Positions 1 to 64,000 of a stretch of DNA of 64,000 nucleotides are shown in pieces; within the stretch, counting starts at the first letter, position 1; each line of letters starts with the position of its first letter. The DNA is from Pseudomonadota bacterium. Lineage in GTDB: Bacteria; Myxococcota_A; Bradymonadia; UBA4248. The notes under the pieces were generated by a model that worked only from the letters and a program-made list of their open reading frames with translations, was not told the DNA's origin and did not search any database. The stretch is from contig JAFRYG010000150.1 of assembly GCA_017441205.1 (NCBI GenBank), positions 3,931-67,930 of the forward strand. The letters are read 5' to 3'. A program made the position numbers and the translations under genes.

Positions 1-1618
1 TCGTGAAAGGTTCACAGTCATTACCGCAGACCGAAACGCATTTGTTCTGTTTGGCGTCGAATTTCTCCCCCCTATTGCATTTGGTTTCTACCCACTGCAG
101 ACAGTTATTGCCCTTATCGGTACACGTTCTGTATTTCGCCACCCCCTGAACTTCTATTTTGCCTTTTGAACTACAGTTCGATGTGCAGGTCGCCACACAT
201 GATGTAGTTTTCGAATCGCAGACCTGCCCAGCAGGACATGCGGCAGGCGTCCCCCATGCCAGACATCCATCCGCATCCTTTGTACATTTAGCAATGCCAT
301 TGCCATCGCATTTCTTTTCATCGGCAGTACATTCATTATCGCACGATTTGACGCATTTGAGCGTTGCGGAATCACAGGTTCCCCCTTCGCAGGCATCGAC
401 GACCGACCACGATGCACACCCCTTATCATCGGGCTTGCACTGTTCCAGTCCTTCGGCAGAACAGCGAGTGGATTGATTTTCAACACAAATTTCCGTGCAG
501 CCATCGATACACGTAAAAGTCGTCTCGTCGCAGTGCTTGCCGCTCTCGCAGGTCGTTTCATGTACCCAGGCATTGCAATCAACCTCGGCGTCCTCATTTT
601 TCTGACATACATAGATATCCTCACCATCGCACTTCTTCTGGTCTTTGGTCGGATCACAGGCATTCAGACAAAGATCTTCTGCACCAATACATTCCAGCAT
701 ATCAGAATCACACTTTCCGCCTTCGCAGGGATCGACGACTGACCACGATGCACAGCCTTTTTCGTCGGGCGTACATTGTTCCAGGCCCGCAGAGGAACAA
801 CGCTTCAGCGCATTCTCATCACAGGTTTCTGCGCAGCCCTCGGCACACTCGAATGTCGTCTCATCGCAGTGATAACCATGATCACACGTTTTTTCAGATG
901 CCCAGGCATAGCATTCGACCTCGGCGTCCTCTTTTTTCTGGCAAGTCAGAATTTCTTCGCCATCGCACTTCTTCTGATCCGTGTTCGGATCGCAGGCGTT
1001 CGGGCAAGTATCCTCTGAAGTTCCGGGCTCGACGCATTCAAACCCCGTCGATTCGTCGCAATGCTGACCTTCCGGGCAGCCATCTTCCGGGCATTGCTTC
1101 TGTTCATCACCGACGCACTCAAACCCTGTAGATTCGTCGCAGTGCTGACCTTCCGGGCAGCCATCTTCCGGGCATTGCTTCTGTTCATCACCGACGCACT
1201 CAAAGCCCGTCGATTCGTCGCAATGCTGACCTTCCTCGCATTCTGCAGGACACTTTTTCTCTTCATCGCCGACGCACTCAAAGCCCGTCGATTCGTCGCA
1301 GTGCTGACCTTCCTCGCATTTTTCGGGGCATTTTTTGTCCGTGTTGGTATTGTCTGCACATTTCTTTGTGGATTCATCGCAGTGCTTGCCGTCGGAGCAG
1401 GTTTCCTTCTTAACCCATTCGTAGCATGCATCCTCGGTATCCTCGGACTTTTCACAAGCATAGACAGCATCACCATCGCATTTCTGTTCATCCGGAGTGC
1501 ACGCGTCCGTGCAGGGATTCCCGACTTTCTCAGCGCCAGCATCCGAGTCGCATCCACTCACGCCGATCAGAGCCAGAACTGACGACAACAAAACAAAACG
1601 AAACATCTTATGATTCAT
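1..1618 (-). CDS. Secreted cysteine-rich repeat lipoprotein, partial. The C-terminus runs off the left window edge. It is a paralog of the downstream gene 1972..4293.
   Basis: Reverse-strand translation from the ATG at 1618 gives MNHKMFRFVLLSSVLALIGVSGCDSDAGAEKVGNPCTDACTPDEQKCDGDAVYACEK.... A GGAGG sits 7 nt upstream. There is a signal peptide plus lipobox (GVSGC). There is no stop codon down to position 1, which explains its absence from the ORF track. The first 150 nt of the window are near-identical to 3181..3330 of the neighbouring gene. Confidence 0.75.
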   Translation of the reverse strand, partial: MNHKMFRFVLLSSVLALIGVSGCDSDAGAEKVGNPCTDACTPDEQKCDGDAVYACEKSEDTEDACYEWVKKETCSDGKHCDESTKKCADNTNTDKKCPEKCEEGQHCDESTGFECVGDEEKKCPAECEEGQHCDESTGFECVGDEQKQCPEDGCPEGQHCDESTGFECVGDEQKQCPEDGCPEGQHCDESTGFECVEPGTSEDTCPNACDPNTDQKKCDGEEILTCQKKEDAEVECYAWASEKTCDHGYHCDETTFECAEGCAETCDENALKRCSSAGLEQCTPDEKGCASWSVVDPCEGGKCDSDMLECIGAEDLCLNACDPTKDQKKCDGEDIYVCQKNEDAEVDCNAWVHETTCESGKHCDETTFTCIDGCTEICVENQSTRCSAEGLEQCKPDDKGCASWSVVDACEGGTCDSATLKCVKSCDNECTADEKKCDGNGIAKCTKDADGCLAWGTPAACPAGQVCDSKTTSCVATCTSNCSSKGKIEVQGVAKYRTCTDKGNNCLQWVETKCNRGEKFDAKQNKCVSVCGNDCEPFT

Positions 1619-1944
1619 GTCAACCTCCATAATCGCTGAGCAAAACGACACAAAACACACGCAGACAAAAAAAACGAACCCACAACTTTTATGGCGGTAA
1701 TGTATCACTTAAATGCAATTTGAAAAGCGTATTTTTTTTGTAACCAATTGACACCATTGGTTTAATCCCACACCGCCCTGCAGAGCGACCCCGTTTCATT
1801 TATGGCGAGGGGGACATCCTGCGCCAATGAGCGGCTTTGCGGAGATTGTTTGGTTGTGGCATGGGATTATTCAGAGGCTCATTGAGCATCAGGCATCGGA
1901 CACGAGTGACATCCGGTGACATACCAGGGTCAATCGCCCGATGC

Positions 1945-1980
1945 CGACGGAGGCCAAAACCTCCGAATAATTTATTTCTT
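1945..1980 (-). terminator. Stem-loop (ggagg-ccaaaa-cctcc) with flanking A/T runs immediately downstream of the gene 1972..4293.
   Basis: Inverted repeat 1949..1965 with T-rich flanks. Confidence 0.35.
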
Positions 1981-4293
1981 TTGGTAATCCACCGGGGTTA
2001 CGAAATCAAAATTGGCCACGAAGGCATGATTCTGCGTAAATCGATGCTCTGGCGCATCCATATCGATTTTGTAGCTCGGTTTTTTCTTGGGATCCTGAGG
2101 ATAATATTTGCTGCAGTAAAGCCATTCTTTCCCTGCTTTACCTTTTCCAAAACGATTTTTCCCGAGCGAAGATGTCGTAATCGAAGTGATGGTATAGTTT
2201 TTTGGATCGAACTTCAGCATTCTAAACCATCCCGTTCCGGCACCGCCATCATGTCTTTTGGTCACTTTTGTCTTGCCATCCTTGACCGTTTCACCATCCG
2301 GAATACATTTTCCTCTGATTCCGTTTTCGGACTGATAATCGACGACCATTTCGGCAACTGTATTCCCGTTATTGCCCTTATTCAGACGAAAACACGAACC
2401 GCTGTGATGTCCGTTGACGACGAGAATAATATTATTATGTTTTGCAACAAGATTTTTGAACATGTACTCGCCATTTGTCGCATTTTTATCAAAGTCTTTC
2501 AGTGCATCATTGTTCTTTTTGCTCGCATTGGAAAATCCGTTTGTATATTGACCGGATCCGTTCATACTGGGCTTGTCTTTACAATAATTATTTGCACCTG
2601 GCGTAATATATGCGTGAGATTCAATAATGACCTTATGATTGGGATATTTCGAAATGAGATCGTCGGCCCACTTGATCATCTCTTTGCGCGGAGCATATTC
2701 CAGGGCAATCACAAGAAAATCTATACCTGCTGCCTTAAATGTTATATATGAATTCCCGACTTTTGTAAAACCCTTAAACCATGCGCGATCCTTGAGCTTC
2801 GGACGCGAATTGTTAAACTTGCCGGACGAAGAGAATTTCGTTGCATCCCGTTTGGGGCCCTTACATTTGCTGCTGCCCTGAGAATTATCTTTACATCGCT
2901 TATAGTCGTGATTTCCAGGTGCAACCGTATAGGGCATATTCATGCTATCCATATATTTTGCATAAACTTTATCAGCGAACTGCCAGGCCTTTGAATCATT
3001 CGTATCTGTGATGTCCCCCAGATGAATGACAGCTTTAATGTTAAAATCTTTTCTGTAATCACTGATCCATTTGAGCTGATCCGGAAAAATATTCACACTT
3101 CCGTCCGTTTTGACAAATTCACCCTTACTATTTTTTTCAATATTTCGCGTGTAGTACTGTGTGTCCGGCAAAAACACGATAGTAAATGGTTCGCAGTCAT
3201 TGCCGCAGACCGAAACACATTTGTTCTGACCGGCATCGAATTTTTCGCCCTTCTTACATCTGGTCTCTTTCCACTGCAGACAGCCCTTTCCGTTGACGTC
3301 AGTACAAACCCTCTGCCACGTCGCATGGTTTTCCTTTTTACCTATTTCGGTGCAGTTCGAATTGCAGACATCGACACACTGAACGGTTTCCGAATCACAC
3401 GTTTTCTTATCCCCGCATGCTGCGGGTTCACCCCATACAAGGCAGCCGTCCGCATCCTTTATACATGTGGCAATACCATTGGCTTCGCACTTCTTTTCGT
3501 CATCCGCGCACTGATCATCACATGATTTGACGCATTTAAGCGTTTCTGGATCACAGGATCCGCCTTCGCAGGCATCGACAACCGACCATGAGGCACACCC
3601 CTTTTCGTCGGGAGCGCATTGTTCCAGTCCATCCACAGAACAGCGAGTGGACTGGGATTCCTCGCAAATCTCCGTACAACCGACGGTACACTCGAATGTC
3701 GTCTCGTCGCAGTGCTGGCCATTGTCGCACGTCATCACATGCGTCCATGTGTAACATCCATCGACCACCCCGCTTTCCTGACATTCATACAGATCCTCGC
3801 CATCGCACTTTTTGGGTTCCTTATCCGGATCGCAGGCATTCGGACAAAGGTCGATCTCATCATCATTGACGCATTCCAGCGAATCCGGATCGCAGGTTTT
3901 GCCCTCGCATCGATCGACGACGACCCAAGAGGCGCATCCGTTTGCGTCGGGCGTGCACTTGAGCAGTCCTTTCAGGGAACAGCGATAAAGCGATTCCTCA
4001 TCGCAGGTATCCGAACATTCGACAGCGACGCACTCGAATCTGGTTTCGTCGCAGGACTTGCCCTTCGCACATTTTTCCTTCACAGCCCATGCGTAACATG
4101 CACTCTCGTCTTCTTCATCTTTCTGACAAACATAGACTGCATTGCCATCGCACTTCAGATCATCCGGAGTACAAACATCCGTGCAGGCATCCCCGGTATC
4201 CGCTTTCTCAGAAACGACCTCGGAATCGCACCCGTTCAATCCGAGCAATGCAAGAGCAGACGACAACAAGACAAAACGAAATACCTTATTCAT
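1972..4293 (-). CDS. Secreted cysteine-rich repeat protein with a C-terminal calcineurin-like metallophosphoesterase domain.
   Basis: The track ORF 1972..4371 is trimmed to the internal Met, MNKVFRFVLLSSALALLGLNGC (signal peptide), which is preceded by GGAGGTG. There are about 8 repeats of the 'C..KC(D/E)G....C......CY.W....C..G..CDE..EC' type. The C-terminal part reads FLPDTQYY...HLGDITD...GNHDY...GHHS, which are metallophosphatase motifs. Confidence 0.8.
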   Translation of the reverse strand: MNKVFRFVLLSSALALLGLNGCDSEVVSEKADTGDACTDVCTPDDLKCDGNAVYVCQKDEEDESACYAWAVKEKCAKGKSCDETRFECVAVECSDTCDEESLYRCSLKGLLKCTPDANGCASWVVVDRCEGKTCDPDSLECVNDDEIDLCPNACDPDKEPKKCDGEDLYECQESGVVDGCYTWTHVMTCDNGQHCDETTFECTVGCTEICEESQSTRCSVDGLEQCAPDEKGCASWSVVDACEGGSCDPETLKCVKSCDDQCADDEKKCEANGIATCIKDADGCLVWGEPAACGDKKTCDSETVQCVDVCNSNCTEIGKKENHATWQRVCTDVNGKGCLQWKETRCKKGEKFDAGQNKCVSVCGNDCEPFTIVFLPDTQYYTRNIEKNSKGEFVKTDGSVNIFPDQLKWISDYRKDFNIKAVIHLGDITDTNDSKAWQFADKVYAKYMDSMNMPYTVAPGNHDYKRCKDNSQGSSKCKGPKRDATKFSSSGKFNNSRPKLKDRAWFKGFTKVGNSYITFKAAGIDFLVIALEYAPRKEMIKWADDLISKYPNHKVIIESHAYITPGANNYCKDKPSMNGSGQYTNGFSNASKKNNDALKDFDKNATNGEYMFKNLVAKHNNIILVVNGHHSGSCFRLNKGNNGNTVAEMVVDYQSENGIRGKCIPDGETVKDGKTKVTKRHDGGAGTGWFRMLKFDPKNYTITSITTSSLGKNRFGKGKAGKEWLYCSKYYPQDPKKKPSYKIDMDAPEHRFTQNHAFVANFDFVTPVDYQKK

Positions 4294-4610
4294 AAGCACC
4301 TCCATTGGCATTGAACACAACACAAATATTTTAAATAACCTGTTACACTTTGTACCACAATATTTGTTCAATTTCTACAAAATAAAAATATTTTTTTATC
4401 AATTTGATAATTTTATTCACATTTCACCGGTCCCGAGATCATTCACCGACAACAAGGGATCATTCTCAATGTGCAGCACCATTTTTTAAACGTATCGCTG
4501 CAATTTCAGATATATACATTTTCCTAAATTACACAACAGATTCAATGCAATACAAATAACATGTACGAAAGAACGCAAATATATCATCAGATTATTATAT
4601 ATAAAAAAAA

Positions 4611-4674
4611 GACGACGCGTATGACAAAGTCATAGCGTCGTCAAGCGCATCGTATGCGAAGCAAGATGCGCGCC
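4611..4674. repeat. REP-like palindromic element pair (gacgacGCGTATGAcaaagTCATAGCgtcgtc, then gcgcatcGTATGCgaagcaagatgcgc).
   Basis: Inverted repeats carrying the GCGTAT...ATAGC core shared with the elements at 6015, 9573, 23736, 35989, 42405, 48759, 57864 and 60664. Confidence 0.55.
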
Positions 4675-4856
4675 ACATAAAAAATGCGCCATCACGCCGT
4701 TGTATAATCCAACCAAAGCAAGATACGGGCCAACATACAGCCATGATTTTTATCTTATTTTTCAGATAATTATTTGCGACATCCCATAAAAATACTATTA
4801 TAGCCGGTCGGGGGAGTAAAGCAGAGTCACCCTACACATTTTGACAGGAGGCAGTT

Positions 4857-5948
4857 ATGAAAAAGTTCATTCTTCTGGCTCTGGCCATGTTATCATTTGT
4901 GCTGGTCACTTCGTGTTCCGAAGCTGATTTTGACGATGAGTTTGAGGAGGTCTCTGCTGCTGTCTTGCCGGGCCAACCCGTTTACGCTGACGGCACGCAG
5001 ATGAATAATCTGGTTGCCAAGCGTGTGGCCAAAAAAGTCAATTTCTGGGGCAAGAAGGAAATTGTCGACGAATTCAAGCAGTTCAATGTCCCGAATGCGG
5101 ATTTGGATGTTCTGTACAACGTCAGGATTGCCGAGATTGCCAATCCGGGCGTTCATAAAAACGTCATTTTCATGACAGCCGGACAGAAGATCTCCAGCAG
5201 CGGCCATCAGAACGGCATTACGGGACAGTTTGCGACGTGGGACAGCAACTGCGGCAATGTCCAGTGTACGGGTGTGAGCCTGGACGGTCGTTCCATGGCC
5301 ATGAAACTCAAAGCCCAGAACTGGTTCCCGAATGCCTGGTTCGCCGTAGCGCCCGACAACAATTTTGACTACACGATGTCGAGCGCCAAACGCAGCCGTC
5401 TCGTTCAGGGATTCACCAAATGGCTCGAAAAGAAAATCACGCCCGATACCGAAAATATCGTTCTGGCCGGAAGTTCGCGCGGCGGCTGTCTCGTCGTGCT
5501 GATGGCACAGGAACTGCGCAAAAAATCTGAGTACAATCACATCAACATCTACGTTTCATCGTACGACAGCGTGTGCAAGAGCGATGAGTTCGGCATCACT
5601 TCGACCAAAATCAACAATCCTGTCCGTCCGTCCGGCACATTTTACGGCGGCTGGGCGACCAATCTGAATGCCCAGTTCCCGAATCGCGGAAACCTCCACA
5701 TCTACCACATTTCCGGCGGCCAGGAGATTGTGGCTCTGACTGGTATCCGGACATTTTCCGGCTACAGCGGTTCGACACCGCCGGGTACGGGTTCAGATAT
5801 CGACTGGGGCTGGTACAAGCAAACTTGGGTGCCATGGGCCCACAAGGAAATCGGCAATCCCTATACGCGTCCTGCCGAGGGCGATCGCCCGCAGGCAATA
5901 GCTGATACGATCGATGCCCAGCTCTGGTGGCTCCAGAATCAGCTCTGA
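4857..5948 (+). CDS. Lipoprotein, putative alpha/beta-hydrolase (esterase/lipase-like).
   Basis: AGGAGG RBS. Signal peptide MKKFILLALAMLSFVLVTSC (lipobox). GxSxG nucleophile elbow (LAGSSRGGCLVVL). 363 aa ORF with clean coding frame. Confidence 0.7.
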   Translation: MKKFILLALAMLSFVLVTSCSEADFDDEFEEVSAAVLPGQPVYADGTQMNNLVAKRVAKKVNFWGKKEIVDEFKQFNVPNADLDVLYNVRIAEIANPGVHKNVIFMTAGQKISSSGHQNGITGQFATWDSNCGNVQCTGVSLDGRSMAMKLKAQNWFPNAWFAVAPDNNFDYTMSSAKRSRLVQGFTKWLEKKITPDTENIVLAGSSRGGCLVVLMAQELRKKSEYNHINIYVSSYDSVCKSDEFGITSTKINNPVRPSGTFYGGWATNLNAQFPNRGNLHIYHISGGQEIVALTGIRTFSGYSGSTPPGTGSDIDWGWYKQTWVPWAHKEIGNPYTRPAEGDRPQAIADTIDAQLWWLQNQL

Positions 5949-5967
5949 ACAGGTGCAGATAAAAATG

Positions 5968-6000
5968 AAGCCCGCATTTGGCGGGCTTTTTTTGTTTTTG
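5968..6000 (+). terminator. Rho-independent terminator (gcccgcatttggcgggc followed by tttttttgttttt).
   Basis: GC hairpin followed by a T-run, 20 nt after the stop at 5948. Confidence 0.65.
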
Positions 6001-6014
6001 TGTTTTGTGGTGCG

Positions 6015-6076
6015 CTGCTATTGGCCTTAGGCCAATACGCACGCGCAAAGCCGCTATTGCTCACGCAATACGCGGC
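6015..6076. repeat. REP-like element, two adjacent hairpins (gctattggcc-tta-ggccaatacgc, then gctattgc-tcac-gcaatacgc).
   Basis: Imperfect palindromes with the GCTATTGS/SCAATACGC core. Confidence 0.55.
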
Positions 6077-6094
6077 TTTTTTCAACCAAGGTTA

Positions 6095-6517
6095 TCAGCG
6101 GCCTTTAATACCACCCCGGCGCCCACCTGTTTTCCTGGTGGTGCTCCCGGAAGTTTTCTTGCTGGCAGAGGAATCGCTGCCAGCCGCTTTTTTGCCACTA
6201 TCCGCTGCATTATTCTCAGCTTTGGGAACCATATTCCTTCTTGGTTTCTTTGCTTCGCCAGCATCATCTGCAGCGCCATCACCTTCTGCGGCTGCACCAT
6301 CAGCGGCAGCTTCGCCCTCTGCGGCTTCGTCGGCTTTCGCTTCAGGGCATTCCGGACATGGCTCCGGTTCCGGGCAGACGACGGGTTCCGGACAGACGAC
6401 GGGTTCCGGACACGGAGGAGGCGGCGGCGGACAAATGGCATCCTGAACCTTTTCGCAGCCCGAAAGCGCCAACATAACGAGAATTCCACCCAGTACAGCA
6501 AAACTCTTTTTGTTCAT
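6095..6517 (-). CDS. Small lipoprotein with (CPEPVV)3 Pro/Cys repeats and an acidic/Ala-rich, Lys-rich tail.
   Basis: AAGGAA RBS. Signal peptide plus lipobox, MNKKSFAVLGGILVMLALSGC. An 18-bp DNA tandem repeat (x3) at 6361..6415 encodes the CPEPVV repeats. I prefer this over the overlapping plus-strand ORFs 5978..6544 and 6000..6446, which lack a signal peptide and RBS. Confidence 0.55.
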   Translation of the reverse strand: MNKKSFAVLGGILVMLALSGCEKVQDAICPPPPPPCPEPVVCPEPVVCPEPEPCPECPEAKADEAAEGEAAADGAAAEGDGAADDAGEAKKPRRNMVPKAENNAADSGKKAAGSDSSASKKTSGSTTRKTGGRRGGIKGR

Positions 6518-6556
6518 ATCATTTCCTTTATATTATATGGTTAAAAGGTTTTTCTA

Positions 6557-7414
6557 TCACTCACAAACGTCCTTAAAACCATCCACTTCAGTGCACACAT
6601 CAGAACACGTTGACTCAGCAGGTTTTGAGCCACCGCTGCAACTTAGGAGTGTAGTTTCATCCAGACAATATCCCGTGGCATAATTGCCCCAAATAACGCC
6701 ATATTTGCCGGAATCACTCTTCTGGCATACAGCATATTCGAACTTACCGCCATCACAATCACCCGTGCTTACCATATCATATTTAGTATCGTCTGAAGAA
6801 CATGACTCAACACAATCTACCTCACCTCCGAACAGATCACATGCGGTACCACTGCTACACTCATAAACTGCGTACTTGCCACTCTCACACACGAATGCAT
6901 CCCCACCGCAGCACAAATCTTTTGTACACTCGTCACCCTCATTGGGGCAATCACCTGCCGGCGGATTTGTCGAGCTCTCTTTCTTGCACTTCGCGGAACA
7001 GCCATCGCCGTCCGTCTTGTTGCCGTCATCGCATTCCTCGCCGCTTTCTTTCTTACCATTGCCACAGACGGCTGTTGGGGTTGCCTTTAATTTGCAATCG
7101 GCCGTGCAGTCATCACTGCCATCACATTCCTCGCCATTCTCAATTCTTCCATTGCCGCAAACAGGACTGGTCTGTGTCGGTGTCGATGGCGTCGATGGCG
7201 TCGATGGTGTGGTAGTTGTCGTTCCCGTTCCCGTTCCCGGATCCGTAGTGGTTTCATTCAAACAAAGAGCGGAGCAACCATCGCCATCATCGATGTTGCC
7301 ATCATCGCACTCTTCGCCTTCTTCCACGTCGAGTTCACCATTCCCGCAGTTATCGCATCCGGCCATACCGAATGCCGTAAGCAGCAGTGCAAGACTAAAA
7401 ACTTTCAGTTTCAT
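6557..7414 (-). CDS. Lipoprotein built from DUF4215/Myxococcus-type cysteine-rich repeats.
   Basis: Trimmed to MKLKVFSLALLLTAFGMAGC, which is preceded by GAAGGAG. Four repeats of CGNG.xE.GEECDDGN...GDGCS..C. Thr/Pro-rich linker (STPSTPSTP). Confidence 0.75.
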   Translation of the reverse strand: MKLKVFSLALLLTAFGMAGCDNCGNGELDVEEGEECDDGNIDDGDGCSALCLNETTTDPGTGTGTTTTTPSTPSTPSTPTQTSPVCGNGRIENGEECDGSDDCTADCKLKATPTAVCGNGKKESGEECDDGNKTDGDGCSAKCKKESSTNPPAGDCPNEGDECTKDLCCGGDAFVCESGKYAVYECSSGTACDLFGGEVDCVESCSSDDTKYDMVSTGDCDGGKFEYAVCQKSDSGKYGVIWGNYATGYCLDETTLLSCSGGSKPAESTCSDVCTEVDGFKDVCE

Positions 7415-7717
7415 AATAACTCCTTCAACGATGGGCCTTTCAGCCACTGTATCTATCAACCCATTCAAAGCCACAACTATCAGGCTGGCTTCGTATTTTA
7501 GATGTTCCGCAAAAGAACAAAACTGTTTCTAGGATAAAAACAACCCGCAATACTTTCAACAGTTTTTATGCATTATTGCAATTCCGACCACACGCCTCCG
7601 ACAAGAAATGCACACCTTCAGATGTGCTCCGGCTGCGGCATCCGACCTTTTGGGATGCCAAAATCCAATATAGCGCCGTTTCCGGCGCTATATGAATCAG
7701 ATACTGAATTTTTGGGA

Positions 7718-9424
7718 TTATCTTCTGCCGCTGCTCGAAGGACGGCCGCTGCTGCTGCGGGATACGGTGGAAGGACGGGAACCGCTTCCGCTGCGGCCAG
7801 AGCGACTGGCACGCGATCCGTTGCCTTCATCCTCTTCTTCCATGTACTGGCTCTTGCCGCTGGCGCTGGAAACACGTCCGGACGAAGAAGGACGGGAACC
7901 TGAACCGTAGGAACTGCCGCTGCTCGAGGAAGGACGGGAACCTGAACCGTAGGAGCTGCCTGTGCTCGTCGAAGGACGCGAACCTGAGCCATAGGAACTG
8001 CTGCTCGTCGAAGGACGGGAACCTGAGCCGTAGGAGCTGCTGCTCGTCGAAGGACGAGAACCTGAGCCGTAGGAGCTGCTGCTCGTCGAAGGACGCGAAC
8101 CTGTACCGTAGGAGCTGCCCGTGCTCGTCGAAGGACGCGAACCTGTGCCGTAGGAGCTGCCTGTGCTCGTCGAGGGACGCGAACCTGTTCCGTAGGAGCT
8201 GCCCGTACTCGTCGAGGGACGCGAACCTGTACCGTAGGAGCTGCCTGTGCTCGTCGATGGGCGGGAACCTACGCTGCTGCCCGTCGAAGGACGCGATGCT
8301 GTACCATACGATCCACTAGTGCTCGTCGAGGGGCGGGAACCTACGCTGCTGCCCGTCGAAGGACGCGATGCCGTACCATAAGATCCGCTACCAGTGCTCG
8401 TCGAGGGGCGGGAACCTACGTTGCTGCCCGTCGAAGGACGCGATGCCGTACCATAAGATCCACTGCCCGTGCTCGTCGAAGGACGCGAACCCACGTTGCT
8501 GCTGCCCGTCGAAGGACGTGATGCTGAACCATACGATCCGCTGCTGCTACCGGCCGAAGGACGCGAAACGGAGGCGTTGCCGCTCGTCGAAGGACGCGAA
8601 ACGGAGGCGTTGCCGCTCGTCGAAGGACGCGAAACGGAGGCGTTGCCGCTCGTCGAAGGACGCGAAACCGTACCGTTGTAGCTGCCGCCGGCAGACGGAC
8701 GCGAAACGGAATTATTTGCACCACTGTTTGCAGGTCTTGCAACGGAGTTGTTGCCTACATTGCCAGAAGGCCGGGCATTACCGGAGGTCTGATAGACAGT
8801 ATTCGCATTCACACTGCCGCGGCTATTGGAAGCCGATGCACCGCCGTGATTATGACCATGGCCATAATCGGGACCCTGCTGCATACCGACAGAAACCCGA
8901 CCGCCGCTGCTGTAGCGAACAGGCGGATGTGAGCTGTAGTAGCTATGGAGATCATAGTGCCTGTGATGGGGATCGTAATAGCTGTTGCGGGCACCATAGT
9001 ACGTATAATAGTTGTAAGAACCTACACGCGTATAGTTGTAATACCCGGAAGCTGCCCAGTGATGTCTGTGAGGCCCATTGATGTAGCACCAGTGATTCCC
9101 GTAGGGAAGGGGATGAACGCCCATGTAGTAATAGGTGTCGAAATAGATGTTGGAGACGTAGTAGCTCGGATCACCAACAAACACATAACGACCATTGTCA
9201 ATGACGTAAAAATCATCCGAATCCGGCGAATACAGATGGGTATGAGGTCCCTGAATATCGCACCAGTCTGCATTTCCGTTGATATCGTATACAGGATGGG
9301 GTCCATAATATGAAACCCGGGATGCTGCAGTACGCGTGGTGACCGTATATGTGCCCGAATAACACCCACTGAGTGAGAAAATTGAAACAAGCAGTGCGGC
9401 AAGTATTGAAAATCTTCTAATCAT
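7718..9424 (-). CDS. Lipoprotein with a His/Tyr-rich N-terminal domain and a long Ser/Gly/Thr-rich low-complexity repeat tail.
   Basis: Signal peptide plus lipobox, MIRRFSILAALLVSIFSLSGC. A duplicated 'W C x I x G P H x H' motif. About 350 aa of (GSRPSTSTGSSYGT)n encoded by a DNA tandem repeat at about 7900..8700. Confidence 0.7.
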   Translation of the reverse strand: MIRRFSILAALLVSIFSLSGCYSGTYTVTTRTAASRVSYYGPHPVYDINGNADWCDIQGPHTHLYSPDSDDFYVIDNGRYVFVGDPSYYVSNIYFDTYYYMGVHPLPYGNHWCYINGPHRHHWAASGYYNYTRVGSYNYYTYYGARNSYYDPHHRHYDLHSYYSSHPPVRYSSGGRVSVGMQQGPDYGHGHNHGGASASNSRGSVNANTVYQTSGNARPSGNVGNNSVARPANSGANNSVSRPSAGGSYNGTVSRPSTSGNASVSRPSTSGNASVSRPSTSGNASVSRPSAGSSSGSYGSASRPSTGSSNVGSRPSTSTGSGSYGTASRPSTGSNVGSRPSTSTGSGSYGTASRPSTGSSVGSRPSTSTSGSYGTASRPSTGSSVGSRPSTSTGSSYGTGSRPSTSTGSSYGTGSRPSTSTGSSYGTGSRPSTSTGSSYGTGSRPSTSSSSYGSGSRPSTSSSSYGSGSRPSTSSSSYGSGSRPSTSTGSSYGSGSRPSSSSGSSYGSGSRPSSSGRVSSASGKSQYMEEEDEGNGSRASRSGRSGSGSRPSTVSRSSSGRPSSSGRR

Positions 9425-9572
9425 GGCTTCCTCCCCTATGACTGCAATATGACTATTGTTTGGATACTCAAGCGATTGATTTCAAATCCGGCATCGTGTG
9501 CCTGATGATTAATTAAGCAATTGACGCGCCAAAATGAAATTTGTTTTTCTTTTGCTCTAAAAATATTTTGAG

Positions 9573-9598
9573 TGCGTATTGGCGATGAGCCAATAGCA
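9573..9598. repeat. REP-like hairpin (tgcGTATTGGCgatgaGCCAATAGCa).
   Basis: Same core as the other REP-like copies. Confidence 0.5.
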
Positions 9599-9639
9599 CG
9601 AAAACGCCGCGCATTCCCAAGGCAAAAGCGGCGTAAACA

Positions 9640-9672
9640 TAAAAAAAAGCCCCCTGGCGGGGGGCCTTTTTA
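9640..9672 (-). terminator. Rho-independent terminator for the giant TPR gene (gccccccgccagggggc + T8 on the minus strand). It also looks terminator-like on the plus strand.
   Basis: Perfect GC hairpin at 9648..9663 followed by TTTTTTTT on the minus strand, 10 nt after the stop at 9679. Confidence 0.7.
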
Positions 9673-9678
9673 TCCGAA

Positions 9679-12600
9679 TCAACCAAGATTGGCCAGAGCT
9701 TCTTTTGTCGGCTCATGATTGGGATCGACACTGAGTGCACGATTGAACATGTCCTTCGCGCGTTTCGGATCGTTCGTCTTCACGCGGAGCATGCCAAGGT
9801 AATAGAAGATCTTCGTCTTGACTGCCTTATCCTTGATGTTCATCTGTTGGAGCAGAAGCGACGTCATGGTCTTGAGACCGTTCTCATAGTCCCCGACTTC
9901 ATAAAGCAGGATGCCGAGTTCAAGGTTATTGGGGATGTTGTTCTTGTCGATGGCACTGGCCGCTTCAAAGGCCTGGCGTGCACCAGCAACATCGCCGTTC
10001 AGCTTGAGGATCCTGCCCTTAAGGCTATAGAACGGAGGCAGCCGCTTGTTCTGTTTTGCCGCACTGAGATTTTCAATAATGGTATTGAGAACCTGTGTCG
10101 CCTGTTCGGTCTGATTACATTTGATGTAGGCATTGACGAGTCTTTCGCCCAAATCAATATCATCCGGACGCGAAGCATAAACTTTAGCCAGGGCGGCAGT
10201 TGCCATCGGTGCACAATCTGCATCAGTATCGGCAACATCGGCGATTTCGAGCAGAATCTTGTTCCTGGCCTCATCATCCGTCTGATTGTCAGCACGAATG
10301 TTGAGGAGTTCAATCTGCCTTGATGTATTGTTGGCATTCTTTGCGATATCAAGCAACGCATCGAGAGCCTGCTCGTTTTTCGGATTGCATCTGAGCGCAG
10401 CATTGTAGTTCTCTTCGATCTGAGAAACATCCCAGTTGGCGGTCTTGAGCAATCTGGCGAGATGGCAGTGAAGCTCAGATTTGTCTTCATCGGTCTGGAG
10501 GCATGAGAGTTTGTGATTCAGCATACCCATGGCGAGATCGAAGGATTTCTGCTGCTCATAGATTTCGATGAGTGAATCAATTGCCTCAAGATTACCCGGC
10601 TGTGCCTGAATAACTTCCGTCAGGGATTCAATGGCCTTGTCGGGATCGCCAAGGTGAGTTGCCGCAAGTTTTGCAATACGGATATTGAATGACAAAACAG
10701 CATCCTCGGTCGTGGCTTTTTCTTTCTGTTCCTTCAGGAGTTCGAAGAGTTCCTCGAAGTTTCCGTTGCGGGAATAGATGTCATCCAGTGCATTAAATGC
10801 TTCCACACTCGAAGGATCATCTGCGAGTGCTTCTTTGAGCAGATCGATTGCCTGCAGATCGTCATTGAAGTTGGCAGCCGCAATGTGTGCACGTTTAATG
10901 CGGATGGCAGCTTTCTGTTTTGGATCGTCAGCATCATCGATTTGTGCCAGATAGAGGTCATCGAGGTCCTGATACTGTTCGTGTTTCACGAAGATGTTTT
11001 CGAGTGCGCTGTAAATCTGCGGATCGTGCCTGATTTCCAGTGCACTGCGATAGGCATCAATGGCTGCAGCAGGATCATTGAGCTTGACCTCATTGGTCTG
11101 AGCAATCTTCATCAAAACATCCAGTTTGTCGGAATCTTCACTCAGGGTCAGCAGCTTCTTATTGAGGAGATCGACATATTTATCGAAAGCTCCGGCTTCG
11201 GAATACAGAACGAGCAGAGGATCAATGGCATCAACCGCACGATCATCAATTTCAATGATGCGTTCCAGGAATCCCATACCGCGTTCGTTCTGGCCGAGCG
11301 TATTCAGGGCAAGATCTGCACATTGATAGAGAACCATCTTCTGATCCGAAGCGACGAATGTCAGATCGGCAACGCGCGATTTGATATTGAGCAGATTCTC
11401 GTTATCTCCCTGTTTTGCATAAATACTTTCCAGTGCATGGAGGGCATCCAGATTTTCGGGATCGATCTCGATGATTGCATTGAGGGCGACTTTCGCATCC
11501 TCATAGTTCTCGAGATGTTCAGCCAGCACGTGAGCCTGTTTGGCATAGAGGACGAGTTTCTCGGAATCATCCGAAGCAGCCTCAATTGCTTTTCCATACG
11601 CCTGAGCAAGTTCATTCCAAAGCCCGAGTTCTTCTGCAATTTTTTCGATGGCAGTAAGGACTTCCGTATCCGAAGGATCCTTCGAAAGAGCTTTGACGTA
11701 AGTCGCAAATGCAGCCCTGTTGTCGTTCAGAACCTCGAGTTCGAGTTTTGCAATCTGCTTGAGCAGCATCAGAGCATCCGACGGATCTTCCGTCATATCG
11801 ACCTTGGCCTGAAGCAGTTCGACGAGCTTCCGGTTTTCACCGGTCTTCGTGTAGTAAGGCTCGAGGAATTCGGCAATATCGAGCGTAAGTTCTTTGTGAC
11901 AAAGCAGTTTTTCGAGTGCATGGAGTGCATTCTCATTATCCGCTTCTTCCCAGAGAATCTGTTTGAGCAGTTCGAGTGCGGCTGCAGGCTCTGATTCGAG
12001 TTTGAGCTCCACGAGTTCAAACCGGATTTCGTTGAGGGGCTGAGCACCGGCTTCAACCCTGCGCTGCAGAATAGAAGCGAGTTTTTCCTTTTGATTCGTC
12101 TGTTTGTAGAGACGATGGAGATTCTCAAGCGCACTTTCGTGGAGCGGATCAACATCCATCACGCGTTCAAACTGGACGATCGTCTTATCCGTATCATTCA
12201 GATTCTGCTCATAGTAACGGGCAGCAATGAGTGAGAGCTTGACGGTTGCATCCGGATCATTGGCTTCGCCAATCACCTTCTCACAGAGCTCAGTCATCTT
12301 CCCGTAGCACTCGTGATGCGCAGTCACCTTCTCAGCGAGTTCGATGATTTCATCATCCGTGGGTGAAGCGAGCAGAGCCGAAACGATAAATCCAAGGGCT
12401 TTGTCGGCATCATTGAGCTTTTCGTCGGCAACATTCGCAGCATCCAGATAGAGCGAACGTTTTTCAAAATCGTCTGACGAAACCTGAATCTGACGCTCAC
12501 ACAGGCCAACATACTCAGCATCCTTCTGACAATTCTTATAAATCGGCATCAGGAACGATGCGATTTCGCCGACAAGTCCATCATTGGCCAGCAATTTGTT

Positions 12601-15600
12601 GAGCAAATCAATGGCATCCTGGTTGGATTCATCGTCCTGCAGAATGGCATGAAGGACTTCGATGGCTCTTGCATTGTCATTCAAATCATCGATGAGAATA
12701 TTCGCCATCTTGAGTTCGGTATTGTGCTTGAGATCGGAATCTTCATGTTTTCCGGCATAATCAGCCTTATTCTGGAGGATTTCGAGCAAATCATCATACC
12801 GTTTGGTTTCTCCGTAAAGCTCTTCGAGTGCATTCAGTATTTCGAGATTATCCGGATTCTCATTCAGAGCCTGGACGTAATTCTCGATTGCGCTGTCCAC
12901 ATCATTGAGTTTGTTGCAATAAACACAAGCGACCTTCACCCCCAGAGCGACTCTGGAATCGGAATCTGTTGCCGCATCAATCTTGCGTTTGTAAATGAGA
13001 ATAAGTTCATTCCAGTTCTCAGTCTTCTGATAGAGCAGTTCAAGTGCATCGAGAGCGACCTGATCCTCTGCATCAAGATCGAGAATGGACTGATAGGTCT
13101 GAATTGCAGCATCAACCTGATTGAGCGATTTTTCCTGAAGTTCCGCAATCTGATAGTAAAGATCCTTCTGATCGATCATATTGGATGCATTCTCAGCATG
13201 TTTCTTCAGAACGACCACGCGTTTTTCATGCTGCGCAGTTCTGGCATAAAGATCTTCCAGAGCACAGATTGCATTCATGTGGAATTCATCCAGTTTCAGA
13301 ATTGCCTCGTAGCACTCCGAAGCCTTCTCCAAATCGTTCAGGCTGTCTTTCTGAATTTGTGCAAGCCGTTCATACAGAGCAACTTTCTCGACATCATCAT
13401 CACAGGTCTGAATGGCCTGTTCATAGACACCGGCCAAAATGGCATCATTCTCAAGCTCCGGAGAAATCTCTTCGAGCTTGCAGCGAGCATCGGCCATATT
13501 GGGATCCATGACGAAGGCTTTTGCATAAGTATCAAAAGCACGTCTGTGATGTGAATCATGCGCTTCATAGATTGCAGCCTGCCGCATGTAGAGATTGACT
13601 TTATCCATAGGATCGTCTGCGACTTCGATCATGACATCCAGAACTCGTGCGAGCTTATTCCATTCATCATCCGAATAAAGCGGCTCGAGCATAGTGGCCA
13701 TATTCTTGCGGAGTTCGACATTTTCTTCCGTCGCATCCGTCGCGCTGAGCATCTTCTCGACCGCGCGTTTGCAGGCAGTCGACGAAGGCTGAATGGAAAG
13801 CGCATTTCCGAGAACTTCGATGGCTTCTTCTGTCTTGTGAAGTTCGCGGAAAAGAACCACCCCCAGCTTATGCATGTATTCAACACGAGCATCATCGCTT
13901 GCCGCATAATCGCTCTGCTGACGATAGAATTCGGCGAGTTCATTGAATTGCTCAGTCTTCTTGTACAGGCGTTCAAGAGCCGCAGCTGCACTCGATGAAT
14001 TCTGATCGATTTCGAGCATCTGCTGATAGGTCTTGCATGCAGCCATATCATCATGTTCGAACTCTTCCTGGAGCGTCGCGATGCGCAGCATAAGACCAAG
14101 CTTTTCGTCCTGATCCTGCATGATTTCGGATTTCTGGATCCACAGCCCGAGCAGAGCCTTATAATCGCGTTTCACAGCATAAGACCATTCCAGGATGTCG
14201 TATGCTTCTGCTTCTTCGGGCTCTTCCGCAATCATCTGCCGGCAAAGTTCGCGGGCCTTGTCATGATTGTCGAGACGCTCTGCAAGCAGTTTTGCCAAAG
14301 AAATCATGAACACGCGCTTGTCGTTGTAATCATCGACGAGGTTCTTTTCCAGAACCTGCGTGTAGAGATCAGCCCAAACCTGAAGCTCACCAGTCTGCGC
14401 AGCCAATGCTTCGACTTTTGCCTGGACATTCGAATCCGTCGGCTGCAGCAGGAGAATCCGTCCATAGGTCTCGAGAGCCTTCGATTTGTCCGAAAGATTC
14501 TGCAGCCAGGTCTTCGCAATTTCATCGAGGATCTGGGCCTTCGAGAACTCATCTTCTTCGTGTTCGGCACGAACTTCCAGAGAATGAATGAGTTTATGCC
14601 AATCATTGCCAGCCTGATACAAAGGTTCGAGTATTTCAGCAATCGACGAAACACTGACACCCTTTTCAAAGAGCTCTTCCAGATACGCACGGGCATCGGC
14701 ATGTTCAGAGTTCTCATGGATGATTTCCTGCAGCGTCTGAATTGCTTCATAATCATCGTTGAGCTTTTCATTCTGGATCCTGGCAAGTTTGAATTTAAGA
14801 TCGAGTTTTGATGACTCTTCTGTGGCATCATCGATCTCCGAACGCAGAAGATTGCTCAAATCGTCCCACATCTCCTGCTTTTCATAAATCACATAGAGAT
14901 CATCCTTGGCCTTTGTCTGGCTGCGATCTGTCTCGATAATGCGCTGATAGGTTGCAATTGCATCATCGTGATTGCCGCACAGGGATTCCTGAATTTCTGC
15001 CACGCGGTACAACAGCGGAATCTGCTTATCGCCATCCATTTCGGCATCCAGTTTTGCTTCGAGAATGCCAAGCAAATCGTTCCAGGATTCGCGTTTGGTA
15101 TAAATACCATCCAAAGCATCCAGGGCATGGGCATCATCGGCCTGAACCTCAAGTGTCGCTTTATAATAGGTTTCCGCCTGAGCCTCATCCTCCAGATGAT
15201 CCTTCAGCATATCGGCGATCTTATTATTGAAGGAGACCTGAAGTTCTGCATCGTAGACATTGCCCACAACATCCTTGTACACACCGACCAGTTCAGCTTT
15301 ATTGTTGAGAATCTCAGACAGGTTCTCGATCTGTTCGATATAATCAGGTTCCTGGCTCAGTTTAACGATGCGGGCATAATCCTTGAATGCAGCCTCATAA
15401 TTCGAAAGCTTATCCTGATGAATGCCGGCAATTCTCTTAAGAAGGTCAACCTGGGCGAAGGGATCTGACTCATCAGAGAGCTGAATCTCGAGGATATCAG
15501 CCAGCTTCTCACTCTGTTCCGTGCGCTCATAAACAGTCTCAAGTACGCGCGATGCATCCAGACGATAATCCTCATTCCCGAGCAGTCCGCGCAGAGCTTC

Positions 15601-18600
15601 AAGTGCTCCAGCGTGTTCAGGATGACGTTCGAGAATCGATTTGTAATAATCGATGGCCTGCTCAACCGAATCGAGTTTGTTCTGATAGACCTGACCGAGG
15701 CGATATTCAATGGCATCCGCATTGTCAGCATCGGAATTGAGCGCCAGTTTCTTCTGCAGGATATCCGTCAAATCATCGTAACTTTCCATGCTCAGATAGA
15801 GGCGATCCAATGCATCCAGCGCCTCTTTGTCTTCCGGATAAATATCGAGGATCTGAACATAGTTCTGAATTGCATCATCCTTATGATCGAGTCGTTCTTC
15901 CTGGATATTGGCCATTTTCCAGAGAAGACTGCGTTTCTCATCATTATCTGTGGCGAGCTGCAGTTTAACGCCATAATTCTCCGAAAGATTCTCCCAGTCT
16001 TCCGTCTGTGAGTAGAGAGATTCCAGAGAATTCAGTGCATCGCGATCATCCGAAACATTGTCGAGAATTTCGCGATAGCACTCGATCGCGGACTTCACAT
16101 CACCAATGCAGTCATTGCTGATCGTTGCCATCTTGCGCAGAATCTCGACTTTTTCATCACCATTGCCAAGATCTGCTTTTCGTTTAAGAATTCCAATGAG
16201 TTCCGGCCATTTCTGCTCGTTCGTATAGAGCGTTTCGAGTGCATTCAGCGTCGAAGCATCCATATCGTCAATTTCGAGCATCTTGCGATAAGCCTCAATG
16301 GCATGTTCAGAATCGTGAAGCTCATCTTCATAAATACCGGCCATTCTCTTGAGCAATGAAACCGAGAGCATTTCATCTTCAACCGATTGCAGGCATCCTT
16401 CATAAAGATGAATGATCTCTTCCGGCTGCTCAAGTTTAAGGGCAAGGGATTCAAAATCAGCCCGCAGCGATTCATCCGAAACATCGAGCTTCAGCGCATC
16501 CTTCAGTGCATCGAATGCACCTCTGTCATCATTGAGATCTTTCTGAAGAATTCCAGCAATGCGGCGATTGAGCTCAACTTTTTCATAGTTGTCATCGCAG
16601 TCCGCCAGCTTGATGCGCAAAAGCGAAATCAGCTCGGACATGCTCGATTTTTCGACATAAATCGGTTCCAGAAGCTCGCAGATCGAAGCGCGATATTCTG
16701 CCGCATTCTCATCCTCAACCGAAACGAGCTTCCGCAGAAGTGCATCAGCTGACGCAATGACTTCATCATCGCGTTTAACTTCGAGAATCGCACGATAGCA
16801 CTCAATCGCACCCTCATAATTCGCCAGATGTTCCGTATAAACCCCGGCCAGTTTGCTGCGAATGGCTTCCACGCGGTCAGAGTCCGAATAGATATTGAGC
16901 TCATCTTCATACAACGAGGCCAGTTCGTTCCACTTCTCATTCGACGAATACAGACGTTCCAGAGCATTCAAAGCCTCTTCGCGAGTAGAATCGATTTCGA
17001 GCACTGCACGGAAAATGCGGATCGCATCTTCGGGCTTCTCGAGGATATCCTCATAAATCTGGGCAGCTTCGAGGTGAATGCGAATGCGTTCATCGTCCGA
17101 GAAATCCGAAAGTTCCGTCTCAAACTCGTAGAGTTTAACGAGCTTCTCAAACATTGACGCGGATTTATAGAGTTTTTCAAGGTGCTGGATGGGTTCGATC
17201 TTCTCGGGTTCATGCGCATGCAGCTGTTCCCACAGCACGATGCTGTCGTCCTCTTTGCCGAGTTTTTCTTCGACGATCAGGGCACGGCGGCGCAGCAGCT
17301 CATAACGCCAGTCATCGTTAAACTCTTCATCCAGCGGAACATCGGCATAAAGCGCACTGATCTGCTCCCACTTCGAAACATCATTCGCGCCTTCTGCGAG
17401 CATCGCCAGATTGTCCCAGACTCTTTCATCATCCGGAGTCAGCATGAACAGACGGACAGAAACATCAAATGCCGCAACATCATCATGAAGGACATCATGA
17501 CGAATATCGAATATCTGCCAGAGAACGGGGACTTTTTCTGCCTTATCCAGCGATTTAAGCCGGATTTCAAGAGCTTCGCACTGTTTGGCATGAGAACCAG
17601 CCTGTTCGTACACAGGTTCGAGAATCTGGGCAATCCGTCCGGGTTCCGTTCCTCCGCGAACCAGTTCCTCGAGAGTAGCTATCGTGCGTACATGCCCCGG
17701 ATCCTCATTCAGAATGGAGGCATACAGCTGAATTGCATCATCCGTCTGTCCCAGGTGCGTACGTTCTATTTCTGCCAGTTCAAACATGAGCTCGAGGCGT
17801 CCATCAGACTCAAGTTCCTGTTCACGTTTGAGAATTTCAACGAGTTTCGGCCAATTCTCCGTCGTATCATAAATCGATTTCAGGCCGCGAAGGGCATCCA
17901 GATTTGAACTGTCGATATCGAGAATGCGCTGATACGATTTTTCAGCTTCATCCAGCTGTGTAAGCTGCGTCGTAAGCAGATTCGCGCGTTTGAATGAAAG
18001 ATTGATGATCTCGGAATCATCCTCCGTCAGACCAAGTTTCCGGTCGACGGCTGCCAGCAGTTTATCCCAGCTGCAGGACTGCTCATACAGTTCACAGAGT
18101 GCATTGATTGCCTCAAGATCCCGTTCGTCTGCGTTCAGGCAGTATTCCCAGCTTGCGATGGCATCTTCAGTCTTCGAAAGCTTCTGCTGACACGTGCGCG
18201 CAAGTACACGATGAACGCCCAGGCGGGACGTATCATCCAGTTCCCCGGATTTGACCAGACCGCCATAAACATCGCCAAGGAGCGCATAGGATTCGCTCTT
18301 GTCCACGAGCGATTCAAAATGCTCGCGCAAATCTCCGCGATTGGGAGCAAGTGCAACGGCCTTGGCATACCAGTTCACCGCACACTCAATATTGCCGAGA
18401 CTCTCTTCGTACAGATTCGCGATCTGAACATGCATGGCGATCTTTTCTTCCATGTTGGAAGTCCATGCAATAATGATCTGGATCGCATCGATCGCCTTGG
18501 CATGATCCCCGCGTTCCATATAGAATTCCAGCAGCCGCTTTGCCGTCTTTTCATGCGTCGGATCCACTTCGAGAATCTTCTCGTAGGCAGCAACCGCCAT

Positions 18601-21600
18601 ATCCCTGTCGTTCAAATGTTCCAGGGCAACCTTCGCCTGACGTTCGTACAGATCGATCTGGGTATCCACATTGTCGAGATCACCAGCTGTCAAATCGAGC
18701 AGTTCATACAGCTCTGCGGCTTTTCCCTGTTCAAGATACAGCTCAATGAGTGCATCCCATTCTTCTGCATCCCGATGAAGCTGAGTCAGCTGTTCGAGAG
18801 CCTGGTCCCTGCCCTCATCCATTCCGAGCATCTGATGAAGTGTATCCAGACCCTTGTCGCGCTGATCGAGATGCGTCAGATACAGATTCGCAATCTTCTC
18901 CATGTTGTCGACGCGCTCTGATTCGCTGTGCGAACATGTCAGGGCTCTCTCATACACACTCTTCAGTGCTTCATAATTGCCCTGTTTGCCGTACAGACGC
19001 GTGAGTTCTTCGAGCGCTTCACTGGGATCCTCAAGCACTTTGCTCATATTCTCCCAGCTATCGATGGCTTTCTCGACGCTGTGAAGATGCTCTTCAGCTA
19101 TCTCCGCCTGATTCTTCAAAAGCGAAACTTTTTCGGCATTATCCGCAACATCGACTTCCTTGCTGATTATCTCGTAAAGATTTGCCCAATTGTTGCGCTG
19201 CTCATAAGCCTCATGAAGCTTACAGAGCGCATGGCGCTGCGTCGGATCAATTTCAACAACTTTGGTCAGCGGCTCAATCGCTCTCGTCGCATTGCCAAGA
19301 CTGTCACTCCACAGGTTGGCGATCCGGTAGTAAATCTCAACCGCCGTTTCCTTGTCTGTCGTCGTTTCCGCCTTCTGCGTCAGAATCTTGAGCAGATCAT
19401 TCCAGCGCTTCGAGGCTTCATATCGCTCGATCAGTGCATTCACGGCTTCCATATTCTCGGGATCTATCTCGAGAATCTGATGGTATGCCTTGATAACCTG
19501 ATTGTCGTTGTGCTGCTGTTCATCGTAGATCTTGATGCACTTTCTGAGTACTTCAATTCTGGCATCCTTCTGATCCGGTTCGAGCGCTTCAAAATCATTC
19601 TTATAAATCTCAAGCAGTCCCTGCCATTTTTGCATGCGCTGATACAGACCAATCAGTTCTTCTCGCGCAACATCAACAAACTGGCCTTCCTTGAGCATCT
19701 GCTTCCAGATGTTCTCGGCCTTGTTCGGATTGTTCAGCTTGTTTTCGCTGACATCTGCGATCTGACGCAGAACATTCAGCTCCCGGTAGCTGCCCGCCAC
19801 TGCAACTTTCAATGTCTGCAGAGTGCTCAGCACGCGCTGCCAGTCGCCTGCCGATTCATAATACCGACAATAAAAACGCAGCATCCGGCAGTTCTTGGGC
19901 TCGGCAAGTTTAATGCGTCTGAACTGTTCTTCGGCATCCCTCAGCGAATCGAGACGATCGCAATAGATGTGCGCCAGATCCAGCATCATCGGGACTTCTT
20001 CCGGCGTTCTTCTGATCTTCTTGAGAACTTCCACCATGCTGGCAGTCAGTGTCTGAAGCTCACTCCTGTCTTTGCCGGCGAGAATGGCTTTTGCCTTATA
20101 GGCTGCTCTGTCTTCACCTTCTGCGATCGGCGTGGCGATTTCGACAGCCTCATCCCGGCGCTCAAGATGAAGATCCAGCACGTCGGCACGATCAGCAGAC
20201 AATATTCGCTTCGATGATTCTTCCGGAAGTTTGGATACCAATGCTGCCAGAGTCGCATCCAGCGGCTCGTAACTGCCCACCTCTTCGAGAGCATCACACA
20301 GCGGCCAGGCTTCATCAATTTCCGAAATCAGGTCACACGCTTTTGCTGCGACATCACCGATGGAATCTTTCTGTTCCAAATCTGCAAGACGATAGATCGT
20401 TTCGCAGCATTCCAGAATAGAATTCACATTATCACTATTCACCAATGTTCTGGCGGCTTCAGTTTTAACTTCATCCACCTTCCTGGGGGCTTCTGCAGGC
20501 TTAGCCTCTGCTGCTGCTTTAGCTTCTGCGGCTGCCTTGGCTTCTTCTGCAGCCTTCGCCTCTGCCGCTGCTTTAGCTTCTTCTGCTGCTCTGGCTTCTT
20601 CCGCGGCCTTCGCTTCTTCCGCGGCCTTCGCTTCTGCTGCTGCTCTGGCTTCTTCTGCGGCCTTCGCTTCTTCCGCGGCCTTCGCTTCTTCCGCGGCCTT
20701 CGCTTCTTCTGCTGCCTTCGCTTCTGCTGCAACTCTGGCTTCTTCCGCGGCCTTCGCTTCTTCCGCGGCTCTGGCTTCTTCCGCAGCCTTCGCTTCTGCT
20801 GCAGCTCTGGCTTCTTCTGCGGCCTTCGCCTCTGCTGCGGCTCTGGCTTCTTCCGCGGCCTTCGCTTCTGCTGCAGCTCTGGCTTCTTCTGCGGCCTTCG
20901 CTTCTGCTGCGGCTCTGGCTTCTTCCGCGGCCTTCGCTTCTTCCGCGGCCTTCGCTTCTTCCGCGGCCTTCGCTTCTTCTGCAGCCTTCGCTTCTGCTGC
21001 AGCTCTGGCTTCTTCTGCGGCCTTCGCCTCTTCCGCGGCCTTCGCTTCTTCTGCAGCCTTCGCTTCTTCCGCGGCCTTCGCTTCTTCTGCAGCCTTCGCT
21101 TCCTTCTCTGCCTTGGCTTCAGCGGCGGCCGTAATCTTTGCTACAAATTTTTCTACCGCTTCGTTGTCAATCGCACGCGCCTTGGCCTCAAACTCTTCGG
21201 CCTTGGCCATATCGCCAATATCGTTCCTGCACAGCAGGCTGAGCATCATGAGCAGTTCTGCCTTACGCGAATCAGAATCCGTATGCTTCAGTTCAAGCTG
21301 CAGCAACTTGACCACCATCTTGAAGTTGCCATTGACGCGATAAATGCGCCTTGCCGCATCAAAACTCTCCGCTCGCCCGATCCACGCCTTGACCGCCATC
21401 TGGTAGGCCGTAATAGCCTCATCCGGTCGCTGAATTTTGCGCTCATATATCTGGCCACAATAATGCAGGAGCAAGCTCTTCTTAACTGCATCATCCTCAT
21501 TGTCTGCAGCCATCATCAGGGTCGAAACGACCCCCGGCCAGTCTGCAAATTCAGGATTATCATCATGCAATTTAATCAGTTTCTTCCACTGACGTTTCTC

Positions 21601-21684
21601 CATAAAGATATCGGCACTCCGCTGAAATTCCTCAATGGAAGATGTCACCATTGCATCCTGACCCACATTGTTTTGCTCTTTCAT
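9679..21684 (-). CDS. Giant (about 4001 aa) tetratricopeptide-repeat (TPR) protein with an N-proximal (AEEAK/AEEAR)n coiled-coil-like repeat block.
   Basis: Uninterrupted 12 kb ORF. Start trimmed to MKEQNNVG, which is preceded by AGAGGAAG. Dozens of 34-residue TPR-like units (W-LG-Y--A--Y---L--P-N pattern, e.g. 'AIEAYRKMLEIDDMD', 'NWNELILIYKRK'). The repeat block is encoded by the 15/30-bp DNA tandem repeat at about 20490..21140. Confidence 0.85.
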   Translation of the reverse strand: MKEQNNVGQDAMVTSSIEEFQRSADIFMEKRQWKKLIKLHDDNPEFADWPGVVSTLMMAADNEDDAVKKSLLLHYCGQIYERKIQRPDEAITAYQMAVKAWIGRAESFDAARRIYRVNGNFKMVVKLLQLELKHTDSDSRKAELLMMLSLLCRNDIGDMAKAEEFEAKARAIDNEAVEKFVAKITAAAEAKAEKEAKAAEEAKAAEEAKAAEEAKAAEEAKAAEEARAAAEAKAAEEAKAAEEAKAAEEAKAAEEARAAAEAKAAEEARAAAEAKAAEEARAAAEAKAAEEARAAAEAKAAEEARAAEEAKAAEEARVAAEAKAAEEAKAAEEAKAAEEAKAAEEARAAAEAKAAEEAKAAEEARAAEEAKAAAEAKAAEEAKAAAEAKAAAEAKPAEAPRKVDEVKTEAARTLVNSDNVNSILECCETIYRLADLEQKDSIGDVAAKACDLISEIDEAWPLCDALEEVGSYEPLDATLAALVSKLPEESSKRILSADRADVLDLHLERRDEAVEIATPIAEGEDRAAYKAKAILAGKDRSELQTLTASMVEVLKKIRRTPEEVPMMLDLAHIYCDRLDSLRDAEEQFRRIKLAEPKNCRMLRFYCRYYESAGDWQRVLSTLQTLKVAVAGSYRELNVLRQIADVSENKLNNPNKAENIWKQMLKEGQFVDVAREELIGLYQRMQKWQGLLEIYKNDFEALEPDQKDARIEVLRKCIKIYDEQQHNDNQVIKAYHQILEIDPENMEAVNALIERYEASKRWNDLLKILTQKAETTTDKETAVEIYYRIANLWSDSLGNATRAIEPLTKVVEIDPTQRHALCKLHEAYEQRNNWANLYEIISKEVDVADNAEKVSLLKNQAEIAEEHLHSVEKAIDSWENMSKVLEDPSEALEELTRLYGKQGNYEALKSVYERALTCSHSESERVDNMEKIANLYLTHLDQRDKGLDTLHQMLGMDEGRDQALEQLTQLHRDAEEWDALIELYLEQGKAAELYELLDLTAGDLDNVDTQIDLYERQAKVALEHLNDRDMAVAAYEKILEVDPTHEKTAKRLLEFYMERGDHAKAIDAIQIIIAWTSNMEEKIAMHVQIANLYEESLGNIECAVNWYAKAVALAPNRGDLREHFESLVDKSESYALLGDVYGGLVKSGELDDTSRLGVHRVLARTCQQKLSKTEDAIASWEYCLNADERDLEAINALCELYEQSCSWDKLLAAVDRKLGLTEDDSEIINLSFKRANLLTTQLTQLDEAEKSYQRILDIDSSNLDALRGLKSIYDTTENWPKLVEILKREQELESDGRLELMFELAEIERTHLGQTDDAIQLYASILNEDPGHVRTIATLEELVRGGTEPGRIAQILEPVYEQAGSHAKQCEALEIRLKSLDKAEKVPVLWQIFDIRHDVLHDDVAAFDVSVRLFMLTPDDERVWDNLAMLAEGANDVSKWEQISALYADVPLDEEFNDDWRYELLRRRALIVEEKLGKEDDSIVLWEQLHAHEPEKIEPIQHLEKLYKSASMFEKLVKLYEFETELSDFSDDERIRIHLEAAQIYEDILEKPEDAIRIFRAVLEIDSTREEALNALERLYSSNEKWNELASLYEDELNIYSDSDRVEAIRSKLAGVYTEHLANYEGAIECYRAILEVKRDDEVIASADALLRKLVSVEDENAAEYRASICELLEPIYVEKSSMSELISLLRIKLADCDDNYEKVELNRRIAGILQKDLNDDRGAFDALKDALKLDVSDESLRADFESLALKLEQPEEIIHLYEGCLQSVEDEMLSVSLLKRMAGIYEDELHDSEHAIEAYRKMLEIDDMDASTLNALETLYTNEQKWPELIGILKRKADLGNGDEKVEILRKMATISNDCIGDVKSAIECYREILDNVSDDRDALNSLESLYSQTEDWENLSENYGVKLQLATDNDEKRSLLWKMANIQEERLDHKDDAIQNYVQILDIYPEDKEALDALDRLYLSMESYDDLTDILQKKLALNSDADNADAIEYRLGQVYQNKLDSVEQAIDYYKSILERHPEHAGALEALRGLLGNEDYRLDASRVLETVYERTEQSEKLADILEIQLSDESDPFAQVDLLKRIAGIHQDKLSNYEAAFKDYARIVKLSQEPDYIEQIENLSEILNNKAELVGVYKDVVGNVYDAELQVSFNNKIADMLKDHLEDEAQAETYYKATLEVQADDAHALDALDGIYTKRESWNDLLGILEAKLDAEMDGDKQIPLLYRVAEIQESLCGNHDDAIATYQRIIETDRSQTKAKDDLYVIYEKQEMWDDLSNLLRSEIDDATEESSKLDLKFKLARIQNEKLNDDYEAIQTLQEIIHENSEHADARAYLEELFEKGVSVSSIAEILEPLYQAGNDWHKLIHSLEVRAEHEEDEFSKAQILDEIAKTWLQNLSDKSKALETYGRILLLQPTDSNVQAKVEALAAQTGELQVWADLYTQVLEKNLVDDYNDKRVFMISLAKLLAERLDNHDKARELCRQMIAEEPEEAEAYDILEWSYAVKRDYKALLGLWIQKSEIMQDQDEKLGLMLRIATLQEEFEHDDMAACKTYQQMLEIDQNSSSAAAALERLYKKTEQFNELAEFYRQQSDYAASDDARVEYMHKLGVVLFRELHKTEEAIEVLGNALSIQPSSTACKRAVEKMLSATDATEENVELRKNMATMLEPLYSDDEWNKLARVLDVMIEVADDPMDKVNLYMRQAAIYEAHDSHHRRAFDTYAKAFVMDPNMADARCKLEEISPELENDAILAGVYEQAIQTCDDDVEKVALYERLAQIQKDSLNDLEKASECYEAILKLDEFHMNAICALEDLYARTAQHEKRVVVLKKHAENASNMIDQKDLYYQIAELQEKSLNQVDAAIQTYQSILDLDAEDQVALDALELLYQKTENWNELILIYKRKIDAATDSDSRVALGVKVACVYCNKLNDVDSAIENYVQALNENPDNLEILNALEELYGETKRYDDLLEILQNKADYAGKHEDSDLKHNTELKMANILIDDLNDNARAIEVLHAILQDDESNQDAIDLLNKLLANDGLVGEIASFLMPIYKNCQKDAEYVGLCERQIQVSSDDFEKRSLYLDAANVADEKLNDADKALGFIVSALLASPTDDEIIELAEKVTAHHECYGKMTELCEKVIGEANDPDATVKLSLIAARYYEQNLNDTDKTIVQFERVMDVDPLHESALENLHRLYKQTNQKEKLASILQRRVEAGAQPLNEIRFELVELKLESEPAAALELLKQILWEEADNENALHALEKLLCHKELTLDIAEFLEPYYTKTGENRKLVELLQAKVDMTEDPSDALMLLKQIAKLELEVLNDNRAAFATYVKALSKDPSDTEVLTAIEKIAEELGLWNELAQAYGKAIEAASDDSEKLVLYAKQAHVLAEHLENYEDAKVALNAIIEIDPENLDALHALESIYAKQGDNENLLNIKSRVADLTFVASDQKMVLYQCADLALNTLGQNERGMGFLERIIEIDDRAVDAIDPLLVLYSEAGAFDKYVDLLNKKLLTLSEDSDKLDVLMKIAQTNEVKLNDPAAAIDAYRSALEIRHDPQIYSALENIFVKHEQYQDLDDLYLAQIDDADDPKQKAAIRIKRAHIAAANFNDDLQAIDLLKEALADDPSSVEAFNALDDIYSRNGNFEELFELLKEQKEKATTEDAVLSFNIRIAKLAATHLGDPDKAIESLTEVIQAQPGNLEAIDSLIEIYEQQKSFDLAMGMLNHKLSCLQTDEDKSELHCHLARLLKTANWDVSQIEENYNAALRCNPKNEQALDALLDIAKNANNTSRQIELLNIRADNQTDDEARNKILLEIADVADTDADCAPMATAALAKVYASRPDDIDLGERLVNAYIKCNQTEQATQVLNTIIENLSAAKQNKRLPPFYSLKGRILKLNGDVAGARQAFEAASAIDKNNIPNNLELGILLYEVGDYENGLKTMTSLLLQQMNIKDKAVKTKIFYYLGMLRVKTNDPKRAKDMFNRALSVDPNHEPTKEALANLG
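20490..21140 (-). repeat. In-frame DNA tandem repeat (15-bp unit gcttcttccgcggcc and variants) encoding about 60 copies of AEEAK/AEEAR inside the giant TPR gene.
   Basis: Visible periodic DNA. The antisense frame gives a spurious poly-Ala/Ser ORF, 20537..21343. Confidence 0.85.
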
Positions 21685-21995
21685 GGCTTCCTCTAGGCAA
21701 CAATAATTATACCGGTGCGCGTGCACCTAAAAATGCGCATTATGTTCTATAACATCCAAAATTTGCATTCAAGCAAAGACCGATTATAAGGTAATTTTCC
21801 TTAAAATTCCCTTATTCTGTGCCATTTGCAGTGCGGTGGCCTATTGCATACGGCCACCAGTGTTTGTCTTTTGCCCTATGGGCAATACGACAAACAGCGC
21901 TTTTTTTCAATACCTTGTCGCAACGCCGCACAATACCTACATATCGCCTATCACATCTACCCCACTGTACCCGGGGTTACGCTGCGCTGTTCCTC

Positions 21996-22095
21996 AAACG
22001 TGTCGCGACACGTCTCTACGCATTACGAATTACGCATTCGCATTCGCATTAAATTAACCCAATAATCATCTGTACAGACGTGTCGCGACACGTCT
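21996..22095. promoter_or_regulatory. Duplicated palindromic candidate operator: aaACGTGTCGCGACACGTct at 21996..22015 and the perfect 20-bp palindrome AGACGTGTCGCGACACGTCT at 22076..22095. It lies in the divergent region between the giant TPR gene and glpK.
   Basis: Two copies about 80 bp apart, each followed by gcatt-type short repeats. They lie about 160-260 bp upstream of the glpK start. Confidence 0.4.
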
Positions 22096-22099
22096 CTAA

Positions 22100-22170
22100 G
22101 CATTAAGCATTAAGCATTATGCATTAAGCATTATGCATTAAGCATTATGCATTAAGCATTGTGCATTGCG
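22100..22170. repeat. Tandem heptanucleotide repeat (gcattaa/gcattat) x about 10 upstream of glpK.
   Basis: Direct inspection: gcattaagcattaagcattatgcattaagcattatgcattaagcattatgcattaagcattgtgcattgcg. Confidence 0.8.
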
Positions 22171-22257
22171 AATTACGTCGTACAAAACATCAAAATTGTT
22201 ATATACAATCCTCACACATCCCACGGGAATCCTATCCCCACGACAAGGAGTACCAAC

Positions 22258-23730
22258 ATGCAATACATTCTGGCCATCGATCAGGGCACGACATCCTCAA
22301 CTGTCATGATTATCGACGAAACGCTGGCTGTCTGCGGCACCGCATCCTGCGAATTTCCGCAGCATTATCCCAAACCGGACTTCGTCGAACACAATCCCGA
22401 CGAAATCTGGCAATCCGTCCTCGAAGCCATCGGCACTGCCATCGCCAGAGCCAGGATCGATGCGCGCCAGATTGCTGCCATCGGCCTGACAAACCAGCGC
22501 GAAACGACGCTCGTCTGGGATCGTCAGACCGGCAAATGCCTCTACAACGCCATCGTATGGCAGTGCCGAAGGACGACCGATACTTGCAAAAAGCTCAAGG
22601 AACGCGGCCTCGAACCCATGATCCGCACAAAAACCGGTCTCCTCTGCGATCCCTATTTTTCGGCCACCAAAATCCGCTGGATCCTCGATGAGACGGATTC
22701 TCAGGACAAAGCCGAAGCCGGCGCGCTCTGCTTTGGTACGATCGATACGTTCCTGCTCTGGCAGCTGACCAGCGGTCAGGTCCATGCGACCGAACGCTCC
22801 AACGCTTCGCGCACCCTGCTCATGAACCTCGAAACGCTCGACTGGGATGATGACCTGCTCGAAATCTTCCGCGTTCCGCGGACTATGCTGCCGCGCATTC
22901 TGAACAATGATGCCATTTTCGGCTACACCAAAGGCGTTCCGGGACTTCCCGACGGCATCCCCATTTCGGGCATCATGGGCGATCAGCAGGCCGCTCTGTT
23001 CGGTCAGATTTGCTTCAGTGCGGGAGATGCCAAATGTACCTTTGGCACAGGGGCATTTTTGCTCATGAATACGGGCAGCCACATCGTCCGTTCGCAGCAT
23101 GGTCTGCTTTCGACATGCGCATGGCAGCTCGGCAATCAGCCCACCTACGCACTCGAAGGCAGCGCATTCGTCGCCGGCGCCCTGGTCCAGTGGCTCCGCG
23201 ATGGCCTCGGCATCATTCAGTCCTCAGCCGAAGTCGAAGCACTCGCCAATACCGTCAGCGATTCCGGCGGCGTCATCCTCGTCCCCGCACTCACCGGACT
23301 CGGAGCCCCCCACTGGAATCCCAATGCCCGCGGCATCATTACCGGCATCACCCGGGCAACGACAAAGGGGCATATTGCCTACGCCGCACTGATGGGCATT
23401 TGTCAGCAGAATACGGATCTGCTCGAAGCCATGTCCAACGATCTGCATTCCAAACTCACGACCGTCCGCGTCGACGGCGGCGCAAGCATCAATAATCTCC
23501 TCATGCAGATGCAGGCAGATCTCCTCAATACCCACCTCGTGCGGCCACAAAATCTGCAGACGACAGCACAGGGCGCAGCCATGTGCGCAGCACTCGGCAC
23601 CGGTATGTTCAAATCCCTCGTGGATCTCCGCAAATCCTGGCAAGCCGACAGGGAATTCGCGCCGCAGATGCCGGATGCCCGGCGACTCGCAGCCCGCAGC
23701 GCCTGGAAGGATGCCGTTCAGAAGGCATAA
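22258..23730 (+). CDS. glpK: Glycerol kinase.
   Basis: AAGGAG RBS. N-terminus MQYILAIDQGTTSS (FGGY kinase signature). Full-length, about 490 aa. GTGAFLLMNTG and other conserved GlpK blocks. The track ORF 22159..23730 is trimmed to the conserved start. Confidence 0.93.
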   Translation: MQYILAIDQGTTSSTVMIIDETLAVCGTASCEFPQHYPKPDFVEHNPDEIWQSVLEAIGTAIARARIDARQIAAIGLTNQRETTLVWDRQTGKCLYNAIVWQCRRTTDTCKKLKERGLEPMIRTKTGLLCDPYFSATKIRWILDETDSQDKAEAGALCFGTIDTFLLWQLTSGQVHATERSNASRTLLMNLETLDWDDDLLEIFRVPRTMLPRILNNDAIFGYTKGVPGLPDGIPISGIMGDQQAALFGQICFSAGDAKCTFGTGAFLLMNTGSHIVRSQHGLLSTCAWQLGNQPTYALEGSAFVAGALVQWLRDGLGIIQSSAEVEALANTVSDSGGVILVPALTGLGAPHWNPNARGIITGITRATTKGHIAYAALMGICQQNTDLLEAMSNDLHSKLTTVRVDGGASINNLLMQMQADLLNTHLVRPQNLQTTAQGAAMCAALGTGMFKSLVDLRKSWQADREFAPQMPDARRLAARSAWKDAVQKA

Positions 23731-23735
23731 AAAAA

Positions 23736-23806
23736 GGCCGCCGCGTATCTCGCCGGCAGGCGGATAGCGGCGGCAGCCCGGGCGTATTTGTCAAAAAAGC
23801 CCGGGC
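23736..23806. repeat. REP-like element pair (ggccgccGCGTATCTcgccggcaggcgGATAGCggcggc, then gcccgggcGTATTTGtcaaaaaagcccgggc) between the convergent glpK and mnmG genes.
   Basis: Same asymmetric GCGTAT..ATAGC core inside GC stems. Confidence 0.55.
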
Positions 23807-23838
23807 CCCACAAGCCATACCCCCAAAGCCTCAAGAAC

Positions 23839-23858
23839 AGACGTTCCATGGAACGTCT
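23839..23858. other. Perfect 20-bp palindrome AGACGTTCCATGGAACGTCT, a member of the AGACGT...ACGTCT palindrome family.
   Basis: Direct inspection. Located between the convergent stops of glpK and mnmG. Confidence 0.5.
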
Positions 23859-23901
23859 CTCTTCTTCACTATTCCCGAATCATTCAAAGCTCAATGCTCA
23901 C

Positions 23902-25761
23902 CTACTTCTTCATCGTAATCCAGATGGCATTGATGGCCGCAGGCGTAATCCCCGAAATGCGCCCGGCTTCGCCGAGGCTGGCAGGCCGGTACTTGTTGAG
24001 TTTGGTCAGGACCTCCGTCGTCAGACCATGTACCGTCGAGTAGTCAAAATCCTTCGGAATGCGGCGGTTCTCCATATCGACAAACGCCTCAATCCGCGCA
24101 GCTTCGCGCTGAATGTAACCGTCAAATTTGGATCGCACCTCGACGCAGTGCCGGACGTCCGGCGAATAGGATGCAATTTCTGCATTGCCAGCGGCGAGCA
24201 TATCCATCGTGACTTCGGGCATCTTGATGAGCTGACCGAGATTCCCGGCCGTCGGCATCAAATCGGGATTCTCCAGACGGGTTCGGTCGATGTCGGCCGC
24301 GCGCAGTGTGACCAGCTTATCCGCAAGCTCCTGAATCTTCGCCATTTTTTCGCGATACCGGCGATAGTCGTCGTCCGAAAGCAGACCATACCGATGCCCG
24401 TATTCCGAAAGCCTGGCATCCGCATTGTCTTCGCGGAGGCTCAGCCGGAACTCCGCCCGGCTCGTAAACATCCGATAGGGTTCATCCGCACCGCGCATGA
24501 CGAGATCGTCGATCATCACGCCGATATAGGCCTCATCCCGGCGCAGAATAAAGGGTTCGTCGCCGCGCAGCCAGCAGGCCGCGTTGATGCCTGCCATCAG
24601 CCCCTGGGCCGCAGCTTCCTCATAGCCGCTCGTACAATTGATCTGTCCTGCAATAAAAATTGATGGAATCGCCCGCAGGGCCATGTTGTGCATCATCTGG
24701 CCGGACTCGATGGCATCGTACTCGACAGCATAAGCAGGCCGAATCACATGCGCATGCTCAAATCCGGGAATGCTGTGAAGGAATGCCATCTGCACGTCGA
24801 ACGGCAGGGATGATGATATGCCTGCCGGATAGATCTCGTCCGTTTGCAGCCCCATGGGTTCGATAAAAATCTGATGCCGATCCTTATCGGCAAAGCGAAA
24901 GACCTTGTCCTCAATGCTCGGACAGTACCGGGGACCGATGCCATGGATCGTACCGTTGAACAGAGGGGATCGTTCGCGCGCAGCGCGGATGATTTCGTGC
25001 GTCTGCGGCGTCGTATAGGCAATGTGGCATGGCACCTGTTCCAGGAGAGGCGCATCCCCATAAAAGCTCAGGCGCGTGATGGTATCGTCGCCGGGCTGAA
25101 CCTCAAACTGCGAAAAGTCCAGGCTGTGCGCCGAAATTCTCGGCGGTGTCCCGGTCTTGAGGCGCTTGAGTCCGATCCCCATGACTTCGAGGCTGTGGCT
25201 CAGACGAACGCTCACGCCATCGCCGGAACGACCGGCTTCAAAATGATGCTCGCCGATGTGACACAGCCCTCTCAAAAAAGTCCCCGTGCATAGAATGACA
25301 CAGCGCGCTTTATAGAGCACGCCGCCATCGACGATGACGCCCGCAGCAGTGCCATTCTCAAGGAGGACGTCCTCCACCCTTCCCTGAAGCAAAAAGATGT
25401 TGGGATGTGAGGACAGAACCCGAAGCATCTCCCTGCGGTACAGACGAGTGTCGCACTGCACGCGCGAAGACCTGACGGCAGGCCCTTTGCTCGCGTTGAG
25501 CGTTCTGTACTGAATGGCAGCAGCATCCGCAACGCGCGCCATGATGCCGCCCAGTGCATCGATCTCTTTGGTCAGGTGGCCTTTGGCAATCCCGCCGATC
25601 GAAGGATTGCAGCTCATCTGGGCTATCCGATCGATGTCCAGCGTAATTAAAAGAACCCGAAAATCACTCTGTGCTGCTGCCCAGGCAGCCTCACAGCCGG
25701 CATGACCGCCACCTACGACGATGACGTCAAAATCCGCCGGATACGTCATATACTCAGACAT
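23902..25761 (-). CDS. mnmG: tRNA uridine-5-carboxymethylaminomethyl modification enzyme MnmG (GidA).
   Basis: N-terminal FAD-binding FDVIVVGGGHAGCEAA. GIAKGHLTKE. About 620 aa, the canonical length with conserved blocks throughout. Confidence 0.93.
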   Translation of the reverse strand: MSEYMTYPADFDVIVVGGGHAGCEAAWAAAQSDFRVLLITLDIDRIAQMSCNPSIGGIAKGHLTKEIDALGGIMARVADAAAIQYRTLNASKGPAVRSSRVQCDTRLYRREMLRVLSSHPNIFLLQGRVEDVLLENGTAAGVIVDGGVLYKARCVILCTGTFLRGLCHIGEHHFEAGRSGDGVSVRLSHSLEVMGIGLKRLKTGTPPRISAHSLDFSQFEVQPGDDTITRLSFYGDAPLLEQVPCHIAYTTPQTHEIIRAARERSPLFNGTIHGIGPRYCPSIEDKVFRFADKDRHQIFIEPMGLQTDEIYPAGISSSLPFDVQMAFLHSIPGFEHAHVIRPAYAVEYDAIESGQMMHNMALRAIPSIFIAGQINCTSGYEEAAAQGLMAGINAACWLRGDEPFILRRDEAYIGVMIDDLVMRGADEPYRMFTSRAEFRLSLREDNADARLSEYGHRYGLLSDDDYRRYREKMAKIQELADKLVTLRAADIDRTRLENPDLMPTAGNLGQLIKMPEVTMDMLAAGNAEIASYSPDVRHCVEVRSKFDGYIQREAARIEAFVDMENRRIPKDFDYSTVHGLTTEVLTKLNKYRPASLGEAGRISGITPAAINAIWITMKK

Positions 25762-25776
25762 GATCAGACATTTTCC

Positions 25777-26142
25777 CTATGGAGCCGGTTGCAGAATAAC
25801 CTCAGAAAGCGACTTCCTGAATTCCTCGACAGTGCCGTTCTGGCAATGCTGCGTTGCTTCATGGAGTCCCATGCTCGTCGTAAAAATCCGCCGCGCTTCT
25901 TCCGGCTCTGAGCTGCTGATGCGAAGAACTGCAGAACTGAGCGACTTCCTGTTCGCATCGAGATAGGCCAAAAGCTCCTTACCCATGGTCGAACAATCCG
26001 CCCGATGCGTCTCCGCTATCGTCTGCATATTGTCAAAATGCTGCGCAATCACTGCGCTCGACGAACTGCATCCGGCTGCGGCAATGCACATCAGCCCGCC
26101 CAGAAATAAACCAAATATCCGATTCATAGCACCGCTCTTCAT
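25777..26142 (-). CDS. Small lipoprotein of unknown function. It lies in an apparent operon between the M49-like peptidase gene and mnmG.
   Basis: Signal peptide plus lipobox, MNRIFGLFLGGLMCIAAAGC. The true start may be the internal Met at 26127. There is a 6-bp gap to the upstream gene and a 15-bp gap to mnmG. Confidence 0.55.
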   Translation of the reverse strand: MKSGAMNRIFGLFLGGLMCIAAAGCSSSSAVIAQHFDNMQTIAETHRADCSTMGKELLAYLDANRKSLSSAVLRISSSEPEEARRIFTTSMGLHEATQHCQNGTVEEFRKSLSEVILQPAP

Positions 26143-26148
26143 GAATGC

Positions 26149-27711
26149 TTACGACTGAAAGAAACTGGCGTCCTCTGCCTCATACTTGCATGCGATATCG
26201 ACGGGAAGCGCACTGAGCGTCTGGAACTTCTGCTCAACCCCATCCGGCAGAACAACATATTTGTTCAAAAATGCCTGCGCAGCCTCGTGATCACCTTCAT
26301 ATTCCAGATTCATGATGATCTTTACAAGCTCCGAAACCGCATCGGGAACTTTCTCACAGTTCACGCCGAATATGCCGTCTTTCTCATAAACAGCCCCCTT
26401 TTCCATCAGGAAATTGAGCTGAATTGCATTGGCGCGGGCATGTGCCTGATTCAGTCCAAAACGCATCGAACGGAAAAATCCCGCCAGCATCGTTGCATAC
26501 GTTTCGACCATATCCTGTTCCGTCAGCTCGCCGCGTTCGTGCAGCCAGTGTACCAGATAATACGACGTCATATCCGCCTTGCATTCCTCAATGGCTGAAT
26601 ACGTCTCAGCCAGACGGTGAATGATCGTATCTGCGGAATTTCTGACCGCCTTTGGCCCGAGGCTATGCCCCGTTTCATGCATGATGGTATGGCGGAAAAA
26701 TGCCTCAAACGTCACATTTTCAAACACATCCGGGACCAGGAACTGCTCGGCAAGAGGCTTGAGAATCGCCTCGAACTTCGCTTCCTGAACATTCTTCATC
26801 ATGACCTTTTTCGTCCCGAACTTCTGGATAACTTCCGGATCATTGGGCAGCACAAACGCCAGCGTCTGAACGCCCACGCGGGCTTCGCCCGCAGCCGAAA
26901 GCAAATCGATGACGACAAACGGCGAGGACTGACCGCTGACGCGCGTCTTCTTCATTTCGGCCGAAATCGGAAGCGCCGCCTGCATCTCCTCGACGAGCGA
27001 GGCAATATGCGCCAGTCTTTCAGTTTCGCGGGCATTCCGGTATCCAATAAAGGCCTCGAACGTCGCTTTATAGCCAAACAACTGATCTTCGTATGTTTCA
27101 TACGGCCCAAAGACGACCTCGATATCCGAGTTGTCCAGACCGATCCATGCCCCGTCGCTCTCGACATAATTGTTGCTCAAAAGTGCCTCAGAACGCGCCT
27201 GCAGATAATGGCGCAGCGACGGATTCACGGCCATCCCGGCCGCTTCCTGAAGCAGTTTTGCCGCTTTCTCGAGTTCCAGAGCATACGCATGACTGTAGGG
27301 AATGCTCACCAGACGTCCATTGCGCCGGCGAATCAGCGTCGTAAAACTCATGAACGATTCCCGGTCTTCCGGATGCGCATCAAGCCACCCATTGAACTCC
27401 TCGCGCGTCATATCCGCCGGATAAAATCCTGCACCAAGCGGCTTCGTGATGTTCCCGTAAAACGGCTTGTCACCATCAAAACGATCCCAGGGACCACCCA
27501 TAATCGCAAAGCTCTCGATGAGCTTGCGGGAATGAGAATCCTCTATTTCCTGCTTGAATTGCGGGTTGTAGTGCGAAACCTGTCGCAGATAAATCGGATT
27601 CAAAAATGATGCCGCACGGATGAGCAGCGCAAGCACCGCACGATCCTCGGGACGAATCGACTCCAAATCGGCATGAAGATGAACATGGGCAAATTTATCA
27701 CAAACAAACAT
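26149..27711 (-). CDS. Cytoplasmic HEXXH zinc metallopeptidase, DPP III / M49-like.
   Basis: HETGH zinc motif with downstream EECKAD (the E-E-x-K/R-A-D/E third-ligand block typical of M49). No signal peptide. Start trimmed to MFVCDKF, which is preceded by AAGGAT. The family assignment is made from motifs only. Confidence 0.6.
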   Translation of the reverse strand: MFVCDKFAHVHLHADLESIRPEDRAVLALLIRAASFLNPIYLRQVSHYNPQFKQEIEDSHSRKLIESFAIMGGPWDRFDGDKPFYGNITKPLGAGFYPADMTREEFNGWLDAHPEDRESFMSFTTLIRRRNGRLVSIPYSHAYALELEKAAKLLQEAAGMAVNPSLRHYLQARSEALLSNNYVESDGAWIGLDNSDIEVVFGPYETYEDQLFGYKATFEAFIGYRNARETERLAHIASLVEEMQAALPISAEMKKTRVSGQSSPFVVIDLLSAAGEARVGVQTLAFVLPNDPEVIQKFGTKKVMMKNVQEAKFEAILKPLAEQFLVPDVFENVTFEAFFRHTIMHETGHSLGPKAVRNSADTIIHRLAETYSAIEECKADMTSYYLVHWLHERGELTEQDMVETYATMLAGFFRSMRFGLNQAHARANAIQLNFLMEKGAVYEKDGIFGVNCEKVPDAVSELVKIIMNLEYEGDHEAAQAFLNKYVVLPDGVEQKFQTLSALPVDIACKYEAEDASFFQS

Positions 27712-27899
27712 AACACTATCCTTAAAACTGATTTGCGGTTCAGCAAACACAAATTTTTATTCTATAAAACATCTCAGCCCATACGGAACAAAAAAAATGG
27801 TTTTTTGAATTTTTTTGTTCAGGGCCAGCCCGACGAACCGAACAAAGTGCGCAAACACATCTGCAGCGCAGACACATCTACATCGATATCGCCCATCTC

Positions 27900-28646
27900 C
27901 TAATCGGGCCCCAGACATTTTCCATCATAACAACCCAGCCCCTTCCCACACTTTTCATATTTTTTACATTTGTCATCTGCGCCGCAAAAATAATCATCTG
28001 AAGCAGGATCAATACACAAACCATCACAGTTGACCATGGGAGGCATGCAGGTTTCTATACATTCTGCATTCGCGCCCACACCAGAACAAAACCATGTATT
28101 TCCCGTCTTATCACTTCGGACATCCCTGCAGTGTGCGCAGTATTTTCCACAACACATAGAATACAGTTTGCAGACACCTTTATCCAGCCTGTAGGTATCC
28201 GTACACGTGGTAGCCTCACACTTTTTATCCGCCGTACACTCCCCCTGCATCCAACCGCCGGCTGATGTACAATTCTCGCGCAAGTCACCGCAATGTTCCA
28301 CCGTATCTGCTTCGCAAAAATGCCACTCCTTATCTCCGGCTTTTTTTTCGCCGTCCTCATCCGCAGTATTCTCCACCTTATGGGTGCGTTTGGGACACTC
28401 CGAACTGCAGTAAACATCTTCGCCAGGGATCATAATGCAATACGGCTGGGACTCCGGACATTTTTCTTGTTCAAAAAAATAACCATTTCTCACACAGTTA
28501 TCCCGGGAACATCGAAACGCACCTTCCTGAATATAAACGACACCTGGACAATCCTCTCCGTAATCCACGGGATCGTCCAGGTTGCATCCAGACACAGCTG
28601 CAGTGAACATGACAATGTGAATGGTGATGAGTTTCTGTATATTCAT
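27900..28646 (-). CDS. Cysteine-rich secreted lipoprotein (248 aa, about 34 Cys) with no recognisable catalytic domain.
   Basis: Signal peptide plus lipobox, MNIQKLITIHIVMFTAAVSGC. The Cys spacing resembles the neighbouring large Cys-rich gene. Confidence 0.65.
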   Translation of the reverse strand: MNIQKLITIHIVMFTAAVSGCNLDDPVDYGEDCPGVVYIQEGAFRCSRDNCVRNGYFFEQEKCPESQPYCIMIPGEDVYCSSECPKRTHKVENTADEDGEKKAGDKEWHFCEADTVEHCGDLRENCTSAGGWMQGECTADKKCEATTCTDTYRLDKGVCKLYSMCCGKYCAHCRDVRSDKTGNTWFCSGVGANAECIETCMPPMVNCDGLCIDPASDDYFCGADDKCKKYEKCGKGLGCYDGKCLGPD

Positions 28647-28699
28647 ATCGCGCCTTTCATTGCTGCTTTATCTGTATATATTCGTTCCCGGTTGTATCT

Positions 28700-31507
28700 C
28701 TATCTACAGGTCGAAATGTCGCTTTCCCCGCTGCCTTTAAGATTGATTATATAATCTGCACATACATAACCCTTATATGGCCCGGGAGGAGAGGTATTGC
28801 CGGATATTTTAAACCACCCGACCTCGCAATCTTTGCTCGTCTGTCCTTGTTTAAACTCCGTAATGGTTACCTTATAACCGCTTGGAATACCTTGACCCTT
28901 ATCATGAACCTTATTGTATTGCGTACCCGCATCTTCTCTGACATTGACGCCATTATCGGAATGAACAGTACCAGTTACAGGCACAACATACACCGATTCC
29001 TTACTGATATATCTTTTATTGCCATTATAGTTAATCACAAAATAATCGCCGGACTTTCCATGAATTGAGATCTTGGAATATTTGCTCACAGAACCATCTT
29101 TTCCGCTTCCTGCTGAAGTATATAACGATGCATCAGACGCCGCCATCCCTTTCGCGGAGACTCCCCGGCACTCATCTCCGCACAGCAAATAATTGCCGCT
29201 GCACGACAAAACGCATCTGGCGCCTTCGCACCCCACAGATCCGTTGGACGGCGGATTGCAAATCTCCGAATCTACCCATTGGTTGTCCTGGCACATCTGA
29301 ACGGCCCGGTTCCCATCACACCGTTCTTTGCGTTCCTCGCAGATTCGCTCTTCACAAAATGTCTGGCGCTTAACGTAATTGGCACCGCACTCAAAGTCAC
29401 ACCCTCCCGTTTTTGAACATGTCGGTGTCCCGTTCTCAGGCGCGCTGCACGGCACCGGTACCCATTGATTGCCGGTACAGGTCAGAAATTCCGAATTATC
29501 TTCCCTGCACATCGTATCCCCTTCCTCGCAGTTCTTTACTTCACAGCCGCTGCCATCATCCGTCGTTCTGTATCCCTCCTCACACGAAAAGGCACACTCC
29601 CCGGCCACACACGTATTGACCGCATTCGCAATCCCGCACTTGTGCCCGCACTCACTGCAGTGATCCGGCGAGGAATTCAAATCGACACATTCGCCCGAAC
29701 AGTCCTCATACCCCTCTTTACAGTCGTAACCGCAGGCCCCCTCGCTGCATGAAGCCTGTGCATTGGCTGCCTCCGTCGAACAGTCATAAAGATCCTTCCA
29801 TTCATTATCCTCGCATTGCTGCAATGTAATTCCATTGCATCGAGTGGCCCCCTCAAAACATACAAATGGTACGCAGCCGGTATTGTCTTTGTTTACAACG
29901 TAATCAGATTCACATTCAAAATGACATACGCCGTTGACGCAGGAATTCTCAGCATTCGTAATTTCACACGACGTATTGCAATCGCCGCAGTGCAGGGGAT
30001 CTGTCTTTAAATTGTAGCAGGCATCATCTCCGCATAAAGTGTAGTTATCCAGGCAGCGCCTGTCACACCCGAAGCTTACATCGCAGACGGGCTCAGCATT
30101 ATCGATATCCGTCGTGCAGAATTTCTGGGTTACCCACTTATCATCTTCGCATTTCTGATATCTGAGCTTATCGCATTGATATGCTCCATCGAAACAATTG
30201 CGCTCCCTGCACCCCGTTCCATCCTCATTTTTAATATATCCGGGGTTGCATGTAAAAACGCATTCCCCGCCCTTACATTCACTGACTGCATTCTCAACAT
30301 CGCACGCATTCCCGCATGCACCGCAGTGATTGACAGAATGATTTATGTCGTAGCACCCATCACCACATTCTTCATAGCCTTCCCCGCATTTGCAAGTGCC
30401 ATCCACACAAATCTCATTTACCTTACAGGTGGCGTCACCGCATTCAGTACCGGGTTTCACACAGGCATCATCAAACAGTTCAAAATTCTCGGAACATTTT
30501 TCGGGCACACAGCGTCCATTCTCACACCGCCCCGACTCCCAGCCTTTTACCGACTTACTGCATTGAATTCCATCTATGCCGCAGGCATCTTCAGAATCCT
30601 TAACGCACTTTGCCGCACCATCCACTTTCTCAATATGATAATTCGCCAAACAAATTTCGGGTCTGCACTGTCCTTTCACGCAGACACCATATAACCAGCC
30701 AGCCGTTTTGGAGCAGTCATTGCCGCATTCACCGCAATTGGAAGCATCGCTCTGAATGTCAACGCATGTTCCATTTTCTCCGTCTTTTGCACAATTAACC
30801 GTGCCTTCTTTCAGACAGACACACTTTCCTTCCTGACACTGCTGTGCCGTCGAACACCCCTTCGTAATATTGCAGCTGCTTTGCCCGCAGTAGGTATTAC
30901 TCGTCTGCGGGTCAATACAGGTTCCTCCGCACTCAAACTCATCTTCGCCGCACAAATCGACGCATTGGGCATTCTTCCCCGTTCCCGAACACACCTTGTG
31001 CTTGACGCGAGTGCAGTCCTGACAGAATTCGCCGCAGCACCGGGCCGCTGTCACACAGTCATTTCCCGTATGAATGAACGAATCCTGGCACTGCGTCGCC
31101 TCGCACTCATGCAGTGCATTGCAGATTGCCGCTATCCAGCCCTCGTGTCCATCTACATTCAGACAATCAACACCTTCTTCGCCGCAATTATCCGCCGAAT
31201 CAGGCTCGCATTCAGAACTATTCTTCTCTGCGTCCTTAACATGATGCTGCCGTACGGGACAATCGAAACCACAATAATATCGCCCCTCATCATCCAGAAT
31301 ACACATCGGGGCATCCGGCGGACACTGCTGTTTATCGAGATATTTGTTATATTCCGGGCATTCCTCGGATTTGCAATTTTTTACCGGCCCCCACACGTAC
31401 TCAGCTTCACAGTCAGAACCGCGCTCACTGACTTCATCGAGCGTACAGCCGCAGATAATCAGCCCCAACAGGCAAAACAGGAGTATATTCGATATGGAAT
31501 GTCTCAT
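28700..31507 (-). CDS. Large secreted EGF-like cysteine-rich repeat protein with a C-terminal SH3b-like domain.
   Basis: Start trimmed to MRHSISNILLFCLLGLIICGC (GGGAG RBS). About 100-residue units are repeated, containing C.EG...C...L.C..N.W...C and CG.CG..C...NA..C..G.C.F.C..GY. The C-terminus (GTVHSDNGVNVREDAGTQYNKV...GYKVTITEF...GWFKIS) matches the bacterial SH3 fold pattern. Confidence 0.75.
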   Translation of the reverse strand: MRHSISNILLFCLLGLIICGCTLDEVSERGSDCEAEYVWGPVKNCKSEECPEYNKYLDKQQCPPDAPMCILDDEGRYYCGFDCPVRQHHVKDAEKNSSECEPDSADNCGEEGVDCLNVDGHEGWIAAICNALHECEATQCQDSFIHTGNDCVTAARCCGEFCQDCTRVKHKVCSGTGKNAQCVDLCGEDEFECGGTCIDPQTSNTYCGQSSCNITKGCSTAQQCQEGKCVCLKEGTVNCAKDGENGTCVDIQSDASNCGECGNDCSKTAGWLYGVCVKGQCRPEICLANYHIEKVDGAAKCVKDSEDACGIDGIQCSKSVKGWESGRCENGRCVPEKCSENFELFDDACVKPGTECGDATCKVNEICVDGTCKCGEGYEECGDGCYDINHSVNHCGACGNACDVENAVSECKGGECVFTCNPGYIKNEDGTGCRERNCFDGAYQCDKLRYQKCEDDKWVTQKFCTTDIDNAEPVCDVSFGCDRRCLDNYTLCGDDACYNLKTDPLHCGDCNTSCEITNAENSCVNGVCHFECESDYVVNKDNTGCVPFVCFEGATRCNGITLQQCEDNEWKDLYDCSTEAANAQASCSEGACGYDCKEGYEDCSGECVDLNSSPDHCSECGHKCGIANAVNTCVAGECAFSCEEGYRTTDDGSGCEVKNCEEGDTMCREDNSEFLTCTGNQWVPVPCSAPENGTPTCSKTGGCDFECGANYVKRQTFCEERICEERKERCDGNRAVQMCQDNQWVDSEICNPPSNGSVGCEGARCVLSCSGNYLLCGDECRGVSAKGMAASDASLYTSAGSGKDGSVSKYSKISIHGKSGDYFVINYNGNKRYISKESVYVVPVTGTVHSDNGVNVREDAGTQYNKVHDKGQGIPSGYKVTITEFKQGQTSKDCEVGWFKISGNTSPPGPYKGYVCADYIINLKGSGESDISTCR

Positions 31508-31920
31508 CTGTACTCCCTGTGCGTTCAACCAACGATTCAACCACCAGTTTTGCTGCAACTTTGTTACGCTCATCTTCATTGCATAATTCCGATGCATTCG
31601 GATACTTATTATAGCATAATTTATCCGAATTCCGCCATTTTTTCACTCACAGTTTAATCCCGTAGTCAGAAATAGCCATTTTCAAAACTGACATCCGCGC
31701 ATTGTCGCACAAAGACTGCTTTTTAAAGGGGGCAGTGGCCCCCTTCGCGGCTACCGCTGCGCGATACGCCGCTACCCCCACTGCGGGGACACCCCGCAAC
31801 GCCCCGAATCCAAACAAACCGCCTCAGTTCGCAAAGCGCCATTCACTACGAATAGCATTGTCTTCACAATACCTCATTCCTAACAACTCGCCTCAGTTCG
31901 CAAAGGGCCACCGCAGGGCA

Positions 31921-31958
31921 CAAAAAAACCTGCGAGCAGCGCACGCAGGTTTTTAAAT
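31921..31958 (-). terminator. Bidirectional rho-independent terminator (cctgcgagcagcgcacgcagg flanked by A7 and T5).
   Basis: GC hairpin followed by a T-run on the minus strand, directly after the stop of 31974..32591. Confidence 0.65.
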
Positions 31959-31973
31959 CGGAATCAGAATTCC

Positions 31974-32591
31974 TTAGAATTTTGCGTGAAGTCCAAGTCC
32001 ATTGAATTCCGGCGAAACATACAATTGCGGACTCCACTCAAATTCGAGTCCGGCAATTTCGCCGCGGCGATAGGGATTGAATTTGACTGCTTCAGCAATC
32101 AATACACCAATACCCGTAATCGTCATAGCACCACCGAGAGCCCACAAACTGAGGCTGGCGATTACACTGCCAACGACACCACCCTCATCACCTTCGATAG
32201 CACTGCCAACGCCCCCACCAAAGTAAACAGCCGGTGCGATGACGAGAGAAAGCAACAAACCACCGCCGAAGAATCCCCAACCTACACCTTTATAAATGCG
32301 AGAATCTCTTCCCCAGTTATAGCCAGTCGAACTGATTCCCGACTGCTGGGCCGGCACCGGCTGAGCATAGACAGGCTGGGTATAAACAGGCTGACCATAG
32401 ACAGGCTGACCATAGACAGGCTGGGCATAGACAGGCTGTGCAGGCACAGCTGCCGGTGCAGCAGGCTGGACATACACCTGAACCGGCGCAGTATTGGGGT
32501 CAACAGCATCGCGAGGCACATCCGCAAATGCCATACCCGAACCCATCAATAAAAACAGGCCGATAAAAAACGCCTTCATAGCTGATCTCAT
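31974..32591 (-). CDS. Secreted protein with (QPVY[AG])n repeats and a Gly-zipper hydrophobic C-terminal region.
   Basis: GAAGGAG RBS. Signal peptide MKAFFIGLFLLMGSGMAFA. The repeat PVYAQPVYGQPVYGQPVYTQPVYAQPV. Glycine-zipper-like GxxxG segments. C-terminal ...SPQLYVSPEF...AKF. Confidence 0.6.
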   Translation of the reverse strand: MRSAMKAFFIGLFLLMGSGMAFADVPRDAVDPNTAPVQVYVQPAAPAAVPAQPVYAQPVYGQPVYGQPVYTQPVYAQPVPAQQSGISSTGYNWGRDSRIYKGVGWGFFGGGLLLSLVIAPAVYFGGGVGSAIEGDEGGVVGSVIASLSLWALGGAMTITGIGVLIAEAVKFNPYRRGEIAGLEFEWSPQLYVSPEFNGLGLHAKF

Positions 32592-32855
32592 TGTTTTCTC
32601 CTTCGCTCAAAAGAAAATTAAACGGACGACCTCCGTATTTTATTTTATTCAATTATATCAGCATAATCAATCCGACACAAGAATAAACAGTTATGATTCA
32701 TAAGGAGAAATGGGCTTCAGTAGCAAGGGGGCAGCTGAAGTGGAACACCTGCGATCGCAGTCCCACAGATACGTCGACATCCTGGCTTCGGCGACAGATG
32801 AATCAGTGCCCTTTGGGGCGCTATATTTGTCTCTGTGCTGCAGTTCACATCTGCT

Positions 32856-35800
32856 TTAGTTTTGCCGCAAAACAGCCTGCTTCTTTCGGCGCAGTACTGC
32901 GCCAGCGCCAATCACGGCCAGCCATAAAACCGGGAGTTTTGAATGTTTCGATTTTAACGGCACTGCAGTGCAGTCGGGATGTTCATCAACATGGACAACT
33001 GTTGCATAACAATTGCTGTAATCAATTTCACAGTCTTTTGTACAGCTGACATCTCCATTGCTGTATTTGTACCCCCATTGCTCACATTTGATTTTGTCAT
33101 CCGCAAAGAAATTGCCATCACATGGTTCACCGTTATTGACAATATCATCGCCGCAATAGGGTGTTAATACACATTGACTGAAGTCAATTTTACAATCTTC
33201 AGTACATTTAACCAGTCCAGAATTATATTTGCTGTCCCATTGTCTGCAGTGGTTCCTGTTTCCTTCAAAAGCAGAACCATCGCATTGTTCATCACCATTA
33301 ACAATATTATCGCCGCAATAGGGCGTCGCTATACATTGGCTGAAGTCGATTTTACAATCCTTTGTACAACCGACAGTTCCCTCGGTATACTTATTATCCC
33401 ATTGCGCACATTGAGTCTTATTCTCAACAAAGGCTGCGCCATCGCATAGTTCATAGTTGTTTATGACATTATCGCCGCAGTAGGGTCTGAGTGTACATTG
33501 ACTGTAATCGATCCTGCAATCATTTGTGCAGGAGACGTTTCCTGCACTGTATTTACTGTCCCATTGTATACATTGGGTTCTGTCCCCTTTAAAACTGGAA
33601 CCGTCACATGACTCATTGTTATTCACAATATTATCGCCGCAATGAGGGGCAAGAATACATTCACTGTAATCGATCTCACAGTCGTTTGTACAGGAGACGT
33701 TTCCTGCACTGTATTTGGTGTCCCAATGTATACATTTGGTTTTATTCCCTTTAAAGTTGGAACCATCGCATAATTCATCGTTATTCACAATGCTGTCGCC
33801 GCAATAAGGAGCGAGTGTACATTTGCTGTAATCAATTTCACAACTGCTTGTACAGGAGACGTTTCCTGCGCTGTATTTGCTGTCCCATTGTGCACATTGC
33901 GTTTTATCATCTATAATCTGCAAACCATCGCATAATTCACTGTTATTCACAATATTATCGCCGCAATAAGGAGCGAGTGTACATTTGCTGTAATCAATCT
34001 CACAACTGCTTGTACAGGAGACGTTTCCTGCACTGTATTTGCTGTCCCATTGTACACATTGCGTTTTATTGCCTTTAAAAACAGAACCATCGCACAATTC
34101 GCCATCACCGAGAATATGATCGCCGCAGTTTGCAGTCACGATACATTGACTGTAATCGATCTCACAGGATTTTGTACAAGCAACATTCCCTGCGCTGTAC
34201 ATGCTGTCCCAATCCGCACATTTGGTCTTGTTATTTGAGAAAATAGAACCATCACAATTCTCAAGGTTGTCCAGCTTCCCATTGCCGCAGCAGCTGCAGG
34301 CTGGATCATCGCAGTCAATTTTATCATTGCCATCATCGTCGTATCCGTTGCCGCAGATTTCTTTGTATTGGCCAGCGACTTCAGGGGCAATCGAAATAAT
34401 CCAGTCGTAATAATCCTGTACGGCAGTACTGACATTAAAGGTCCTGCACGGAGGATCCCCATAACTCGTAACACCAACGACATAGCGCTTGCCGCCGACA
34501 GTATAAAACGTCGGTCCGCCGGAATCGCCGCTGCAGTGTCCGCCATCGTTATATGGCGCGTACATCGTGTGGTAAGGTATCGACACAGGGACGGTCGCAT
34601 CGTAATAACCATACTCTTCGCAGTATTCCTTATTGGGGTGGCAGCCTTCGATGTGCACAAAACCGACATCGCAGGTCTCTCCCGCTTCTGGGTTATAGGT
34701 ACCGCAGTAATGTGTCGTTGGTATGGATATACTCATTTTCTTGCCGGAAACGCCATTTTCGTCAACGCCAAACCCACTCGTAACCATCATTTCCGGCAGG
34801 CCATCAGGGGCAAATGCAAGCCATTTGGGAAGGGGAGGCACAGGTGCGGCGACATCACTTCCGATAGGTTTATTCAGCTTGATGAGCGCAATATCATTCA
34901 AGGCAAAATCATCTGTGCTTTGGTATTCAGGGTGATAAAAGAAATACTCCGCTCCGGCAGTATCGTAGGGAATCAGCGCGTTTTCGTTATATCCGATGCC
35001 GACTTTTGCAATTTCATTGTCCTCGGATTCTGTAATGAATTCAGATTCAGTGTCGGTCACACAATGCGCTGCGGTGAGCACCCACTGTGGATGAATGAGT
35101 GTTCCGGTGCAGTAGGTATCGCCGGGGACGGTGCCTTCTGCCGGGGGAAGGTCAGGTCCAAAACCGTCGCAGTCTGTTCCGGCGTCATTGCACTTGCTCT
35201 TACAGTCGTAGCCGCTTTCATCAAGCGGGGCCCACATTTGGGTACCATTGACATTTTTACATTGAAAAACATGGGTATGACCTTCCGAACACTGCTTTGT
35301 CGTTTGACCTGATGCTGAGCACGTTGGCAGACAGTATATGAGCCGGGGTGACATCAGACATCGAAGTGGACTGCATTGCTCCGCATCTTCATCCCTGCAT
35401 TCCAGATAATCTGTCGTTCCGCCGCTGTCGCAGTCTGTTTGGGAGATGTTGCATCCGCCTGCACATAACTGGTTAGCACTGCTCGTATCCTCAATAAAAA
35501 CATTCCCACCCTCAATGGCTTTACAGATGCCGTGGCTTGTCATGACGTAGCCGTTGTTATTTCTGCAAAAGCTCGTGCTCGCCGGCTTGCTGCATTTTTC
35601 CAGGCAGTAATTTTTTTTGTCATTCGTAGCACACGTATAGTTATCCCCATAAAGAAAGGCGCAGAGGAAAACAAAATCTGAATCGCATGTCTTATAAACC
35701 GTGTCACGCACATCCGGAACAAAGAGTGATACGACCTCTGGTTTATCCGTATCCAGTGTACCGTACAAAATCGGCTGTGCATTTGTCCCAAACGATGGGG

Positions 35801-35870
35801 GAACATTTTGCTCATCGCATGCAGTCAGCAATATGCCCAAAATAATCAAATAAAGATGTCGACTTTTCAT
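32856..35870 (-). CDS. Secreted trypsin-like (S1) serine protease with 9 tandem about 50-aa cysteine repeats and a C-terminal hydrophobic helix + basic tail.
   Basis: Signal peptide MKSRHLYLIILGILLTAC. Catalytic triad blocks TAAHC, DIAL, GDSGGP. The repeats 'CGDNIVNN.E.CDGS.FKGNKT.C.QWDSKYSAGNVSCT..CEIDYS.C' are encoded by near-identical DNA units at about 33020..34340. The tail reads LPVLWLAVIGAGAVLRRKKQ. Confidence 0.85.
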   Translation of the reverse strand: MKSRHLYLIILGILLTACDEQNVPPSFGTNAQPILYGTLDTDKPEVVSLFVPDVRDTVYKTCDSDFVFLCAFLYGDNYTCATNDKKNYCLEKCSKPASTSFCRNNNGYVMTSHGICKAIEGGNVFIEDTSSANQLCAGGCNISQTDCDSGGTTDYLECRDEDAEQCSPLRCLMSPRLIYCLPTCSASGQTTKQCSEGHTHVFQCKNVNGTQMWAPLDESGYDCKSKCNDAGTDCDGFGPDLPPAEGTVPGDTYCTGTLIHPQWVLTAAHCVTDTESEFITESEDNEIAKVGIGYNENALIPYDTAGAEYFFYHPEYQSTDDFALNDIALIKLNKPIGSDVAAPVPPLPKWLAFAPDGLPEMMVTSGFGVDENGVSGKKMSISIPTTHYCGTYNPEAGETCDVGFVHIEGCHPNKEYCEEYGYYDATVPVSIPYHTMYAPYNDGGHCSGDSGGPTFYTVGGKRYVVGVTSYGDPPCRTFNVSTAVQDYYDWIISIAPEVAGQYKEICGNGYDDDGNDKIDCDDPACSCCGNGKLDNLENCDGSIFSNNKTKCADWDSMYSAGNVACTKSCEIDYSQCIVTANCGDHILGDGELCDGSVFKGNKTQCVQWDSKYSAGNVSCTSSCEIDYSKCTLAPYCGDNIVNNSELCDGLQIIDDKTQCAQWDSKYSAGNVSCTSSCEIDYSKCTLAPYCGDSIVNNDELCDGSNFKGNKTKCIHWDTKYSAGNVSCTNDCEIDYSECILAPHCGDNIVNNNESCDGSSFKGDRTQCIQWDSKYSAGNVSCTNDCRIDYSQCTLRPYCGDNVINNYELCDGAAFVENKTQCAQWDNKYTEGTVGCTKDCKIDFSQCIATPYCGDNIVNGDEQCDGSAFEGNRNHCRQWDSKYNSGLVKCTEDCKIDFSQCVLTPYCGDDIVNNGEPCDGNFFADDKIKCEQWGYKYSNGDVSCTKDCEIDYSNCYATVVHVDEHPDCTAVPLKSKHSKLPVLWLAVIGAGAVLRRKKQAVLRQN

Positions 35871-35988
35871 GATTCACTCATTCTTCAGACAAGACACAAT
35901 AACCATGTTCAATGGCAAGACGCCGCAGCGCCCTGTACTATACACCAATCCTGTGTTTTTACTGAATAAAATCAGCCCTGATAAAAAA

Positions 35989-36046
35989 GCGCGAGCGTAT
36001 TGGCGAAGCCAATAGCGAGCGCATGTGCGGCGTATGAAATAGCCGC
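35989..36046. repeat. REP-like element pair (gcgcgagcGTATTGGCgaaGCCAATAGCgagcgc, then gcggcGTATGAAATAGCcgc) that doubles as a minus-strand terminator for 36088..38604.
   Basis: Same core as the other REPs. On the minus strand the first hairpin is followed by TTTTTTAT. Confidence 0.55.
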
Positions 36047-36087
36047 ACCAATAAAAAAGAGGCAATTTTGGGCAAAGATGTTGGAAT

Positions 36088-38604
36088 TCATGGTTTGCAT
36101 TGAGGCTTTCTGGTTATGCCAGGCGTCGTTTTCCAGCTCGCGGATTTTTTTATCTTACAATAGTTATTATCAGATAATCCTGAATAATTGAACATTCCAT
36201 CTGCCTTAGTGCCAGCAGTAACAGTCCATCCGGAAAGATCCTGATTAAACGCCTTCGCCAGTCTGAACATATATTCCATATTCTTGACATTGGAAACCCG
36301 CCATTTGTTCAGAGGTTGGTTAAATTTAGATACTTTTCCATACAGGACCGATTTATCATTTCCAACACCGGCATTATCAAACATACACTTCATCGTAGTG
36401 ACTTTGGATACGTCCCAGGTGTTCAATGGCTGATTGAAGCTCGGAGTTCCTGCAAACATTTCAGACATGTCGGTAACTTCTCCGACATTCCACTTATCAA
36501 GCGGATAATTGAATTTTAATGCCTTCTTAAACATTCCCGCCATCGTTTTGACTTTTGAGACGTTCCAGTCATTCAGAGGCTGATTAAAACTATATGCCCC
36601 CGCAAACATATGAATCATATTCGTTGCACTGGAAACATCCCATTTACTGATATTCTGATTGAAATTATGCGCCAAATTAAACATGGATTGAAAACTGGTG
36701 ACGTTTTTGGGGTTCCATGAAGAGATATTTCCATTAAACGAACTTGCCTGACAAAACATGTGGTACATATCAGTCACATTGGTCACATCCCAGCTGTCCA
36801 GAGGTTGATTGAATTTTGATGCTCCCGAAAACATCGCACGCATCGTCGTAACCCTGGAAACATTCCACTTGTCAAGAGGCTGATTAAAGCTGGAATTGTA
36901 CTGAAAAACACCATGCATTCCAGTAACCTGGGAAACATCCCAATTTTCGATATTGACGTTAAAGTTCGAGCCATGAAACATGCCCCGCATATTCGTCATT
37001 TTGCTTGCATCCGGAATATCGACTGTGGATATTTGTGATAAGTTGTCAACATTACAAAAAGCAAATGGTCCTAAACCAACCGGGCCAAATGATTCAATTT
37101 TTATCAGATTATTGTAATTATTCGATAATTCAACAATCGATTCATTACCATTTGTTCCTGTATATGAACAAAACGCAAATCCGTCGTACTGCCCGCTAAT
37201 CTTTACGGTATATTCATCAGCTTCTGTATAAGTATGTGACATCTTAGGTGAACTACAGGAATCAATATCATCACTTGTTCCATCGCCCCAATTGACCTTA
37301 AACACACAATTTGTACCAATGGGAAGTACAAGTGTTTTATTGTCTTTATCAAACCGCCAGACCGTAACAAACTCTTTCGGTGCACATCGTCCATCAGCAC
37401 GACACTCATACCCATCAAGGCATTGTTTGCTATCAGTACAGCGTGTAGTACACCGATAGCCGACGGCGCTGTCACAGAAACCATCTTTTCCGCAGTTATC
37501 ATCTACACGGCAGGATGCACCCAATTTTTCACCGGATTCATGTTTATCATGCATGTGATTGTTATTAGCATCAATATATTTGCATACTTTATCACAGTAG
37601 CAATCATTATCCTTACATCCCGGATCATCCTTGCAGCTTTTATCATCTGTACAGGCGCCGGGAAAATAGCAACCGCCATTGGGTAAACACCCTTTTTCGC
37701 AGGACGAAGGACATATACATCCGCCATCATCTTTCCAGCCATTTTTACAACTTTCGTCACGCACACACAAGCCATCATCATCACATTTTCCAGTAACACA
37801 ATATTCCGGACATGAACACTGCTGAGCGGCATCACATCCATTCTGACAATTGGCCGGACAACAATCGCCATTTATATTACAACCATTCTCACACTCCAGA
37901 GCACACAAACAGACACCAGCAGCATTGCATCCATATCTGCATTTTGCATTACAGCAGATATTCCCATCTGCGTCGCATTTGTATTGATCAGTTAAATCGC
38001 CATTTCTAGGACAATCATCAGGACATTTGCAAACGCCGCTCTCATCACAGCCACGTTGACAATTCTCAGGGCAATTGCACGTACCATCCGGGCTATATCC
38101 ATTTTGACACTCCAGCTGAGGACAACTGCCATCTTCGCCACACAATGCTTCACACTGGATATTACATTTGCATGAACCATCTTCATTATTGGCTTCATCT
38201 TCATTCAAGCCATTATTGCAGCTGCACGAACCATTTGCTTTCCATCCGATTGTACATCCTTCTATTTGTCTGCATGAACCATCCGGCATCCAGCCCGCGA
38301 TACAGCTCTTGCATGCTCCATTTCGATTCGTCTCACACGGATTTCCATTATTTTCTACCGGTTGGCATCCCGTCTTATCTTCATTACATTGATACACACA
38401 TTTTTCAGCCAGCGACCAGTAGATATGGGATGTATTATTCTCTTTATCATGAGAGCTGTTAACGCCATCCGAACATTCATACAGGACACCGTTAGTACAT
38501 ATTGTATCACCCGGTTTGCAGTCTGCATCCATTAATTTATCATCACAGCCAGTCATACAGAATGCGATTGTTATCGACAAAATCAGATATTTTTTGAACA
38601 TCAT
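36088..38604 (-). CDS. Lipoprotein with an N-terminal C/N/G/D-rich low-complexity cysteine region and a C-terminal array of DUF285/BspA-type repeats.
   Basis: AAGGAG RBS. MMFKKYLILSITIAFCMTGC lipobox. More than 10 repeats of F.....FNQ.L..W(D/N)VS.VT.M..MF. Confidence 0.75.
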   Translation of the reverse strand: MMFKKYLILSITIAFCMTGCDDKLMDADCKPGDTICTNGVLYECSDGVNSSHDKENNTSHIYWSLAEKCVYQCNEDKTGCQPVENNGNPCETNRNGACKSCIAGWMPDGSCRQIEGCTIGWKANGSCSCNNGLNEDEANNEDGSCKCNIQCEALCGEDGSCPQLECQNGYSPDGTCNCPENCQRGCDESGVCKCPDDCPRNGDLTDQYKCDADGNICCNAKCRYGCNAAGVCLCALECENGCNINGDCCPANCQNGCDAAQQCSCPEYCVTGKCDDDGLCVRDESCKNGWKDDGGCICPSSCEKGCLPNGGCYFPGACTDDKSCKDDPGCKDNDCYCDKVCKYIDANNNHMHDKHESGEKLGASCRVDDNCGKDGFCDSAVGYRCTTRCTDSKQCLDGYECRADGRCAPKEFVTVWRFDKDNKTLVLPIGTNCVFKVNWGDGTSDDIDSCSSPKMSHTYTEADEYTVKISGQYDGFAFCSYTGTNGNESIVELSNNYNNLIKIESFGPVGLGPFAFCNVDNLSQISTVDIPDASKMTNMRGMFHGSNFNVNIENWDVSQVTGMHGVFQYNSSFNQPLDKWNVSRVTTMRAMFSGASKFNQPLDSWDVTNVTDMYHMFCQASSFNGNISSWNPKNVTSFQSMFNLAHNFNQNISKWDVSSATNMIHMFAGAYSFNQPLNDWNVSKVKTMAGMFKKALKFNYPLDKWNVGEVTDMSEMFAGTPSFNQPLNTWDVSKVTTMKCMFDNAGVGNDKSVLYGKVSKFNQPLNKWRVSNVKNMEYMFRLAKAFNQDLSGWTVTAGTKADGMFNYSGLSDNNYCKIKKSASWKTTPGITRKPQCKP

Positions 38605-38615
38605 GACCAGCTCCT

Positions 38616-39392
38616 TTAAAATGCAACCTGAAATGAAGTGTAGAGAGGAGATATCTTTAAAGATAAATCAGCATTGTCTTTGTGGTGTTTGTATTTATAG
38701 CCATAGATGCCGGCGAGTACGGCGCCAGTCACCGTCATCGCAGTACCGGCACCGACAAACGCCCACCCCAAAGAATGCATCCAGTTTTCAGTATAGGTGT
38801 CGGGAGCAAATCCCATTCCATTATGATAGCTGGCAGGTTCGGATGACAGGGCCATCCCCAGTCCGGTGGCAGCAAAAGCAAGTCCACCAATGCAGATGCC
38901 GGTACCGGCCCACATGATCGATCTATAAGCCTTGATATCTTCGGATCTGTCGAGGATTGCTTTTTTTAAATTCTCTATTTCGCGCTGGTAACCTTCGATA
39001 CTTTCCGGAGATGCTTCCGGATGAGCAACAATATATTTTTCCGACCACAGTCTGTCGAGTAAATATTTATCAACGACAAATCGTTCAGTATTTTGTGTCG
39101 CTTTTTGCAGATAGAATAAGTATTTCTCATTATCATTTTTATTTTTATGGATACGTGCAATCGTATAATTGAGACTTGGTGAAAACTCACAAATACCTTC
39201 GAGCTGTCTGGATACCTTCAATGCCTGATCCCAGTTTCCGCTTTTGTATTCCAAATTGAGCTGTTCAAATCCCTGAACCCATTTTGGATTCTGATCAAGA
39301 TCATTGCAGTTGTCTGCATAGGCATTCGAAATTGCAATACAACAACACACACACACCAGGAATGCATGCAGGCAAAATCTTCCTTTTTTCAT
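38616..39392 (-). CDS. Secreted protein with a Gly-zipper hydrophobic C-terminal region. It is a possible distant paralog of 31974..32591 and is co-oriented 12 bp upstream of the DUF285 gene.
   Basis: Signal peptide MKKGRFCLHAFLVCVCCCIAISNAYA. GxxxG-rich segments (WAGTGICIGGLAFAATGLG, GAGTAMTVTGAVLAG). C-terminal ...SPLYTSFQVAF. Confidence 0.6.
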   Translation of the reverse strand: MKKGRFCLHAFLVCVCCCIAISNAYADNCNDLDQNPKWVQGFEQLNLEYKSGNWDQALKVSRQLEGICEFSPSLNYTIARIHKNKNDNEKYLFYLQKATQNTERFVVDKYLLDRLWSEKYIVAHPEASPESIEGYQREIENLKKAILDRSEDIKAYRSIMWAGTGICIGGLAFAATGLGMALSSEPASYHNGMGFAPDTYTENWMHSLGWAFVGAGTAMTVTGAVLAGIYGYKYKHHKDNADLSLKISPLYTSFQVAF

Positions 39393-39807
39393 CTTTTCCG
39401 AACCCTGTTATCCAATTTGATCGCACTATCAAAAGATTGAGATGCCAGCATCTCCGGTTTTATTTTAACAAAAACGTATCATTTGTCCACAAAGGCATGT
39501 ACGGCAGGCATCCATGGAAGGACTGATTCAAACCATCCGCCTGAGCGCTGACAGGTGCGAAAGTGTGGCGCGATGCCACTCGGAAGCGTTTGTCCTACAT
39601 TCCGAAAACGTTCAAATTCTTCACAGATACGAATCACAGTCCAACCAATAGAGATAAGTAAAGCTCATCAGCCCCATTGCATTGCCTTATTTTGACAGTT
39701 CCTGTCACAGCGGAGCTGGTGAAAAGATGTATTGCGTATTTTTGTAAGAGGCGATGGTAATCATCATAATTACGCATCGCCAATACAGAAGTTTCACCTA
39801 CTACAGA

Positions 39808-42336
39808 TCACTTTTTCTTCTTAATGTAAGCAGCTCCGGAGACTGTCTTCATAAAGTCATCAGCTTTTTGATGGTATTTTCTTCCCATGGGATCATCCGC
39901 ATAGAAATTGGTCCCGTCATATCCGTAAACCGTAATATAATGTCCGGCGTTTGTCCAGTAACCAGCTTTTCCGTGATATACGACAACATAACCACCGGCT
40001 TTGAGCGTATCAATTATTTTATTCTTATCCTTCCCGGCAACATAATTGCAATCGATGTTGTATTTGGAAACCGTTTGAATTGTGCACATTCTGTTATCTG
40101 AATACGTTCCCCGTATGTCCCTGTTTTCGGAACCGGTTTTTTTAAACTCATCAGCAATCGTTTTTGGGGTAATTGCTTTAGTTTCTGCCAATGCCGAGAG
40201 CGCATTGGCCATTGAAGTGGGACCACATCCGTCCGATCCAATCGAACAACCGGAACAGGAATATTGTGTGCCTCCCCATTGGCCATCGCCCTGCGCATAG
40301 TTATTCGTTGCACCTACAAAATACGTCAGATTGTCCACTTTGGCGCCGTTCGTCTGTACATCGCTCGCCAAAACAAAGTATTTATTATCTTTATATGAAA
40401 TCTGATACCACTCTGGAGTCCAGAAGCTTTTTTTCACTTTACCGATGATTTCAAATGTCTCTCCCTTTTCCATAGTCCCGGCGATCTGAGCCACTTCGCT
40501 CGTATTGGGTGCCGTAATTCCCGAAGTATGTGTCTCATTGAGCAAAGCATTTGTATAATTGGGCGCAGGGAACTTATTTTGCGGAGATCGCCGGTATTGC
40601 ATCTTATTTTTGGCCGTGCCCATAGGTTTGCAAGGACAATTCATAGTTCCGCCGCACCCGTCGCTGACTTCGCCACATTCCATAAGCTCCGAACAGGCAT
40701 AGGGAATGCATTTATCAGTAATAATTGTCAGCGAGTGGTTGCAGTTCAGGAATGCATCCAGGCCACTGTCATCCATATAATGCCTGTTTCTGGGATCATC
40801 AAAATAGATCCTGTCATTTTCGCTGTCATATCCATAGACCATGACATTGCGGTCAGCTTCCCAATAATCCGAACCATCTTCGCCTTCATCAGCGATGATA
40901 TACCAACCATTTTTAAAGGCTTCCAAAAGCTTTTGTTTGGATTTATCACGCACGGAAGCATCGTTCTTCTTACTCTTGACGCAATTCATGCCATTCGTGT
41001 TATCGACATGTTCAGTGGTAAGGCGATACTCCTTTTCGATAAATTTGCGAACATGATCGCTCGATTTTCCAAACGTAGGACTCATTTTGTCCGCAACTTT
41101 ATCCGGTGTAATGGAATCATCTTTTTTAATGGTTGAAATTGCATCGGCAACGGAAACGGGGATACCGCCCATCTTTTCAATTGTGTAATCGCTAATCCTG
41201 GCATCTTTCCAGCGCGTATCCATTTGATAATAATTGTTGGACGGTACAGAAATATTTTTCAGTGACGGAACCTCCAGATCATTGATACGTTCAATATTTG
41301 CCGAACGCAGATAACCTTTGAATTCATGATACTGTACGAGCAATATATCCCCGACAGCACCTACGATATCGACAACTTCCCCCTTCGGTATTTTGGCTAC
41401 GATCTGCGAGGGCTCATTGGGACGATCGGCATACAGATCCTCATTCGGGAAATTATGCTGCGGCGTGCGATGCAACTGTATTTCTTCAGCATTGGGATTA
41501 GCTTCGTCGGGTTTTACGCGCCCCTGGGGAATAGTTGCAGAAGCATCTGCCACACACGCACTGGTATCCAGCGAACAATCCTCATTGCATGCCAATGCCT
41601 TACCTTCCGGGAGGTGCATGCCTTGCGGGCAGGAAGCATTGCCGCTCATACTGCCACCGTCGCAGATTTCTTCCTCATCCAACTTGCCATTGCCGCACGG
41701 CCCGGAAGATTCATCCGGAACGCATGCATCCGTATTTAAGGTACAATCCGAATTGCAGCTGAAATCCGCATCCGACGGCAGGTACATACCTTCGGGGCAT
41801 GATGCTTTGTCGCTCACGCTTCCACCATCACAGACCTCGCCATCGTCCAGCTTTCCATTGCCGCATAAATCTGCCGATGCATCGGGGACACAAGCGTCAG
41901 TATTAACTGTACAATCCGCATTGCAGCTCAGACTGGCATCCGCCGGCAGGTGCATTCCCTCGGGACAAACGGCTTTATTGCTCATGACTTCGCCGTCGCA
42001 AACTTCGCCTTTCTCCACCTTCCCGTTGCCGCAGAGTTTTTTGGATTCATTCGGTACGCATGCATCTGTATTCAGTGAACAATCTGTATTGCAGCTCAGT
42101 GCGGCATTCGACGGCAAGCTTGTTCCCTCAGGACAGGATGCTTCATCACTCAATAATTTATCATCGCAAATCTCATCCTCATCCAGCACGCCATTGCCGC
42201 AAAGCGAAGGATCTGCCGAAGAAACGGATTCACTGGAACACGCGGATGCCATCAAGACAAATGAAAGCAAGGTAACCCATTTGAACCGTCTTGTAATGTT
42301 GTGCGTTACCCTTTCAAAAGACAGTGAATATTTCAT
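39808..42336 (-). CDS. Secreted lipoprotein with 5 Cys repeats followed by two SH3b + C39-like (papain-fold, Peptidase_C39_2-type) units. Only the second unit carries the canonical Cys/His.
   Basis: AAGGAG RBS. Lipobox LMASAC. The repeats are CGNG.LDEDEICD...SCPEG..LP...SCN.DC.LNTDACV x5. Unit 1 reads YYQMD.RW...GGIPVSVADA...VMVYGYD, with no Cys or His. Unit 2 reads YAQGDGQW...CGPTSMANAL...AGHYITVYGYD, with Cys at about 40225 and His present. Confidence 0.8.
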   Translation of the reverse strand: MKYSLSFERVTHNITRRFKWVTLLSFVLMASACSSESVSSADPSLCGNGVLDEDEICDDKLLSDEASCPEGTSLPSNAALSCNTDCSLNTDACVPNESKKLCGNGKVEKGEVCDGEVMSNKAVCPEGMHLPADASLSCNADCTVNTDACVPDASADLCGNGKLDDGEVCDGGSVSDKASCPEGMYLPSDADFSCNSDCTLNTDACVPDESSGPCGNGKLDEEEICDGGSMSGNASCPQGMHLPEGKALACNEDCSLDTSACVADASATIPQGRVKPDEANPNAEEIQLHRTPQHNFPNEDLYADRPNEPSQIVAKIPKGEVVDIVGAVGDILLVQYHEFKGYLRSANIERINDLEVPSLKNISVPSNNYYQMDTRWKDARISDYTIEKMGGIPVSVADAISTIKKDDSITPDKVADKMSPTFGKSSDHVRKFIEKEYRLTTEHVDNTNGMNCVKSKKNDASVRDKSKQKLLEAFKNGWYIIADEGEDGSDYWEADRNVMVYGYDSENDRIYFDDPRNRHYMDDSGLDAFLNCNHSLTIITDKCIPYACSELMECGEVSDGCGGTMNCPCKPMGTAKNKMQYRRSPQNKFPAPNYTNALLNETHTSGITAPNTSEVAQIAGTMEKGETFEIIGKVKKSFWTPEWYQISYKDNKYFVLASDVQTNGAKVDNLTYFVGATNNYAQGDGQWGGTQYSCSGCSIGSDGCGPTSMANALSALAETKAITPKTIADEFKKTGSENRDIRGTYSDNRMCTIQTVSKYNIDCNYVAGKDKNKIIDTLKAGGYVVVYHGKAGYWTNAGHYITVYGYDGTNFYADDPMGRKYHQKADDFMKTVSGAAYIKKKK

Positions 42337-42404
42337 GATTTCTCCTTACTATTGTTCCACCGGAAGTGGGAGTCGTTTACTGGTTTGCAATATCTTACCA
42401 ATCC

Positions 42405-42460
42405 ATGCGGCGTATGAAATAGCCGCATGGCGAAGGCGTATTTGGCGCAGCCAAAAAGCC
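42405..42460. repeat. REP-like element pair (atgcggcGTATGAAATAGCcgcat, then ggcGTATTTGGCgcaGCCAAAAAGCc).
   Basis: Same core. The first hairpin is identical to the second hairpin at 36025..36046. Confidence 0.55.
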
Positions 42461-42658
42461 GAAGCCCCCAAATTAAAAGGCTCTGCTTAACGTATTTGAA
42501 TTTTCTGCTGATAAATGAAATTTTGGCTTGGAGTTCGAAGCGCTTGTTCTTGCCATCGATAGTGGGAGCAGTAGCCCCCACGCTGAAAATAGCGAGGGGG
42601 CCCATGAAGCGGACGAGGAAGAGGCTGAAAAGAGCCTCAATGGCTGTCCAAACGAATA

Positions 42659-45600
42659 TTATTTCCTATAAACGTAACCGATAAGTTTGTCTTTGATCTG
42701 ATTCTCACAATTGGACGCATCCGTGATAAAGAAAGTATTCCCCACTTTGCACTGATAGAGCGCTACAGTATTCTTCTGTTTTGACTTGAATGCATATCCC
42801 ATCGGTCCCATGTTGAAGTTGCCATCACAATTGACGTTTGTTGAAATCTTGGTTTGATAGTGTTGTTTGGAATCTCCAAAACGACATTCATAAAGCATGA
42901 TGGGATCACCAAAAGTAGGTTTATCGCGGTAAATCTTCCAGGAATTTTCATGATGAAATCCATCAGGCGGCATTCTCGTTGTTACCCAACGATTACCCGT
43001 GCTCGAATTGAGATACCTCGCTAACTCCACGTATGGCAATAATTCGAAACCACATTTGCCAGCCCCCGGCTTATTGGCATTGACATAGGTCGACCATGCT
43101 GGTTTTGGTGTTTTGCCATCCTCTCTAACGAGTCCCAGATTCAACCCTTCATGCGCAACATCCTGGTAGCGATGATATATAAAGCTCTCAATGCCTGGCG
43201 TTCCTAAAACATTTTTAAACGCCTTGCAAAGGTAATCATTCTGCAAATTTAGTTGACTGCTATTACCGGGATTACCATTGATGCCATTTTCTGTTAGCTG
43301 GATTTCCCAGGCATAGGGTTTGTCGGGATAATGCTGACGCAGCCAGCCGGACAGGACACCAATATTGCCAAAGGAGATAATAGGCCAATCATTTGCACCG
43401 AATTGGGGTTGTGTTAAATCAGGCGGATAGGAATGAAAAGCGAGCCGCCATTCCCGAGTTCCGAGCTGAGGGACAAGTTTTTGAATAAAGTCTTCGACAC
43501 TCTTGTGTCGCCATGTATCAATACCGTGAGCGAACATGTGATCGAAAGAAATCAGGACCTTAGCTTGCTTTTGTTCTGCACGGATATAATCGTACGCTTT
43601 ATTCCAATTCGCCGCATAATTCTTTACCCAAGGGTCCAATTGACAATCACTGACATCCTTACATCCCATGTTATACCAGTGTGAACAGTTCACTTCATTG
43701 TGTATGACGAAGTCGGCAACTCGTCCGCCTTTATTACCATCATGTTCAATACCATTATAATACCAGGCTAAAAATCCTGCAAAACGGCCATAATCATCGG
43801 CTGCTTCTGGTTTGGTGGCACAAAAAATAGAGGCTGCAGTATATTTGGAATTACAGTTAATCTTAGCCCAATCCGGCACTCCATAGACGATCGCAGTTAC
43901 AACCACACCAGCGTCTGTATATTTTTTAATTTTATCCACATAACTTGTTTTATAACAATATCCCTTATACTTGACTTCACCTTCGCTGCAATTTGTTTTT
44001 TTACTTGGCTGCATATTTGCCCAAACCATATTGAAGACGACGCCGTGTACGTTGCTGTCAATCATTTTTTGCGTATCACCGGCATCCGGCTGAATGCCTT
44101 TAATACTTTTTCTCTTGGGGTAAACATCTTTGTTTATACCACACACTGACTCAACACATGCTTTTCCGTCTGAACATGTACAATTCAGTTTGCCGCCGCA
44201 TCCATCATTGAGAGAGTCACCACATTTCCCGACGTAGTTCGCACAGGTTTTGGGCGTGCATTTTTTGTCTGCCGGTTTGTTCGTTATGACAAAAATACTA
44301 TGCGTATAGTTGAGAAACTCTTCCATACCTTTTTGCATGTAATGTACATTGACAGGGTCATCGACATACAGCGTATCATTGGCTTTATCATATCCATACA
44401 CAGTTAAGAAATGTCTGCTGTTATCGGCTGTCCAATAACTTGCGGCACCTCCTTCCAATGCGACGACATACCAGCCATTCTTAAAGGCTTCCTCTATTTT
44501 TTGTTTTGTATTGCTGCGAGTAGCAGCATCGTTTGCAGTTGTTGAGGTATCTGTTCCATAATTCATTCCCTTGGATGTATCAATATATTCACATTCCAAA
44601 TCAAATTCTCTCTCGATCATTGGGCAGACAACAGCTCTTTCTGTGCCTTCTCCGCTGGTAATATCCTGATAAAGATCCATTTTTTTTGCAATCGTCTCGG
44701 GCGTAATATCTTTGTTGTCTTTAAGTATTGCAATTGCATTTGCCAATGCAGTCGGGCCGCCGCCATGGACGCCAATATTCGTCGTTCTGTACTTTACATC
44801 TTTCCATTTGGCATCATTTTGGTAGTAGTTGGGCGTAGATGCAGATGAATAATCAATCGTATCTACAGGTGAATCATTGATTAATTCTATATTATTGCTG
44901 TGAATATAATATTGGCCGTCATCGAAATCGATCAGATAAGATCCGCCGAGAAATGATTTTTCGCCAACAATTCCATGAAGTTCTACTGTATCCCCCTTAT
45001 TGATGTGACCGACAATTTGTGGTTTTTCTGCATCCCCATGTTCATTCTTTAAAGTGTCATTGGGGTAATGATATTGAGGCGTACGATGAATGGGAATTTC
45101 TGTGAGCGTGTCATGCTTGACAATCCCCTGAGCGGGTTCAGCGGGGCCTGGCGGATCAGGAGGTAGCTCATCCTGCACACATGCACTGGTATTTAATGTA
45201 CAATCCTCATTGCAGGTCAATGTCTGACCTTCGGCGAGATGTGTATTTTCGGGGCAGGATGCAGACTTACGTATGAGGCTGCCATCACAGATTTCTTCTT
45301 CGTCCAAAGCCCCATTGCCGCAGGGGTCTTCCTTTTCGACCGGAATGCATGAACTGGTATCCAAAGTGCAGTCTTCCCTGCATAACAAGCTGGCATCTGA
45401 CGGCAAATATGTACCTTCGGGACAGGATGCAGCCTTGTTAAAGATATCACCATCACAAATCTCGCCCTCATCCAAAGCTTCATTGCCGCAGGGATCAGAG
45501 GATGCTTCAGCAACACATGCATCGGTATTCAATGTGCAATCATCGTTGCAGGTAAAATAGGCATCCGGCGGTAAGTATTTCCCTTTTGGGCAGGATGCAC

Positions 45601-45814
45601 TGCGGCTCAGTTTTTCAGCATCACAAATCTCACCCTCATCCAGCACGCCATTGCCGCAGAGAGCAGAGGGGTCCGAATTATCATCATCAGCACCAACAGA
45701 GCTGACGGATTCGTCAGAACATGCTGCCATCAAAACGCATGCAAGGATCGATGCCCATGCCGAACATTTTGATATGCGATGAGAATTTCCAAATAATAAG
45801 AACCGATCTTTCAT
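42659..45814 (-). CDS. Secreted lipoprotein with 3 Cys repeats, SH3b-like, a C39-like unit with Cys replaced by Gly, and a C-terminal about 500-aa domain that resembles a clan GH-A (TIM-barrel) glycoside hydrolase.
   Basis: Start trimmed to MKDRFLLFGN...ILACVLMAAC (GGAGG RBS). HGGGPTALANA...SRHFLTVYGYD. The C-terminal part has IHNEVNCSHW (NE acid/base-like) and WEIQLTENGI (TE.G nucleophile-like) blocks. The GH assignment is tentative. Confidence 0.75.
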   Translation of the reverse strand: MKDRFLLFGNSHRISKCSAWASILACVLMAACSDESVSSVGADDDNSDPSALCGNGVLDEGEICDAEKLSRSASCPKGKYLPPDAYFTCNDDCTLNTDACVAEASSDPCGNEALDEGEICDGDIFNKAASCPEGTYLPSDASLLCREDCTLDTSSCIPVEKEDPCGNGALDEEEICDGSLIRKSASCPENTHLAEGQTLTCNEDCTLNTSACVQDELPPDPPGPAEPAQGIVKHDTLTEIPIHRTPQYHYPNDTLKNEHGDAEKPQIVGHINKGDTVELHGIVGEKSFLGGSYLIDFDDGQYYIHSNNIELINDSPVDTIDYSSASTPNYYQNDAKWKDVKYRTTNIGVHGGGPTALANAIAILKDNKDITPETIAKKMDLYQDITSGEGTERAVVCPMIEREFDLECEYIDTSKGMNYGTDTSTTANDAATRSNTKQKIEEAFKNGWYVVALEGGAASYWTADNSRHFLTVYGYDKANDTLYVDDPVNVHYMQKGMEEFLNYTHSIFVITNKPADKKCTPKTCANYVGKCGDSLNDGCGGKLNCTCSDGKACVESVCGINKDVYPKRKSIKGIQPDAGDTQKMIDSNVHGVVFNMVWANMQPSKKTNCSEGEVKYKGYCYKTSYVDKIKKYTDAGVVVTAIVYGVPDWAKINCNSKYTAASIFCATKPEAADDYGRFAGFLAWYYNGIEHDGNKGGRVADFVIHNEVNCSHWYNMGCKDVSDCQLDPWVKNYAANWNKAYDYIRAEQKQAKVLISFDHMFAHGIDTWRHKSVEDFIQKLVPQLGTREWRLAFHSYPPDLTQPQFGANDWPIISFGNIGVLSGWLRQHYPDKPYAWEIQLTENGINGNPGNSSQLNLQNDYLCKAFKNVLGTPGIESFIYHRYQDVAHEGLNLGLVREDGKTPKPAWSTYVNANKPGAGKCGFELLPYVELARYLNSSTGNRWVTTRMPPDGFHHENSWKIYRDKPTFGDPIMLYECRFGDSKQHYQTKISTNVNCDGNFNMGPMGYAFKSKQKNTVALYQCKVGNTFFITDASNCENQIKDKLIGYVYRK

Positions 45815-45977
45815 TGTTTTAAACCTCCATACGTGATGTTTTGATGCATGCAAATCGCATTGTACTTTATGTTGAGAGTTTCTGAGTCAAAAGGTATGTT
45901 CCGTGTTTCTGTATGATGCAATCATGCCCCTCTGTATTGTACTTCGCCAATGCAGAGGTTCATATATCACTGTTCAT

Positions 45978-48533
45978 TCATTTCTTTTCGATAAGAGCCA
46001 TATCTCCGCATGTAGTCATAAAATCATTCGCATTTTGATGATACCTTCTCGACATGGGATCATCGACAAAGAAGTCCTCGTCATCATAACCATATATTAA
46101 TACATATTGACCATCATTGGTCCAGTATTTTCCAGTCTGAATTGCAATAACGTATCCGCCGTTCTTGATCGTATCCTTGACAGTATCAATGGAGTTTGGT
46201 TTAATCTCACAACTAATATTATAATATTTCTGTGATGCGTCGCAGGCAGAATCAATATTTGTCCCACCTTCGGCTTCTGCAGCACCAACTATTTTGAATT
46301 TCTCTGCAACTTCGTTCGGTTTAATATCCAAATTGAGGAGAGCCGTGATCGCATCTGCCCAGCAAGTGGGAGCGGATCCGGAATTATCCATATTACAGTT
46401 GGTACAGGAATACGGGGCATTTTTCCATTGGGCATCGGCTTGATAATAATTGATTGTTGCACCGGAAAAATAGGTCAAATCATTAATTGCGACGCCATTC
46501 GTTTCTACATCACTGGCCAGAATATAATATTTTTGATTGTTGTGGTAAATTTGATACCACTCCGGTGTCTTGGAAGATTTCTTCACTCTGCCAAGAATCG
46601 TGATTGGTTCATCTTTTTTTAAATAACCGGCGATCTGGCTCGGTTCAATACCGGTCAAGCCAAAATCATGATCCTCATTTAGTATCTTTGTGTTAGCAAA
46701 CTTGTTTTGTGGTGAACGTCTGTATGGGGTGTTATCCTTCTTGGCTCTGGGCCTCTCTACTTTTGTATTTTCTATAATATAAATCGTATGCAAATGGTTG
46801 AGGAATTCTTCCATTCCTGTCTGCATATAATGGAGATTGAGCGGATCATCAACATACAGCGTATCTTTATCTTTATCGTATCCATAAACGGTAAGGAAAT
46901 GATATTTATCCTCAGGGCTCCAGTAATCTCCGCCCTCGAGGGCAATGATGTACCCCCCCCTTTTAAAAGCGTTTTCCATCGCCTGCTTTGTTTCTGTGCG
47001 CGTTTTATCAGTCTTGCCGGCGTTCATACCGCCGGAAGTATCCTTCTTCACACAATTCAGCTGATATTCAGACATGATCATGGGACAGATGATACCCTTG
47101 TCCGTCCCAATATTGTCTTTGTACTGATAGAGGTCGAGCTTTTTGGCAACCACTGCAGGGGTAATACTTTTATCTTCTTTTAGAATGGCGAGTGCATTCG
47201 CCAACGATGTCGGACCGCCGCCATGTTCACCAATTGTCGATGTTCTGTATGGAGTATTACCCAAACTCTTGTCATTCTGATAGTAATTAGGTGTGGAAGC
47301 TGACGAATAATCAATGACAGGGACCGGGATATTATTCACGCGTTCGATGTTGCTGCTATGAATATAATACTCGCCGTCACTAAACTGAATTCGATAATAA
47401 CTGCCAAGATATGAATTCTCTCCCATGACTCCAAGAAGATCGACGATTTCACCCGTCTTAAGATTGCCGACGATCTGCTTTGGTTCCCCTTTATGATCAT
47501 TTTTCAGAGTATCATTCGGGTAATGATACTGAGGCGTCCTGTGGATGGGTATTTCTTTGAGCGTGGCGTGAACGACTTTTCCTTTTGGGGGTTCACAGGC
47601 ACTCGTATCCAGGGTGCAATTTGCGTTGCATGCCAAAGACTTACCCTCCGGAAGAGCCGTATTTTTCGGGCATGCAGCGGTTTTCTGAATGAGGCTGCCA
47701 TCACAGCTTTCTCCCTCGTCCAGGGCATTATTGCCGCATTTTTCAGGGATTTGAGCAGTCACACAAGCGGCGGTATTCAATGTACAATCCGCATTGCAGC
47801 TAAGGCTGGCATCCGATGGCAATTGCATACCTTTGGGACAAACCGCAGCATCACTCAGGATTTTACCATCGCAGATTTCTCCATCGTCCAGGGCATTATT
47901 GCCGCATTTTTCAGGGATTTGGGTAGTCACACAAGCGGCGGTATTCAATGTACAATTTGCATTGCAGCTCAGGCGCATCCCAGAAGGCAACAGAGTCCCC
48001 GCAGGGCAGGATGCATCATAGCTCAATTTTTCCGCATCACATATCTCGCCATCATCCAGCACACCATTGCCGCACAAAGACTCAGCTACAGCCTGAACGC
48101 ACGCATCGGTATTCAATGTACAATCCGCATTGCAGCTCAGAGCGGCATCAGGCGGCAGCCTCTCTCCTTCCGGACACGAAGCCCCATAGCTCATTTTATC
48201 AGCATCACATATCTCACCATCATCCAGCACACCATTTCCACATAGGATCGGTGCTTCATCCGGAACGCAGGCAGAAGTATTCAAGGTACAATTTGCATTG
48301 CAGCGCAGTCTGGCCCCCTTCGGCAGATGTTCTCCCGCTGGGCAGGATGCTTCATAAGCCAATATTTCAGCATCACACACCTCAGTATCATCCAACGCCC
48401 CATTGCCGCAGATTGGATCGATGACCGGATCAAGCGAACATGCCGCCATCCCGGTAAATGCAATCAAGGAAATCCCTCTGAGTTCCCCTGAAATACGATG
48501 CATTTTTTCGTGAAACGACGGCGAATGTTTCAT
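45978..48533 (-). CDS. Secreted lipoprotein with 5 Cys repeats and two SH3b + C39-like units, both with non-canonical active-site positions.
   Basis: AAGGA RBS. Unit 1 reads EHGGGPTSLANAL...KYHFLTVYGYD (Cys to Gly). Unit 2 reads NSGSAPTCWADAITAL...DGQYVLIYGYD (Cys shifted, His to Gln). The architecture is collinear with 39808..42336. Confidence 0.8.
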   Translation of the reverse strand: MKHSPSFHEKMHRISGELRGISLIAFTGMAACSLDPVIDPICGNGALDDTEVCDAEILAYEASCPAGEHLPKGARLRCNANCTLNTSACVPDEAPILCGNGVLDDGEICDADKMSYGASCPEGERLPPDAALSCNADCTLNTDACVQAVAESLCGNGVLDDGEICDAEKLSYDASCPAGTLLPSGMRLSCNANCTLNTAACVTTQIPEKCGNNALDDGEICDGKILSDAAVCPKGMQLPSDASLSCNADCTLNTAACVTAQIPEKCGNNALDEGESCDGSLIQKTAACPKNTALPEGKSLACNANCTLDTSACEPPKGKVVHATLKEIPIHRTPQYHYPNDTLKNDHKGEPKQIVGNLKTGEIVDLLGVMGENSYLGSYYRIQFSDGEYYIHSSNIERVNNIPVPVIDYSSASTPNYYQNDKSLGNTPYRTSTIGEHGGGPTSLANALAILKEDKSITPAVVAKKLDLYQYKDNIGTDKGIICPMIMSEYQLNCVKKDTSGGMNAGKTDKTRTETKQAMENAFKRGGYIIALEGGDYWSPEDKYHFLTVYGYDKDKDTLYVDDPLNLHYMQTGMEEFLNHLHTIYIIENTKVERPRAKKDNTPYRRSPQNKFANTKILNEDHDFGLTGIEPSQIAGYLKKDEPITILGRVKKSSKTPEWYQIYHNNQKYYILASDVETNGVAINDLTYFSGATINYYQADAQWKNAPYSCTNCNMDNSGSAPTCWADAITALLNLDIKPNEVAEKFKIVGAAEAEGGTNIDSACDASQKYYNISCEIKPNSIDTVKDTIKNGGYVIAIQTGKYWTNDGQYVLIYGYDDEDFFVDDPMSRRYHQNANDFMTTCGDMALIEKK

Positions 48534-48758
48534 GACACTTATCCTTTATGAACAATGATCCAAGATAAGCAAGATCGACCGCATCCGATACTTTTATTTC
48601 TACCCATACAGGTTCTGAGAATGCTGATTAAAAATCGGCTACCTGCTTGAATATAGCAGAGATTTTGTATCCTCTTAAGCATAAATCATCATTTTAATGC
48701 ATTTTTTAGCATGTCCACACGATCCAGGTGTGGCTGCACATCGCACCAAAAGTTCCGA

Positions 48759-48824
48759 GGGCGTATTTGCGCAGCAAATAGCCCAAGGCAGCATGCGCAT
48801 TGCCAGAGGCAAAAGCATGCTGGC
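48759..48824. repeat. REP-like element pair (ggGCGTATTTGCgcaGCAAATAGCcc, then gcagcatgcgcattgccagaggcaaaagcatgctggc).
   Basis: Same core family. Confidence 0.55.
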
Positions 48825-48862
48825 ACAAAAACAAAAAAGCCGCGCAAATGCACGGCTTTTAG
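48822..48862 (-). terminator. Rho-independent terminator for rpsA (minus strand: aagccgtgcatttgcgcggctt + ttttgtttttg).
   Basis: Hairpin plus T-run on the minus strand, 20-60 nt after the rpsA stop. Confidence 0.6.
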
Positions 48863-48880
48863 AGTCAATATCCGACGATA

Positions 48881-50590
48881 TTATTCGTTGCCATCGAGGT
48901 CGCTCAGTTTGTTCTGGAGCAGGTCACCGAGGTGGGCGGCCGAAGAGGCGTCGTTGTCGATGTACTGACGCAGACGACCGGTTTCGCTGTTGCGAACGAA
49001 CTGTTTGATGGAGAGTGCGATCTTACGTTCTGCAGGATCGACGCTGATGACTTCGGCTTTGTGGACTTCGCCGACTTTGACGACCTGATCGGGTTCGTCG
49101 ACGCGATCGCGGCTCAGTTCGCTGATGTGAATGAGGCCCTCGACGCCATCGGCGATCTGTGCGAAAGCACCGAATTCCGTAATCTTGGTAATTTTGCAAT
49201 CGACGACAGCCCCGGGAGGATACATTTCGGGGAGAGCTTCCCACGGATCAGCCGTAAGCTGTTTGATACCGAGGCTGAAGCGCTCGCTGGCGACGTCGAT
49301 GTTGAGGACGACGGCTTCGACTTCATCACCGCGTTTGTAGATTTCGGCCGGGTTGCGGACTTTCTGTGTCCAGCTGATATCGGAGACATGGACGAGACCA
49401 TCGATACCATCTTCGACGCCGATGAAGAGACCGAAGTCTGTGATATTGCGGATTTTGCCCTTGATGATCGTTCCGACGGGATATTTTTCTTCGAGGATTT
49501 CCCAGGGATTCGGTTCGGTCTGTTTCATACCGAGGCTGATCTTCTTGGCTTCGGTGTCGAGGCTGAGGACGACGACATCGATGACATCGCCGACGTTCAC
49601 GACGCGGCTGGGATGTTTGACGCGGCGCGTCCAGCTCATTTCGCTGATGTGGATGAGGCCTTCGATGCCTTCTTCGAGTTCAACGAATGCACCGTAATCG
49701 ATGAGGCTCACGACGCGGCCGAGAGCGCGGATGCCGGCGGGATAGCGTTCTGCAGCATGTTCCCAGGGATCCGGAGCGAGCTGTTTGTAACCGAGGCTGA
49801 CGCGTTCGTTTTCGGGTGTGAACTTGAGGACTTTGACCTTGATTTCGTCGCCGATCTGAACGACTTCGTTCGGATGATTGACGCGGCCCCAGCTCATATC
49901 GGTGATATGGAGCAGACCATCGATGCCGCCGAGGTCAACGAATGCACCGTATTCGGTGATATTCTTGACGATACCATCGAGGATGGCACCTTCGTGCAGT
50001 CTTTCGAGCGTCTGGCCCTTGAGGACAGCGCGTTCTTTTTCGAGCAGAGCACGGCGGGAAAGGACGATGTTTCCGCGTTTTTTGTTGAACTTGATGATTT
50101 TGAAACGATATTTCTGACCGATGAATTTGTCGAGATTGCGGGTCGGACGAAGTTCGACCTGGCTTCCGGGCAGGAATGCACGGACGCCGATATCGACGGC
50201 AAGACCACCCTTGACGCGGCTCATGATGGTACCTTCGACGGTCTCATCACTTTCGGCGATCTTGGAGATTTCTTCCCAGATCATGAGCTTGTCAGCTTCT
50301 TTCTTGCTCAGAACGCAGAGGCCATTTTCGTTTTCGGTGGCTTCGACATAGACATCGACGGTGTCACCGATCTTGACGTTGAACGACCCATCGGGGGCAA
50401 CGAATTCATTCTTGGGAACTTGTCCTTCCGACTTGTATCCGATATCAACGACGACGAAATCACCTACAAAATCGACAACTTTACCGCTGACGATTTCACC
50501 TTCACGAACTGAGGTCTGGTCCTGCTCATACTCAGCAAGCAACGCCTCAAAGCTTTCATTCTCAAAATCCTGGGCCATGATGGTCTCCAA
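48881..50590 (-). CDS. rpsA: 30S ribosomal protein S1.
   Basis: 569 aa with six S1 domains (repeated GxV.G.V..I...GAFV.L..G..GL.HISE.SW blocks). Confidence 0.93.
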
Positions 50591-51162
50591 ATAAAAAAGG
50601 GTAAAAGAATTGCCACGGCCTACAACGGGCCACTTCCCCGGCGCTCAGATAACGATGCTCATGCCGGAAAAGACGCGCGCCATTATCATAATTCGGAGAT
50701 TTGGTCAATTTAATTCTTAGTTGCTGGGGGAATTGTCTGGAGATTTGTTAGAGGGAGCCCCACGAAACGTCTGTTTGGTGTGGCAGAGACATTCTGCGGG
50801 GAAAGGGGCGAGTCATAGTATCTTTTGAAATACAAAATTGAGAATAGGAATCATTCTCATTCTCATTTTTCATCTCACGAAAGATATGGCATGTACGCCT
50901 GAAGAGTTATCGGACATCCCCCTGAGCCAATGTTTGGCATTCTCAATGTCCATAGAGCAGATGCTGCCCCTCCATCGCTGCCGCAAATAACCTGGGGAAC
51001 ATCTGATCAATTGGCCCCTTTCCCCCATCCCCTTTCCCCAATGGGGCAAGGTAGACCTGCAGCCAGGCAACGGCGCACAAAATATCCCCTTTCCCCAACG
51101 GGGCAAGGGGAGTAGTTTTTACAACACAGTTTGGCCGCACCAGACAATTATTCAGAGATTCC

Positions 51163-51585
51163 CTAGTATTTTATATCCTCTGCAAATTTTCTGATTGCCG
51201 CCTCGCAGCTCTCGGCATTGTCAGAGACAAAAAGCGTGTTCTCGACTTGAGTGGCATAGAAGAATTTTCCGCCGCTGAGTTTGGAAGCATAGTGATAGTT
51301 AGACATGTTTGCAGAGGACGATATGCCTCCCGAACGCCCGTCCATAATCGGATTTGCGATGGAATGAAACTTCATTTCAGCATCGGCAGGAGCATTGAAA
51401 AATCCGAATTCGACGACGCATTCATCTTTTCTAAACTGATAAGCGTTATCTGCATCTTTAATCTTTTCGACAGTGAAACCATTGGCCTTGGCTGCGGCTT
51501 CGAGCGCCGCAGGATTTGTCGGCTCCTTGCTGCATGCCGTGAGCATGGGGATTGTGCACAATAATACGATCGCCAGTTTTTTCAT
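51163..51585 (-). CDS. Small lipoprotein of unknown function.
   Basis: GGAGG RBS. MKKLAIVLLCTIPMLTAC lipobox. 140 aa. Confidence 0.6.
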   Translation of the reverse strand: MKKLAIVLLCTIPMLTACSKEPTNPAALEAAAKANGFTVEKIKDADNAYQFRKDECVVEFGFFNAPADAEMKFHSIANPIMDGRSGGISSSANMSNYHYASKLSGGKFFYATQVENTLFVSDNAESCEAAIRKFAEDIKY

Positions 51586-52009
51586 AAAAACCTCCTGCTT
51601 TCATGAGTACGGGAATTGGAAAACACCGAAACCGTCTTTTGCAAGGCATTTCGATTCATAGCACCCGTATAGCACACTTGATGCAATGAGCGAAATGATA
51701 CTTTTTTTGACCTCACCTCCGCCCGCTTTGCGGCCCCCCTCTCCATGAATGGCGAGGGGATAATGGTATCATTATCTATGACCACAACAATAATACTAAT
51801 AAAAATTAATATATATTATTCCCAAAGTATTCTCAGGAAACAGATTCGCAAATGCATTATGGTCCTCAGTCCTTGTGAATGATTTATCCTTGCATCAGGT
51901 AAGGATTTCCCTGTAGACTTAAGGGCAACGCCAACTTTTAGGCTGTGTGTTGTCACTATACTATGACTATTCAGTGAATCGAGACAGGATCCGAATCAGA
52001 GGAGCTTTT

Positions 52010-55000
52010 ATGAAATCACAAAGACTGTTGTATTCGATGTGTATTTTTGCGGCCATGGGCTTGTATTCATGCAGTGATGATTCAGGCAGCACATCTTCGG
52101 AGGAGAAAGCCATCTGCGGCAATGGAATTCTGGAAGAAGATGAACTATGCGATGACGGCAATACGGAGGCTGGTGACGGTTGTTCGGACGACTGCACGGT
52201 TGAAGCCGGGTGGACCTGCGACAAGCCGGGAATTCCCTGCACAGAAGATGGGCCGGATAAAAAAGCAGTCTGCGGGGATGGCAAAATAACGGGTGATGAA
52301 TCCTGTGATGACGGGAACACCAAAGCTGGCGATGGTTGTTCGGGAGACTGTGCTGTAGAGGATGGCTGGCGCTGCCCAACGCCAGGTGAGCCATGCATCG
52401 AACGTATCGAGGAAGAGGATGCCGTTTGCGGCGACGGATTACTGGATGGCAGCGAGATCTGCGACGATGGTAATATCGAGTCCGGTGACGGCTGTTCGAG
52501 TGAATGCCGCATCGAAGATGGCTGGAACTGTGAAACGCCCGGTGCTGCCTGTGAAAAAACCAATATCGCCGAAGCTGTCTGCGGGGACGGCATTGTTGCT
52601 GATTATGAAGAATGCGACGACGGCAATGCCGAGGCAGATGACGGCTGTTCCTCAAATTGTGCATTAGAGACTGGCTGGCAATGTGAAACACCGGGACAAC
52701 CCTGTGTAAAAGATGTGGTGATCGACGCCGTCTGCGGCGACGGTCAAAAGGCTGACAACGAATCCTGCGACGATGGCAATCTGGATGCCGAGGATGGCTG
52801 TGCGCCCGATTGCACCATTGAGGAAGGATGGACCTGCGATAAACCCGGTGAACCTTGCGTACAAGTTTCTACCGTTCCGGAAGATGTCTGTGGGGATGGT
52901 GAGATCACTGGCGATGAAAAATGCGATGACGGCAATGCAAAGGCAGGCGATGGATGTTCAGACAACTGCACTATCGAAGCTGGCTGGGTTTGCGAAAATC
53001 CCGGCACGCCATGCACAAAGCAGCCCGTAGTTCCCGGAGATGTTTGTGGAGACGGCAAAATTTCCGGCAATGAGAAATGCGATGATGGCAACGCCAAAGA
53101 CGGCGATGGATGTTCTGCCAAGTGCGCCATCGAAAAGGGTTGGACCTGTGCCGAGGCCGGCAAGGCATGTTCGACAGTCTGTGGGGACGGTATCGTTGCA
53201 GGCAAGGAAAAATGTGACGACGGCAATACCAAGGCCGATGACGGTTGTTCTGCCAAGTGTGCCATTGAGGAATCCTACGTATGCAAGACTGCCGGCAAGC
53301 CCTGTACACCCGAATTTGATAACAAAACGAGCATTAAAATTCTTGGCGTGGGCAACAGCCTGATGCGGGACTCGACCGTTTATCTGTGCGATATTCTCGT
53401 CAATATGGGATATAAAAATGTCACGGTTGGCGTGTTATATACCGGCGGCAAGTCGATCAACTATCATGCAGAGAATATGCGCAAGAAAGGGTCGCCCGGG
53501 ACTTACTTTCTCAGTACATGCAAAGATTGTGATACCAAAAGCAAATGTACCGAAACGACCCCCAAAAAGACATATCTGGAAGCCATTAAGTCCGCAAAGT
53601 GGGACTATTTCATCATGATGACCTCTCCTTCCGGCGTAATCGATCTTTACAACAAAGATATTGATTATGTCATCGATACGGTCAAAAAGAATTCACCCAA
53701 AGAACCGGAGTTCGGCTGGGCGCTGACATGGGCATACCAAACGGGCGTTTCGCATTACCAAATGGCATTCCATGGATACAATCAAATTAAAATGTACGAA
53801 GCGGCCGTCATGTCGGTCAAAACCAAGATAGAACCAAGAAAAGATATCTCATTTGTCATCCCTGCGGGAACGGCCATCCAAAACCTCAGAAACGGCATTT
53901 TTGCGAATAATATGAATCGGGATGGCTATCACATGTCCTACAACAATGGTCGGTTTGCGGCCAATCTGATGTGGGCCAAACAAATCACCAAACGACCGGT
54001 CGGCAAAGTCACCTACAAACCGAATAAATATTCCTATACCGACAGGCAAATAAAAGCCCTCAAGGAAGCCGTCGTCAACGCCTATAAAACCCCTTATGCG
54101 GTCACGCGTCCCAGCAAAGGCGTCAACGGAACCTACGTCAAGCCAAACAAGGATCTCCAGAAAATCTTTTCCGATGCAGGCCACAATCTCAAGGATTATG
54201 TCGAAATCCCCGTCGGAGTAACGACAAAAGCCCTGTACAATTCGACGAAACAGGATGCCGATGTATGCAATCTCACGTCTGTATTAATCGACGGTACGAA
54301 ATATTGTTATGCCACACTGGTAAGTGCAGAGACGGGAAGCAAGAGTGCCGATCTTAAGAAACATGCAGCTTCGCGCATCTTTACGCGCTATGAGATCCCC
54401 AATGGCTCATTTATCGTCATCAAATCCGGGTATGAATATCGCGCAGATGGCTGGATTTCCTTCGACAAGGCAACCGCAGCAAAGAACCGGCCTGCTGTCG
54501 TGGATAAACAAATCACCGAGGTGACGGACAAATGGTGGGGGAAATATCAATACCGTGCATTTACTCTGTCCAAAAAAGGAGAACCCAAACTCAGCGACGA
54601 AGAGATGGAAAGCCTAGAAAAGGTCATGTCCATCTTTGTTCCGATTCACCATGACAATGCCGACGATGCTCTCGTCAAGGCGGGTTATGATTTGAGCAAG
54701 TACAAGAAGCTCGATCTGAGCCTGACGCACAAGGCTTATTGGAATTCGAACACAGTAAGCGACTTGCCGACAGGATTGACGAGACCGGACGCAAATAACA
54801 AATTTCCCACCAAACTCTTTGGCGGCGATAAAAACAGTACAGCAGTCAAGTTTGCAACCACGCGCATCTTTACCAAATCAGCAATTCCCAATGGCAGTCT
54901 GATTGTCCTCGTCAAGGGTTATCGTTATACCCCCGACGGTTGGAAGGCCCTTGATGTTTCAAACAAAGGTACAGATCTTCGTCCCAAACCCGTCGTTGCC

Positions 55001-55159
55001 AAGGATGCCAACTCTATCACCGTCGTTGATGATAAGTGGTGGGGTCAGTTCAAATATCGGGCGTTCAACATTACCAAGGCCGAACCGGTTGAACTTACGC
55101 CGCTGGAACAGTATCAGATGGGCGAGGTTTTTGCGATCTATACGCCAGTTTCCAAATAA
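52010..55159 (+). CDS. Secreted protein with about 10 DUF4215/Myxococcus cysteine-rich repeats and a C-terminal SGNH-like hydrolase-fold domain (GNSL block) followed by a duplicated about 100-aa module.
   Basis: GAGGAG RBS. Signal peptide MKSQRLLYSMCIFAAMGLYSC. The repeats are CGDG.I.G.E.CDDGN..AGDGCS..C..E.GW.C. The C-terminal region starts ILGVGNSLMRDS (GDSL-like block I with Asn), which resembles DUF4886/SGNH-fold proteins. The duplicated tail is 'RIFT..IPNGS.IV...GY.Y..DGW...KWWG..YRAF'. Confidence 0.75.
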   Translation: MKSQRLLYSMCIFAAMGLYSCSDDSGSTSSEEKAICGNGILEEDELCDDGNTEAGDGCSDDCTVEAGWTCDKPGIPCTEDGPDKKAVCGDGKITGDESCDDGNTKAGDGCSGDCAVEDGWRCPTPGEPCIERIEEEDAVCGDGLLDGSEICDDGNIESGDGCSSECRIEDGWNCETPGAACEKTNIAEAVCGDGIVADYEECDDGNAEADDGCSSNCALETGWQCETPGQPCVKDVVIDAVCGDGQKADNESCDDGNLDAEDGCAPDCTIEEGWTCDKPGEPCVQVSTVPEDVCGDGEITGDEKCDDGNAKAGDGCSDNCTIEAGWVCENPGTPCTKQPVVPGDVCGDGKISGNEKCDDGNAKDGDGCSAKCAIEKGWTCAEAGKACSTVCGDGIVAGKEKCDDGNTKADDGCSAKCAIEESYVCKTAGKPCTPEFDNKTSIKILGVGNSLMRDSTVYLCDILVNMGYKNVTVGVLYTGGKSINYHAENMRKKGSPGTYFLSTCKDCDTKSKCTETTPKKTYLEAIKSAKWDYFIMMTSPSGVIDLYNKDIDYVIDTVKKNSPKEPEFGWALTWAYQTGVSHYQMAFHGYNQIKMYEAAVMSVKTKIEPRKDISFVIPAGTAIQNLRNGIFANNMNRDGYHMSYNNGRFAANLMWAKQITKRPVGKVTYKPNKYSYTDRQIKALKEAVVNAYKTPYAVTRPSKGVNGTYVKPNKDLQKIFSDAGHNLKDYVEIPVGVTTKALYNSTKQDADVCNLTSVLIDGTKYCYATLVSAETGSKSADLKKHAASRIFTRYEIPNGSFIVIKSGYEYRADGWISFDKATAAKNRPAVVDKQITEVTDKWWGKYQYRAFTLSKKGEPKLSDEEMESLEKVMSIFVPIHHDNADDALVKAGYDLSKYKKLDLSLTHKAYWNSNTVSDLPTGLTRPDANNKFPTKLFGGDKNSTAVKFATTRIFTKSAIPNGSLIVLVKGYRYTPDGWKALDVSNKGTDLRPKPVVAKDANSITVVDDKWWGQFKYRAFNITKAEPVELTPLEQYQMGEVFAIYTPVSK

Positions 55160-55170
55160 ATGACTATTCA

Positions 55171-55194
55171 GAGACGTTCCATCTGAACGTCTCT
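55171..55194. other. Palindrome GAGACGTTC-catctg-GAACGTCTC immediately after the stop of 52010..55159. It is a member of the AGACGT...ACGTCT family.
   Basis: 9-bp perfect inverted repeat. It shares its arms with the palindromes at 23839 and 22076. Confidence 0.5.
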
Positions 55195-55391
55195 CCAATA
55201 CATCACCAACGACAACCAGCGTATCCATGTTCTCCGGACATTCCATGGAATGTTCCGGACTGAGCATGCCCAATTGACGTAATACTTCAATTCTCTGCAA
55301 AAAATACTTATAATACGCCCCGTGTTTGCGTGCGCAAATTTTTGGTCTTTTTACCATTTCTGAGCCAGGAGGCAGCCACGACGGAGGTTAT

Positions 55392-57764
55392 ATGAAGAGG
55401 TATTTCAGATTCATCCTATGGACGGCAGCTGCATCGGCTGCGGGAATTGCAGGAGTTTCGGCTACAGCTGCAGCACAGGATTTGGCCTGGCCGGCAGGAC
55501 AGAATTGTACCCATATTTCGACATACTATGGCTATCGTGCATCACATTTTCACAGCGGCATTGATATTGCGTGCGGCGGCGACATCGATATTCTCGCGGC
55601 AGCAGACGGCAAAGTCGTTTCCGAAACGAATTCCCAGGGGCAGTGCCAATATTCCAAATCCGCCGGCACATGCGTTTCGTGCAAGCAATCCATGGGCAAC
55701 TCCCTGACCATCGATCACGGCAATGGCTATCAGACCATCTACATGCATCTCAAGAAGAAGCTGGTAAAAAAAGGCGATGAGGTTTCCTGCGGCGATGTCA
55801 TCGCGAAGATGGGAACGACGGGATGCTCGACCGGCCAGCACCTGCATTTTACGGTCAAGATCAACGGCAAAACGGACGATCCCTTCAATCACGTCAAAAA
55901 AGCCAACTACACGTGTCCCGCAGGCAGCGGCGGTTCCCTCGGTATGGTGTCGATTTTTGAGCCGCAAAATACCGATATCGACGGCGACGGCGTCGCCGAA
56001 ATCTGCATCCGCGGCTCAAAGGGCCTGCAATGCATCTTCCCCAAAACGGACATTACGACCAAAAACATTATCTTCGACACCTTCAGTGACGAAAAGGGCT
56101 GGAACGACGTTTCGAACTACGCCACGATTCGTTTTGCCGATGTCAATGGCGACGACAAATCGGATGTCTGTGCCCGTTCGAATTCCGCCTATCAGTGCTG
56201 GCTGTCGAACGGCACGGGCTTTACCGACGGCGGCAGCGTCAGCATGAGCGACAAAGATGGCTACAACGACGTCAAATACTATGCGACGACAAAACTCGCC
56301 GATATCAATGCCGACGGCAAATTCGATTTCTGCGCGCGGTTCAAGGATCACTTCAATTGTTACCTGTCGACCGGCGACGGATTTTCGGAAACCCCGATTC
56401 ACTTCGACGACATGGGCGACGCACAGGGCTGGGGCAAGCCGCAGTATTACATGACGATCCGCATGGCCGACATCAATGGCGACGGCATGGCGGATGTTTG
56501 CGGGCGCAGCAGCAGCGGCGTGCTCTGCTGGCCTTCGCATGGCGACAGCTTCGGCGATGCCATTACGGGCCCCGCCTGGACGGACGCCAACTGGGAAAAA
56601 GCCCCGTATTATTCGACGATCCGCATGCCCGATATCAATGGCGACCACAAAGCCGATCTCTGTGCACGCGACAACAGCGGCGTCGTGTGCCATCTTTCGA
56701 CCGACGATGGCTTTGGCGACGAGATTCGCGGCCCCGAATGGTCTGACAGCAATGGCTGGAAGGATCCGGAGCATTACGCAACGCTCCAGTTCGGCGATAT
56801 CAACGGCGACGGCATGGACGATATCTGCGCCCGCGCCGATGCCGGCCTTATCTGCCACCTGTCCAATGGCAATGGATTTGAAGCGGACAGCTTTACCATC
56901 GATGAATTCGGCGACGCCAAAGGCGGCAACAAACCTGCCATCTACCGAACCATCCACATCGGCGACATCGATGGTGACGGCAAAATGGACATCTGCGGGC
57001 GCAATACAGAAACCGCAGTCTGCTTCAAGTTCAACGGTGAAGGCTTCGACCGCATCGAAGGTGCGCCGCTTTCGGATTCCAGCGGCTGGAATGGCAACGA
57101 ATATGCTTCGACCTATCGCCTTGGCGGTCCCAAGCCCAAAGATTGCTCGTTCCTGGCCGAAATCTGTGACGAAAAGGACAACAACTGCAACGGCGAAGTC
57201 GACGAAGGCAACGTATGCTGCGAACCGTCCGAAGAAATCTGCGACGGTGCCGACAACGACTGCGACGGCCAAATCGACGAAGATGGCGTCTGCTGCGTGC
57301 CTGAGGTCTGTGACGGCTTGGACAATGACTGCGACGGTGAAGTCGACGAAGACAACATCTGCTGCGAACCGACCGAAGAAATCTGTGATCGCATCGACAA
57401 TGACTGCGACGGCCAAATCGATGAAGACAACGTTTGCTGCGAACCTTCGGAAGAAGTCTGCGACGGCGAAGACAACGACTGCGACGGCCAAATCGACGAA
57501 GACGATGTCTGCAATACCGAACCCGACGAAAAACAGGATGATAGCGACGAAAAAGGCGACAATAACGACGATTACAAAAATAACGGTAACGACACAGATG
57601 AAGAGCCCGATTCGGTTGAACCCAACGAGCGTTCCATCCATGTGTCGGACGATTGCTCGAGCCAGCCGCAGGGAACGTCTTCGCATCCGATGCCCTGGCT
57701 GCTTGGATTTGGCGGTCTTTTGGGCATGATTCTGTATCGCCGTCGTCGCGAGAATTCGAAATGA
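55392..57764 (+). CDS. Secreted M23 (LytM-type) metallopeptidase, followed by about 9 FG-GAP/VCBS-like repeats, 5 MopE-like 'CDG.DNDCDG.IDED' repeats, an acidic linker and a C-terminal sorting-signal-like tail.
   Basis: GGAGG RBS. Signal peptide MKRYFRFILWTAAASAAGIAGVSATAAAQD. M23 motifs HSGIDIA...DG.V...GNSLTIDHGNGYQTIYMHL...GTTGCSTGQHLHF. Repeats Y.TIRFADVNGDGK.DVCAR. Tail CSSQPQGTSSHPMPWLLGFGGLLGMILYRRRRENSK. Confidence 0.85.
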   Translation: MKRYFRFILWTAAASAAGIAGVSATAAAQDLAWPAGQNCTHISTYYGYRASHFHSGIDIACGGDIDILAAADGKVVSETNSQGQCQYSKSAGTCVSCKQSMGNSLTIDHGNGYQTIYMHLKKKLVKKGDEVSCGDVIAKMGTTGCSTGQHLHFTVKINGKTDDPFNHVKKANYTCPAGSGGSLGMVSIFEPQNTDIDGDGVAEICIRGSKGLQCIFPKTDITTKNIIFDTFSDEKGWNDVSNYATIRFADVNGDDKSDVCARSNSAYQCWLSNGTGFTDGGSVSMSDKDGYNDVKYYATTKLADINADGKFDFCARFKDHFNCYLSTGDGFSETPIHFDDMGDAQGWGKPQYYMTIRMADINGDGMADVCGRSSSGVLCWPSHGDSFGDAITGPAWTDANWEKAPYYSTIRMPDINGDHKADLCARDNSGVVCHLSTDDGFGDEIRGPEWSDSNGWKDPEHYATLQFGDINGDGMDDICARADAGLICHLSNGNGFEADSFTIDEFGDAKGGNKPAIYRTIHIGDIDGDGKMDICGRNTETAVCFKFNGEGFDRIEGAPLSDSSGWNGNEYASTYRLGGPKPKDCSFLAEICDEKDNNCNGEVDEGNVCCEPSEEICDGADNDCDGQIDEDGVCCVPEVCDGLDNDCDGEVDEDNICCEPTEEICDRIDNDCDGQIDEDNVCCEPSEEVCDGEDNDCDGQIDEDDVCNTEPDEKQDDSDEKGDNNDDYKNNGNDTDEEPDSVEPNERSIHVSDDCSSQPQGTSSHPMPWLLGFGGLLGMILYRRRRENSK

Positions 57765-57863
57765 CGGTTGTTTGAGTGGCCCGTGCTATTGCGCCGAAGG
57801 CGCAATACGCACCGGGTGCGCGGCTATGAGGGCTGCGCCCGCATACGCCGCCCAAACCAAAGA

Positions 57864-57930
57864 GCCGCGTATTTGCCATCGGCAAATAGCGGCGAGGCAA
57901 GCCGTAGTGGCGAACGCCACAAGGCGCGCC
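57864..57930. repeat. REP-like element (gccGCGTATTTGCCatcGGCAAATAGCggc) plus a second hairpin (gtggcgaacgccac).
   Basis: Near-identical to the copy at 60664..60733. It lies inside the tandem duplication unit. Confidence 0.6.
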
Positions 57931-57998
57931 CACAAAATCAGGTTATCACAGAGAAAAATTATTGCAGTTGTGATTCAAACGACATTACGGAGGAAATC

Positions 57999-60368
57999 AT
58001 GCGCAAACATACCAGAATGATTCTTTTGTACGTATTTGCCATGTATGCAGGGATGATGGCTGCGAATGATGGCGCGCAGGCCCAGGATATGGCATGGCCC
58101 GTAGCAACCTGCACAAGCATTTCAGATGACTATGGCCCGAGGGATGGAACTACGCACTCGGGCATTGATATCTCGTGCGCTGGCAACCATGACGTCCTTG
58201 CCGCAGCCGATGGTGAAGTCATCGCTGAAACGACTGATAACACCCAATGCACTTATTCAAATGGACATTGTTATGGTTGCGTTAATGAGAGGGGCAACTC
58301 GCTGACAATCAAACACGACAATGGCTGGCACACGGTCTCCATGCATCTGGAGAAGAAATATGTTTCCACAGGGGACAGGGTAAAATGCGGACAACCGATC
58401 GGAAAAATGGGCACGACCGGCTGTTCGACGGGGCAGCATCTGCATTTTACGACCTACGAAACGAGCTACAGCAAGCATGATTCCCCCTGGAATCACGTGG
58501 AAAAGGGAAACATGACATGCCCGTCCAGCGGCTGGATTGCAGGCCTCGACCTGGTGACGACATACGACCCGCAGAACACGGACATCGACGGTGACGGCGT
58601 CGCCGAAATCTGTATCCGGGGCAATGCCGGCATATACTGTACGTTCCCCAAAACCGACATCACCGCCAAATCGGTAATCTTCGACAAGCTGACCGACAAG
58701 GACGGATGGGATGACAGCTCCAATTACGCGACGATTCGTTTTGCCGACGTCAACGGCGACGGCAAGGCCGATGTCTGTGCGCGCAGTGACACCAAACTGA
58801 GCTGCTGGATTTCGAACGGAAGCGGTTTCGAAACGGAATGGGGGAGCGTACCCATGGCCGATGCGGATGGTTATAAGGCCCCGCAATACTATGCCACCAT
58901 TAAATTTGCCGATATCAACGGCGATGCGAAAGACGATTTCTGTGCTCGCTTTAAAGATGGCTTTAAATGCTATCTTTCGTCCGAAAATGGTTTTTCCGAA
59001 ACCAGCGTCGATCTCAAGGCAATGTCGGATGCCGATGGCTGGGATAATGCGTCGAGGTATGCGACGATCCGCATGGCGGATATCAACGGCGATGGCATGG
59101 CAGACGCCTGCGGACTCAGCAAATCGGGCTGGCAGTGCTGGCCGTCGAAAGGCGATTCCTTCGGCGAACCCATTCAAGGTCCTGCATGGAGCGATGATAC
59201 ATGGAGCGAGGCCATGTATTTTGCGACGATCCGCATGCCGGATATCAATGGCGACCACAAAGCAGACGTATGTGCGCGCGATGCCAAAGGAATTGTCTGC
59301 CACCTTTCGACCGGCGAGGGCTGGGGAGAGGCCATTCGCGGCCCGGAACTCTCTGATGAAAAAGGCTGGGGAAAACCGGAATATTACATGACGCTCCAGT
59401 TCGGCGATCTCAACAAAGACGGCAAGGATGACCTCTGTGCGCGTGGAGCCGACGAGTTTATTTGCTATCTTTCGGATGGCGAAAGCTTTAAACGCGACGA
59501 AAAATACGTCCTCACCGAGTTCAGCAATGCCAAAGGCGGCAACGCCCCCGGCGTGTACCGAACCATTCACCTCGGGGATGTCAATGGCGACGGCATCATG
59601 GATGTCTGCGGCCGCAACCCAAGCAAAGCGGTATGTTTCGTCTATGGCGGCGATACACCAAAACGCCTTGAAGGCCCAAATCTCAATGATTCCTATGGCT
59701 GGGATGAAAATCCATACGGTTCGACGTTCCGTTTTGGCGGTCCCAAGCCAAAAGACTGCAGCTTTGTCGAAGAAATCTGCGACGAAAAGGACAACAACTG
59801 CAACGGCGAAATCGACGAAGGCGGCGTCTGCTGCGTGCCGGAAGTCTGCGACCAGAAGGACAACGACTGCGACGGCGAAGTCGACGAAGACAACGTCTGC
59901 TGCGAACCGTCCGATGAAATCTGTGACGGCAAAGACAATGACTGCGACGGTTCAGTCGACGAAGACAACGTTTGCTGCGTGCCTGAAATCTGCGACCAGA
60001 AGGACAACGACTGCGACGGAGAAATCGACGAAGACAACGTTTGCTGCGAACCGTCCGAAGAAATCTGTGATCAGAAGGACAACGACTGCGACGGTGAAGT
60101 TGACGAAGACGATGTCTGCAAAAAGCCGGAAGAAGAGAAACCCGATAAGCCCGATAAGCCCGATAAGCCTGAAACGCCGGATACTCCGGATAAGCCAGAT
60201 ACACCCGATACGCCGGATGAATCCGCCGACAACACGCCAGCTTCCTCTGCAGAAGGCTGCTCGAGCCAGCCGCAGGGAACGTCTTCGCATCCGATGCCCT
60301 GGCTGCTTGGATTCGGCGGTCTTTTGGGCATGATTCTGTATCGCCGTCGCCGCGAGAGTTCGAAATAA
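57999..60368 (+). CDS. Tandem paralog of the previous gene, with the same M23 peptidase + FG-GAP-like + MopE-like + Pro/Asp/Lys linker + C-terminal sorting-signal-like tail architecture.
   Basis: Start trimmed to MRKHTRMILLYVFAMYAGMMAANDGAQAQD (GGAGG RBS). The same domain order. The last about 110 nt of the CDS and about 40 nt downstream are nearly identical to 57655..57800. Confidence 0.85.
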   Translation: MRKHTRMILLYVFAMYAGMMAANDGAQAQDMAWPVATCTSISDDYGPRDGTTHSGIDISCAGNHDVLAAADGEVIAETTDNTQCTYSNGHCYGCVNERGNSLTIKHDNGWHTVSMHLEKKYVSTGDRVKCGQPIGKMGTTGCSTGQHLHFTTYETSYSKHDSPWNHVEKGNMTCPSSGWIAGLDLVTTYDPQNTDIDGDGVAEICIRGNAGIYCTFPKTDITAKSVIFDKLTDKDGWDDSSNYATIRFADVNGDGKADVCARSDTKLSCWISNGSGFETEWGSVPMADADGYKAPQYYATIKFADINGDAKDDFCARFKDGFKCYLSSENGFSETSVDLKAMSDADGWDNASRYATIRMADINGDGMADACGLSKSGWQCWPSKGDSFGEPIQGPAWSDDTWSEAMYFATIRMPDINGDHKADVCARDAKGIVCHLSTGEGWGEAIRGPELSDEKGWGKPEYYMTLQFGDLNKDGKDDLCARGADEFICYLSDGESFKRDEKYVLTEFSNAKGGNAPGVYRTIHLGDVNGDGIMDVCGRNPSKAVCFVYGGDTPKRLEGPNLNDSYGWDENPYGSTFRFGGPKPKDCSFVEEICDEKDNNCNGEIDEGGVCCVPEVCDQKDNDCDGEVDEDNVCCEPSDEICDGKDNDCDGSVDEDNVCCVPEICDQKDNDCDGEIDEDNVCCEPSEEICDQKDNDCDGEVDEDDVCKKPEEEKPDKPDKPDKPETPDTPDKPDTPDTPDESADNTPASSAEGCSSQPQGTSSHPMPWLLGFGGLLGMILYRRRRESSK

Positions 60369-60663
60369 CGGTTGTTTGGGTGGCCCGTGCTATTCGTAAC
60401 CTTTTTACAATCCGAGTAGCTGTTTTCGGAATTCATCATAATGATTACGCCGCCATGGACGGCGGCGAGAGGCGAGGGAGGCATGTCCATGGATGGACAT
60501 TCGACCCGTAACTGCGATCGCCATAAGAAGCGTGCGGGGGTCGTAGTGGGTGTTCACAATCGAACACCCCCTACCGCGTAAGCGTACAAAAAAAGCATCT
60601 GCGCATCAATGCGCAAATAAACAATTCAGCAATAGGTATAGCCAAATCAATAATAAACAATAA

Positions 60664-60733
60664 AGCCGCGTATTTGCCTTCGGCAAATAGCGGCGAGGCA
60701 AGCCGTAGTGGCCAGCAGCCACAAGGCGCGCCC
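60664..60733. repeat. REP-like element (gccGCGTATTTGCCttcGGCAAATAGCggc) plus a second hairpin (gtggccagcagccac).
   Basis: Copy of 57864..57930. The second hairpin keeps the GTGGC/GCCAC stem with a different loop. Confidence 0.6.
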
Positions 60734-61041
60734 CAAAACAGTCAAACTGCAATCGGGAGACCTCACCGTGCCTCAGTATGGAAAGGGGGACTTGAAAAAC
60801 TGACTGTGCATACACATAAGACCAAAACACGATACGTAGATAGCGAATTAATATATTGATACAAACGATACAAAACAACAATAAATAATTATACATTTTT
60901 CATCATTTTATGCTTGCCCACCCAACATAATTTCCTGATAAGGATGTTGGGTGTATTTTTAAACAAAAGTCAATTTTTTAACACAATACATCCTTATCAA
61001 TCATTCCCTTTTGAGGGCCATCGTTTTTTGTGGGGATTAAT

Positions 61042-64000
61042 ATGACGTTGAAACGCAATCGTAAGTTTTTCTTAATTCTAGCAACATCAATCATAGCGGT
61101 TGGCTGCAGTTCATCGTCCCATCACGACGATGATAACACCCCCGAAGGCCCGTCAAACAGCAGTATTCAGATTACATCCCTGCGCGGGTCACCATCCTGG
61201 GGAGACGCGCCCCTTTTGACGGAAGTGAGATGGGAGATTTCCAATCCGTCTCAGGAACTCCTGACATGTCGCCTGGACATGAATGGAGACGGACAGGCCG
61301 AGTACACCATAGAATCGTGCCCGGTCACCGGCAGTCAGGCACATATGTTCGAGATCCCTGGCGCTCATGTTGTGAATCTGACGGTTGAAGGCGAAGACGG
61401 CAAAGTTGTTTCGTCCGAAACACATGTATATGCCAATCATCTCGAATGGAATGATCGTACGAAGTTTTCGGACGAAATGGCCGGCGTTCATGAAATTGAG
61501 GTTACGAGCAATTCCCTTGTAATTACGGTTGATTCCGAAGGGGAACAGCCCACATTTGAAGAAGGGCAGGTACTCGTGAGTACACAGGGCGGCGGCTATT
61601 TGAGAAAAGTCGTTGGTGTGCATTACGACGGCGATCAGATTATTCTTGAAACGGAACCCGCCACGCTTGAGGATGCCATTTCGACCGGCAATTTTGGTGC
61701 CGAGGATGTCGTTGCGATTTCGGATGTTCAGTGCATGTCGAACTGCGAAACGTTTGTCGCGAAGCGTTCGTTAGATCGCCGCCATTTGCGCGACAATTAT
61801 ACGGATGCGCTCGAATTCGATGTTCATCCGCCTGCCTCCGAGAACATGCAGCTGCACAATGCCTCGCTTCGCATCGGCGACCATCTCGCCTATTCGATGG
61901 CGATGAGCAATTCTGCGATGTCCGACATGACCATGGTGTGGTCGAATTATTTTGAATTTCGTGCGCACATTGCGAGTACGGCTGCCGACAGCATGCAGCT
62001 CACGCTCCCGGTACTGCATATCAATTCAGCGGGTGTGGGCTTGTTCCCGATTGCATTCGATCTGAGCGGTAGTTTAAAAATCGTTTCGAATGGCATTTTC
62101 GAGGGCGATATCAGCATCAACTACGAAGTGGTCACGACGATGGTCTATGCCAACGGGCAATTCACGACGACACAGACGCTGGCCAGTGAACCCGAAATTA
62201 CCCTGAGCAACATTGATACCACAGCAGATATGCCGCTCAAGGTACTGGCGGCACCAACGCAGACGATGTCAATTTATGGCTTGAGCGGCCCACAGATCGA
62301 TCCGTCGGTCAAAACATTAATTTATAATGTTCAGCCAAATACGTCCCAGGTCGAGGCTGCATGTACCCAGGCGACCGCGAATGGAACTTCGTCCAGCAGT
62401 GGAACGCTTGGATTTACTGCGAATGCGTTCAATGTCAGTGGTTCGGGAACGCTCGAGGATGTACGATTTTTCGACAATTGTATTTATCTGCAGTCAGGTC
62501 CCCCTTCCGCCGAAACACCTGCTCCCGGTACGACTCCCGCGCCGGATCCCGCCGTGACGCAGCCGGACTGCACCGCCGGAGAAATCAAGTGCGAAGGTCA
62601 GCAGCTCTACCAATGCGTGAACGGTGTCTGGATCGATTCGATGGTGTGTGCTGAAGATGCCATCTGCGACAGTTTTGAGGGCAAGTGCATCACACCCGAA
62701 TGTGACGAGGGTTCCGTACAGTGTGAAGGCGATGTCCTCAAGCAATGTACTCAGAATGCCTGGCAAATGATCGATTGTGCGGCCGCCGATATGATTTGTG
62801 TTCCCGGCCGTGGGGCATGTGAACCCAAAGTCTGCGAAGACGGCGTCAATACGTGCGAAGGCACGCGCCTCGTATCGTGTCAGGGTAATGTCAAATCCTA
62901 TACGTATTGCGGTGAATTGCCCGCAACCGAAGAGGCAGTTTATGGCTTTTTGTGCAGTGACACTGCACATGCCTGCGCACCCAGACTGTGCCTCGACAAC
63001 AGCACACGGTGCAATAACAACGCCATTGAGATTTGTTTGAACAATGCCTGGACTGTACTTGAAGGCTGCGAAGCCAAAACCCAAAAATGTACCGAAGGCG
63101 AATCGGGTCCTGAATGCCGCAAGCTCGTTTGTCAACCCGGCGAAACGATATGCCAGGACGATGGCAAGGGGCATATTCTGCTCCATTCATGTGATGCCGA
63201 TGGATCGCAGTTCGCAGCCGGCGTACCCTGCCCCGATGCCGATGGCAAAGCCCAGATTTGCAGGGACAACAAATGCGTCGAACAGATATGTGTCGAAGAT
63301 GATGTTCGATGTACCCAGGATAGCCTGAGTGTCGAAGTTTGCCACGATAATGCATGGAAAAAGACGAATTGCAATGTCCTCGAAACGGACGACCGTATTT
63401 GTCTTGAAGAGCCCGATTCGGCGACACCAGCCCCAACTTGCTATGATCGCATCTGCGAACCGGATACAACCAAGTGTACAGGTGTCGATAATCGCCAGGT
63501 TTCAGTTTGTGAACTGGGCATTCGATGGTCTGATCCCACCGATTGTGCCGATGGCATGATCTGCATGGACAAGGACGGTGTCGCCGACTGCAGAACCCCC
63601 GAATGCATCCCCGCGAGCTTTACGCCGTATTGCCAGAGCACGCCCGAAGCCTGGGTGACATGCAATCCCGAAACCTTTACCCGCGTCACCAACCTCTGTG
63701 CGCCCGAAGAACACTGCGAAGCACTCGCCAATGGCTGTGTGCTGTACTGCGGCAATAATATCATCGATACCGCAGACGAGGTTTGCGATGGAACTGCGGC
63801 TTTTGCCGATACCTGTGCAAGCGTTCTTGGACGCGCCAATGCTCTGGGCAAACTCGCCTGCAGTGATACATGTACTTTCGTCACAACAGGATGCTACTGG
63901 TGCGGCGATGGAATGCTGAACGAAGGCGAAGAATGCGACACCACGATTCCCGAAGGTACGGTTTGTCCGGATGGTACGTCTGGAACGCCGATCTGCAGCA
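61042..64000 (+). CDS. Large secreted lipoprotein, partial (runs off the right window edge). It has an N-terminal about 500-aa non-repetitive region followed by EGF-like Cys repeats (C.EG...C.G..L..C..NAW...C...C).
   Basis: ATG at 61042, giving MTLKRNRKFFLILATSIIAVGCSSSS (lipobox). The frame stays open to position 64000, which explains its absence from the ORF track. The Cys repeats share the pattern of 28700..31507. Confidence 0.7.
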   Translation, partial: MTLKRNRKFFLILATSIIAVGCSSSSHHDDDNTPEGPSNSSIQITSLRGSPSWGDAPLLTEVRWEISNPSQELLTCRLDMNGDGQAEYTIESCPVTGSQAHMFEIPGAHVVNLTVEGEDGKVVSSETHVYANHLEWNDRTKFSDEMAGVHEIEVTSNSLVITVDSEGEQPTFEEGQVLVSTQGGGYLRKVVGVHYDGDQIILETEPATLEDAISTGNFGAEDVVAISDVQCMSNCETFVAKRSLDRRHLRDNYTDALEFDVHPPASENMQLHNASLRIGDHLAYSMAMSNSAMSDMTMVWSNYFEFRAHIASTAADSMQLTLPVLHINSAGVGLFPIAFDLSGSLKIVSNGIFEGDISINYEVVTTMVYANGQFTTTQTLASEPEITLSNIDTTADMPLKVLAAPTQTMSIYGLSGPQIDPSVKTLIYNVQPNTSQVEAACTQATANGTSSSSGTLGFTANAFNVSGSGTLEDVRFFDNCIYLQSGPPSAETPAPGTTPAPDPAVTQPDCTAGEIKCEGQQLYQCVNGVWIDSMVCAEDAICDSFEGKCITPECDEGSVQCEGDVLKQCTQNAWQMIDCAAADMICVPGRGACEPKVCEDGVNTCEGTRLVSCQGNVKSYTYCGELPATEEAVYGFLCSDTAHACAPRLCLDNSTRCNNNAIEICLNNAWTVLEGCEAKTQKCTEGESGPECRKLVCQPGETICQDDGKGHILLHSCDADGSQFAAGVPCPDADGKAQICRDNKCVEQICVEDDVRCTQDSLSVEVCHDNAWKKTNCNVLETDDRICLEEPDSATPAPTCYDRICEPDTTKCTGVDNRQVSVCELGIRWSDPTDCADGMICMDKDGVADCRTPECIPASFTPYCQSTPEAWVTCNPETFTRVTNLCAPEEHCEALANGCVLYCGNNIIDTADEVCDGTAAFADTCASVLGRANALGKLACSDTCTFVTTGCYWCGDGMLNEGEECDTTIPEGTVCPDGTSGTPICS

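Follow-up and report, generated by a model that had tools for sequence, protein, structure and literature searches.

Lipobox- or tag-bearing modular proteins with Cys-rich tandem repeats in an uncultured gut-associated Myxococcota genome

Introduction

TraA of Myxococcus xanthus is a cell-surface receptor whose head is joined to a MYXO-CTERM tag through Cys-rich tandem repeats, which its authors proposed to form a rigid stalk (PMC3325183). The MYXO-CTERM/myxosortase (MrtX) C-terminus is tripartite: an invariant Cys motif precedes a TM helix, and the tail is Arg-rich (PMC11980579). TraA also has a paralog, MXAN_4924. Other systems relevant here are the cell-wall hydrolases of the lysostaphin/LytM-type M23 group and of the SH3b-NlpC/P60 group (Trichomonas NlpC1/2).

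Here we describe a 64-kb stretch of DNA (the window) from an uncultured animal-gut-associated Myxococcota genome near the GTDB genus UBA4248. Close relatives were sampled from rumen, colon and termite gut. Genes are named by their coordinates, or by the first of these (Table 1).

Like TraA, the window proteins are exported products of the same phylum in which Cys-rich tandem repeats stand between the head and a lipid- or TM-type anchor. Head, repeats and Cys/TM/Arg tag follow one another in the M23 and S1 proteins as they do in TraA, whose head is polymorphic, as is a cassette of the 45978 gene. Unlike TraA, most window heads are hydrolases, the repeats come from other families, and 12 of the 14 proteins are mirror images that have the lipobox at the N-terminus and usually place the repeats between it and the head. 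No window protein gave an HMM match to the PA14 head or to the TIGR04201 repeats of the TraA family, and no traB-like partner gene is present in the window. The relation to TraA is one of analogy only. That the fusions resemble no described system, as a first-pass annotation of this DNA had it, is nevertheless too strong given the head, Cys-rich stalk and MYXO-CTERM of TraA (PMC3325183). The window proteins are a real, variable elaboration of a design on record for myxobacteria and do not make up a system of a new kind.

With the cell-wall hydrolases, the window proteins share the M23 motifs, the position of SH3b before a papain-like domain and their fold neighbours. In contrast to those enzymes, long Cys-rich spacers anchor them to a Gram-negative envelope, and their papain-like domains are of the C39_2 type, mostly without the nucleophile.

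Results and discussion

Modular proteins in the window

We found 14 Cys-rich exported proteins, which occupy 51% of the window (Table 1). According to the gene calls, Cys makes up 4.2-13.5% of these modular ORFs, against 0.4-2.5% of the housekeeping genes in the window. The first-pass annotation had recognised this modular set and put it at 12 genes or more; it knew 2-1618 (minus strand) as a partial paralog and missed 61042->63999 (plus strand). Some of the genes form tandem paralog pairs or triplets, with identities of 61%, 62% and 41-58%.

Table 1. Coordinates of the modular genes, the island, its borders and the variable segments within the window.
Feature	Coordinates	Strand	Description
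Metallophosphoesterase paralog	2..1618	-	Cut by window start; lipobox VSGC; 13.5% Cys; MPE-type Cys repeats, 7 full and 4 short; full length 956 aa in the source MAG (P0138)
Metallophosphoesterase lipoprotein	1972..4293	-	Lipobox LNGC; six MPE-type ~52-aa Cys/Trp repeats (aa 41-364), then head
Headless lipoprotein	6557..7414	-	Lipobox MAGC; three DUF4215/TIGR02232 repeats and Cys-rich C-terminal region
M49-like peptidase gene	26149..27750	-	Left border of island
Variable island	27900..48533	-	21 kb; nine genes, seven of them Cys-rich modular; between M49-like gene and rpsA
Small Cys-rich lipoprotein	27900..28646	-	11.7% Cys; paralog of the 28700 gene N-terminus; no head
SH3b lipoprotein	28700..31507	-	12% Cys; ~5 MXAN_6577-like/Stig1-like composite repeats; C-terminal SH3b
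S1 protease protein	32856..35870	-	Lipobox LTAC; Cys-rich N-terminus; protease aa 252-491; repeats aa 528-960 (eight 54-aa DUF4215-variant copies), then C-terminal tag HPDC, TM helix, RRKK
DUF285/PARCEL lipoprotein	36088..38604	-	~400 aa of short Cys repeats (5 HMM-defined copies), then DUF285/PARCEL repeat head
C39_2 lipoprotein	39808..42336	-	Four 56-aa DUF4215-variant repeats, then two SH3b + papain-like (C39_2) modules
DUF5722 lipoprotein	42659..45814	-	Three 56-aa repeats, SH3-like, C39_2-like, DUF5722 TIM-barrel glycosidase-like head
C39_2-like lipoprotein	45978..48533	-	Five 56-aa repeats, two SH3b + C39_2-like modules
Cassette in 45978 gene	46149..46781	-	~210 aa; linker, SH3b, most of C-terminal C39_2-like domain
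Stalk repeat of 45978 gene	47706..47873	-	56 aa
rpsA (ribosomal protein S1)	48881..50590	-	Right border of island
DUF4886 lipoprotein	52010..55159	+	Lipobox LYSC; eight canonical DUF4215/TIGR02232 repeats; DUF4886 SGNH-like head; at C-terminus two further repeats, ~150 aa each, without family match
M23 peptidase (M23a)	55392..57764	+	Type I signal peptide; M23 head, FG-GAP propeller, five MopE repeats, acidic linker, MYXO-CTERM-like tag
M23 paralog (M23b)	57999..60368	+	61% identity to 55392..57764; architecture and tag alike
Lipoprotein	61042..63999	+	Lipobox AVGC; cut by window end; ~500-aa N-terminal domain without type, then SH3_28700-type Cys modules and DUF4215-variant repeats

Repeat spacers

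Profile-profile comparison separates the repeats of the window proteins into five unrelated families, in agreement with the five or more proposed earlier. These are the DUF4215 superfamily (with three subtypes), MopE, the MPE type, the SH3_28700/MXAN_6577-like type and the type of the DUF285 protein. The C39-type and S1-type repeats are DUF4215 variants. Cys spacing is conserved across all copies: C-x10-C-x10-C-x3-C-x7-C-x6-C in 8/8 copies of the 52010 gene, C-x10-C-x10-C-x13-C-x3-C-x6-C in 12/12 copies of the three C39 genes, and C-x10-C-x11-C-x13-C-x3-C-x6-C in 8/8 copies of the S1 gene. Since the spacing is exact between copies, the regions are genuine repeats, as first claimed, and not compositional artefacts. 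More broadly, the idea that the Cys-rich regions are noise or the ORFs mis-called is hardly credible, and nothing speaks for it. The exact spacing holds over 8-12 copies per family, HMM matches reach 345 bits and homologs number in the hundreds. Proteins 100% identical to window products exist in NCBI (for 45978..48533, MBQ9817806.1), and near-identical contigs come from independent samples.

As for the DUF4215/TIGR02232 models (PF13948), the curated cut-offs are 27 bits in Pfam and 20.8 bits in NCBIfam. The eight repeats of 52010-55159 scored 174.6 bits (Pfam) and 345.3 bits (NCBIfam), those of 6557-7414 scored 29.6 and 72.8 bits, and the S1 protein also exceeded the cut-off, with a whole-protein score of 31.7 bits. 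In the M23 proteins, 4-5 MopE (PF11617) repeats were over cut-off. The 56-aa repeats of the three C39 genes matched no Pfam or NCBIfam model. They resemble the first half of DUF4215 only (N-terminal 24 residues, hhalign probability 89%) and show BLAST cross-hits, and on this partial kinship we filed them as a divergent DUF4215 variant. The composite repeat of 28700 has a single, sub-threshold match, which is MXAN_6577-like. At least three repeat types reach the threshold of no Pfam or NCBIfam model: the MPE type, the 54-56-aa DUF4215 variant and the short repeats of the DUF285 protein. Among 1.84 billion representatives, 306 clusters contain the Trp-containing ~52-aa repeat of the MPE type.

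Spacers of one type are joined to many unrelated heads, so the architecture is modular and interchangeable, as had been proposed. In homologs, the C39-type spacer is combined with GH43, trypsin, DUF5722, lamin-tail, SRCR, Kelch, RCC1, dockerin and PPC domains, and the MPE-type spacer with PKD, NosD/beta-helix, LTD, CAP, trypsin and GH43. One MPE head type occurs with 0 to 8 spacer repeats. A homolog search with the C-terminal SH3b + C39_2 module alone returned 1 match, and this search also missed the known full-length homologs of the module (word index).

Structure prediction of the stalks, suggested in the first-pass annotation, succeeded for the 1972 protein but not for the 39808 protein. 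The AF2 model of the former (mean pLDDT 83) has six consecutive small beta modules followed by the phosphoesterase domain. In the latter, modelled with 9 sequences, the C39-type stalk has pLDDT below 50 and its geometry is not derivable, so the rigidity of this stalk is an assumption. In terms of Cys parity, the count is even in 9 of the 12 lipoproteins once the lipidated Cys is subtracted. Two of the odd counts are explicable by a catalytic or tag Cys. Because 42659-45814 departs from the pattern, having 41 Cys but no catalytic Cys, parity is a weak argument. Dozens of extracellular disulfides would be somewhat surprising in a reducing gut habitat. The acidic DxDxDG-like motifs seen in DUF4215 and MopE would be compatible with metal (Ca2+) stabilisation of the repeats, as an alternative or an addition to disulfides.

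Anchors and order of the parts

A lipobox lies within the first 33 residues of 12 of the 14 proteins, as called by the regular expression [LVI..][ASTVI..][GAS]C alone. The two M23 peptidases have instead an ordinary signal peptide and a MYXO-CTERM-like C-terminal tag. Read from the sequence, the Cys, TM helix and Arg-rich C-terminus is present in 3 of the 14 proteins (M23a, M23b and S1), and the same tripartite end is found in 16 homologs. The signature differs from the Myxococcus consensus, being D-C-S-S-x-P-L/Q here, and the MYXO-CTERM HMM (TIGR03901) matched the extreme C-terminus with 15.6 and 17.7 bits, under the curated cut-off of 20 bits. No myxosortase gene is present in the 64-kb window.

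The uniform plan of a stalk followed by a C-terminal head does not hold. The M23 heads are N-terminal with MopE at the C-terminal side, the S1 protease is central with 8 repeats after it, and the repeats of 61042 follow a 500-aa N-terminal domain. Nor does every protein carry a head, since none is recognisable in 6557-7414 and 27900-28646. The proteins are better described by a rule that places the repeat spacer, in most cases, beside the membrane anchor. Among homologs, the repeats lie far from the N-terminus in all 16 proteins with a tag and begin within 100 aa in 82 of 102 without one (Fisher 3e-10, with homologs that are not phylogenetically independent). The exception is 61042->63999, where a 500-aa non-Cys domain comes after the lipobox; this gene is truncated, so it may have a C-terminal anchor. 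The rule is a simple and testable generalisation of the TraA stalk idea.

Heads and catalytic motifs

The domain calls made earlier were all reproduced by HMM: Metallophos, Trypsin, DUF285/PARCEL, SH3_3 with Peptidase_C39_2, DUF5722, DUF4886, M23 with FG-GAP and MopE, and DUF4215/TIGR02232. The domains then termed GH-A-like and SGNH-like are DUF5722 and DUF4886. Complete catalytic motifs are kept in 8 of the 14 proteins, with intact motifs in M23a/b, S1, MPE, DUF4886, DUF5722 and one C39_2 domain.

The 1972 head is a calcineurin-like metallophosphoesterase (PF00149, 39.6 bits; GDITD, GNHD and GHH), and Foldseek relates it to purple acid phosphatases, GpdQ and Lmo2642 (E 1e-7 to 1e-6). The S1 protein belongs to peptidase family S1 (PF00089, 76.5 bits), with TAAHC at 266, DIAL at 326 and GDSGGP at 448. 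Both M23 heads are M23 peptidases (PF01551, 91.9 and 79.6 bits) with HSGID (HxxxD) and HLHF (HxH), and their PDB relatives include ShyA, LytM and lysostaphin. The FG-GAP propeller of the M23 protein resembles the GlcNAc-specific lectin PVL (5mb4, E 3.9e-13). HNEV and TENG are found in the DUF5722 head of 42659-45814. The DUF4886 head of 52010-55159 has GNS and DGYH and matches PDB 4i8i, deposited as a hypothetical protein, at E 1.5e-32.

Peptidase_C39_2 (PF13529) was assigned to the three C39 genes with 68.7, 34.3 and 59.4 bits. By Foldseek, the fold is papain-like, with matches to the C39 domains of ComA and PCAT1 and to 3erv. PDB sequence searches with the C39_2 domains (single sequence and 5-sequence profile) and with DUF5722 gave nothing meaningful. 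The catalytic Cys/His pair is kept in one of five C39_2-like domains, the C-terminal one of 39808-42336 (Cys703, His799; GCGPT, GHY). In the other four, Gly or Ser stands in for the Cys, and two of these also lack the His or have Gln in its stead. Gly takes the place of the catalytic Cys in 42659-45814, where the glycosidase-like head was correctly seen at first but the additional C39_2-like domain was overlooked. Neither module of 45978-48533 has the catalytic Cys, one carrying Gly and the other Ser/Gln.

Judged from these motifs and folds, several heads are of a cell-wall-lytic type, namely M23 with the lectin-like propeller and SH3b with the papain-like domain. Others are probably binding-only: DUF285 (including the DUF285/PARCEL head of 36088..38604), SH3b and the catalytically dead C39_2 copies.

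One tentative reading of the enzymatic heads is nutrient foraging, in which attached enzymes would break down polymers of the diet or host, along with microbial debris, and keep the products close to the cell. In function this would be akin to the surface lipoprotein glycosidases of Bacteroidota or to cellulosome-displayed enzymes. The DUF5722 (GH-like), DUF4886 and phosphoesterase heads point in this direction, as do relatives in which these stalks bear GH43, dockerin, PPC and lamin-tail partners, and the gut origin of close relatives (rumen, colon, termite gut). Less easily accommodated are the over-representation of peptidoglycan-directed heads in the window and the lack there of transporter or PUL-like genes adjoining the enzymes.

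A variable island and the wider genome

We used rpsA as the anchor for comparative genomics. In 10 related species rpsA and the M49-like gene are adjacent and the island is absent, and in two others different small inserts lie between them. Within the species the island is kept. The question raised earlier, whether the locus is conserved or variable, thus has a double answer: conserved within the species, but absent from related ones. GC3 is 0.38-0.51 in the island versus 0.59-0.70 in the flanking housekeeping genes. Neither an insertion scar nor a flanking repeat was seen, the intergenic DNA of relatives aligning to the window only at the coding ends, and the scan for insertion marks found no tRNA genes. 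Rfam gave no match in the window. There is no sign of a prophage, since the matches to PHROGs are the generic M23 and DUF285 ones.

The first-pass annotation took the locus for a dedicated arsenal. As a set of co-evolved and co-regulated lytic enzymes that kill and digest bacteria, such an arsenal would be served by two M23 endopeptidases with complete HxxxD and HxH fused to a GlcNAc-lectin-like propeller, by SH3b + papain-like modules whose fold neighbours include SH3b-NlpC/P60 cell-wall hydrolases, and by the S1 protease. Myxococcota include many predators. Even so, we consider it unlikely. Paralogs from the source MAG are dispersed over other contigs, among them a GH43 version on the same stalk, the island is absent from the 10 related species and housekeeping genes break up the set. 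No secretion, sorting, regulatory or immunity gene lies within the 64-kb window. Moreover, 4 of the 5 C39_2 domains are without the catalytic Cys, and several proteins are headless or have binding-only or degenerate heads. The locus shows neither synteny in relatives, nor a gene type confined to it, nor linked secretion or regulatory genes, as a discrete arsenal locus would.

Because the same spacers carry many other heads and the MAG has paralogs on other contigs, the window is more probably a local concentration of a lineage-wide display scaffold of anchored, stalked modular proteins than a discrete system. These membrane-anchored proteins probably hold hydrolase or binding domains off the cell on Cys-rich repeat spacers.

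For this scaffold we propose a build of three parts: a membrane anchor (lipobox or MYXO-CTERM-like tag), a spacer of tandem Cys-rich repeats and one or more globular heads. The proteins would leave by Sec and then either gain a lipid at the lipobox Cys or have their C-terminal tag processed. Their cysteines would be oxidised in the periplasm, and the proteins would be displayed on the cell surface, where the spacer would keep the head clear of the producer's own envelope. The targets of the heads (M23 endopeptidase with lectin-like propeller, SH3b + papain-like, S1, DUF5722 glycosidase-like, DUF4886 esterase-like, purple-acid-phosphatase-like phosphoesterase and binding-only), whether for catalysis or for binding, would be neighbouring cells, debris of cell walls or polymers. 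Predation is a plausible use, but no better a match than adhesion or the foraging of glycans or necromass. The locus probably arose as genes were duplicated in tandem, gained or lost repeats and had their domains shuffled, with the 21-kb core island inserted at a recombination-prone site between rpsA and the M49 peptidase gene.

MAG collections from ruminant, pig and termite guts repeatedly contain uncultured Myxococcota, and our literature search found no paper on how those of the gut live. The window suggests that a large part of the coding capacity of gut Myxococcota is spent on surface-anchored stalked hydrolases and binding proteins. The presence or absence of the island by species points to a fast turnover of such proteins. 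Should the heads truly attack other bacteria, these organisms would take part in the gut community as contact-dependent lytic members, and their proteins would be a source of modular peptidoglycan hydrolases.

Allelic variation in the 45978 gene

Two conspecific alleles of the 45978 gene were compared. The cassette is only ~54% identical between them, against ~100% for its flanks and 98-100% for the alleles otherwise.

Such a sharply bounded ~210-aa segment is the pattern expected of a polymorphic specificity module. It would suit surface adhesins or recognition receptors, whose heads mainly bind and attach the cell to other cells, host mucus or particles, in the manner of TraA-type recognition of kin or partners. 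The DUF285/PARCEL, SH3b-only and catalytically dead C39_2 heads and the lectin-like propeller are in keeping with this role. As a general account of the proteins it is somewhat doubtful, given the 8 of 14 with complete catalytic motifs, the absence of both the PA14 domain and the TIGR04201 repeat, and a cassette comparison of two alleles.

A more elaborate version of the display scaffold, which we regard as rather improbable, is that gut Myxococcota use interchangeable disulfide-rich stalks of tunable length (0-8+ repeats), placed beside the lipid anchor and bearing swappable hydrolase or targeting heads, for contact-dependent lysis of gut neighbours. The polymorphic SH3b/pseudo-peptidase cassettes would then set prey or partner specificity. 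If true, this would be a Gram-negative counterpart of cellulosome-like or sortase-anchored display, serving predation in the anaerobic gut.

Gene conversion was rejected as the source of the cassette, with neither allele more than 51% identical to another known paralog. The stalk of this gene varies as well: the repeat listed in Table 1 is exactly missing from conspecific alleles, which have 4 repeats where the window has 5.

Modular Cys-rich proteins

By ORF listing and translation, the window holds about 27 genes. Fourteen ORFs are rich in Cys (4.2-13.5%, compared to 0.4-2.5% in the housekeeping genes) and cover 32,976 nt, 51.5% of the window. The first-pass annotation had listed 12 of them, and two more are cut by the window ends. 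Every domain it had named was reproduced with Pfam and NCBIfam.

Features of the window (genes are named in the text by their start coordinate)
Coordinates	Strand	Product, domains or feature	Repeat array
2-1618	-	metallophosphoesterase paralog; Cys-rich, cut by window edge	
1972-4293	-	Metallophos	
7718-9424	-	568-aa lipoprotein, lipobox LSGC	
9679-21726	-	4015-aa TPR protein	
22159-23730		glpK	
23902-25761		mnmG	
26149-27750		M49-like peptidase	
28700-31507	-	SH3_3	
31974-32591	-	small exported or membrane protein	
32856-35870	-	Trypsin (S1)	8 copies, C-x10-C-x11-C-x13-C-x3-C-x6-C
35987-36021		35-nt stretch between S1 and DUF285 genes	
36088-38604	-	DUF285/PARCEL	
38616-39392	-	small exported or membrane protein	
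39808-42336	-	SH3_3, Peptidase_C39_2	(see three C39 genes)
42659-45814	-	DUF5722, additional C39_2-like domain	(see three C39 genes)
45978-48533	-	SH3_3, Peptidase_C39_2	(see three C39 genes)
		arrays of the three C39 genes	12 copies, C-x10-C-x10-C-x13-C-x3-C-x6-C
46149-46781		allelic cassette in 45978	
47706-47873		allelic repeat in 45978	
48881-50590		rpsA	
52010-55159	+	DUF4886, eight DUF4215/TIGR02232 repeats	8 copies, C-x10-C-x10-C-x3-C-x7-C-x6-C
55392-57764	+	M23a: M23, FG-GAP, MopE repeats	
57999-60368	+	M23b: M23, FG-GAP, MopE repeats	
61042-	+	lipoprotein; Cys-rich, cut by window edge	

Catalytic motifs are intact in M23a, M23b, S1, the phosphoesterase, DUF4886 (a match to PDB 4i8i, E 1.5e-32) and DUF5722. 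When the five C39_2-like domains are aligned, the Cys (GCGPT) and His are kept in one, the C-terminal domain of 39808, and the Cys position is Gly or Ser in the other four. Since the catalytic Cys is replaced in these four, most of the papain-like heads probably do not act as proteases. For the 39808 protein, the AF2 model is confident in the heads only. It contains the SH3-like plus papain-like unit twice, and its fold neighbours include C39 peptidase domains as well as SH3b-NlpC/P60 wall hydrolases. The model of the 1972 protein (AF2, mean pLDDT 83) has a head matching purple acid phosphatases, GpdQ and Lmo2642. M23a and M23b have an FG-GAP propeller similar to the GlcNAc-specific lectin 5mb4 (E 3.9e-13, 370 residues).

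After DUF4886, the 52010 protein carries two copies of a ~150-aa domain (aa ~730-1049; …RIFT..IPNGS.IV…GY.YR.DGW…) without family assignment, which may be a carbohydrate-binding module.

Repeat arrays and anchors

Cys spacing is invariant inside each array, confirming that the repeats are genuine. Iterated HMMs revealed a ~52-aa, Trp-containing repeat in both phosphoesterases (MPE-type; 6 copies in one, 7 full and 4 short in the other), a composite repeat common to 28700 and 61042, and a separate family of short repeats in the DUF285 protein. In the M23 proteins, MopE repeats were found by motif search. In profile-profile comparison, canonical DUF4215 relates to the C39-type repeat at 89% and to the S1-type at 81%, and these two to each other at 95%; the remaining pairs are unrelated (<20%). 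On these results the proposed count of five independent families stands, with three of the originally separate types collapsing into one superfamily.

A lipobox lies in the first 33 residues of 12 of the 14 Cys-rich proteins. M23a and M23b have a type I signal peptide and the C-terminus ...CSSQPQGTSSHPMPWLLGFGGLLGMILYRRRR..., and the S1 protein ends in HPDC...TM...RRKK. These three C-termini share the tripartite MYXO-CTERM layout (Cys, TM helix, Arg) described for Myxococcota (PMC3325183, PMC11980579), with TIGR03901 scores of 15.6 and 17.7 bits, under its cut-off of 20.

The order first proposed, a stalk followed by a C-terminal head, is not general. In 13 of the 14 proteins the array sits on the same side of the head as the anchor, behind the lipobox in lipoproteins and ahead of the tag in M23a, M23b and S1; the exception, 61042, is cut by the window end. 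Among 118 homologs with at least three repeats each, the array is far from the N-terminus in all 16 tagged proteins and begins within 100 residues in 82 of the 102 untagged ones (Fisher 3e-10, the sequences not being independent).

The 3' ends of the M23 genes (57654-57790 and 60258-60394) are 96% identical over 137 nt, spanning the sorting tag, stop codon and first downstream bases. With only 61% identity between the whole proteins, this points to gene conversion or to a tag under strong constraint.

Modularity outside the window

Searching for homologs of the 39808 protein returned at least 250 proteins, only ~9 with the whole architecture. The remainder match the stalk only (~26-30% of the query) and carry GH43, trypsin, DUF5722, lamin-tail, SRCR, Kelch, RCC1, dockerin or PPC domains. 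The phosphoesterase family differs, keeping its Metallophos head in 44 of 47 matches, and its full stalk repeats number from 0 to 8. The MPE-type repeat, covered by no Pfam family, occurs in 306 of 1.84 billion representative clusters (E <= 1e-3), with PKD, NosD/beta-helix, LTD, PPC, CAP, trypsin or GH43 as partners. Further C39-type and GH43-type stalked proteins lie on other contigs of the source MAG, and in one relative the C39 ortholog is elsewhere in the genome, beside two tagged trypsins.

These results support a modular design shared across the lineage, combining an anchor, a Cys-rich spacer and a head; the window holds an unusually dense, recently expanded patch of it. A discrete, dedicated system is unsupported by the data.

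The rpsA-M49 island

At 100% identity, the 45978 protein corresponds to NCBI MBQ9817806.1, encoded on a 68,383-bp contig of a “Proteobacteria bacterium” MAG. We compared rpsA-anchored loci from GTDB species representatives. The nearest relatives (RpsA identity 85-97%) are MAGs of uncultured Myxococcota sampled from buffalo rectum, roe-deer omasum, cattle colon and termite gut. UBA4248 is among them, a genus reported from pig faeces too, with a ~3-Mb genome. In 10 of the related species rpsA is directly followed by the M49 gene and mnmG, with glpK next where the contig reaches. In the window, rpsA and the M49 gene are 21 kb apart, and seven of the nine genes between them (27900..48533) are Cys-rich modular. 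GC3 is 0.38-0.51 in island genes versus 0.59-0.70 in flanking housekeeping genes. Two other species have a different ~4.7 kb insert at this site (L001 5068-9269, L004 5221-7039), encoding an ankyrin-repeat lipoprotein, an unrelated 8.5%-Cys lipoprotein and an AAA-ATPase/PD-(D/E)XK protein. Given this different cargo, the site looks like a hot spot of repeated integration. In one further species it holds a DUF285 gene.

The island is kept within the species: in three other samples or assemblies, contigs have the same gene order where they overlap it, and an aligned conspecific contig shows 95-98% DNA identity. Tandem paralogs are M23a/b (61%), the two phosphoesterases (62%), the three C39 genes (41-58%) and 27900/28700 (28%).

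The 45978 protein is only 72.7% identical between conspecific alleles (against L024 3955-6360 and L025), compared to 98-99% for neighbouring genes among conspecific contigs from other samples. One 56-aa stalk repeat (47706-47873) is exactly absent from the other allele. A ~210-aa cassette with sharp bounds (46149-46781), covering SH3b and most of the C-terminal pseudo-peptidase domain, is ~54% identical between alleles, with flanks at ~100%. As cassette source, a known paralog fits neither allele.

Relation to known systems

The closest described analogue is TraA, with a PA14 head, Cys-rich stalk and MYXO-CTERM tag. No window protein belongs to the TraA family, since PA14 and TIGR04201 repeats are missing. 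DUF4215/TIGR02232, MopE, FG-GAP and MYXO-CTERM are already known hallmarks of Myxococcota proteomes. New are the hydrolase heads on such Cys-rich stalks, the mirror-image version with a lipobox, several repeat families without a model, a gut lineage as bearer of the design, and the island with its polymorphism inside the species.

From sequence features and the TraA/MYXO-CTERM literature, the most likely mechanism would be that hydrolases and binding modules are displayed at the cell surface on spacers stabilised by disulfides and possibly also by Ca2+. Such display could serve to lyse other bacteria, to forage on debris and glycans, or to mediate adhesion and recognition. The heads lean to peptidoglycan in the window; the wider family has no such leaning.

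Further observations

The products of 31974 and 38616, non-Cys-rich, encoded inside the island and retained with it in conspecific contigs, might act together with the enzymes encoded beside them. One has QPVY repeats and TM segments, the other a signal peptide, a TPR-like segment and C-terminal TM helices. The 7718 lipoprotein, with no family match, has a His/Tyr-rich N-terminal part followed by ~25 Ser/Gly/Pro/Thr-rich repeats of 13-14 aa (…GSRPSTSTGSSYGT…). The TPR protein is a single ORF adjoining glpK, absent beside glpK in the related loci examined; close to its N-terminus, an 18-nt tandem repeat (>33 copies, ~20357-21200) specifies (AEEAKA)n-like helical repeats. The 35-nt stretch at 35987 shares 91% identity with a segment between rpsA and the M49 gene in a related species (L003); it could be a short intergenic element that is conserved, or an ancestral spacer remnant. 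Lastly, L010 (CAVGZQ010000001.1), labelled “Bacteroidaceae bacterium”, has a Myxococcota-type rpsA-M49-mnmG block (RpsA identity 92%), probably through mis-binning or mislabelling of the MAG.

Follow-up and report, generated by a model that had tools for sequence, protein, structure and literature searches.

Hairpin units in the window

The window, that is, the whole 64-kb stretch of DNA analysed here, is from an uncultured gut myxococcote of the UBA4248 clade. It contains 22 hairpin units in 12 intergenic regions, all between long open reading frames (ORFs). Each unit is built of an outer stem of 3 or 7–8 bp, a core, an inner stem of 0–9 bp and a loop, usually a purine triloop. The core, 5′-GC·G·TAT...ATA·GC-3′ with the G extrahelical, comprises 11 bases, which alone are constant in the family. 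An earlier note on this DNA had proposed REP-like palindromes at nine or more sites (4611, 6015, 9573, 23736, 35989, 42405, 48759, 57864 and 60664). We find a hairpin at every one of these, a second hairpin at most of them, and extra minus-strand copies at 21834–21859, 21861–21896, 31747–31772, 57783–57812 and 57820–57851.

The units are far more frequent than expected by chance. The strict structured motif occurs 11 times in the window compared with 0.0 (maximum 0) in 100 dinucleotide shuffles, and the bare pattern CGTAT-N3-24-ATAG occurs 20 times compared with 4.07 ± 2.09, a count of 20 being reached in 0 of 100 shuffles. A covariance model (R1) trained on 16 copies, all from other genomes, recovers 15 distinct sites in the window at E < 0.01: every canonical unit described below and one variant, at 31747..31772. 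All are on the predicted strand, and opposite-strand scores are much lower (for example, 36.4 bits versus 14.9 bits at 48759).

A single canonical unit lies at 4611..4642 (+; outer arms gacgacgC and Gcgtcgtc, inner stem gac/gtc, AAA loop; 19.0 bits, E = 9e-4); the A8 that precedes it is a T8 after the hairpin on the minus strand. Beyond a separate intrinsic terminator (5967–5995), two canonical units form a head-to-tail doublet on the minus strand (6016–6079), the first at 6047..6079 (its plus-strand complement is followed by T6) and the second at 6016..6041. At 9572..9599 (+), a canonical unit with tandem GA/GA at the stem base (29.9 bits) is kept in the close relatives L107 and L108. Next to it is a variant with a GCAT/AAA core (9604..9634, +), whose outer stem, ACGCCGC/GCGGCGT, is common to the orthologous copy in the UBA4248 locus L021, the inner part of that copy being different. 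The next doublet, on the minus strand, consists of a GTAT/AAA variant (21861..21896; preceded by A7 on that strand) and a short canonical unit with a GCA loop and no inner stem (21834..21859). It shares its intergenic region and strand with a palindrome of a different, GTAG-tagged family, GTAGAGACGTGTCGCGACACGT (21992..22019, −; second copy at 22068–22095). After gidA, a canonical unit with an 8-bp outer stem and a preceding A7 (23737..23774, +) and a GTAT/AAA variant (23776..23806, +) form the only hairpin and T-run structure on the minus strand. The variant at 31747..31772 (−) has a GTAT/GTA core with one U·G pair, and GTAG directly 5′ of its outer stem.

In the second half of the window, a canonical unit with tandem GA/GA within its outer stem (35989..36022, +; preceded by A6) adjoins a short canonical unit with a GAA loop (36025..36048, +). 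The latter has a 22-nt sequence identical to that of the short canonical unit at 42403..42430 (+), whose loop reads GAA in the window but GCA in conspecific strains and which is followed by a GTAT/AAA variant (42435..42460, +). The top covariance-model match, a canonical unit at 48759..48784 (+), lies beyond the rpsA terminator (48835–48865) and is accompanied by a GCAT/AAA variant (48789..48822, +). Finally, a four-hairpin cluster spans 57783–57925: two canonical minus-strand units, at 57783..57812 and 57820..57851 (inner stem with a single C·T mismatch; 21.2 bits), stand 5′ end to 5′ end with a canonical plus-strand unit (57864..57893), next to which is a GTAG/CAA-core variant (57901..57925, +). 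The last two recur, with different flanks, as a near-identical canonical unit (60665..60694, +) and a GTAG/CAA variant (60702..60727, +) that copies 57901–57925 with another loop, gaac in the first and cagca in the second, as the earlier note had remarked.

A bulged G marks the strand that folds

The asymmetry of the core had been described as a mismatch, CGTA facing GCTA. We find instead that the 5′ arm carries a single extrahelical G (GC-G-TAT opposite ATA-GC): there are 260 canonical copies and 0 in which the G is paired, 27 copies without the G, and 3, 0 and 1 with A, C and T bulged, respectively. Both stems co-vary around a bulged G that stays, which supports the suggestion that the asymmetry reflects selection beyond hairpin formation. 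Every non-core stem position shows two to four Watson–Crick pair types with 89–100% pairing, and in alignment A1 both partners are substituted in 7 of 11 pairs, the four core pairs being invariant. This shows that the outer and inner stems are interchangeable modules in which complementarity is kept perfect. The modules are diverse, with 63 different outer 5-mers in 118 copies and 126 inner modules in 150 copies; an outer 5-mer is common to 30 of 626 unlinked pairs, and sub-families recur within and between genomes. The spacing between core halves ranges from 3 to 24 nt with strict complementarity retained, indicating that a hairpin is required and not a dimeric DNA-binding site.

Triloops account for 71% of loops. 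The usual purine triloop is GCA, GAA or AAA closed by C-G, and the helix ends at its base in A·G or tandem G·A, tandem GA being recurrent there. No preference for GNRA or UNCG tetraloops is evident among the loops listed. GCA, GAA, AAA and AAC triloops number 45, 26, 29 and 12, compared with 6, 3, 9 and 2 for their complements; G·A mismatches number 37 and C·T mismatches 3; and where short stems end, purine·purine appositions (24–26%) exceed pyrimidine·pyrimidine ones (1–3%). Bulge, loops and G·A mismatches are thus all purine on one strand, which argues that one specific strand folds.

Dispersal and turnover

We find the family in 14 or more metagenome-assembled genomes (MAGs) of gut or rumen Myxococcota, from UBA4248 and relatives. 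A pattern scan found more than 101 loci, nearly all in such MAGs, so the family is not confined to the window; its density is about one copy per 3–4.5 kb. Together, the window and the collected loci (745 kb) hold 258 strict copies; the loci were collected through one motif sub-type and counts are minima among the matches listed, so those outside the window are partly biased. Units occur singly or in head-to-tail arrays of two to five with spacers of 4–5 nt, and neighbours are on the same strand in 98 pairs and on opposite strands in 4 (modal gap 4–5 nt).

Unlinked sites share the same doublets and four-hairpin clusters. One doublet is found at four to five unlinked loci of a single MAG, with unrelated flanks and differing inner modules. 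Conspecific strains differ by whole clusters: that at 57783–57925 is missing from three conspecific contigs despite ~98% identical flanks, and in the same contigs is located downstream of the next gene instead. Unit orientation shows no association with local GC skew (88 versus 112), a result at odds with a simple lagging-strand-template mechanism. We found no excess of loop-less GC palindromes, leaving excision of the inner module from the outer stem unsupported.

Gene context and transcription termination

The earlier note had placed the hairpins mostly just 3′ of genes. This holds as a tendency, 3′ ends being favoured over 5′ ends by ~2:1, and not as more than that. Units adjoining a gene 3′ end are antisense in 116 cases and sense in 46, but orientation relative to genes is near balanced under less stringent ORF calls. 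The T-runs that had been taken to indicate terminators follow the GCGTAT strand in only 1 of 258 units and 0 of 168 arrays. They follow the complementary strand, as A-runs 5′ of the canonical one, in 45 of 258 units and 20 of 168 arrays (12–17%), and in 13 of 16 arrays with a 5′ A-run the gene on that side is antisense. Terminator use is thus plausible for a minority, and on the complementary strand only. After gidA and after the gene at 36088–38604, an array with its T-run is the sole terminator-like structure; in three cases in the window, the gene is separated from the array by an ordinary intrinsic terminator.

These data bear on the possibility that the units are RNA cis-elements (3′-UTR stabilisers, terminators or sites whose bulged base is read by a lineage-specific RNA-binding protein or RNase), a function for which the repeats would persist. 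The preference for gene ends and for antisense placement there, the T-runs, the two genes with an array as their only terminator-like structure and the strong stem covariation are what such elements would show, as is the retention of hairpins between strains in one region where adjacent intergenic sequence varies. However, transcription of the adjacent gene mostly does not yield the strand with the bulged G, the GNA or AAA triloops and the G·A pairs; in the mRNA, the bulge would be a C, the loops pyrimidine and the mismatches C·U. The loop spectrum described above, the balance of orientations under looser ORF calls, the intervening terminators and the gain and loss of whole clusters between strains also speak against it. 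Rfam gives no match at the gathering threshold and, at E ≤ 1, only two chance leader-peptide matches. We regard an RNA function as an unlikely explanation.

GTAG palindromes and a RAYT-like gene

Bulged-G units are interleaved with GTAG-tagged palindromes. In all 20 informative cases, a GTAG hairpin within 40 nt of a unit has the orientation set by the bulged G of that unit. Units with the GTAG/CAA core are a minority form of the family and link it to GTAG-tagged REPs.

We also looked for a REP-associated tyrosine transposase (RAYT). The lineage does possess a RAYT-like gene, which matches Pfam Y1_Tnp with 25.2 bits and NCBIfam REP_Tyr_transpos with 42 bits (short of the cut-off of 80) and sits in type I restriction-modification operons. 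It is, however, the GTAG palindrome GTAGAGACGTGTCGCGACACGTCTCTAC, and not the bulged-G hairpins, that flanks and lies within the RAYT-like genes examined: it is on both sides of the gene in L105, and a copy is inside the ORF in L099 and L103–L106. Bulged-G units adjoin the gene only in L099, an adjacency that could be chance because there is one unit per 3 kb. The RAYT test suggested in the earlier note thus departs from the classical outcome: the gene is there, flanked by a different palindrome.

This flanking is compatible with a hairpin element served by a protein unrelated to the RAYT-like gene, either another single-strand transposase or recombinase, or a host cruciform-binding protein for chromosome organisation, the co-occurrence with GTAG palindromes reflecting shared ‘safe’ intergenic landing zones. 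A type I restriction-modification operon would be an unusual place for a housekeeping REP mobiliser, and head-to-tail arrays with modular stems are unlike known RAYT substrates. Yet the 20:0 co-orientation is hard to obtain from landing zones alone, intermediate GTAG/CAA-core units exist, and 745 kb of element-rich DNA, albeit a small sample, contains no other Y1/HUH candidate; such an unrelated protein thus seems improbable. Far less credible still, and already disfavoured, are double-stranded DNA operators or independently evolved ordinary terminators sharing a short motif by chance: the sites are palindromic and intergenic, and one array lies 45–120 nt upstream of a conserved sigma-54-type promoter, but variable core spacing with strict complementarity, the conserved one-base asymmetry, identical doublets at unlinked loci and the near absence of T-runs after the canonical orientation speak against this reading.

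Comparison with known hairpin systems

REP/BIME sequences of Enterobacteria and Pseudomonas, among them the GTAG-tagged REP super-family, are likewise short (18–40 nt) imperfect palindromes (Di Nocera et al. 2013, PMC3733652; Nunvar et al. 2010, PMC2817692). As in those systems, the units described here are extragenic, lineage-specific, present in hundreds of copies per genome and arranged in mosaics with other palindromes; a conserved asymmetric feature sets the strand, some 3′-end copies have terminator-like T-runs, and the lineage has a Y1 (RAYT-like) gene. The strand polarity of a RAYT substrate is also seen, in the 20 of 20 GTAG hairpins. In known REPs, one end of the palindrome bears an unpaired tetranucleotide, GTAG or CGTC (PMC3733652), whereas the tag of this family, G-TAT, lies inside the helix within an additional GC stem; of its bases the G alone is unpaired, and the fourth is T where GTAG has G. 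REPs fall into a few sequence families derived from master copies; the stems here are, overall, highly diverse and modular, although sub-families recur. The RAYT-like gene is flanked by the other palindrome family. A REPIN comprises two REPs in inverted orientation, able to form one long hairpin (Bertels & Rainey 2011, PMC3116915). Bulged-G doublets similarly recur as a unit at unlinked sites, but their two hairpins point the same way and there is no pairing between the two; the head-to-tail order also differs from the inverted or alternating order of REPINs and BIMEs.

Integron attC sites conserve structure and leave sequence free, and extrahelical bases on the folded single strand mark the strand that is recognised. 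The bulged-G family shares the first feature, and its extrahelical G would mark the strand in a similar way. Unlike attC sites, it has no R/L boxes (RYYYAAC/GTTRRRY), its core being GCGTAT/ATAGC, and forms no gene-cassette array, the units being scattered beside gidA, rpsA and other housekeeping genes. Among the 20 largest ORFs of the window, Pfam scans picked out no integrase. In IS200/IS605 elements, subterminal imperfect hairpins with an unpaired base are read strand-specifically on single-stranded DNA by a Y1 HUH enzyme. The bulged-G hairpins are similarly imperfect, with an unpaired base, but there is no transposase between two ends, no left-end/right-end pair and no replication-skew bias. 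Related HUH substrates have been surveyed (PMC6006769).

Interpretation

The earlier reading of a dispersed, REP-like family is supported: its copies are above chance, are not local and conserve their asymmetry. We favour, with modest confidence, the view that they are a lineage-specific, high-copy extragenic REP/BIME-like single-strand hairpin repeat with a putative mobilising enzyme. The GTAG flanks of the RAYT-like gene, the head-to-tail arrays, unlike those of REPINs and BIMEs, and the missing link to skew are points against it.

On the REP/BIME-like reading, the folded species would be single-stranded DNA on the ‘GTAG strand’, and the bulged G together with the GC and TA pairs on either side of it would form the recognition element for a structure-specific protein. 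The likeliest candidate is the RAYT-like HUH/Y1 enzyme of the lineage or a similar single-strand nuclease, which may spread or maintain units beside existing ones. As a side effect, a minority of arrays, those in which a T-run follows the complement, may have been co-opted as intrinsic terminators of the opposite-strand gene.

A hairpin family defined by one extrahelical G

The bulged-G family, a hairpin repeat whose core, GC-[G]-TAT...ATA-GC, holds one extrahelical G, is real. All nine sites reported in the earlier note have an identical architecture when read one by one, and a structural scan of both strands, together with the bare pattern and manual inspection, gives 22 units (single hairpins) in the window, 15 on the + strand and 7 on the − strand, spread over 12 intergenic regions. 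The motif is far from chance frequency: its full structured form occurs 11 times in the window versus 0.0 in 100 dinucleotide-preserving shuffles, and the bare pattern CGTAT-N3-24-ATAG 20 times versus 4.07 ± 2.09 in shuffles. A broad core regular expression, which gave 7.8 chance matches per shuffled window, was dropped and replaced by the strict motif plus hand-checked variants. A covariance model (R1), trained on 16 copies all from other genomes and none from the window, recovered 15 distinct window sites at E < 0.01, every one previously identified and each time on the predicted strand; at these sites its score is ~15–20 bits lower on the opposite strand.

Each unit consists of a GC-rich outer stem ending in a C-G pair, a partnerless G, the pairing of TAT with ATA, a variable second (inner) stem and a short loop. 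The conserved asymmetry described in the earlier note is thus present, but its nature is that of a single extrahelical G and not of a CGTA/GCTA mismatch. The invariant portion comprises the C-G pair, the G and the T-A, A-T and T-A pairs, and is preceded by G-C or C-G in 97% of copies. Set against 260 canonical copies, the G is lost in 27 and another base is bulged in 4, whereas a ‘repaired’ form with a C partner opposite the G occurs 0 times. Non-core stem positions each show 2–4 Watson–Crick pair types and are 89–100% paired. In a fixed-geometry alignment, the 100% pairing of which arises by construction because its sequences were chosen for pairing, both partners vary in 7 of the 11 pairs and the 4 core pairs are constant. 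The outer stem is bimodal in length (3 bp or 7–8 bp), with pairing dropping sharply between positions 8 (41%) and 9 (14%); the inner stem measures 0–9 bp (mode 4).

We refer to the strand with the bulged G as the canonical strand. Triloops closed by C-G make up 71% of the loops, and GCA, GAA, AAA and AAC (45, 26, 29 and 12 copies) outnumber their complements (6, 3, 9 and 2). Mismatches within units are G·A or A·G in 37 cases and C·T in 3, tandem GA/GA occurs at the foot of short outer stems in many genomes (in the window at 9572 and 35989), and 62% of copies have A immediately 5′ of the helix. The unpaired or non-canonical positions are thus all purines on the bulged-G strand, and it is this one strand that is folded and selected. 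The canonical strand is also slightly stabler than its complement by RNA and DNA energy parameters, a difference that we did not use, as the scanner allowed G·T on that strand only and was biased.

Host range and density

The copies are not purely local either. A scan with one motif sub-type, GCGTATTGGC-N3-5-GCCAATAGC, covered a single genome for each bacterial or archaeal species; more than 101 stretches are among the matches listed, all except three from ~14 uncultured gut or rumen metagenome-assembled genomes (MAGs). The MAGs of bulged-G stretches are labelled Myxococcales, Myxococcota or ‘Proteobacteria’ (UBA4248, RGIG464, RGIG7731, W2P31.034 and others). Stretches from Acidobacteria (L028), Marinobacter (L050) and JAOZUO (L007) were rejected as non-Myxococcota carriers, as they hold at most one copy each and look like chance. 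The window and all matched loci together contain 258 strict copies in 745 kb, 150 of them not accounted for by the search pattern. Density is 1 per 2.9 kb in the window and 1 per ~4.5 kb elsewhere, which by extrapolation gives a genome-wide total of several hundred to a thousand copies. UBA4248 is a GTDB genus, one reported member of which has a ~3 Mb genome with 52% GC (PMC8772591). No Rfam family matches the hairpins, either at the gathering threshold or at E ≤ 1, and a literature search found no paper on repeats of the UBA4248 clade, the only UBA4248 match being a MAG announcement.

Genes in the window include gidA (23.9–25.8 kb), rpsA and many encoding DUF4215, DUF285, C39-like and M23 proteins, as well as one for a 4015-aa protein, a single ORF at 9679–21726 (−) with a 3′ part ~67% identical in nucleotides to a UBA4248 stretch (L021). 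Three neighbouring large paralogous genes at 39808–48533 carry Peptidase_C39_2, two of them also SH3_3; a hairpin doublet (two head-to-tail units) lies between each neighbouring pair, and the 5′ parts of the paralogues are ~93.6% identical between strains versus 98.7% for the flanks. The cumulative GC skew has its minimum at ~50–51 kb, and gene orientation changes from − to + at 51.6–51.9 kb; the minimum may mark a replication origin region or be a mere gene-strand effect.

Arrays, terminators and gene context

Bulged-G units form direct arrays. Neighbours within 60 nt share a strand in 98 cases and lie on opposite strands in 4, the modal gap being 4–5 nt, and arrays of 1, 2, 3, 4 and 5 units number 92, 66, 11, 2 and 2. 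All four opposite-strand pairs stand 5′ end to 5′ end, as at 57783–57925.

Runs of A are frequent on the canonical strand on either side of units (45 upstream and 32 downstream), and runs of T are nearly absent (4 upstream and 1 downstream); T5 follows 0 of 168 canonical arrays and A5 precedes 20 of 168. Thus, only the complementary form can act as an intrinsic terminator. Where an A5-preceded array has a called neighbour, the 3′-side gene is on the opposite strand in 13 of 16 cases. The earlier note had proposed that copies followed by T-runs act as terminators; this is plausible for the complementary form, in a minority of cases, and not for the canonical strand. Candidate terminator arrays lie at 23737–23806 after gidA, at 35989–36048 after the gene at 36088–38604 and at 6016–6079, where the complementary form is on the + strand. 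At 5967–5995, 9641–9672 and 48835–48865, an ordinary terminator stands between the gene and the array. The rival view that the hairpins are RNA elements, serving in 3′ untranslated regions or as terminators, accounts for the minority of arrays with T-runs, but leaves unexplained why it is the other strand that has the stabilizing features.

Stringent ORF calls give an antisense bias of orientation with respect to the nearest 3′ end (116 versus 46), also in non-convergent cases (104 versus 42). The bias weakens once all neighbours are counted, and a simple transcription-strand rule was therefore not accepted; the 3′ side is nearer a gene in 69 arrays versus 39. A replication-strand bias was rejected, as orientation gives no signal against local GC skew (88 versus 112).

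The hairpin at 4611–4642 lies between divergent genes, with the start codon of the gene at 1972–4371 (−) 240 nt downstream of it, and is preceded by A8 (4603–4610), which on the − strand is T8 after the hairpin; instead of terminating a gene, it could serve as an attenuator or mark where a small transcript ends. A sigma-54-type promoter, TGGCGC-N5-TTGCT (9516–9532, −), is located ~90 nt upstream of the start of the gene at 7718–9424 and is kept in the orthologous regions of L021, L109 and L110; a hairpin array lies 45–120 nt upstream of it.

A RAYT-like gene and its GTAG palindromes

A tblastn search with Escherichia coli RayT gave one weak match, a RAYT-like gene in L099, a stretch from another genome. 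It scores 25.2 bits against Y1_Tnp, above the Pfam cut-off of 23, and 42 bits against REP_Tyr_transpos, below the NCBIfam cut-off of 80. A threshold of E ≤ 1e-5 gives 65 homologues, some of which carry the name RayT in their source records. In five of six genomic contexts, the gene is in or beside a type I restriction–modification operon, with the order hsdM–RhuM–RAYT-like–hsdS in L103, L104, L105 and two NCBI contigs. This setting is unusual for a RAYT and suggests that the gene is either a passenger of a defence island or domesticated.

The earlier note had suggested looking for an associated RAYT gene in the genome. The classical arrangement, in which REPs flank their RAYT, was found with a different palindrome. 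In L105, the GTAG-tagged palindrome GTAGAGACGTGTCGCGACACGTCTCTAC stands on both sides of the RAYT-like gene, and five RAYT-like ORFs each contain an in-frame copy of GTAGAGACGTGTCGCGACACGTCTCTAC, located between their HUH and Tyr regions. Bulged-G units are beside the gene only in L099 among the contexts examined, and flanking of a RAYT by the bulged-G family was accordingly rejected.

GTAG palindromes, relatives of which include GTAGAGGCGTTCCGTGGAACGCCTCT, abut bulged-G units in mosaics. In the window they lie at 21992–22019 and 22068–22095 (−), sharing intergenic region and strand with the units at 21834–21896, and at 23839–23858; elsewhere they lie at L099 3513–3540, L103 4353–4380, L104 2816–2844, L105 3933–3960, 4313–4340 and 4790–4817, and L106 564–592. 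In 20 of 20 informative adjacencies, the GTAG tag and the extrahelical G share a strand, and a GTAG/CAA core is present in some of the bulged units (for example, 57901–57925 and 60702–60727). Read on the − strand, window 22020–22170 contains the short satellites AATGCG/TAATTCG and TAATGCTTAATGCA beside GTAG palindromes; the conspecific L112 has a different number of repeats, and the satellite and palindrome cassette recurs at an unlinked site in L114–L116.

Spread and turnover

In the JAZRWV MAG, four or five unlinked loci, the flanks of which are unrelated, carry one doublet (gcgcggc...gccgcgc plus gcatgg...ccatgc). The inner module of its first hairpin differs between loci, and its second hairpin shows, at one locus, compensatory changes of two outer-stem pairs. 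Adjacent units often have a common inner module but differing outer stems (as in L082), and the L021 ortholog of 9604–9634 keeps the outer stem ACGCCGC/GCGGCGT with a different inner part; the orthologous intergenic region holds four units in L021 versus two in the window.

Conspecific contigs (~98% identical), located via window proteins other than the gidA product, keep 7 of 9 element-bearing regions, and point changes in kept regions respect the hairpin design (for example, loop GAA to GCA at 42403). Strain-variable intergenic regions are window 57765–57989 and 60369–60735 and L114 875–1255 and 3597–3819. At 57765–57989, the 225-nt region between two M23/FG-GAP paralogues holds four hairpins; in three other contigs, this region is wholly replaced by AATGCG satellite and GTAG palindrome, and the identical four-hairpin cluster is present downstream of the second paralogue. 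At that downstream position, the window has the first 8 nt of the cluster, ~270 nt of other DNA and the last two hairpins. The break (within 60369–60735) falls directly after CTATT of the first hairpin (~60387–60394), and the interrupting DNA contains a GTAG...CTAC palindrome (60543–60574). Doublet dispersal and the differences between strains indicate that, over short evolutionary times, hairpins, doublets and clusters move or are exchanged.

A reading of these exchanges that we consider improbable is that the bulged-G core is not a RAYT substrate but the crossover or recognition site of a novel hairpin-specific enzyme swapping or nesting stem modules, with outer stems, inner stems and whole arrays exchanged at GCGTAT/ATAGC. 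The units would then resemble attC sites, except for their dispersal over the genome, and would represent a new kind of mobile element, one specified by structure and free in sequence. Excision of inner hairpins out of the outer stem was rejected as a model: it predicts loop-less GC palindromes as ‘empty sites’, and no excess of these was found.

A probable REP/BIME-like system

A REP/BIME-like system is the best fit to the data. We propose that the bulged-G hairpin would serve as a substrate defined by structure, on a single strand common with the GTAG REPs; it would be recognized via its GC/bulged-G/TAT core, and would spread preferentially beside existing hairpins, giving rise to head-to-tail arrays. 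The fold probably forms in DNA, and a RAYT-like enzyme may be responsible. DNA hairpins are where C-GNA-G triloops and sheared G·A pairs are particularly stable. Their occurrence in bulged-G hairpins favours DNA over RNA, as do a folding strand that is not consistently the transcribed one and the turnover of whole clusters between strains.

Work on REP-type repeats has concentrated almost wholly on Proteobacteria, and what they do and how they spread is still under debate. In published REP classes, one end bears the tag, an unpaired GTAG or CGTC (PMC3733652). The bulged-G family, by contrast, has an internal tag with only its G unpaired, an additional outer stem, extremely diverse and modular stems, and direct arrays.

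These results should be of moderate interest to researchers of bacterial repeats and HUH enzymes and of practical use in annotating gut Myxococcota, in the genomes of which the hairpins can mislead terminator and small RNA prediction. The family marks a poorly known gut Myxococcota clade and could thus help in binning MAGs and typing strains. Structure is what defines it: the 11-nt core with its one extrahelical G is fixed, and the stems can vary freely. If a RAYT-like enzyme handles both bulged-G hairpins and GTAG palindromes, this substrate pair would reveal what such enzymes read.

Follow-up and report, generated by a model that had tools for sequence, protein, structure and literature searches.

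We find that a 12-kb gene in the 64-kb window (the whole stretch of DNA that was analysed) encodes a 4001-residue protein built of tetratricopeptide repeats (TPRs) and that, judged by homology, this TPR giant is a member of a large Myxococcota family of TPR proteins of 3.7–4.2 kaa. Based on its likeness to GltI of Myxococcus xanthus, we propose, with a probability of roughly 55%, that it is a GltI-type scaffold, most likely for a gliding or envelope motor complex in gut-associated UBA4248-like Myxococcota.

Results

The gene is intact and carries its own signals

The coding sequence occupies 9679..21684 on the minus strand with its stop codon at 9679-9681, as given by the open reading frame list and its translation, and the product has a mass of 452.6 kDa, a pI of 4.58 and a net charge of –356. 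The uninterrupted frame extends over 9679..21726 (minus strand; 4015 aa from a GTG), and the ATG at 21684 gives 4001 aa. This ATG has AGAGGAAGCC directly upstream; direct reading of the sequence places a ribosome-binding site, GAGGAAG, at 21687..21693 (minus strand), with its GAGG core 5 nt before the ATG, and an orthologue fragment (P0001) likewise begins MKEQ. An intrinsic terminator, a 12-bp G+C-rich stem followed by a T run, lies 8 nt past the stop codon (9643..9671, minus strand). Promoter scans of the region upstream of the gene gave results no better than chance.

Intact full-length orthologues, about 66% identical, are found in two Myxococcota MAGs, UBA4248 and SGB_3670. One of them (L002) is 4004 aa long and intact, and another orthologue (L003) runs without a stop across 3649 codons. 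The dN/dS ratio is ~0.11 (dN 0.25, dS 2.3; 3579 codons), and by this codon comparison the gene is under strong purifying selection. A contig from a 99%-identical strain aligns over 6.8 kb with zero gaps, zero stops and 14 amino-acid changes in 2274 codons. The ORF is real and the gene intact, in agreement with the earlier note, which had described a single 12-kb ORF for a giant TPR scaffold. Neither a signal peptide nor a membrane segment was detected in the protein (maximum KD19 = 1.18); from its sequence, the TPR giant is predicted to be a soluble, very acidic, all-alpha, cytoplasmic protein.

A solenoid of double-TPR super-repeats

Pfam matches on the TPR giant are to TPR-type families only (TPR_7/6/8/1/2, E 1e-31 to 1e-43). 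Its autocorrelation peaks at an offset of 72 aa (z=7), and a repeat HMM counts about 47 copies of a 72-aa double-TPR super-repeat, corresponding to about 100 TPR hairpins. Most of these copies form the main solenoid, aa 561-3853 (10126..20004, minus strand), with ~45 double-TPR super-repeats and ~36 aa per hairpin. Unit counting had been suggested as a check on the TPR assignment, as had structure prediction, and here too the outcome was positive: the AlphaFold2 model of aa 1590-2130 is an unbroken TPR solenoid with a pLDDT of 92.7 and 30 helices forming 15 hairpins in 541 aa. With this solenoid, the protein belongs to the TPR superfamily, which is defined by helix-turn-helix repeats of ~34 aa. 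Every Foldseek match of the same model was to a TPR scaffold from a multiprotein complex (Ctr9, OGT/SPINDLY, IFT139, Ski3, TTC7B), and a PDB sequence search matched only designed consensus TPRs. These eukaryotic solenoids (Ctr9, the TPR domain of OGT/SPINDLY, IFT139/TTC21, Ski3 and TTC7B) share the alpha-alpha fold and serve as platforms for multiprotein complexes, but they are 3-10 times shorter than the TPR giant, their sequence relation to it is limited to the TPR consensus, and TM-scores are 0.2-0.36.

The array is less uniform than first described, when the Ala/Glu/Lys block near the N-terminus was taken for the only other element. To that block must be added a head of ~186 aa, the irregular region spanning aa 399-560, the seven LEPxY units and a C-terminal domain specific to the family. 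The N-terminal TPR head, aa 1-186 (21127..21684, minus strand), consists of two 72-aa units with repeat-HMM matches at aa 60-116 and 127-177. Nowhere else in the protein is conservation so low (39% sliding identity to the L002 orthologue), yet the head can be aligned to the N-terminal ends of P0022, P0026, P0023 and P0117, the nearest members of the family. The irregular helical region (20005..20490, minus strand) lies between the Ala/Glu/Lys block and the regular array, and its repeat-HMM matches are few or weak; a single-sequence AlphaFold2 model gives it a pLDDT below 50, BLAST matches it in P0022 only among the best 150 representatives of the family, and it matches the L002 orthologue at 57%, so that its conservation can be recognised in the closest relatives only. 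The family-specific C-terminal TPR domain, aa 3800-4001 (9682..10287, minus strand), has canonical TPR_1/TPR_2 matches at aa 3958-3990.

Seven conserved 'LEPxY...W.KL' units, spaced 230-380 aa apart, split the solenoid into near-equivalent modules, mostly some 310-380 aa long. All read on the minus strand, they are ILEPVY at aa 1323-1385 (17530..17718), LLEPIY at aa 1638-1704 (16573..16773), VLETVY at aa 2015-2080 (15445..15642), ILEPLY at aa 2319-2384 (14533..14730), MLEPLY at aa 2632-2697 (13594..13791), FLMPIY at aa 3012-3076 (12457..12651) and FLEPYY at aa 3241-3305 (11770..11964). The units are family-wide: the median is 5 per protein with a median spacing of 313 aa, against ~0.1 expected by shuffling.

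A variable acidic spacer near the N-terminus

The head is followed by an 18-bp unit repeated 35 times in tandem, an array that encodes aa 186-398 (20491..21129, minus strand; TRF 20490..21120, score 672, period 18, 35.1 copies, 79% matches). The N-proximal Ala/Glu/Lys block reported in the earlier note is thus present (20490..21120, ~213 aa), but its unit had been misread: it is an 18-bp hexad repeated 35 times and not a 15-bp AEEAK pentad repeated ~60 times. The commonest hexads are AAEEAK (14), AAAEAK (10) and AAEEAR (9), with 19 distinct 18-mers among the 35 units. The 213 residues are 54% Ala, 28% Glu and 17% Lys/Arg, with a net charge of –24.

A coiled coil, which had also been proposed, does not fit this sequence. 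Its period is 6 aa, no heptad periodicity with a hydrophobic a/d seam was found in the block, and therefore the block is not a canonical coiled coil. The hydrophobic moment is low both for an ideal helix (100 degrees, ~0.09) and for a heptad (102.9 degrees, 0.04), so that Ala, which supplies all the apolar residues, is distributed over every face of the helix. Ala-based monomeric helices and rigid linkers include the Marqusee-Baldwin AEAAAKA peptides, (EAAAK)n linkers, TolA domain II and ER/K single alpha-helices. The repeat block resembles them in being Ala-rich, in the i+3/i+4 placement of Glu and Lys/Arg, in having no hydrophobic seam and in being predicted helical; it differs in its ~2:1 ratio of Glu to Lys/Arg and its net negative charge, and its single-helix stability is a prediction. 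The Glu-Lys spacing and Ala-rich composition fit a single alpha-helix, and AlphaFold2 draws long helices at 174-283 and 291-392, broken at 284-290, with a pLDDT of only ~70. The block is more likely a helical acidic spacer, which would be ~32 nm long if fully helical.

The repeat block is variable, as the earlier note had anticipated. Blocks stand at the equivalent position in L002, L003, P0001 and P0022, and the units measure 6, 6, 9 and 16 aa across four orthologues. In the 99%-identical strain, the assembled 165 nt of the repeat differ by 14.5%, about 22 times more than the flanks (0.66%). Two related assemblies, L003 and L016, break inside the block, so the copy number of 35 could be imprecise. 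Because slippage of an 18-bp unit stays in frame, only the length of the spacer can change, with no on/off switching. Among the best 150 representatives, 19 have acidic low-complexity blocks at aa 200-500. We read the repeat block as the local form of a variable acidic spacer which some members of the family carry at this point, and which turns over by in-frame gain, loss and homogenisation of units, altering length and sequence and not expression.

A large family of TPR giants in Myxococcota

A homology search of 50%-identity cluster representatives returned 7324 matches, 2053 of them at E<1e-30. Proteins of this size had been thought rare; however, 124 of the 150 best representatives (of 7324) are at least 3500 aa long, with a median of 3759 aa. 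The TPR giant is ordinary for Myxococcota because it belongs to a large unnamed family across the phylum. That phylum includes predators, the kind of bacteria in which the earlier note had suggested looking for orthologues. The representatives' source names, for the 20 looked up, are only 'tetratricopeptide repeat protein' (Myxococcota/Myxococcales bacteria) and the JGI label 'golgin subfamily B member 1', and no label Myxococcus or AgmK occurs among the best 150.

Family giants such as P0022 (3966 aa), P0023 (4026 aa) and P0042 (MBU0553488.1, 3823 aa) align collinearly with the TPR giant for more than 1000 aa and have its C-terminal domain, its 72-aa super-repeat and its LEPxY units. In alignments of more than 1000 aa, the paired segments lie at corresponding places in the two proteins (query 1650-2840 against P0022 1616-2807 and against P0023 1631-2761). 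The region aa 3800-4001 matches 128 of the 150 best representatives, the best matches being 39-58% identical, and in 63% of those 128 the alignment stops somewhere in the final 3% of the sequence. The N-terminal head recurs in the closest members, and some giants have a low-complexity acidic block where the TPR giant has its N-proximal repeat. Repeat content is comparable, with 47 super-repeats in the TPR giant against a family median of 40 and 7 LEPxY units against a median of 5. The family giants differ from the TPR giant in an identity of only 25-38%, P0022 excepted. They also differ in the spacer, which is Ala/Glu/Lys and helix-prone in the TPR giant, whereas most other giants have one rich in Glu/Asp/Pro/Ser/Val and probably disordered, or have none.

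Matches of 1500-1700 aa, including tandem pairs in L004 and L005, were considered as true relatives or as a split giant and rejected: they align in many registers and have no family C-terminal domain, and are therefore paralogues of the same repeat type, not fragments.

Genomic neighbourhood

The 64-kb window is rich in secreted hydrolases and lipoproteins, and its closest relatives keep the synteny both with a repeat lipoprotein gene downstream of the giant and with glpK, which is divergently oriented. Exact-sequence look-ups of proteins encoded in the window gave no match. Within the window there are no glt or agl genes and no FHA/TonB_C, GYF, MotA/ExbB or ExbD ORFs. Likewise, none of these was found beside seven other family members at the seven loci inspected, which are unrelated housekeeping contexts where phosphatidylserine decarboxylase and a class IV aminotransferase recur and RuvX/YceG also appear. 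Ancient glt gene linkages have been lost in many lineages (PMC3169522).

Discussion

Comparison with GltI

GltI of M. xanthus, also called AgmK (MXAN_4863, UniProt Q1D2V1), comes from the same phylum as the TPR giant and serves the Agl-Glt gliding focal-adhesion complex as its cytoplasmic scaffold. It is a cytosolic protein of 3822 aa without a signal peptide whose TPRs extend over ~1100 angstroms; it is found at focal adhesions, and motility is lost in the mutant (PMC4508894, PMC11761067, PMC3169522). Homologues are reported in all Myxococcales suborders (PMC3169522, PMC4508894). GltI and the TPR giant are alike in having TPRs over nearly their full length, in the absence of a signal peptide and in being cytosolic, and they are close in size (3822 against 4001 aa), the likeness being drawn from descriptions and not from sequence. 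According to AlphaFold models, GltI would bind the FHA domain of GltG at six repeated sites (PMC4508894, PMC11761067), to which the seven LEPxY units of the TPR giant bear a numerical resemblance only. There are also differences. In M. xanthus, gltI adjoins gltJ and gltH-D (G1 cluster), whereas the gene of the TPR giant has no such neighbours; the cited GltI literature mentions no equivalent of the AAEEAK-type helical spacer; and the host of the TPR giant is a low-G+C (~48-50%) gut-associated lineage, unlike M. xanthus.

By analogy, we infer that the TPR giant is the equivalent of GltI, that it docks partners multivalently and that it is linked to motility. The parts of the scaffold would be the ~186-aa TPR head, the 213-aa helical spacer, the solenoid of ~45 super-repeats and the conserved C-terminal TPR domain. 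Each solenoid module would present the same kind of binding surface, and therefore one molecule could gather and space several copies of a partner along roughly 100 nm. A more detailed version of this model is tentative: the UBA4248-like gut lineage (pig/poultry faeces, small genome) might keep a GltI-type scaffold in which the spacer acts as a lineage-tuned ruler of ~30 nm setting the reach of the head, and in which the LEPxY units are family-wide docking sites that cluster several motors. Against the GltI reading stand the absence of Myxococcus or AgmK labels among the best 150 representatives, the lack of glt or agl genes in the window and beside the seven other family members, and the small size of UBA4248 genomes, only ~3 Mb (PMC8772591).

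Alternative explanations

The main competitor, which we regard as possible but clearly less probable than a GltI-type scaffold, is that the protein belongs to the giant-TPR family but that the family is not GltI, or that the lineage does not glide, in which case the protein would be a general cytoplasmic scaffold or molecular ruler acting in another process, for example polarity, the cytoskeleton or envelope synthesis. The family genes stand alone in housekeeping neighbourhoods with no glt neighbours at the seven loci, and conserved size together with strong purifying selection would fit a core cellular role. However, GltI is the only experimentally studied Myxococcota protein of such size and composition and has homologues in all Myxococcales suborders (PMC3169522, PMC4508894), and it would be surprising if one phylum contained two independent families of cytosolic proteins that are all TPR and ~3800 aa long. 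The role first suggested from the neighbouring secreted-enzyme genes and glpK, that of an assembly or chaperone scaffold for these enzymes oligomerised by an (AEEAK)n coiled coil, is largely refuted and now seems very improbable. The abundance of secreted hydrolases and lipoproteins in the window and the synteny of the downstream repeat lipoprotein and glpK would favour it, but the giant has its own strong terminator and no signal peptide or membrane segment, its gene context is not conserved across the family (seven unrelated contexts), and the block has no heptad seam and is replaced in other members by Pro/Ser/Asp-rich acidic sequence.

Two further explanations turn on the repeat, and we give both almost no weight. 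The L003 and L016 assemblies, which break inside the block, might raise the suspicion that the 12-kb ORF is a pseudogene or that its repeat was misassembled; against this, there are zero stops in 4001 codons, the orthologues are intact, dN/dS is low and the 6.8-kb contig is free of gaps and stops, while the diversity of 18-mers among the units lowers the chance that the array was collapsed. A tandem repeat diverging faster than its flanks would be consistent with a contingency locus by which a surface-exposed protein is switched or varied, but slippage by whole units preserves the frame, the block is part of the coding sequence and is flanked by folded domains, and the TPR giant is predicted to be cytoplasmic. 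The GltI-type scaffold remains our preferred reading.

Implications for the family and the gut lineage

GltI-type giants seem to make up a large family that keeps to one length and has no Pfam or NCBIfam model, and its architecture can be defined as a head, a variable acidic spacer, LEPxY-grouped 72-aa super-repeats and a C-terminal domain. Partner-binding sites that repeat along the molecule have been proposed for GltI, and the LEPxY units supply concrete candidates for them. The spacer offers a clean natural example of an element whose position is conserved while its sequence and period are free, evolving by turnover of tandem units. Finding the giant in gut Myxococcota, a little-known group, makes one ask whether they move by gliding; if the tentative, more detailed model holds, they would have a working Agl-Glt-like focal-adhesion machine, and hence surface gliding, and perhaps predation, would take place in the animal gut.

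Results

The giant TPR protein of the window is encoded on the minus strand (9679..21684) in an open frame that runs uninterrupted from 21726 to 9679 and counts 4015 codons from a GTG. Translation from the ATG at 21684, with AGAGGAAGCC just 5' of it, gives 4001 aa, and the MKEQ start is common to the giant and its fragmentary orthologue P0001. A scan of GTDB genomes recovered a full-length orthologue (a 4004-aa ORF, ~66% identity) in the 'Myxococcales bacterium UBA4248' MAG and a second, also of ~66% identity, in the 'Myxococcota bacterium ... SGB_3670' MAG, where 3649 stop-free codons reach the contig end. Over 3579 aligned codons, the window and UBA4248 genes differ with a dN of 0.25 and a dS of 2.3 (dN/dS ~0.11). 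A metagenome contig (L016) with 99.0% nucleotide identity to the window aligns over 6823 nt with neither a gap nor a stop and carries 14 amino-acid changes in 2274 codons. The intact orthologues, the dN/dS of ~0.11 and the gap- and stop-free L016 contig speak against both a pseudogene and a misassembly of the 12-kb frame, and these two readings are rejected; the single giant ORF called in the earlier note is thus real. A G+C-rich 12-bp hairpin with a T run behind it lies 8 nt 3' of the stop codon, and the gene is therefore likely to be monocistronic. Its product (452.6 kDa, pI 4.58, net charge -356) lacks a signal peptide and any membrane segment (Kyte-Doolittle score over 19 residues at most 1.18).

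Pfam matches of the giant are to TPR-type families only (TPR_7 at 1.8e-43, then TPR_6, TPR_8, TPR_1, TPR_2 and others), which bears out its description as a TPR protein; no NCBIfam model reached its cut-off. BLOSUM autocorrelation of residues 421-4001 was dominated by one peak, at a 72-residue offset (z=7), the length of a double-TPR super-repeat, and an HMM built iteratively from the giant found ~47 units, two before the N-proximal A/E/K block and ~45 after it. Seven longer units, at aa 1354, 1671, 2047, 2351, 2665, 3044 and 3273 and spaced 229-379 aa apart, interrupt the regular spacing and share the signature ...H..A...L..LL... [I/L]LEPxY...W.KL...LE[I/V]; between neighbouring LEPxY units lie 3-5 regular super-repeats. 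With a 12-sequence family alignment, AlphaFold2 modelled aa 1590-2130 confidently (mean pLDDT 92.7) as a single unbroken solenoid of 15 hairpins (30 helices), with two LEPxY units within it; scaled up, the whole giant would have roughly 105 hairpins. Foldseek matched this fold in the PDB solely to TPR platforms of multiprotein complexes (Ctr9, OGT/SPINDLY, IFT139, Ski3, TTC7B), with low TM-scores, and a sequence search of the PDB returned designed consensus TPRs only.

Residues 1650-2840, run in a full HMMER scan against 50%-identity clusters with a single representative each, had 7324 matches, of which 2053 were at E<1e-30. The 150 best include 124 proteins of 3500 aa or more, and 103 lie in the range 3700-4200 aa (median of the 150, 3759); many are collinear with the giant over >1000 aa at the equivalent position. 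The giant's last 200 residues align with the very C-terminal end of other family members (39-58% identity in the best matches), and its N-terminal head matches the N-termini of the nearest ones. LEPxY units are characteristic of the family (median 5 per protein, median spacing 313 aa), the strict motif being ~25 times commoner in the family than in shuffled sequences. The family is without a curated model, and its members are named only 'tetratricopeptide repeat protein [Myxococcota/Myxococcales bacterium]' or, by JGI, 'golgin subfamily B member 1'. Giants of this size are thus common in the phylum, contrary to the rarity suggested earlier. An ENA protein of 7720 aa (P0099), ~2x the usual family length and with 31 matched stretches, could be a tandem fusion or duplication of the giant. 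Other Myxococcota have tandem pairs or trios of TPR proteins that are half as large and share the repeat type but not the C-terminal domain of the giant family (L004 4392-16181, 1607+1511+566 aa, downstream of an FHA-domain gene; L005 5227-14893, 1580+1630 aa).

The A/E/K block of ~200 residues reported in the earlier note is present, built differently from the 15-bp pentads, about 60 in number, described there. At 20490..21120, Tandem Repeats Finder placed 35.1 copies of a period-18 unit (79% matches, score 672), and it reported no array of period 15. It encodes 35-36 hexads (AAEEAK x14, AAAEAK x10, AAEEAR x9) through 19 distinct 18-mers, and the 213-aa block is 54% Ala, 28% Glu and 17% Lys/Arg (net charge -24). 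A coiled coil is not supported, because a 6-residue period makes a heptad seam impossible and the hydrophobic moment is low (0.09 at 100 degrees, 0.04 at 102.9 degrees). Glu and Lys/Arg are spaced i+3/i+4, and alanine-based monomeric helix peptides and (EAAAK)n linkers are similar in sequence. Single-sequence AlphaFold2 predicted long helices at 174-283 and 291-392 (pLDDT ~70); the block would be ~32 nm long if fully helical.

All four close orthologues, which are about equidistant (pairwise identity 63-71%), have a tandem-repeat block at exactly the same position, built from different units: AAEEAK hexads in the window, AAEEAK x34 in UBA4248, the 9-aa unit DVVEEAKAE in SGB_3670, whose contig begins within the array, and the 16-aa unit AVEESTAVAEEKTEEV in P0001 (on L001), a faecal-metagenome fragment. 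In P0022, the relative that follows these four, the block is 190 aa long and made of Glu/Ala/Val/Ser. Against L016, 24 of the 68 mismatches fall within 165 nt of assembled repeat, a divergence of 14.5% vs 0.66% elsewhere, a figure to be read with caution since the contig ends here, inside the repeat. The differing units and this excess show that the block turns over fast, in line with the variability expected earlier, and since the unit is 18 bp, variation is limited to the length and sequence of the spacer. Two assemblies break inside the repeat, and the 35-copy number in the window should therefore be treated as approximate. Family-wide, an acidic low-complexity block, often tandemly repeated, occurs in 19 of the 150 best representatives, at ~aa 190-500 in 16 of the 19; these are the longer members, and the block accounts for much of the family's length spread.

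In the near lineage, glpK lies divergently upstream of the giant and a Ser/Thr/Pro-repeat lipoprotein downstream. Family-wide, in the seven contexts inspected, giants are flanked by housekeeping genes of no common theme (RuvX/YceG, histidine biosynthesis, phosphatidylserine decarboxylase, class IV aminotransferase). The secreted-enzyme surroundings are therefore uninformative on function, and the assembly or chaperone role suggested from them is unsupported. Phosphatidylserine decarboxylase (L008, L017) and class IV aminotransferase (L014, L017) recur beside giants. In two family members of high G+C, the gene immediately upstream of the giant encodes ~219 aa with PF13699 (eCIS_core, formerly DUF4157); this small gene was located at L007 9177-9836, L011 8941-9597 and L012 142-798.

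The predicted lipoprotein (7718-9424, minus strand, 568 aa, signal peptide ending LSGC) has an N-domain rich in His and Tyr with two 'WC.I.GPH.H' motifs, then ~25 SRPSTS(T)GSSYG-type repeats in tandem; neither Pfam nor NCBIfam matches it, and it is kept downstream of the giant in UBA4248 (L002 21156-22802) and SGB_3670 (L003, from ~11085). In the giant-glpK intergenic region (21995-22175), the 16-bp sequence ACGTGTCGCGACACGT, a perfect palindrome, occurs twice, 80 bp apart, and after each copy comes an array of 7-bp units (TACGCAT/TAAGCAT/TATGCAT; 9-10 copies at 22097-22167). At this intergenic position, L002 has (GAGCAAT)n arrays and a direct repeat of 122 bp (8302-8591), and L001 a 68-bp x3.5 repeat (5330-5567); a regulatory or REP-like element ahead of glpK is a possible reading of these repeats. 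Large predicted secreted proteins are dense at 28700-60368, among them a trypsin-like protein (32856-35870), a DUF285 protein (36088-38604), three paralogues with a C39-like peptidase domain, two also with SH3 (39808-42336, 42659-45853, 45978-48533), and two tandem paralogues with M23 peptidase, FG-GAP and MopE motif (55326-57764, 57768-60368). DUF4215 cysteine-rich repeat proteins are encoded at 6557-7474 and 51947-55159. This secreted set fits a predatory or lytic lifestyle.

Discussion

GltI/AgmK of M. xanthus is described as a giant cytosolic TPR protein of 3822 residues and ~1100 angstroms that has no signal peptide, sits at gliding focal adhesions in an MglA-dependent manner and is needed for motility. 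In AlphaFold models it is predicted to have six sites, superimposable on each other, for the GltG FHA domain and two for the GltJ GYF domain, and every Myxococcales suborder is reported to have homologues (PMC4508894, PMC11761067, PMC3169522, PMC13104615). By this published description, GltI and the giant family share phylum, size, composition and location as well as modular repetition, and on these grounds we consider GltI a likely member of the family, with a probability of roughly 0.7. Linkage to other glt genes was looked for and not found, the seven family-member contexts inspected containing no glt or agl genes. The giant probably works as GltI does, as a multivalent cytoplasmic scaffold.

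The window's lineage is seemingly a low-G+C (45-53%) gut-associated Myxococcota group (L001, L002, L003, L013, L016), its relatives coming from a sample labelled MUNK18 (L001), apparently a livestock faecal metagenome, from UBA4248 and from SGB-type MAGs. UBA4248 genomes of ~3 Mb come from pig faeces, UBA4248 sp004554395 being ~3.07 Mb (PMC8772591). The giant is real and ordinary for its phylum; the finding is of modest value, owed to the architecture of the family and to the question it raises of gliding in gut Myxococcota.

Follow-up and report, generated by a model that had tools for sequence, protein, structure and literature searches.

Organization of the locus

Three adjoining minus-strand open reading frames, here termed A, B and C, lie within the 64,000-nucleotide stretch of DNA that was analyzed (the window, to which all positions refer) and together encode five Peptidase_C39_2-like units, A-N, A-C, B-N, C-N and C-C (Table 1). 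A sixth such unit was sought with a unit HMM in a six-frame scan of the whole window, and none was found beyond the five. Pfam assigns two Peptidase_C39_2 stretches and SH3_3 to each of A and C, and one C39_2 stretch and DUF5722 (157.6 bits) to B; ABC transporter domains are absent from all three proteins. The start of B is probably the ATG at 45814, which gives a protein of 1051 aa, because the B ortholog is of this length. By eye only, lipoboxes can be read as ...FVLMASAC in A, ...CVLMAAC in B and ...AFTGMAAC in C.

Table 1. Positions of the genes, domains and catalytic residues in the window, with codon positions in parentheses
Feature	Position	Strand	Details
Gene A	39808..42336	(-)	842 aa; signal, four Cys repeats, SH3b, N unit (Gly, no His), Cys linker, SH3b, canonical C39_2
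A Cys-rich repeats (four)	41548..42201	(-)	
A first SH3b-like domain	41239..41526	(-)	Pfam 15 bits, sub-threshold
A N-type degenerate C39_2 unit (A-N)	40702..41238	(-)	G391 (41164-41166; GGIP) at nucleophile position; His gone; Pfam 19.5 bits
A second SH3b	40306..40596	(-)	Pfam SH3_3, 25.9 bits alone, 33.2 bits in whole protein
A canonical C39_2 unit (A-C)	39811..40305	(-)	Q682, C704 (40225-40227), H799 (39940-39942), D815; Pfam 63.5 bits
Gene B	42659..45853	(-)	1064 aa; signal, three Cys repeats, SH3b-like region, N unit, Cys-rich linker, DUF5722, repeat tail
B Cys-rich repeats (three)	45173..45658	(-)	
B region homologous to first SH3b of C	44834..45139	(-)	65% identical; no Pfam match of its own
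B N-type degenerate C39_2 unit (B-N)	44273..44833	(-)	G365 (44759-44761) at nucleophile position; H481 (44411-44413) kept
B Cys-rich linker	44123..44272	(-)	C..C...C...DGCGG.LNC.C...; shorter version after N unit of A
B DUF5722 domain	43058..44122	(-)	N719-E720 (E720 43694-43696), T854-E855 (E855 43289-43291)
B tail	42662..43057	(-)	132 aa; repeated LY.C/R...G..H-type motifs, also in standalone DUF5722 homologs
Gene C	45978..48533	(-)	851 aa; lipoprotein-type signal, five Cys-rich repeats, SH3b, N unit (Gly/His), SH3b, C unit (Ser/Gln)
C Cys-rich repeats (five)	47589..48410	(-)	56 aa and six Cys each (CGNG.LD.GE.CD...C..C.L.T.AC)
C first SH3b-like domain	47292..47582	(-)	Pfam weak, 17.5 bits; AF2 beta-barrel matching SH3b structures 2krs, 2kt8
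C N-type degenerate C39_2 unit (C-N)	46761..47291	(-)	G439 (47217-47219) at nucleophile position; H545 (46899-46901), Gln, DDP kept
C second SH3b	46464..46676	(-)	Pfam SH3_3
C C-type C39_2 unit (C-C)	45981..46454	(-)	S720 (46374-46376) replaces Cys; Q809 (46107-46109) replaces His

A preliminary description of this DNA had ascribed one plan to the three genes, with five Cys repeats followed by two successive SH3b/C39_2-like pairs. The adjacency, the shared strand and the common layout hold, but the Cys-rich repeats number four, three and five in A, B and C, respectively, and B has only one SH3b. That the middle gene exchanges its second C39_2 unit for another domain, as also proposed, is borne out, the domain being DUF5722. 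The ortholog of C in a second metagenome, L004, has four Cys-rich repeats, visible as a 56-residue gap in the alignment. The second SH3b of A and C scores above the SH3_3 cut-off of 27 bits (33.2 bits, whole protein), whereas the first falls below threshold by sequence (15–17.5 bits), with none detected by Pfam in B.

The A-B-C triplet is syntenic in L004. The relative P0004 is a single gene outside any triplet, and the tandem layout may therefore carry no functional meaning. Close to the triplet are genes for M23 peptidases and a trypsin-like protease, as well as for further hydrolases fused to Cys-rich repeats; a DUF285/BspA-type repeat protein is also encoded there. The relatives come from gut and faecal metagenomes.

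Catalytic columns and fold of the C39_2 units

When the units were scanned singly against Pfam Peptidase_C39_2 (PF13529; gathering score 24 bits), A-C scored 63.5 bits, B-N 39.7, C-N 37.2 and C-C 35.7; A-N, at 19.5 bits, is under the threshold, and its grouping with the other units comes from the family profile and from the tree. Alignment and verification of the codons place Cys and His together only in A-C, one unit in five, in agreement with the preliminary description. The oxyanion Gln (NYYQ) and the Asp of the DDP motif do not vary among the five units. In B-N and C-N the Cys is the only catalytic residue missing, His, Asp and Gln all being present, and in A-N the His column is lost through a three-residue deletion (RN-VM). 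The Ser and Gln substitutions of C-C recur in the ortholog P0002 and in the fragment P0010, and there is no canonical papain active site anywhere in the product of gene C. The Cys of the SAPTCW motif, four residues past S720 of C, was judged an unlikely replacement nucleophile, since it would lie one helical turn into the helix in a unit where the His is a Gln.

The C39_2-like units have a papain-like (clan CA) fold. Both this and the nucleophile and His columns picked out beforehand are upheld by an alignment of 166 units, an AF2 model, structure matches and the family profile. The alignment comprised the best 150 representatives and the family; within it Q-C-H-xD was read in 134 fully aligned units, full-length losses of the Cys were confined to this narrow family or P0009, and P0104 was the single outgroup exception at the His column. 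Sequence searches of the PDB with one unit or with a five-unit profile returned only noise, and relatives there emerged with a deeper, 26-sequence profile. The Cys, His and Asp columns of the family profile align to GC, eH and DP of 3erv, to eCG, nH and DP of the double-glycine protease 6mpz, and to tCc, GH and DP of PeiR (8z4h).

The AF2 model of C residues 318–594 (pLDDT 85.9, pTM 0.86) has G439 at a helix N-terminus and H545 at the start of a strand. SH3b domains are among its Foldseek matches, and the structural neighbors include staphopain, streptopain, IdeS and deubiquitinases. For the top Foldseek match, 22oc ("P210 CD lyase"), no literature was found.

History and constraint of the degenerate units

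The family is narrow, and the Gly-type N unit occurs in no more than a handful of proteins: an exhaustive HMMER search among 1.84 billion representatives gave only five at E ≤ 1e-30, and a word-indexed homolog search for the units gave five, then four. The N units are monophyletic in the tree, and the loss of Cys to Gly maps to the base of their clade, common to other MAG lineages; it is a single ancestral event. Half of the clade has also lost the His (A, P0004, P0006, P0007), and in the N unit of P0006 the entire nucleophile loop is deleted while the domain is kept, which implies that the old active-site cleft is dispensable in some members. Catalytic residues have been lost repeatedly and independently across the family, in the N clade, in C-C with P0002 and P0010, in P0009 and in P0041.

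The domains have been shuffled. In A, P0003, P0004 and P0006 the N unit is followed by an intact C39_2 unit, in B by DUF5722, and in P0007 by a C-terminal domain of 490 aa that matched no Pfam family and by eye resembles a beta-helix; in P0041 it comes last.

Across eight N units from two subclades, 44 of 176 columns are invariant, and these include the active-site framework (NYYQ, GG.P, YW, YGYD and DDP). Invariants specific to the N units are the GMN insert, D498, E533, D557, H568 and N.HYM, and the clade is further marked by an additional insertion of some 20 residues. The unit's two conserved Cys vanish together in A, as a disulfide pair would, and in no lineage seen is the reading frame broken. 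Pairwise Nei-Gojobori estimates, made on saturated dS and with recombination patches present, assign to the N unit a dN of 0.25 and an ω of about 0.10 in the comparison of A with its ortholog P0004, and to the intact C unit a dN of 0.30 and an ω of about 0.12; against a near-identical strain in L004 they give an ω of 0.15–0.30, with a higher value of about 0.5 for the Ser/Gln unit of C. The dN/dS analysis and the invariant columns show purifying selection on the degenerate units, whose retention had been noted from the sequence, and this constraint fits a retained non-catalytic role. The genes themselves are old. They had been described as recent paralogs, a view that we reject because their synonymous sites are saturated (pairwise proportion of synonymous differences 0.63–0.84, at 32–65% amino acid identity). 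Gene conversion between B-N and C-N was considered as the source of the patches divergent from L004 and was rejected, the informative sites being symmetric (15 versus 15 and 9 versus 9).

The DUF5722 domain of B

DUF5722 (PF18989) covers residues 578–932 of B with 157.6–160.9 bits against a gathering score of 30.5, and 323 homologs were found at E ≤ 1e-5. Its NE (N719-E720) and TE (T854-E855) columns are invariant in 24 homologs. The hallmarks of clan GH-A are a (beta/alpha)8 fold and two Glu, the acid/base one in an NE motif and the nucleophile about 100–140 residues further on. From these two invariant motifs only, DUF5722 may be a GH-A-like glycosidase, as the preliminary description had it. 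The domain matched no Pfam GH family even at E ≤ 10, sequence searches of the PDB, whether run with one sequence or with a profile of 24, gave no relative, and no literature on DUF5722 was found.

A proposed role for the degenerate units

We propose that A, B and C, old paralogs in a relative of UBA4248 among the gut-type Myxococcota, encode modular lytic proteins that are secreted and probably anchored by lipid. In each protein the Cys-rich repeats would form a stalk that leads to a conserved cassette, in which an SH3b-like domain is predicted to pack against a C39_2 unit of papain fold. With its nucleophile Cys changed once to Gly in the family ancestor, the cassette would have lost cleavage and been kept for recognition or positioning, most plausibly of cell-wall (peptidoglycan) material, for which the preliminary description had put forward the stem peptides of peptidoglycan as a candidate. 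It would present the domain that follows: in A a C39_2 peptidase with Cys, His and Asp intact, in B DUF5722 with its two invariant Glu, and in P0007 the 490-aa domain without a Pfam family. The second unit of C has both Cys replaced by Ser and His by Gln, and C is therefore probably a binding-only member. That the SH3b and the dead C39 unit form a non-catalytic targeting cassette in such lipoproteins is a reading to which we give about an even chance; the proteins may also have a part in predation or competition. Peptidoglycan as the putative target is suggested by the domain company of the units: among canonical C39_2 proteins the nearest have PG_binding_1, SH3_3 and GH25 domains, the viral structural neighbors are endolysins and tail hydrolases, and Peptidase_C39_2 is listed as an endolysin catalytic domain (PMC8223927).

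The target might instead lie outside the bacterial cell wall, among host or prey surface proteins or gut glycans, with the degenerate units as adhesin-like binders. The gut and faecal origin of the relatives, the neighboring DUF285/BspA-type and trypsin-like genes, the likeness to staphopain, streptopain, IdeS and deubiquitinases, and a DUF5722 without known substrate all speak for this, but the SH3b and the nearest sequence relatives are tied to PG_binding_1, GH25 and endolysin architectures and M23 peptidases are encoded close by, and we consider such a target unlikely. Somewhat improbable, too, though with a little more in its favor, is that the N unit regulates the adjoining domain (as activator, inhibitor or prodomain-like lid) or another hydrolase rather than targeting a substrate. 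Degenerate LytM factors such as EnvC and NlpD activate amidases; the N unit is as tightly conserved as the active unit, has its own conserved surface signature, is on this account always N-terminal to a putative catalytic domain (P0041, where it is last, excepted), and the pTM of 0.86 indicates that it is rigidly packed, against the SH3b at least. A specific intramolecular partner is nevertheless hard to reconcile with an N unit that precedes three unrelated C-terminal domains and is last in P0041, and protein C offers no intact catalytic partner at all.

Strong purifying selection on the N units could also mean that the Gly-type units are still enzymes, using another nucleophile or chemistry, or a new activity drawn from N-specific acidic and His residues. 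Their His, Asp and oxyanion Gln in B-N and C-N, from which residual or altered chemistry may be supposed in these two units, and the invariant D498, E533, D557, H568 and GMN insert point the same way. Against continued catalysis, half of the clade is without His and P0006 without the whole loop while every member keeps the domain, no conserved Cys or Ser takes the place of the nucleophile, and the joint loss of the unit's two conserved Cys in A looks like that of a disulfide; we find it very unlikely. The wider proposition that the Gly-type N unit is a neofunctionalized papain-fold domain, either a new class of cell-wall or glycan recognition module or a new non-thiol chemistry (GMN insert, E533, D557, N.HYM), mobile between lytic heads in gut Myxococcota, is distinctly doubtful in our judgment. 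Decaying relics that serve as mere spacers would account for the repeated, independent catalytic losses and for the higher ω, about 0.5, of the Ser/Gln unit of C; an ω of about 0.1 held across saturated synonymous divergence, the invariant columns and specific conserved insert of the N unit, and unbroken frames in all lineages seen make this already disfavored account hardly credible.

Pseudoenzyme domains that keep fold and cleft without the chemistry are a recurrent route to targeting or regulatory modules, and outside the HlyB-type ABC transporters the C39/C39_2 branch has yielded few described cases. The locus is a new example of this known pseudoenzyme type and not a new principle; the principle being already established, the conceptual advance is modest. 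It does provide a natural series (intact unit, loss of Cys only, loss of Cys and His, Ser/Gln variant, loop deletion) and a presumably dead unit of one type joined to differing C-terminal domains, in an uncultured gut Myxococcota lineage where the neighboring genes resemble a secreted lytic arsenal. If the targeting cassette proposed above binds the cell wall, it could supply engineered lysins with a new means of targeting and also give a handle on what these gut Myxococcota attack.

Comparison with known systems

All five units are homologous to Peptidase_C39_2 (YvpB/3erv type, including predicted catalytic domains of endolysins and tail hydrolases), with which they share the order of Gln, Cys on a helix N-terminus, His on a strand and Asp-Pro; like members of that family, they are fused to a second domain of lytic type and to modules of the SH3b or peptidoglycan-binding kind. 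They differ in that four of the five lack Cys, His or both, that A-N lies below the Pfam threshold, that the N-type clade has its insert and invariants of its own, and that the proteins are lipoprotein-like with a Cys-repeat stalk. A C39-superfamily fold without the catalytic Cys is also found in the CLD of HlyB (PDB 3zua) of RTX-toxin ABC transporters, a cytoplasmic N-terminal appendage of the exporter that binds unfolded secretion substrate. In contrast, A, B and C have signal peptides and would be extracytoplasmic, with units placed after SH3b and before lytic-type domains, and the branch from which these units descend is C39_2 rather than the bacteriocin-processing C39.

The dLytM factors EnvC and NlpD and the non-catalytic NlpC/P60 domain of RipD are hydrolase folds that have lost their catalytic residues and act in binding or in the regulation of peptidoglycan hydrolysis. 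They are of different folds and families (M23/LytM and NlpC/P60). The pseudomurein endoisopeptidases PeiW, PeiP and PeiR (family C71; PDB 8z4h), of archaeal-virus or archaeal origin, have pseudomurein as substrate and an intact triad. In the SH3b-NlpC/P60 cell-wall endopeptidases of the YkfC type, SH3b is packed against an active papain-like domain (PMC4600125). SH3b and papain-like domain are likewise modeled here as one packed unit (pTM 0.86), but the partner of the first SH3b is a presumably dead papain-like domain in place of an active one.

Domain Organization of A, B, and C

The products of the adjacent genes A, B, and C begin with a signal peptide ending ...MA[AS]AC or ...MAAC, which reads by eye as a lipobox, followed by tandem 56-residue six-Cys repeats; the preliminary description had assigned five repeats to every protein, but A has four, B three, and C five. 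Repeat number also varies among near-identical strains, the C ortholog P0002 having four, a gap of exactly 56 residues. Pfam identifies two Peptidase_C39_2 stretches plus SH3_3 in each of A and C, and one C39_2 stretch plus DUF5722 in B (-N and -C denote the N- and C-terminal C39_2-like units). A six-frame scan of the window with the unit HMM found no units beyond the five. The second SH3b of both A and C has sequence support; the first is under threshold (15–17.5 bits), with no match in B. The SH3b plan originally proposed for all three proteins does not hold for B, which has a single SH3b-like region. As proposed, B has another domain in place of the second unit, identified as DUF5722. Its invariant NE and TE motifs would fit a retaining glycosidase of clan GH-A, but HMM searches detected neither a GH family nor a solved relative. 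Standalone DUF5722 homologs number in the hundreds (Myxococcota and Actinomycetota). The tail of B, which such standalone proteins also carry, has three LY.C[RK]..G..H-type repeats with conserved Cys and matched no family. For B, the TTG given as start probably lies too far 5′, and the ATG at residue 14 is likelier, since the ortholog on L004, a contig from a second metagenome, has 1051 residues and fits that start. A short Cys-rich linker (C..C...C...DGCGG..NC.C) lies 3′ of the N-terminal unit in A, B, P0004 (the A ortholog), and the homolog P0006, and is missing from C, P0002, and the homolog P0003.

Coordinates of features in the window and in related DNA records
Feature	Window	Strand	Other record	Remark
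Gene A	39808-42336	-		842 aa
Gene B	42659-45853	-		1064 aa as listed
Gene C	45978-48533	-		851 aa
B start region	45812-45853	-		TTG listed; ATG at 45814
B tail	42662-43057	-		residues 933-1064
Cys-rich linkers	40597-40701, 44123-44272	-
Cys-repeat comparison, C/P0002	47589-48410		L004 10001-12406
Segment compared with L004	42659-48533		L004 10001-15724
Protein downstream of A	38616-39392	-	L004 18991-19767	258 aa
TPR-type ORF	9679-21726	-		4015 aa
Terminator-like hairpin, strong	48835-48860	-		directly after rpsA
Promoter-like hexamers	48650-48717	-		upstream of C
Terminator-like site, weak	42462-42483			between B and A
Regions of large secreted proteins	28700-38604, 51947-60368
ORF in UBA4248 contig DGWW01000288.1			L006 9728-12298	856 aa

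Catalytic Positions and Fold

Catalytic columns were taken from an alignment of the five units, and the codons were then verified. All five units share the Gln of NYYQ and the Asp of DDP. B-N and C-N have indeed lost the nucleophile Cys, as their earlier description as degenerate implied, but that is their sole missing residue.

Catalytic columns, Peptidase_C39_2 scores (each unit scanned by itself; gathering score 24), and divergent patches relative to L004 (ω as rough pairwise Nei-Gojobori estimates)
Region	Nucleophile	His	Bits	dS	ω
A-N	G391	deleted	19.5 (under 24)
B-N	G365	H481	39.7	0.24	0.15
C-N	G439	H545	37.2	0.14	0.30
A-C	C704	H799	63.5
C-C	S720	Q809	35.7	0.38	0.5
Second SH3b of C				1.4	0.26

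Enzymes of solved structure reached by a 26-sequence profile were the Bacillus anthracis C39-like peptidase 3erv (E 4.8e-7), 6mpz (a double-glycine protease), PeiR 8z4h, and ComA; the profile places the Cys column on GC/eCG/tCc, the His column on eH/nH/GH, and the Asp column on DP motifs. For C residues 318–594, the AlphaFold2 model built from a 41-sequence alignment (pLDDT 85.9, pTM 0.86) begins a helix at G439 and a strand at H545, which in the model is a papain-like arrangement. The values listed with it are PeiR 16.2, staphopain C 15.7, 6mpz 15.1, 3erv 14.6, ComA 13.7, and the HlyB C39-like domain 10.3; Foldseek agrees with these neighbors and, for the N-terminal portion of the model, finds SH3b structures. 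Alignment, codons, profile, and model all place the catalytic columns where the preliminary description had put them: the Cys and His do not lie elsewhere, they are not conserved in all units, and the modeled fold is papain-like.

Origin and Rarity of the Degenerate Units

An exhaustive HMMER search with the family profile against 1.84 billion representatives returned only five at E ≤ 1e-30, and the sole genome found for the family is Myxococcales bacterium UBA4248, a genus name reported in pig feces (PMC8772591). When all units of the 150 best matches were aligned to the unit HMM, 134 fully aligned units carried Gln-Cys-His-x-Asp; full-length Cys losses were confined to the narrow A/B/C family and one relative, P0009, and one outgroup unit (P0104) lacked the His.

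In a neighbor-joining tree, one clade holds all N-terminal units and another all C-terminal units, both within the family and separate from the canonical outgroup. Two branches make up the N clade, one with Gly and a retained His (C-N, P0002, P0003, B-N) and one with Gly and a three-residue deletion removing the His (A-N, P0004, P0006, and the homolog P0007); therefore, the Cys was lost once, early. Read from the same tree, His loss is later and confined to one branch; P0006 has in addition lost the entire nucleophile loop of its N unit. The Ser/Gln second unit, common to C, P0002, and the fragmentary P0010, is a separate, later event, the second unit of the next relative, P0003, being canonical. 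P0009 (Asp/Met) and P0041 have lone degenerate units after a different Cys-rich region. The paralogs had been supposed to be recent, but they are not: per-domain amino-acid identity among A, B, and C is 32–65%, and the proportion of synonymous differences is 0.63–0.84.

The syntenic triplet on L004 is near-identical over most segments (dS 0–0.05), with several sharp divergent patches; in B-N the differences are bunched in the first ~70 codons. These patches look like allelic recombination at the locus, and conversion between B-N and C-N was rejected as their source.

Genomic Neighborhood

Flanking genes also encode hydrolases joined to Cys-rich repeats. Their products include a trypsin-like protease, a DUF285 (BspA-type) repeat protein with a long Cys-rich N terminus, a protein with eight DUF4215 and a DUF4886, two M23-FG-GAP-MopE proteins, and a 965-residue protein ending in SH3_3. 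Two regions flanking the triplet are dense in large secreted proteins with Cys-rich repeats and hydrolase or adhesin domains, which together resemble an arsenal for lysis or predation. Promoter-like hexamers precede C, a strong terminator-like hairpin follows rpsA, and the triplet probably begins a transcription unit of its own. Immediately downstream of A, a 258-residue protein that carries a signal peptide and is hydrophobic in its C-terminal part matches no Pfam family; its synteny is kept in L004, and it is absent beside single-copy P0004 in UBA4248. Elsewhere in the window, a single 4015-residue ORF consists mostly of TPR-type repeats; many TPR families match it, chiefly in its C-terminal half.

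Proposed Role of the Degenerate Units

The most economical reading, to which we give about even credence, is that SH3b plus a dead C39_2 unit would form a non-catalytic recognition cassette of wall-directed secreted or lipid-anchored lytic proteins. The cassette would be combined with different lytic heads and aimed at the walls of other cells: the head of A would be a working cysteine peptidase and that of B a probable glycosidase, while C, with the chemistry gone from both units, would probably only bind. Across the family, three different C-terminal domains follow the N unit: an intact C39_2 unit (A, P0003, P0004, P0006), DUF5722 (B), and, in P0007, a 490-residue region without a Pfam match; in P0041 no domain comes after the N unit. 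The P0007 region reads like parallel β-helix repeats, and an 856-residue ORF on L006 has the same length as P0007. The main rival, in which the N unit is regulatory, appears doubtful. A target other than the cell wall is unlikely: the nearest canonical relatives of the units bear PG_binding_1, SH3_3, and GH25 domains, and viral structural neighbors are endolysins, tail-associated hydrolases, and tape-measure proteins, Peptidase_C39_2 being counted among endolysin catalytic domains (PMC8223927; also a 2026 preprint).

Residual or new catalysis by the degenerate units is improbable. That they are a functionless relic is very improbable, given the constraint data. Between A and P0004 (DNA from the record L001), rough pairwise Nei-Gojobori estimates give dN 0.25 and ω ~0.10 for the N unit, and dN 0.30 and ω ~0.12 for the intact C unit. 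Across eight N units, 44 of 176 columns are invariant, among them the active-site residues that surround the lost Cys (NYYQ, GG.P, YW, YGYD, DDP); an inserted D...GMN motif, E533, and N.HYM are invariant residues specific to the clade. Two Cys are conserved through the units and both are lost in A-N, as would be expected of a disulfide pair.

The different states of decay in the A/B/C family form a useful natural series. It is well established that degenerate hydrolase domains can be retained to bind or regulate, as in the HlyB C39-like domain, the dLytM factors, and RipD; without adding a new principle, the A/B/C locus carries this theme into the C39_2 branch, in an uncultured lineage.
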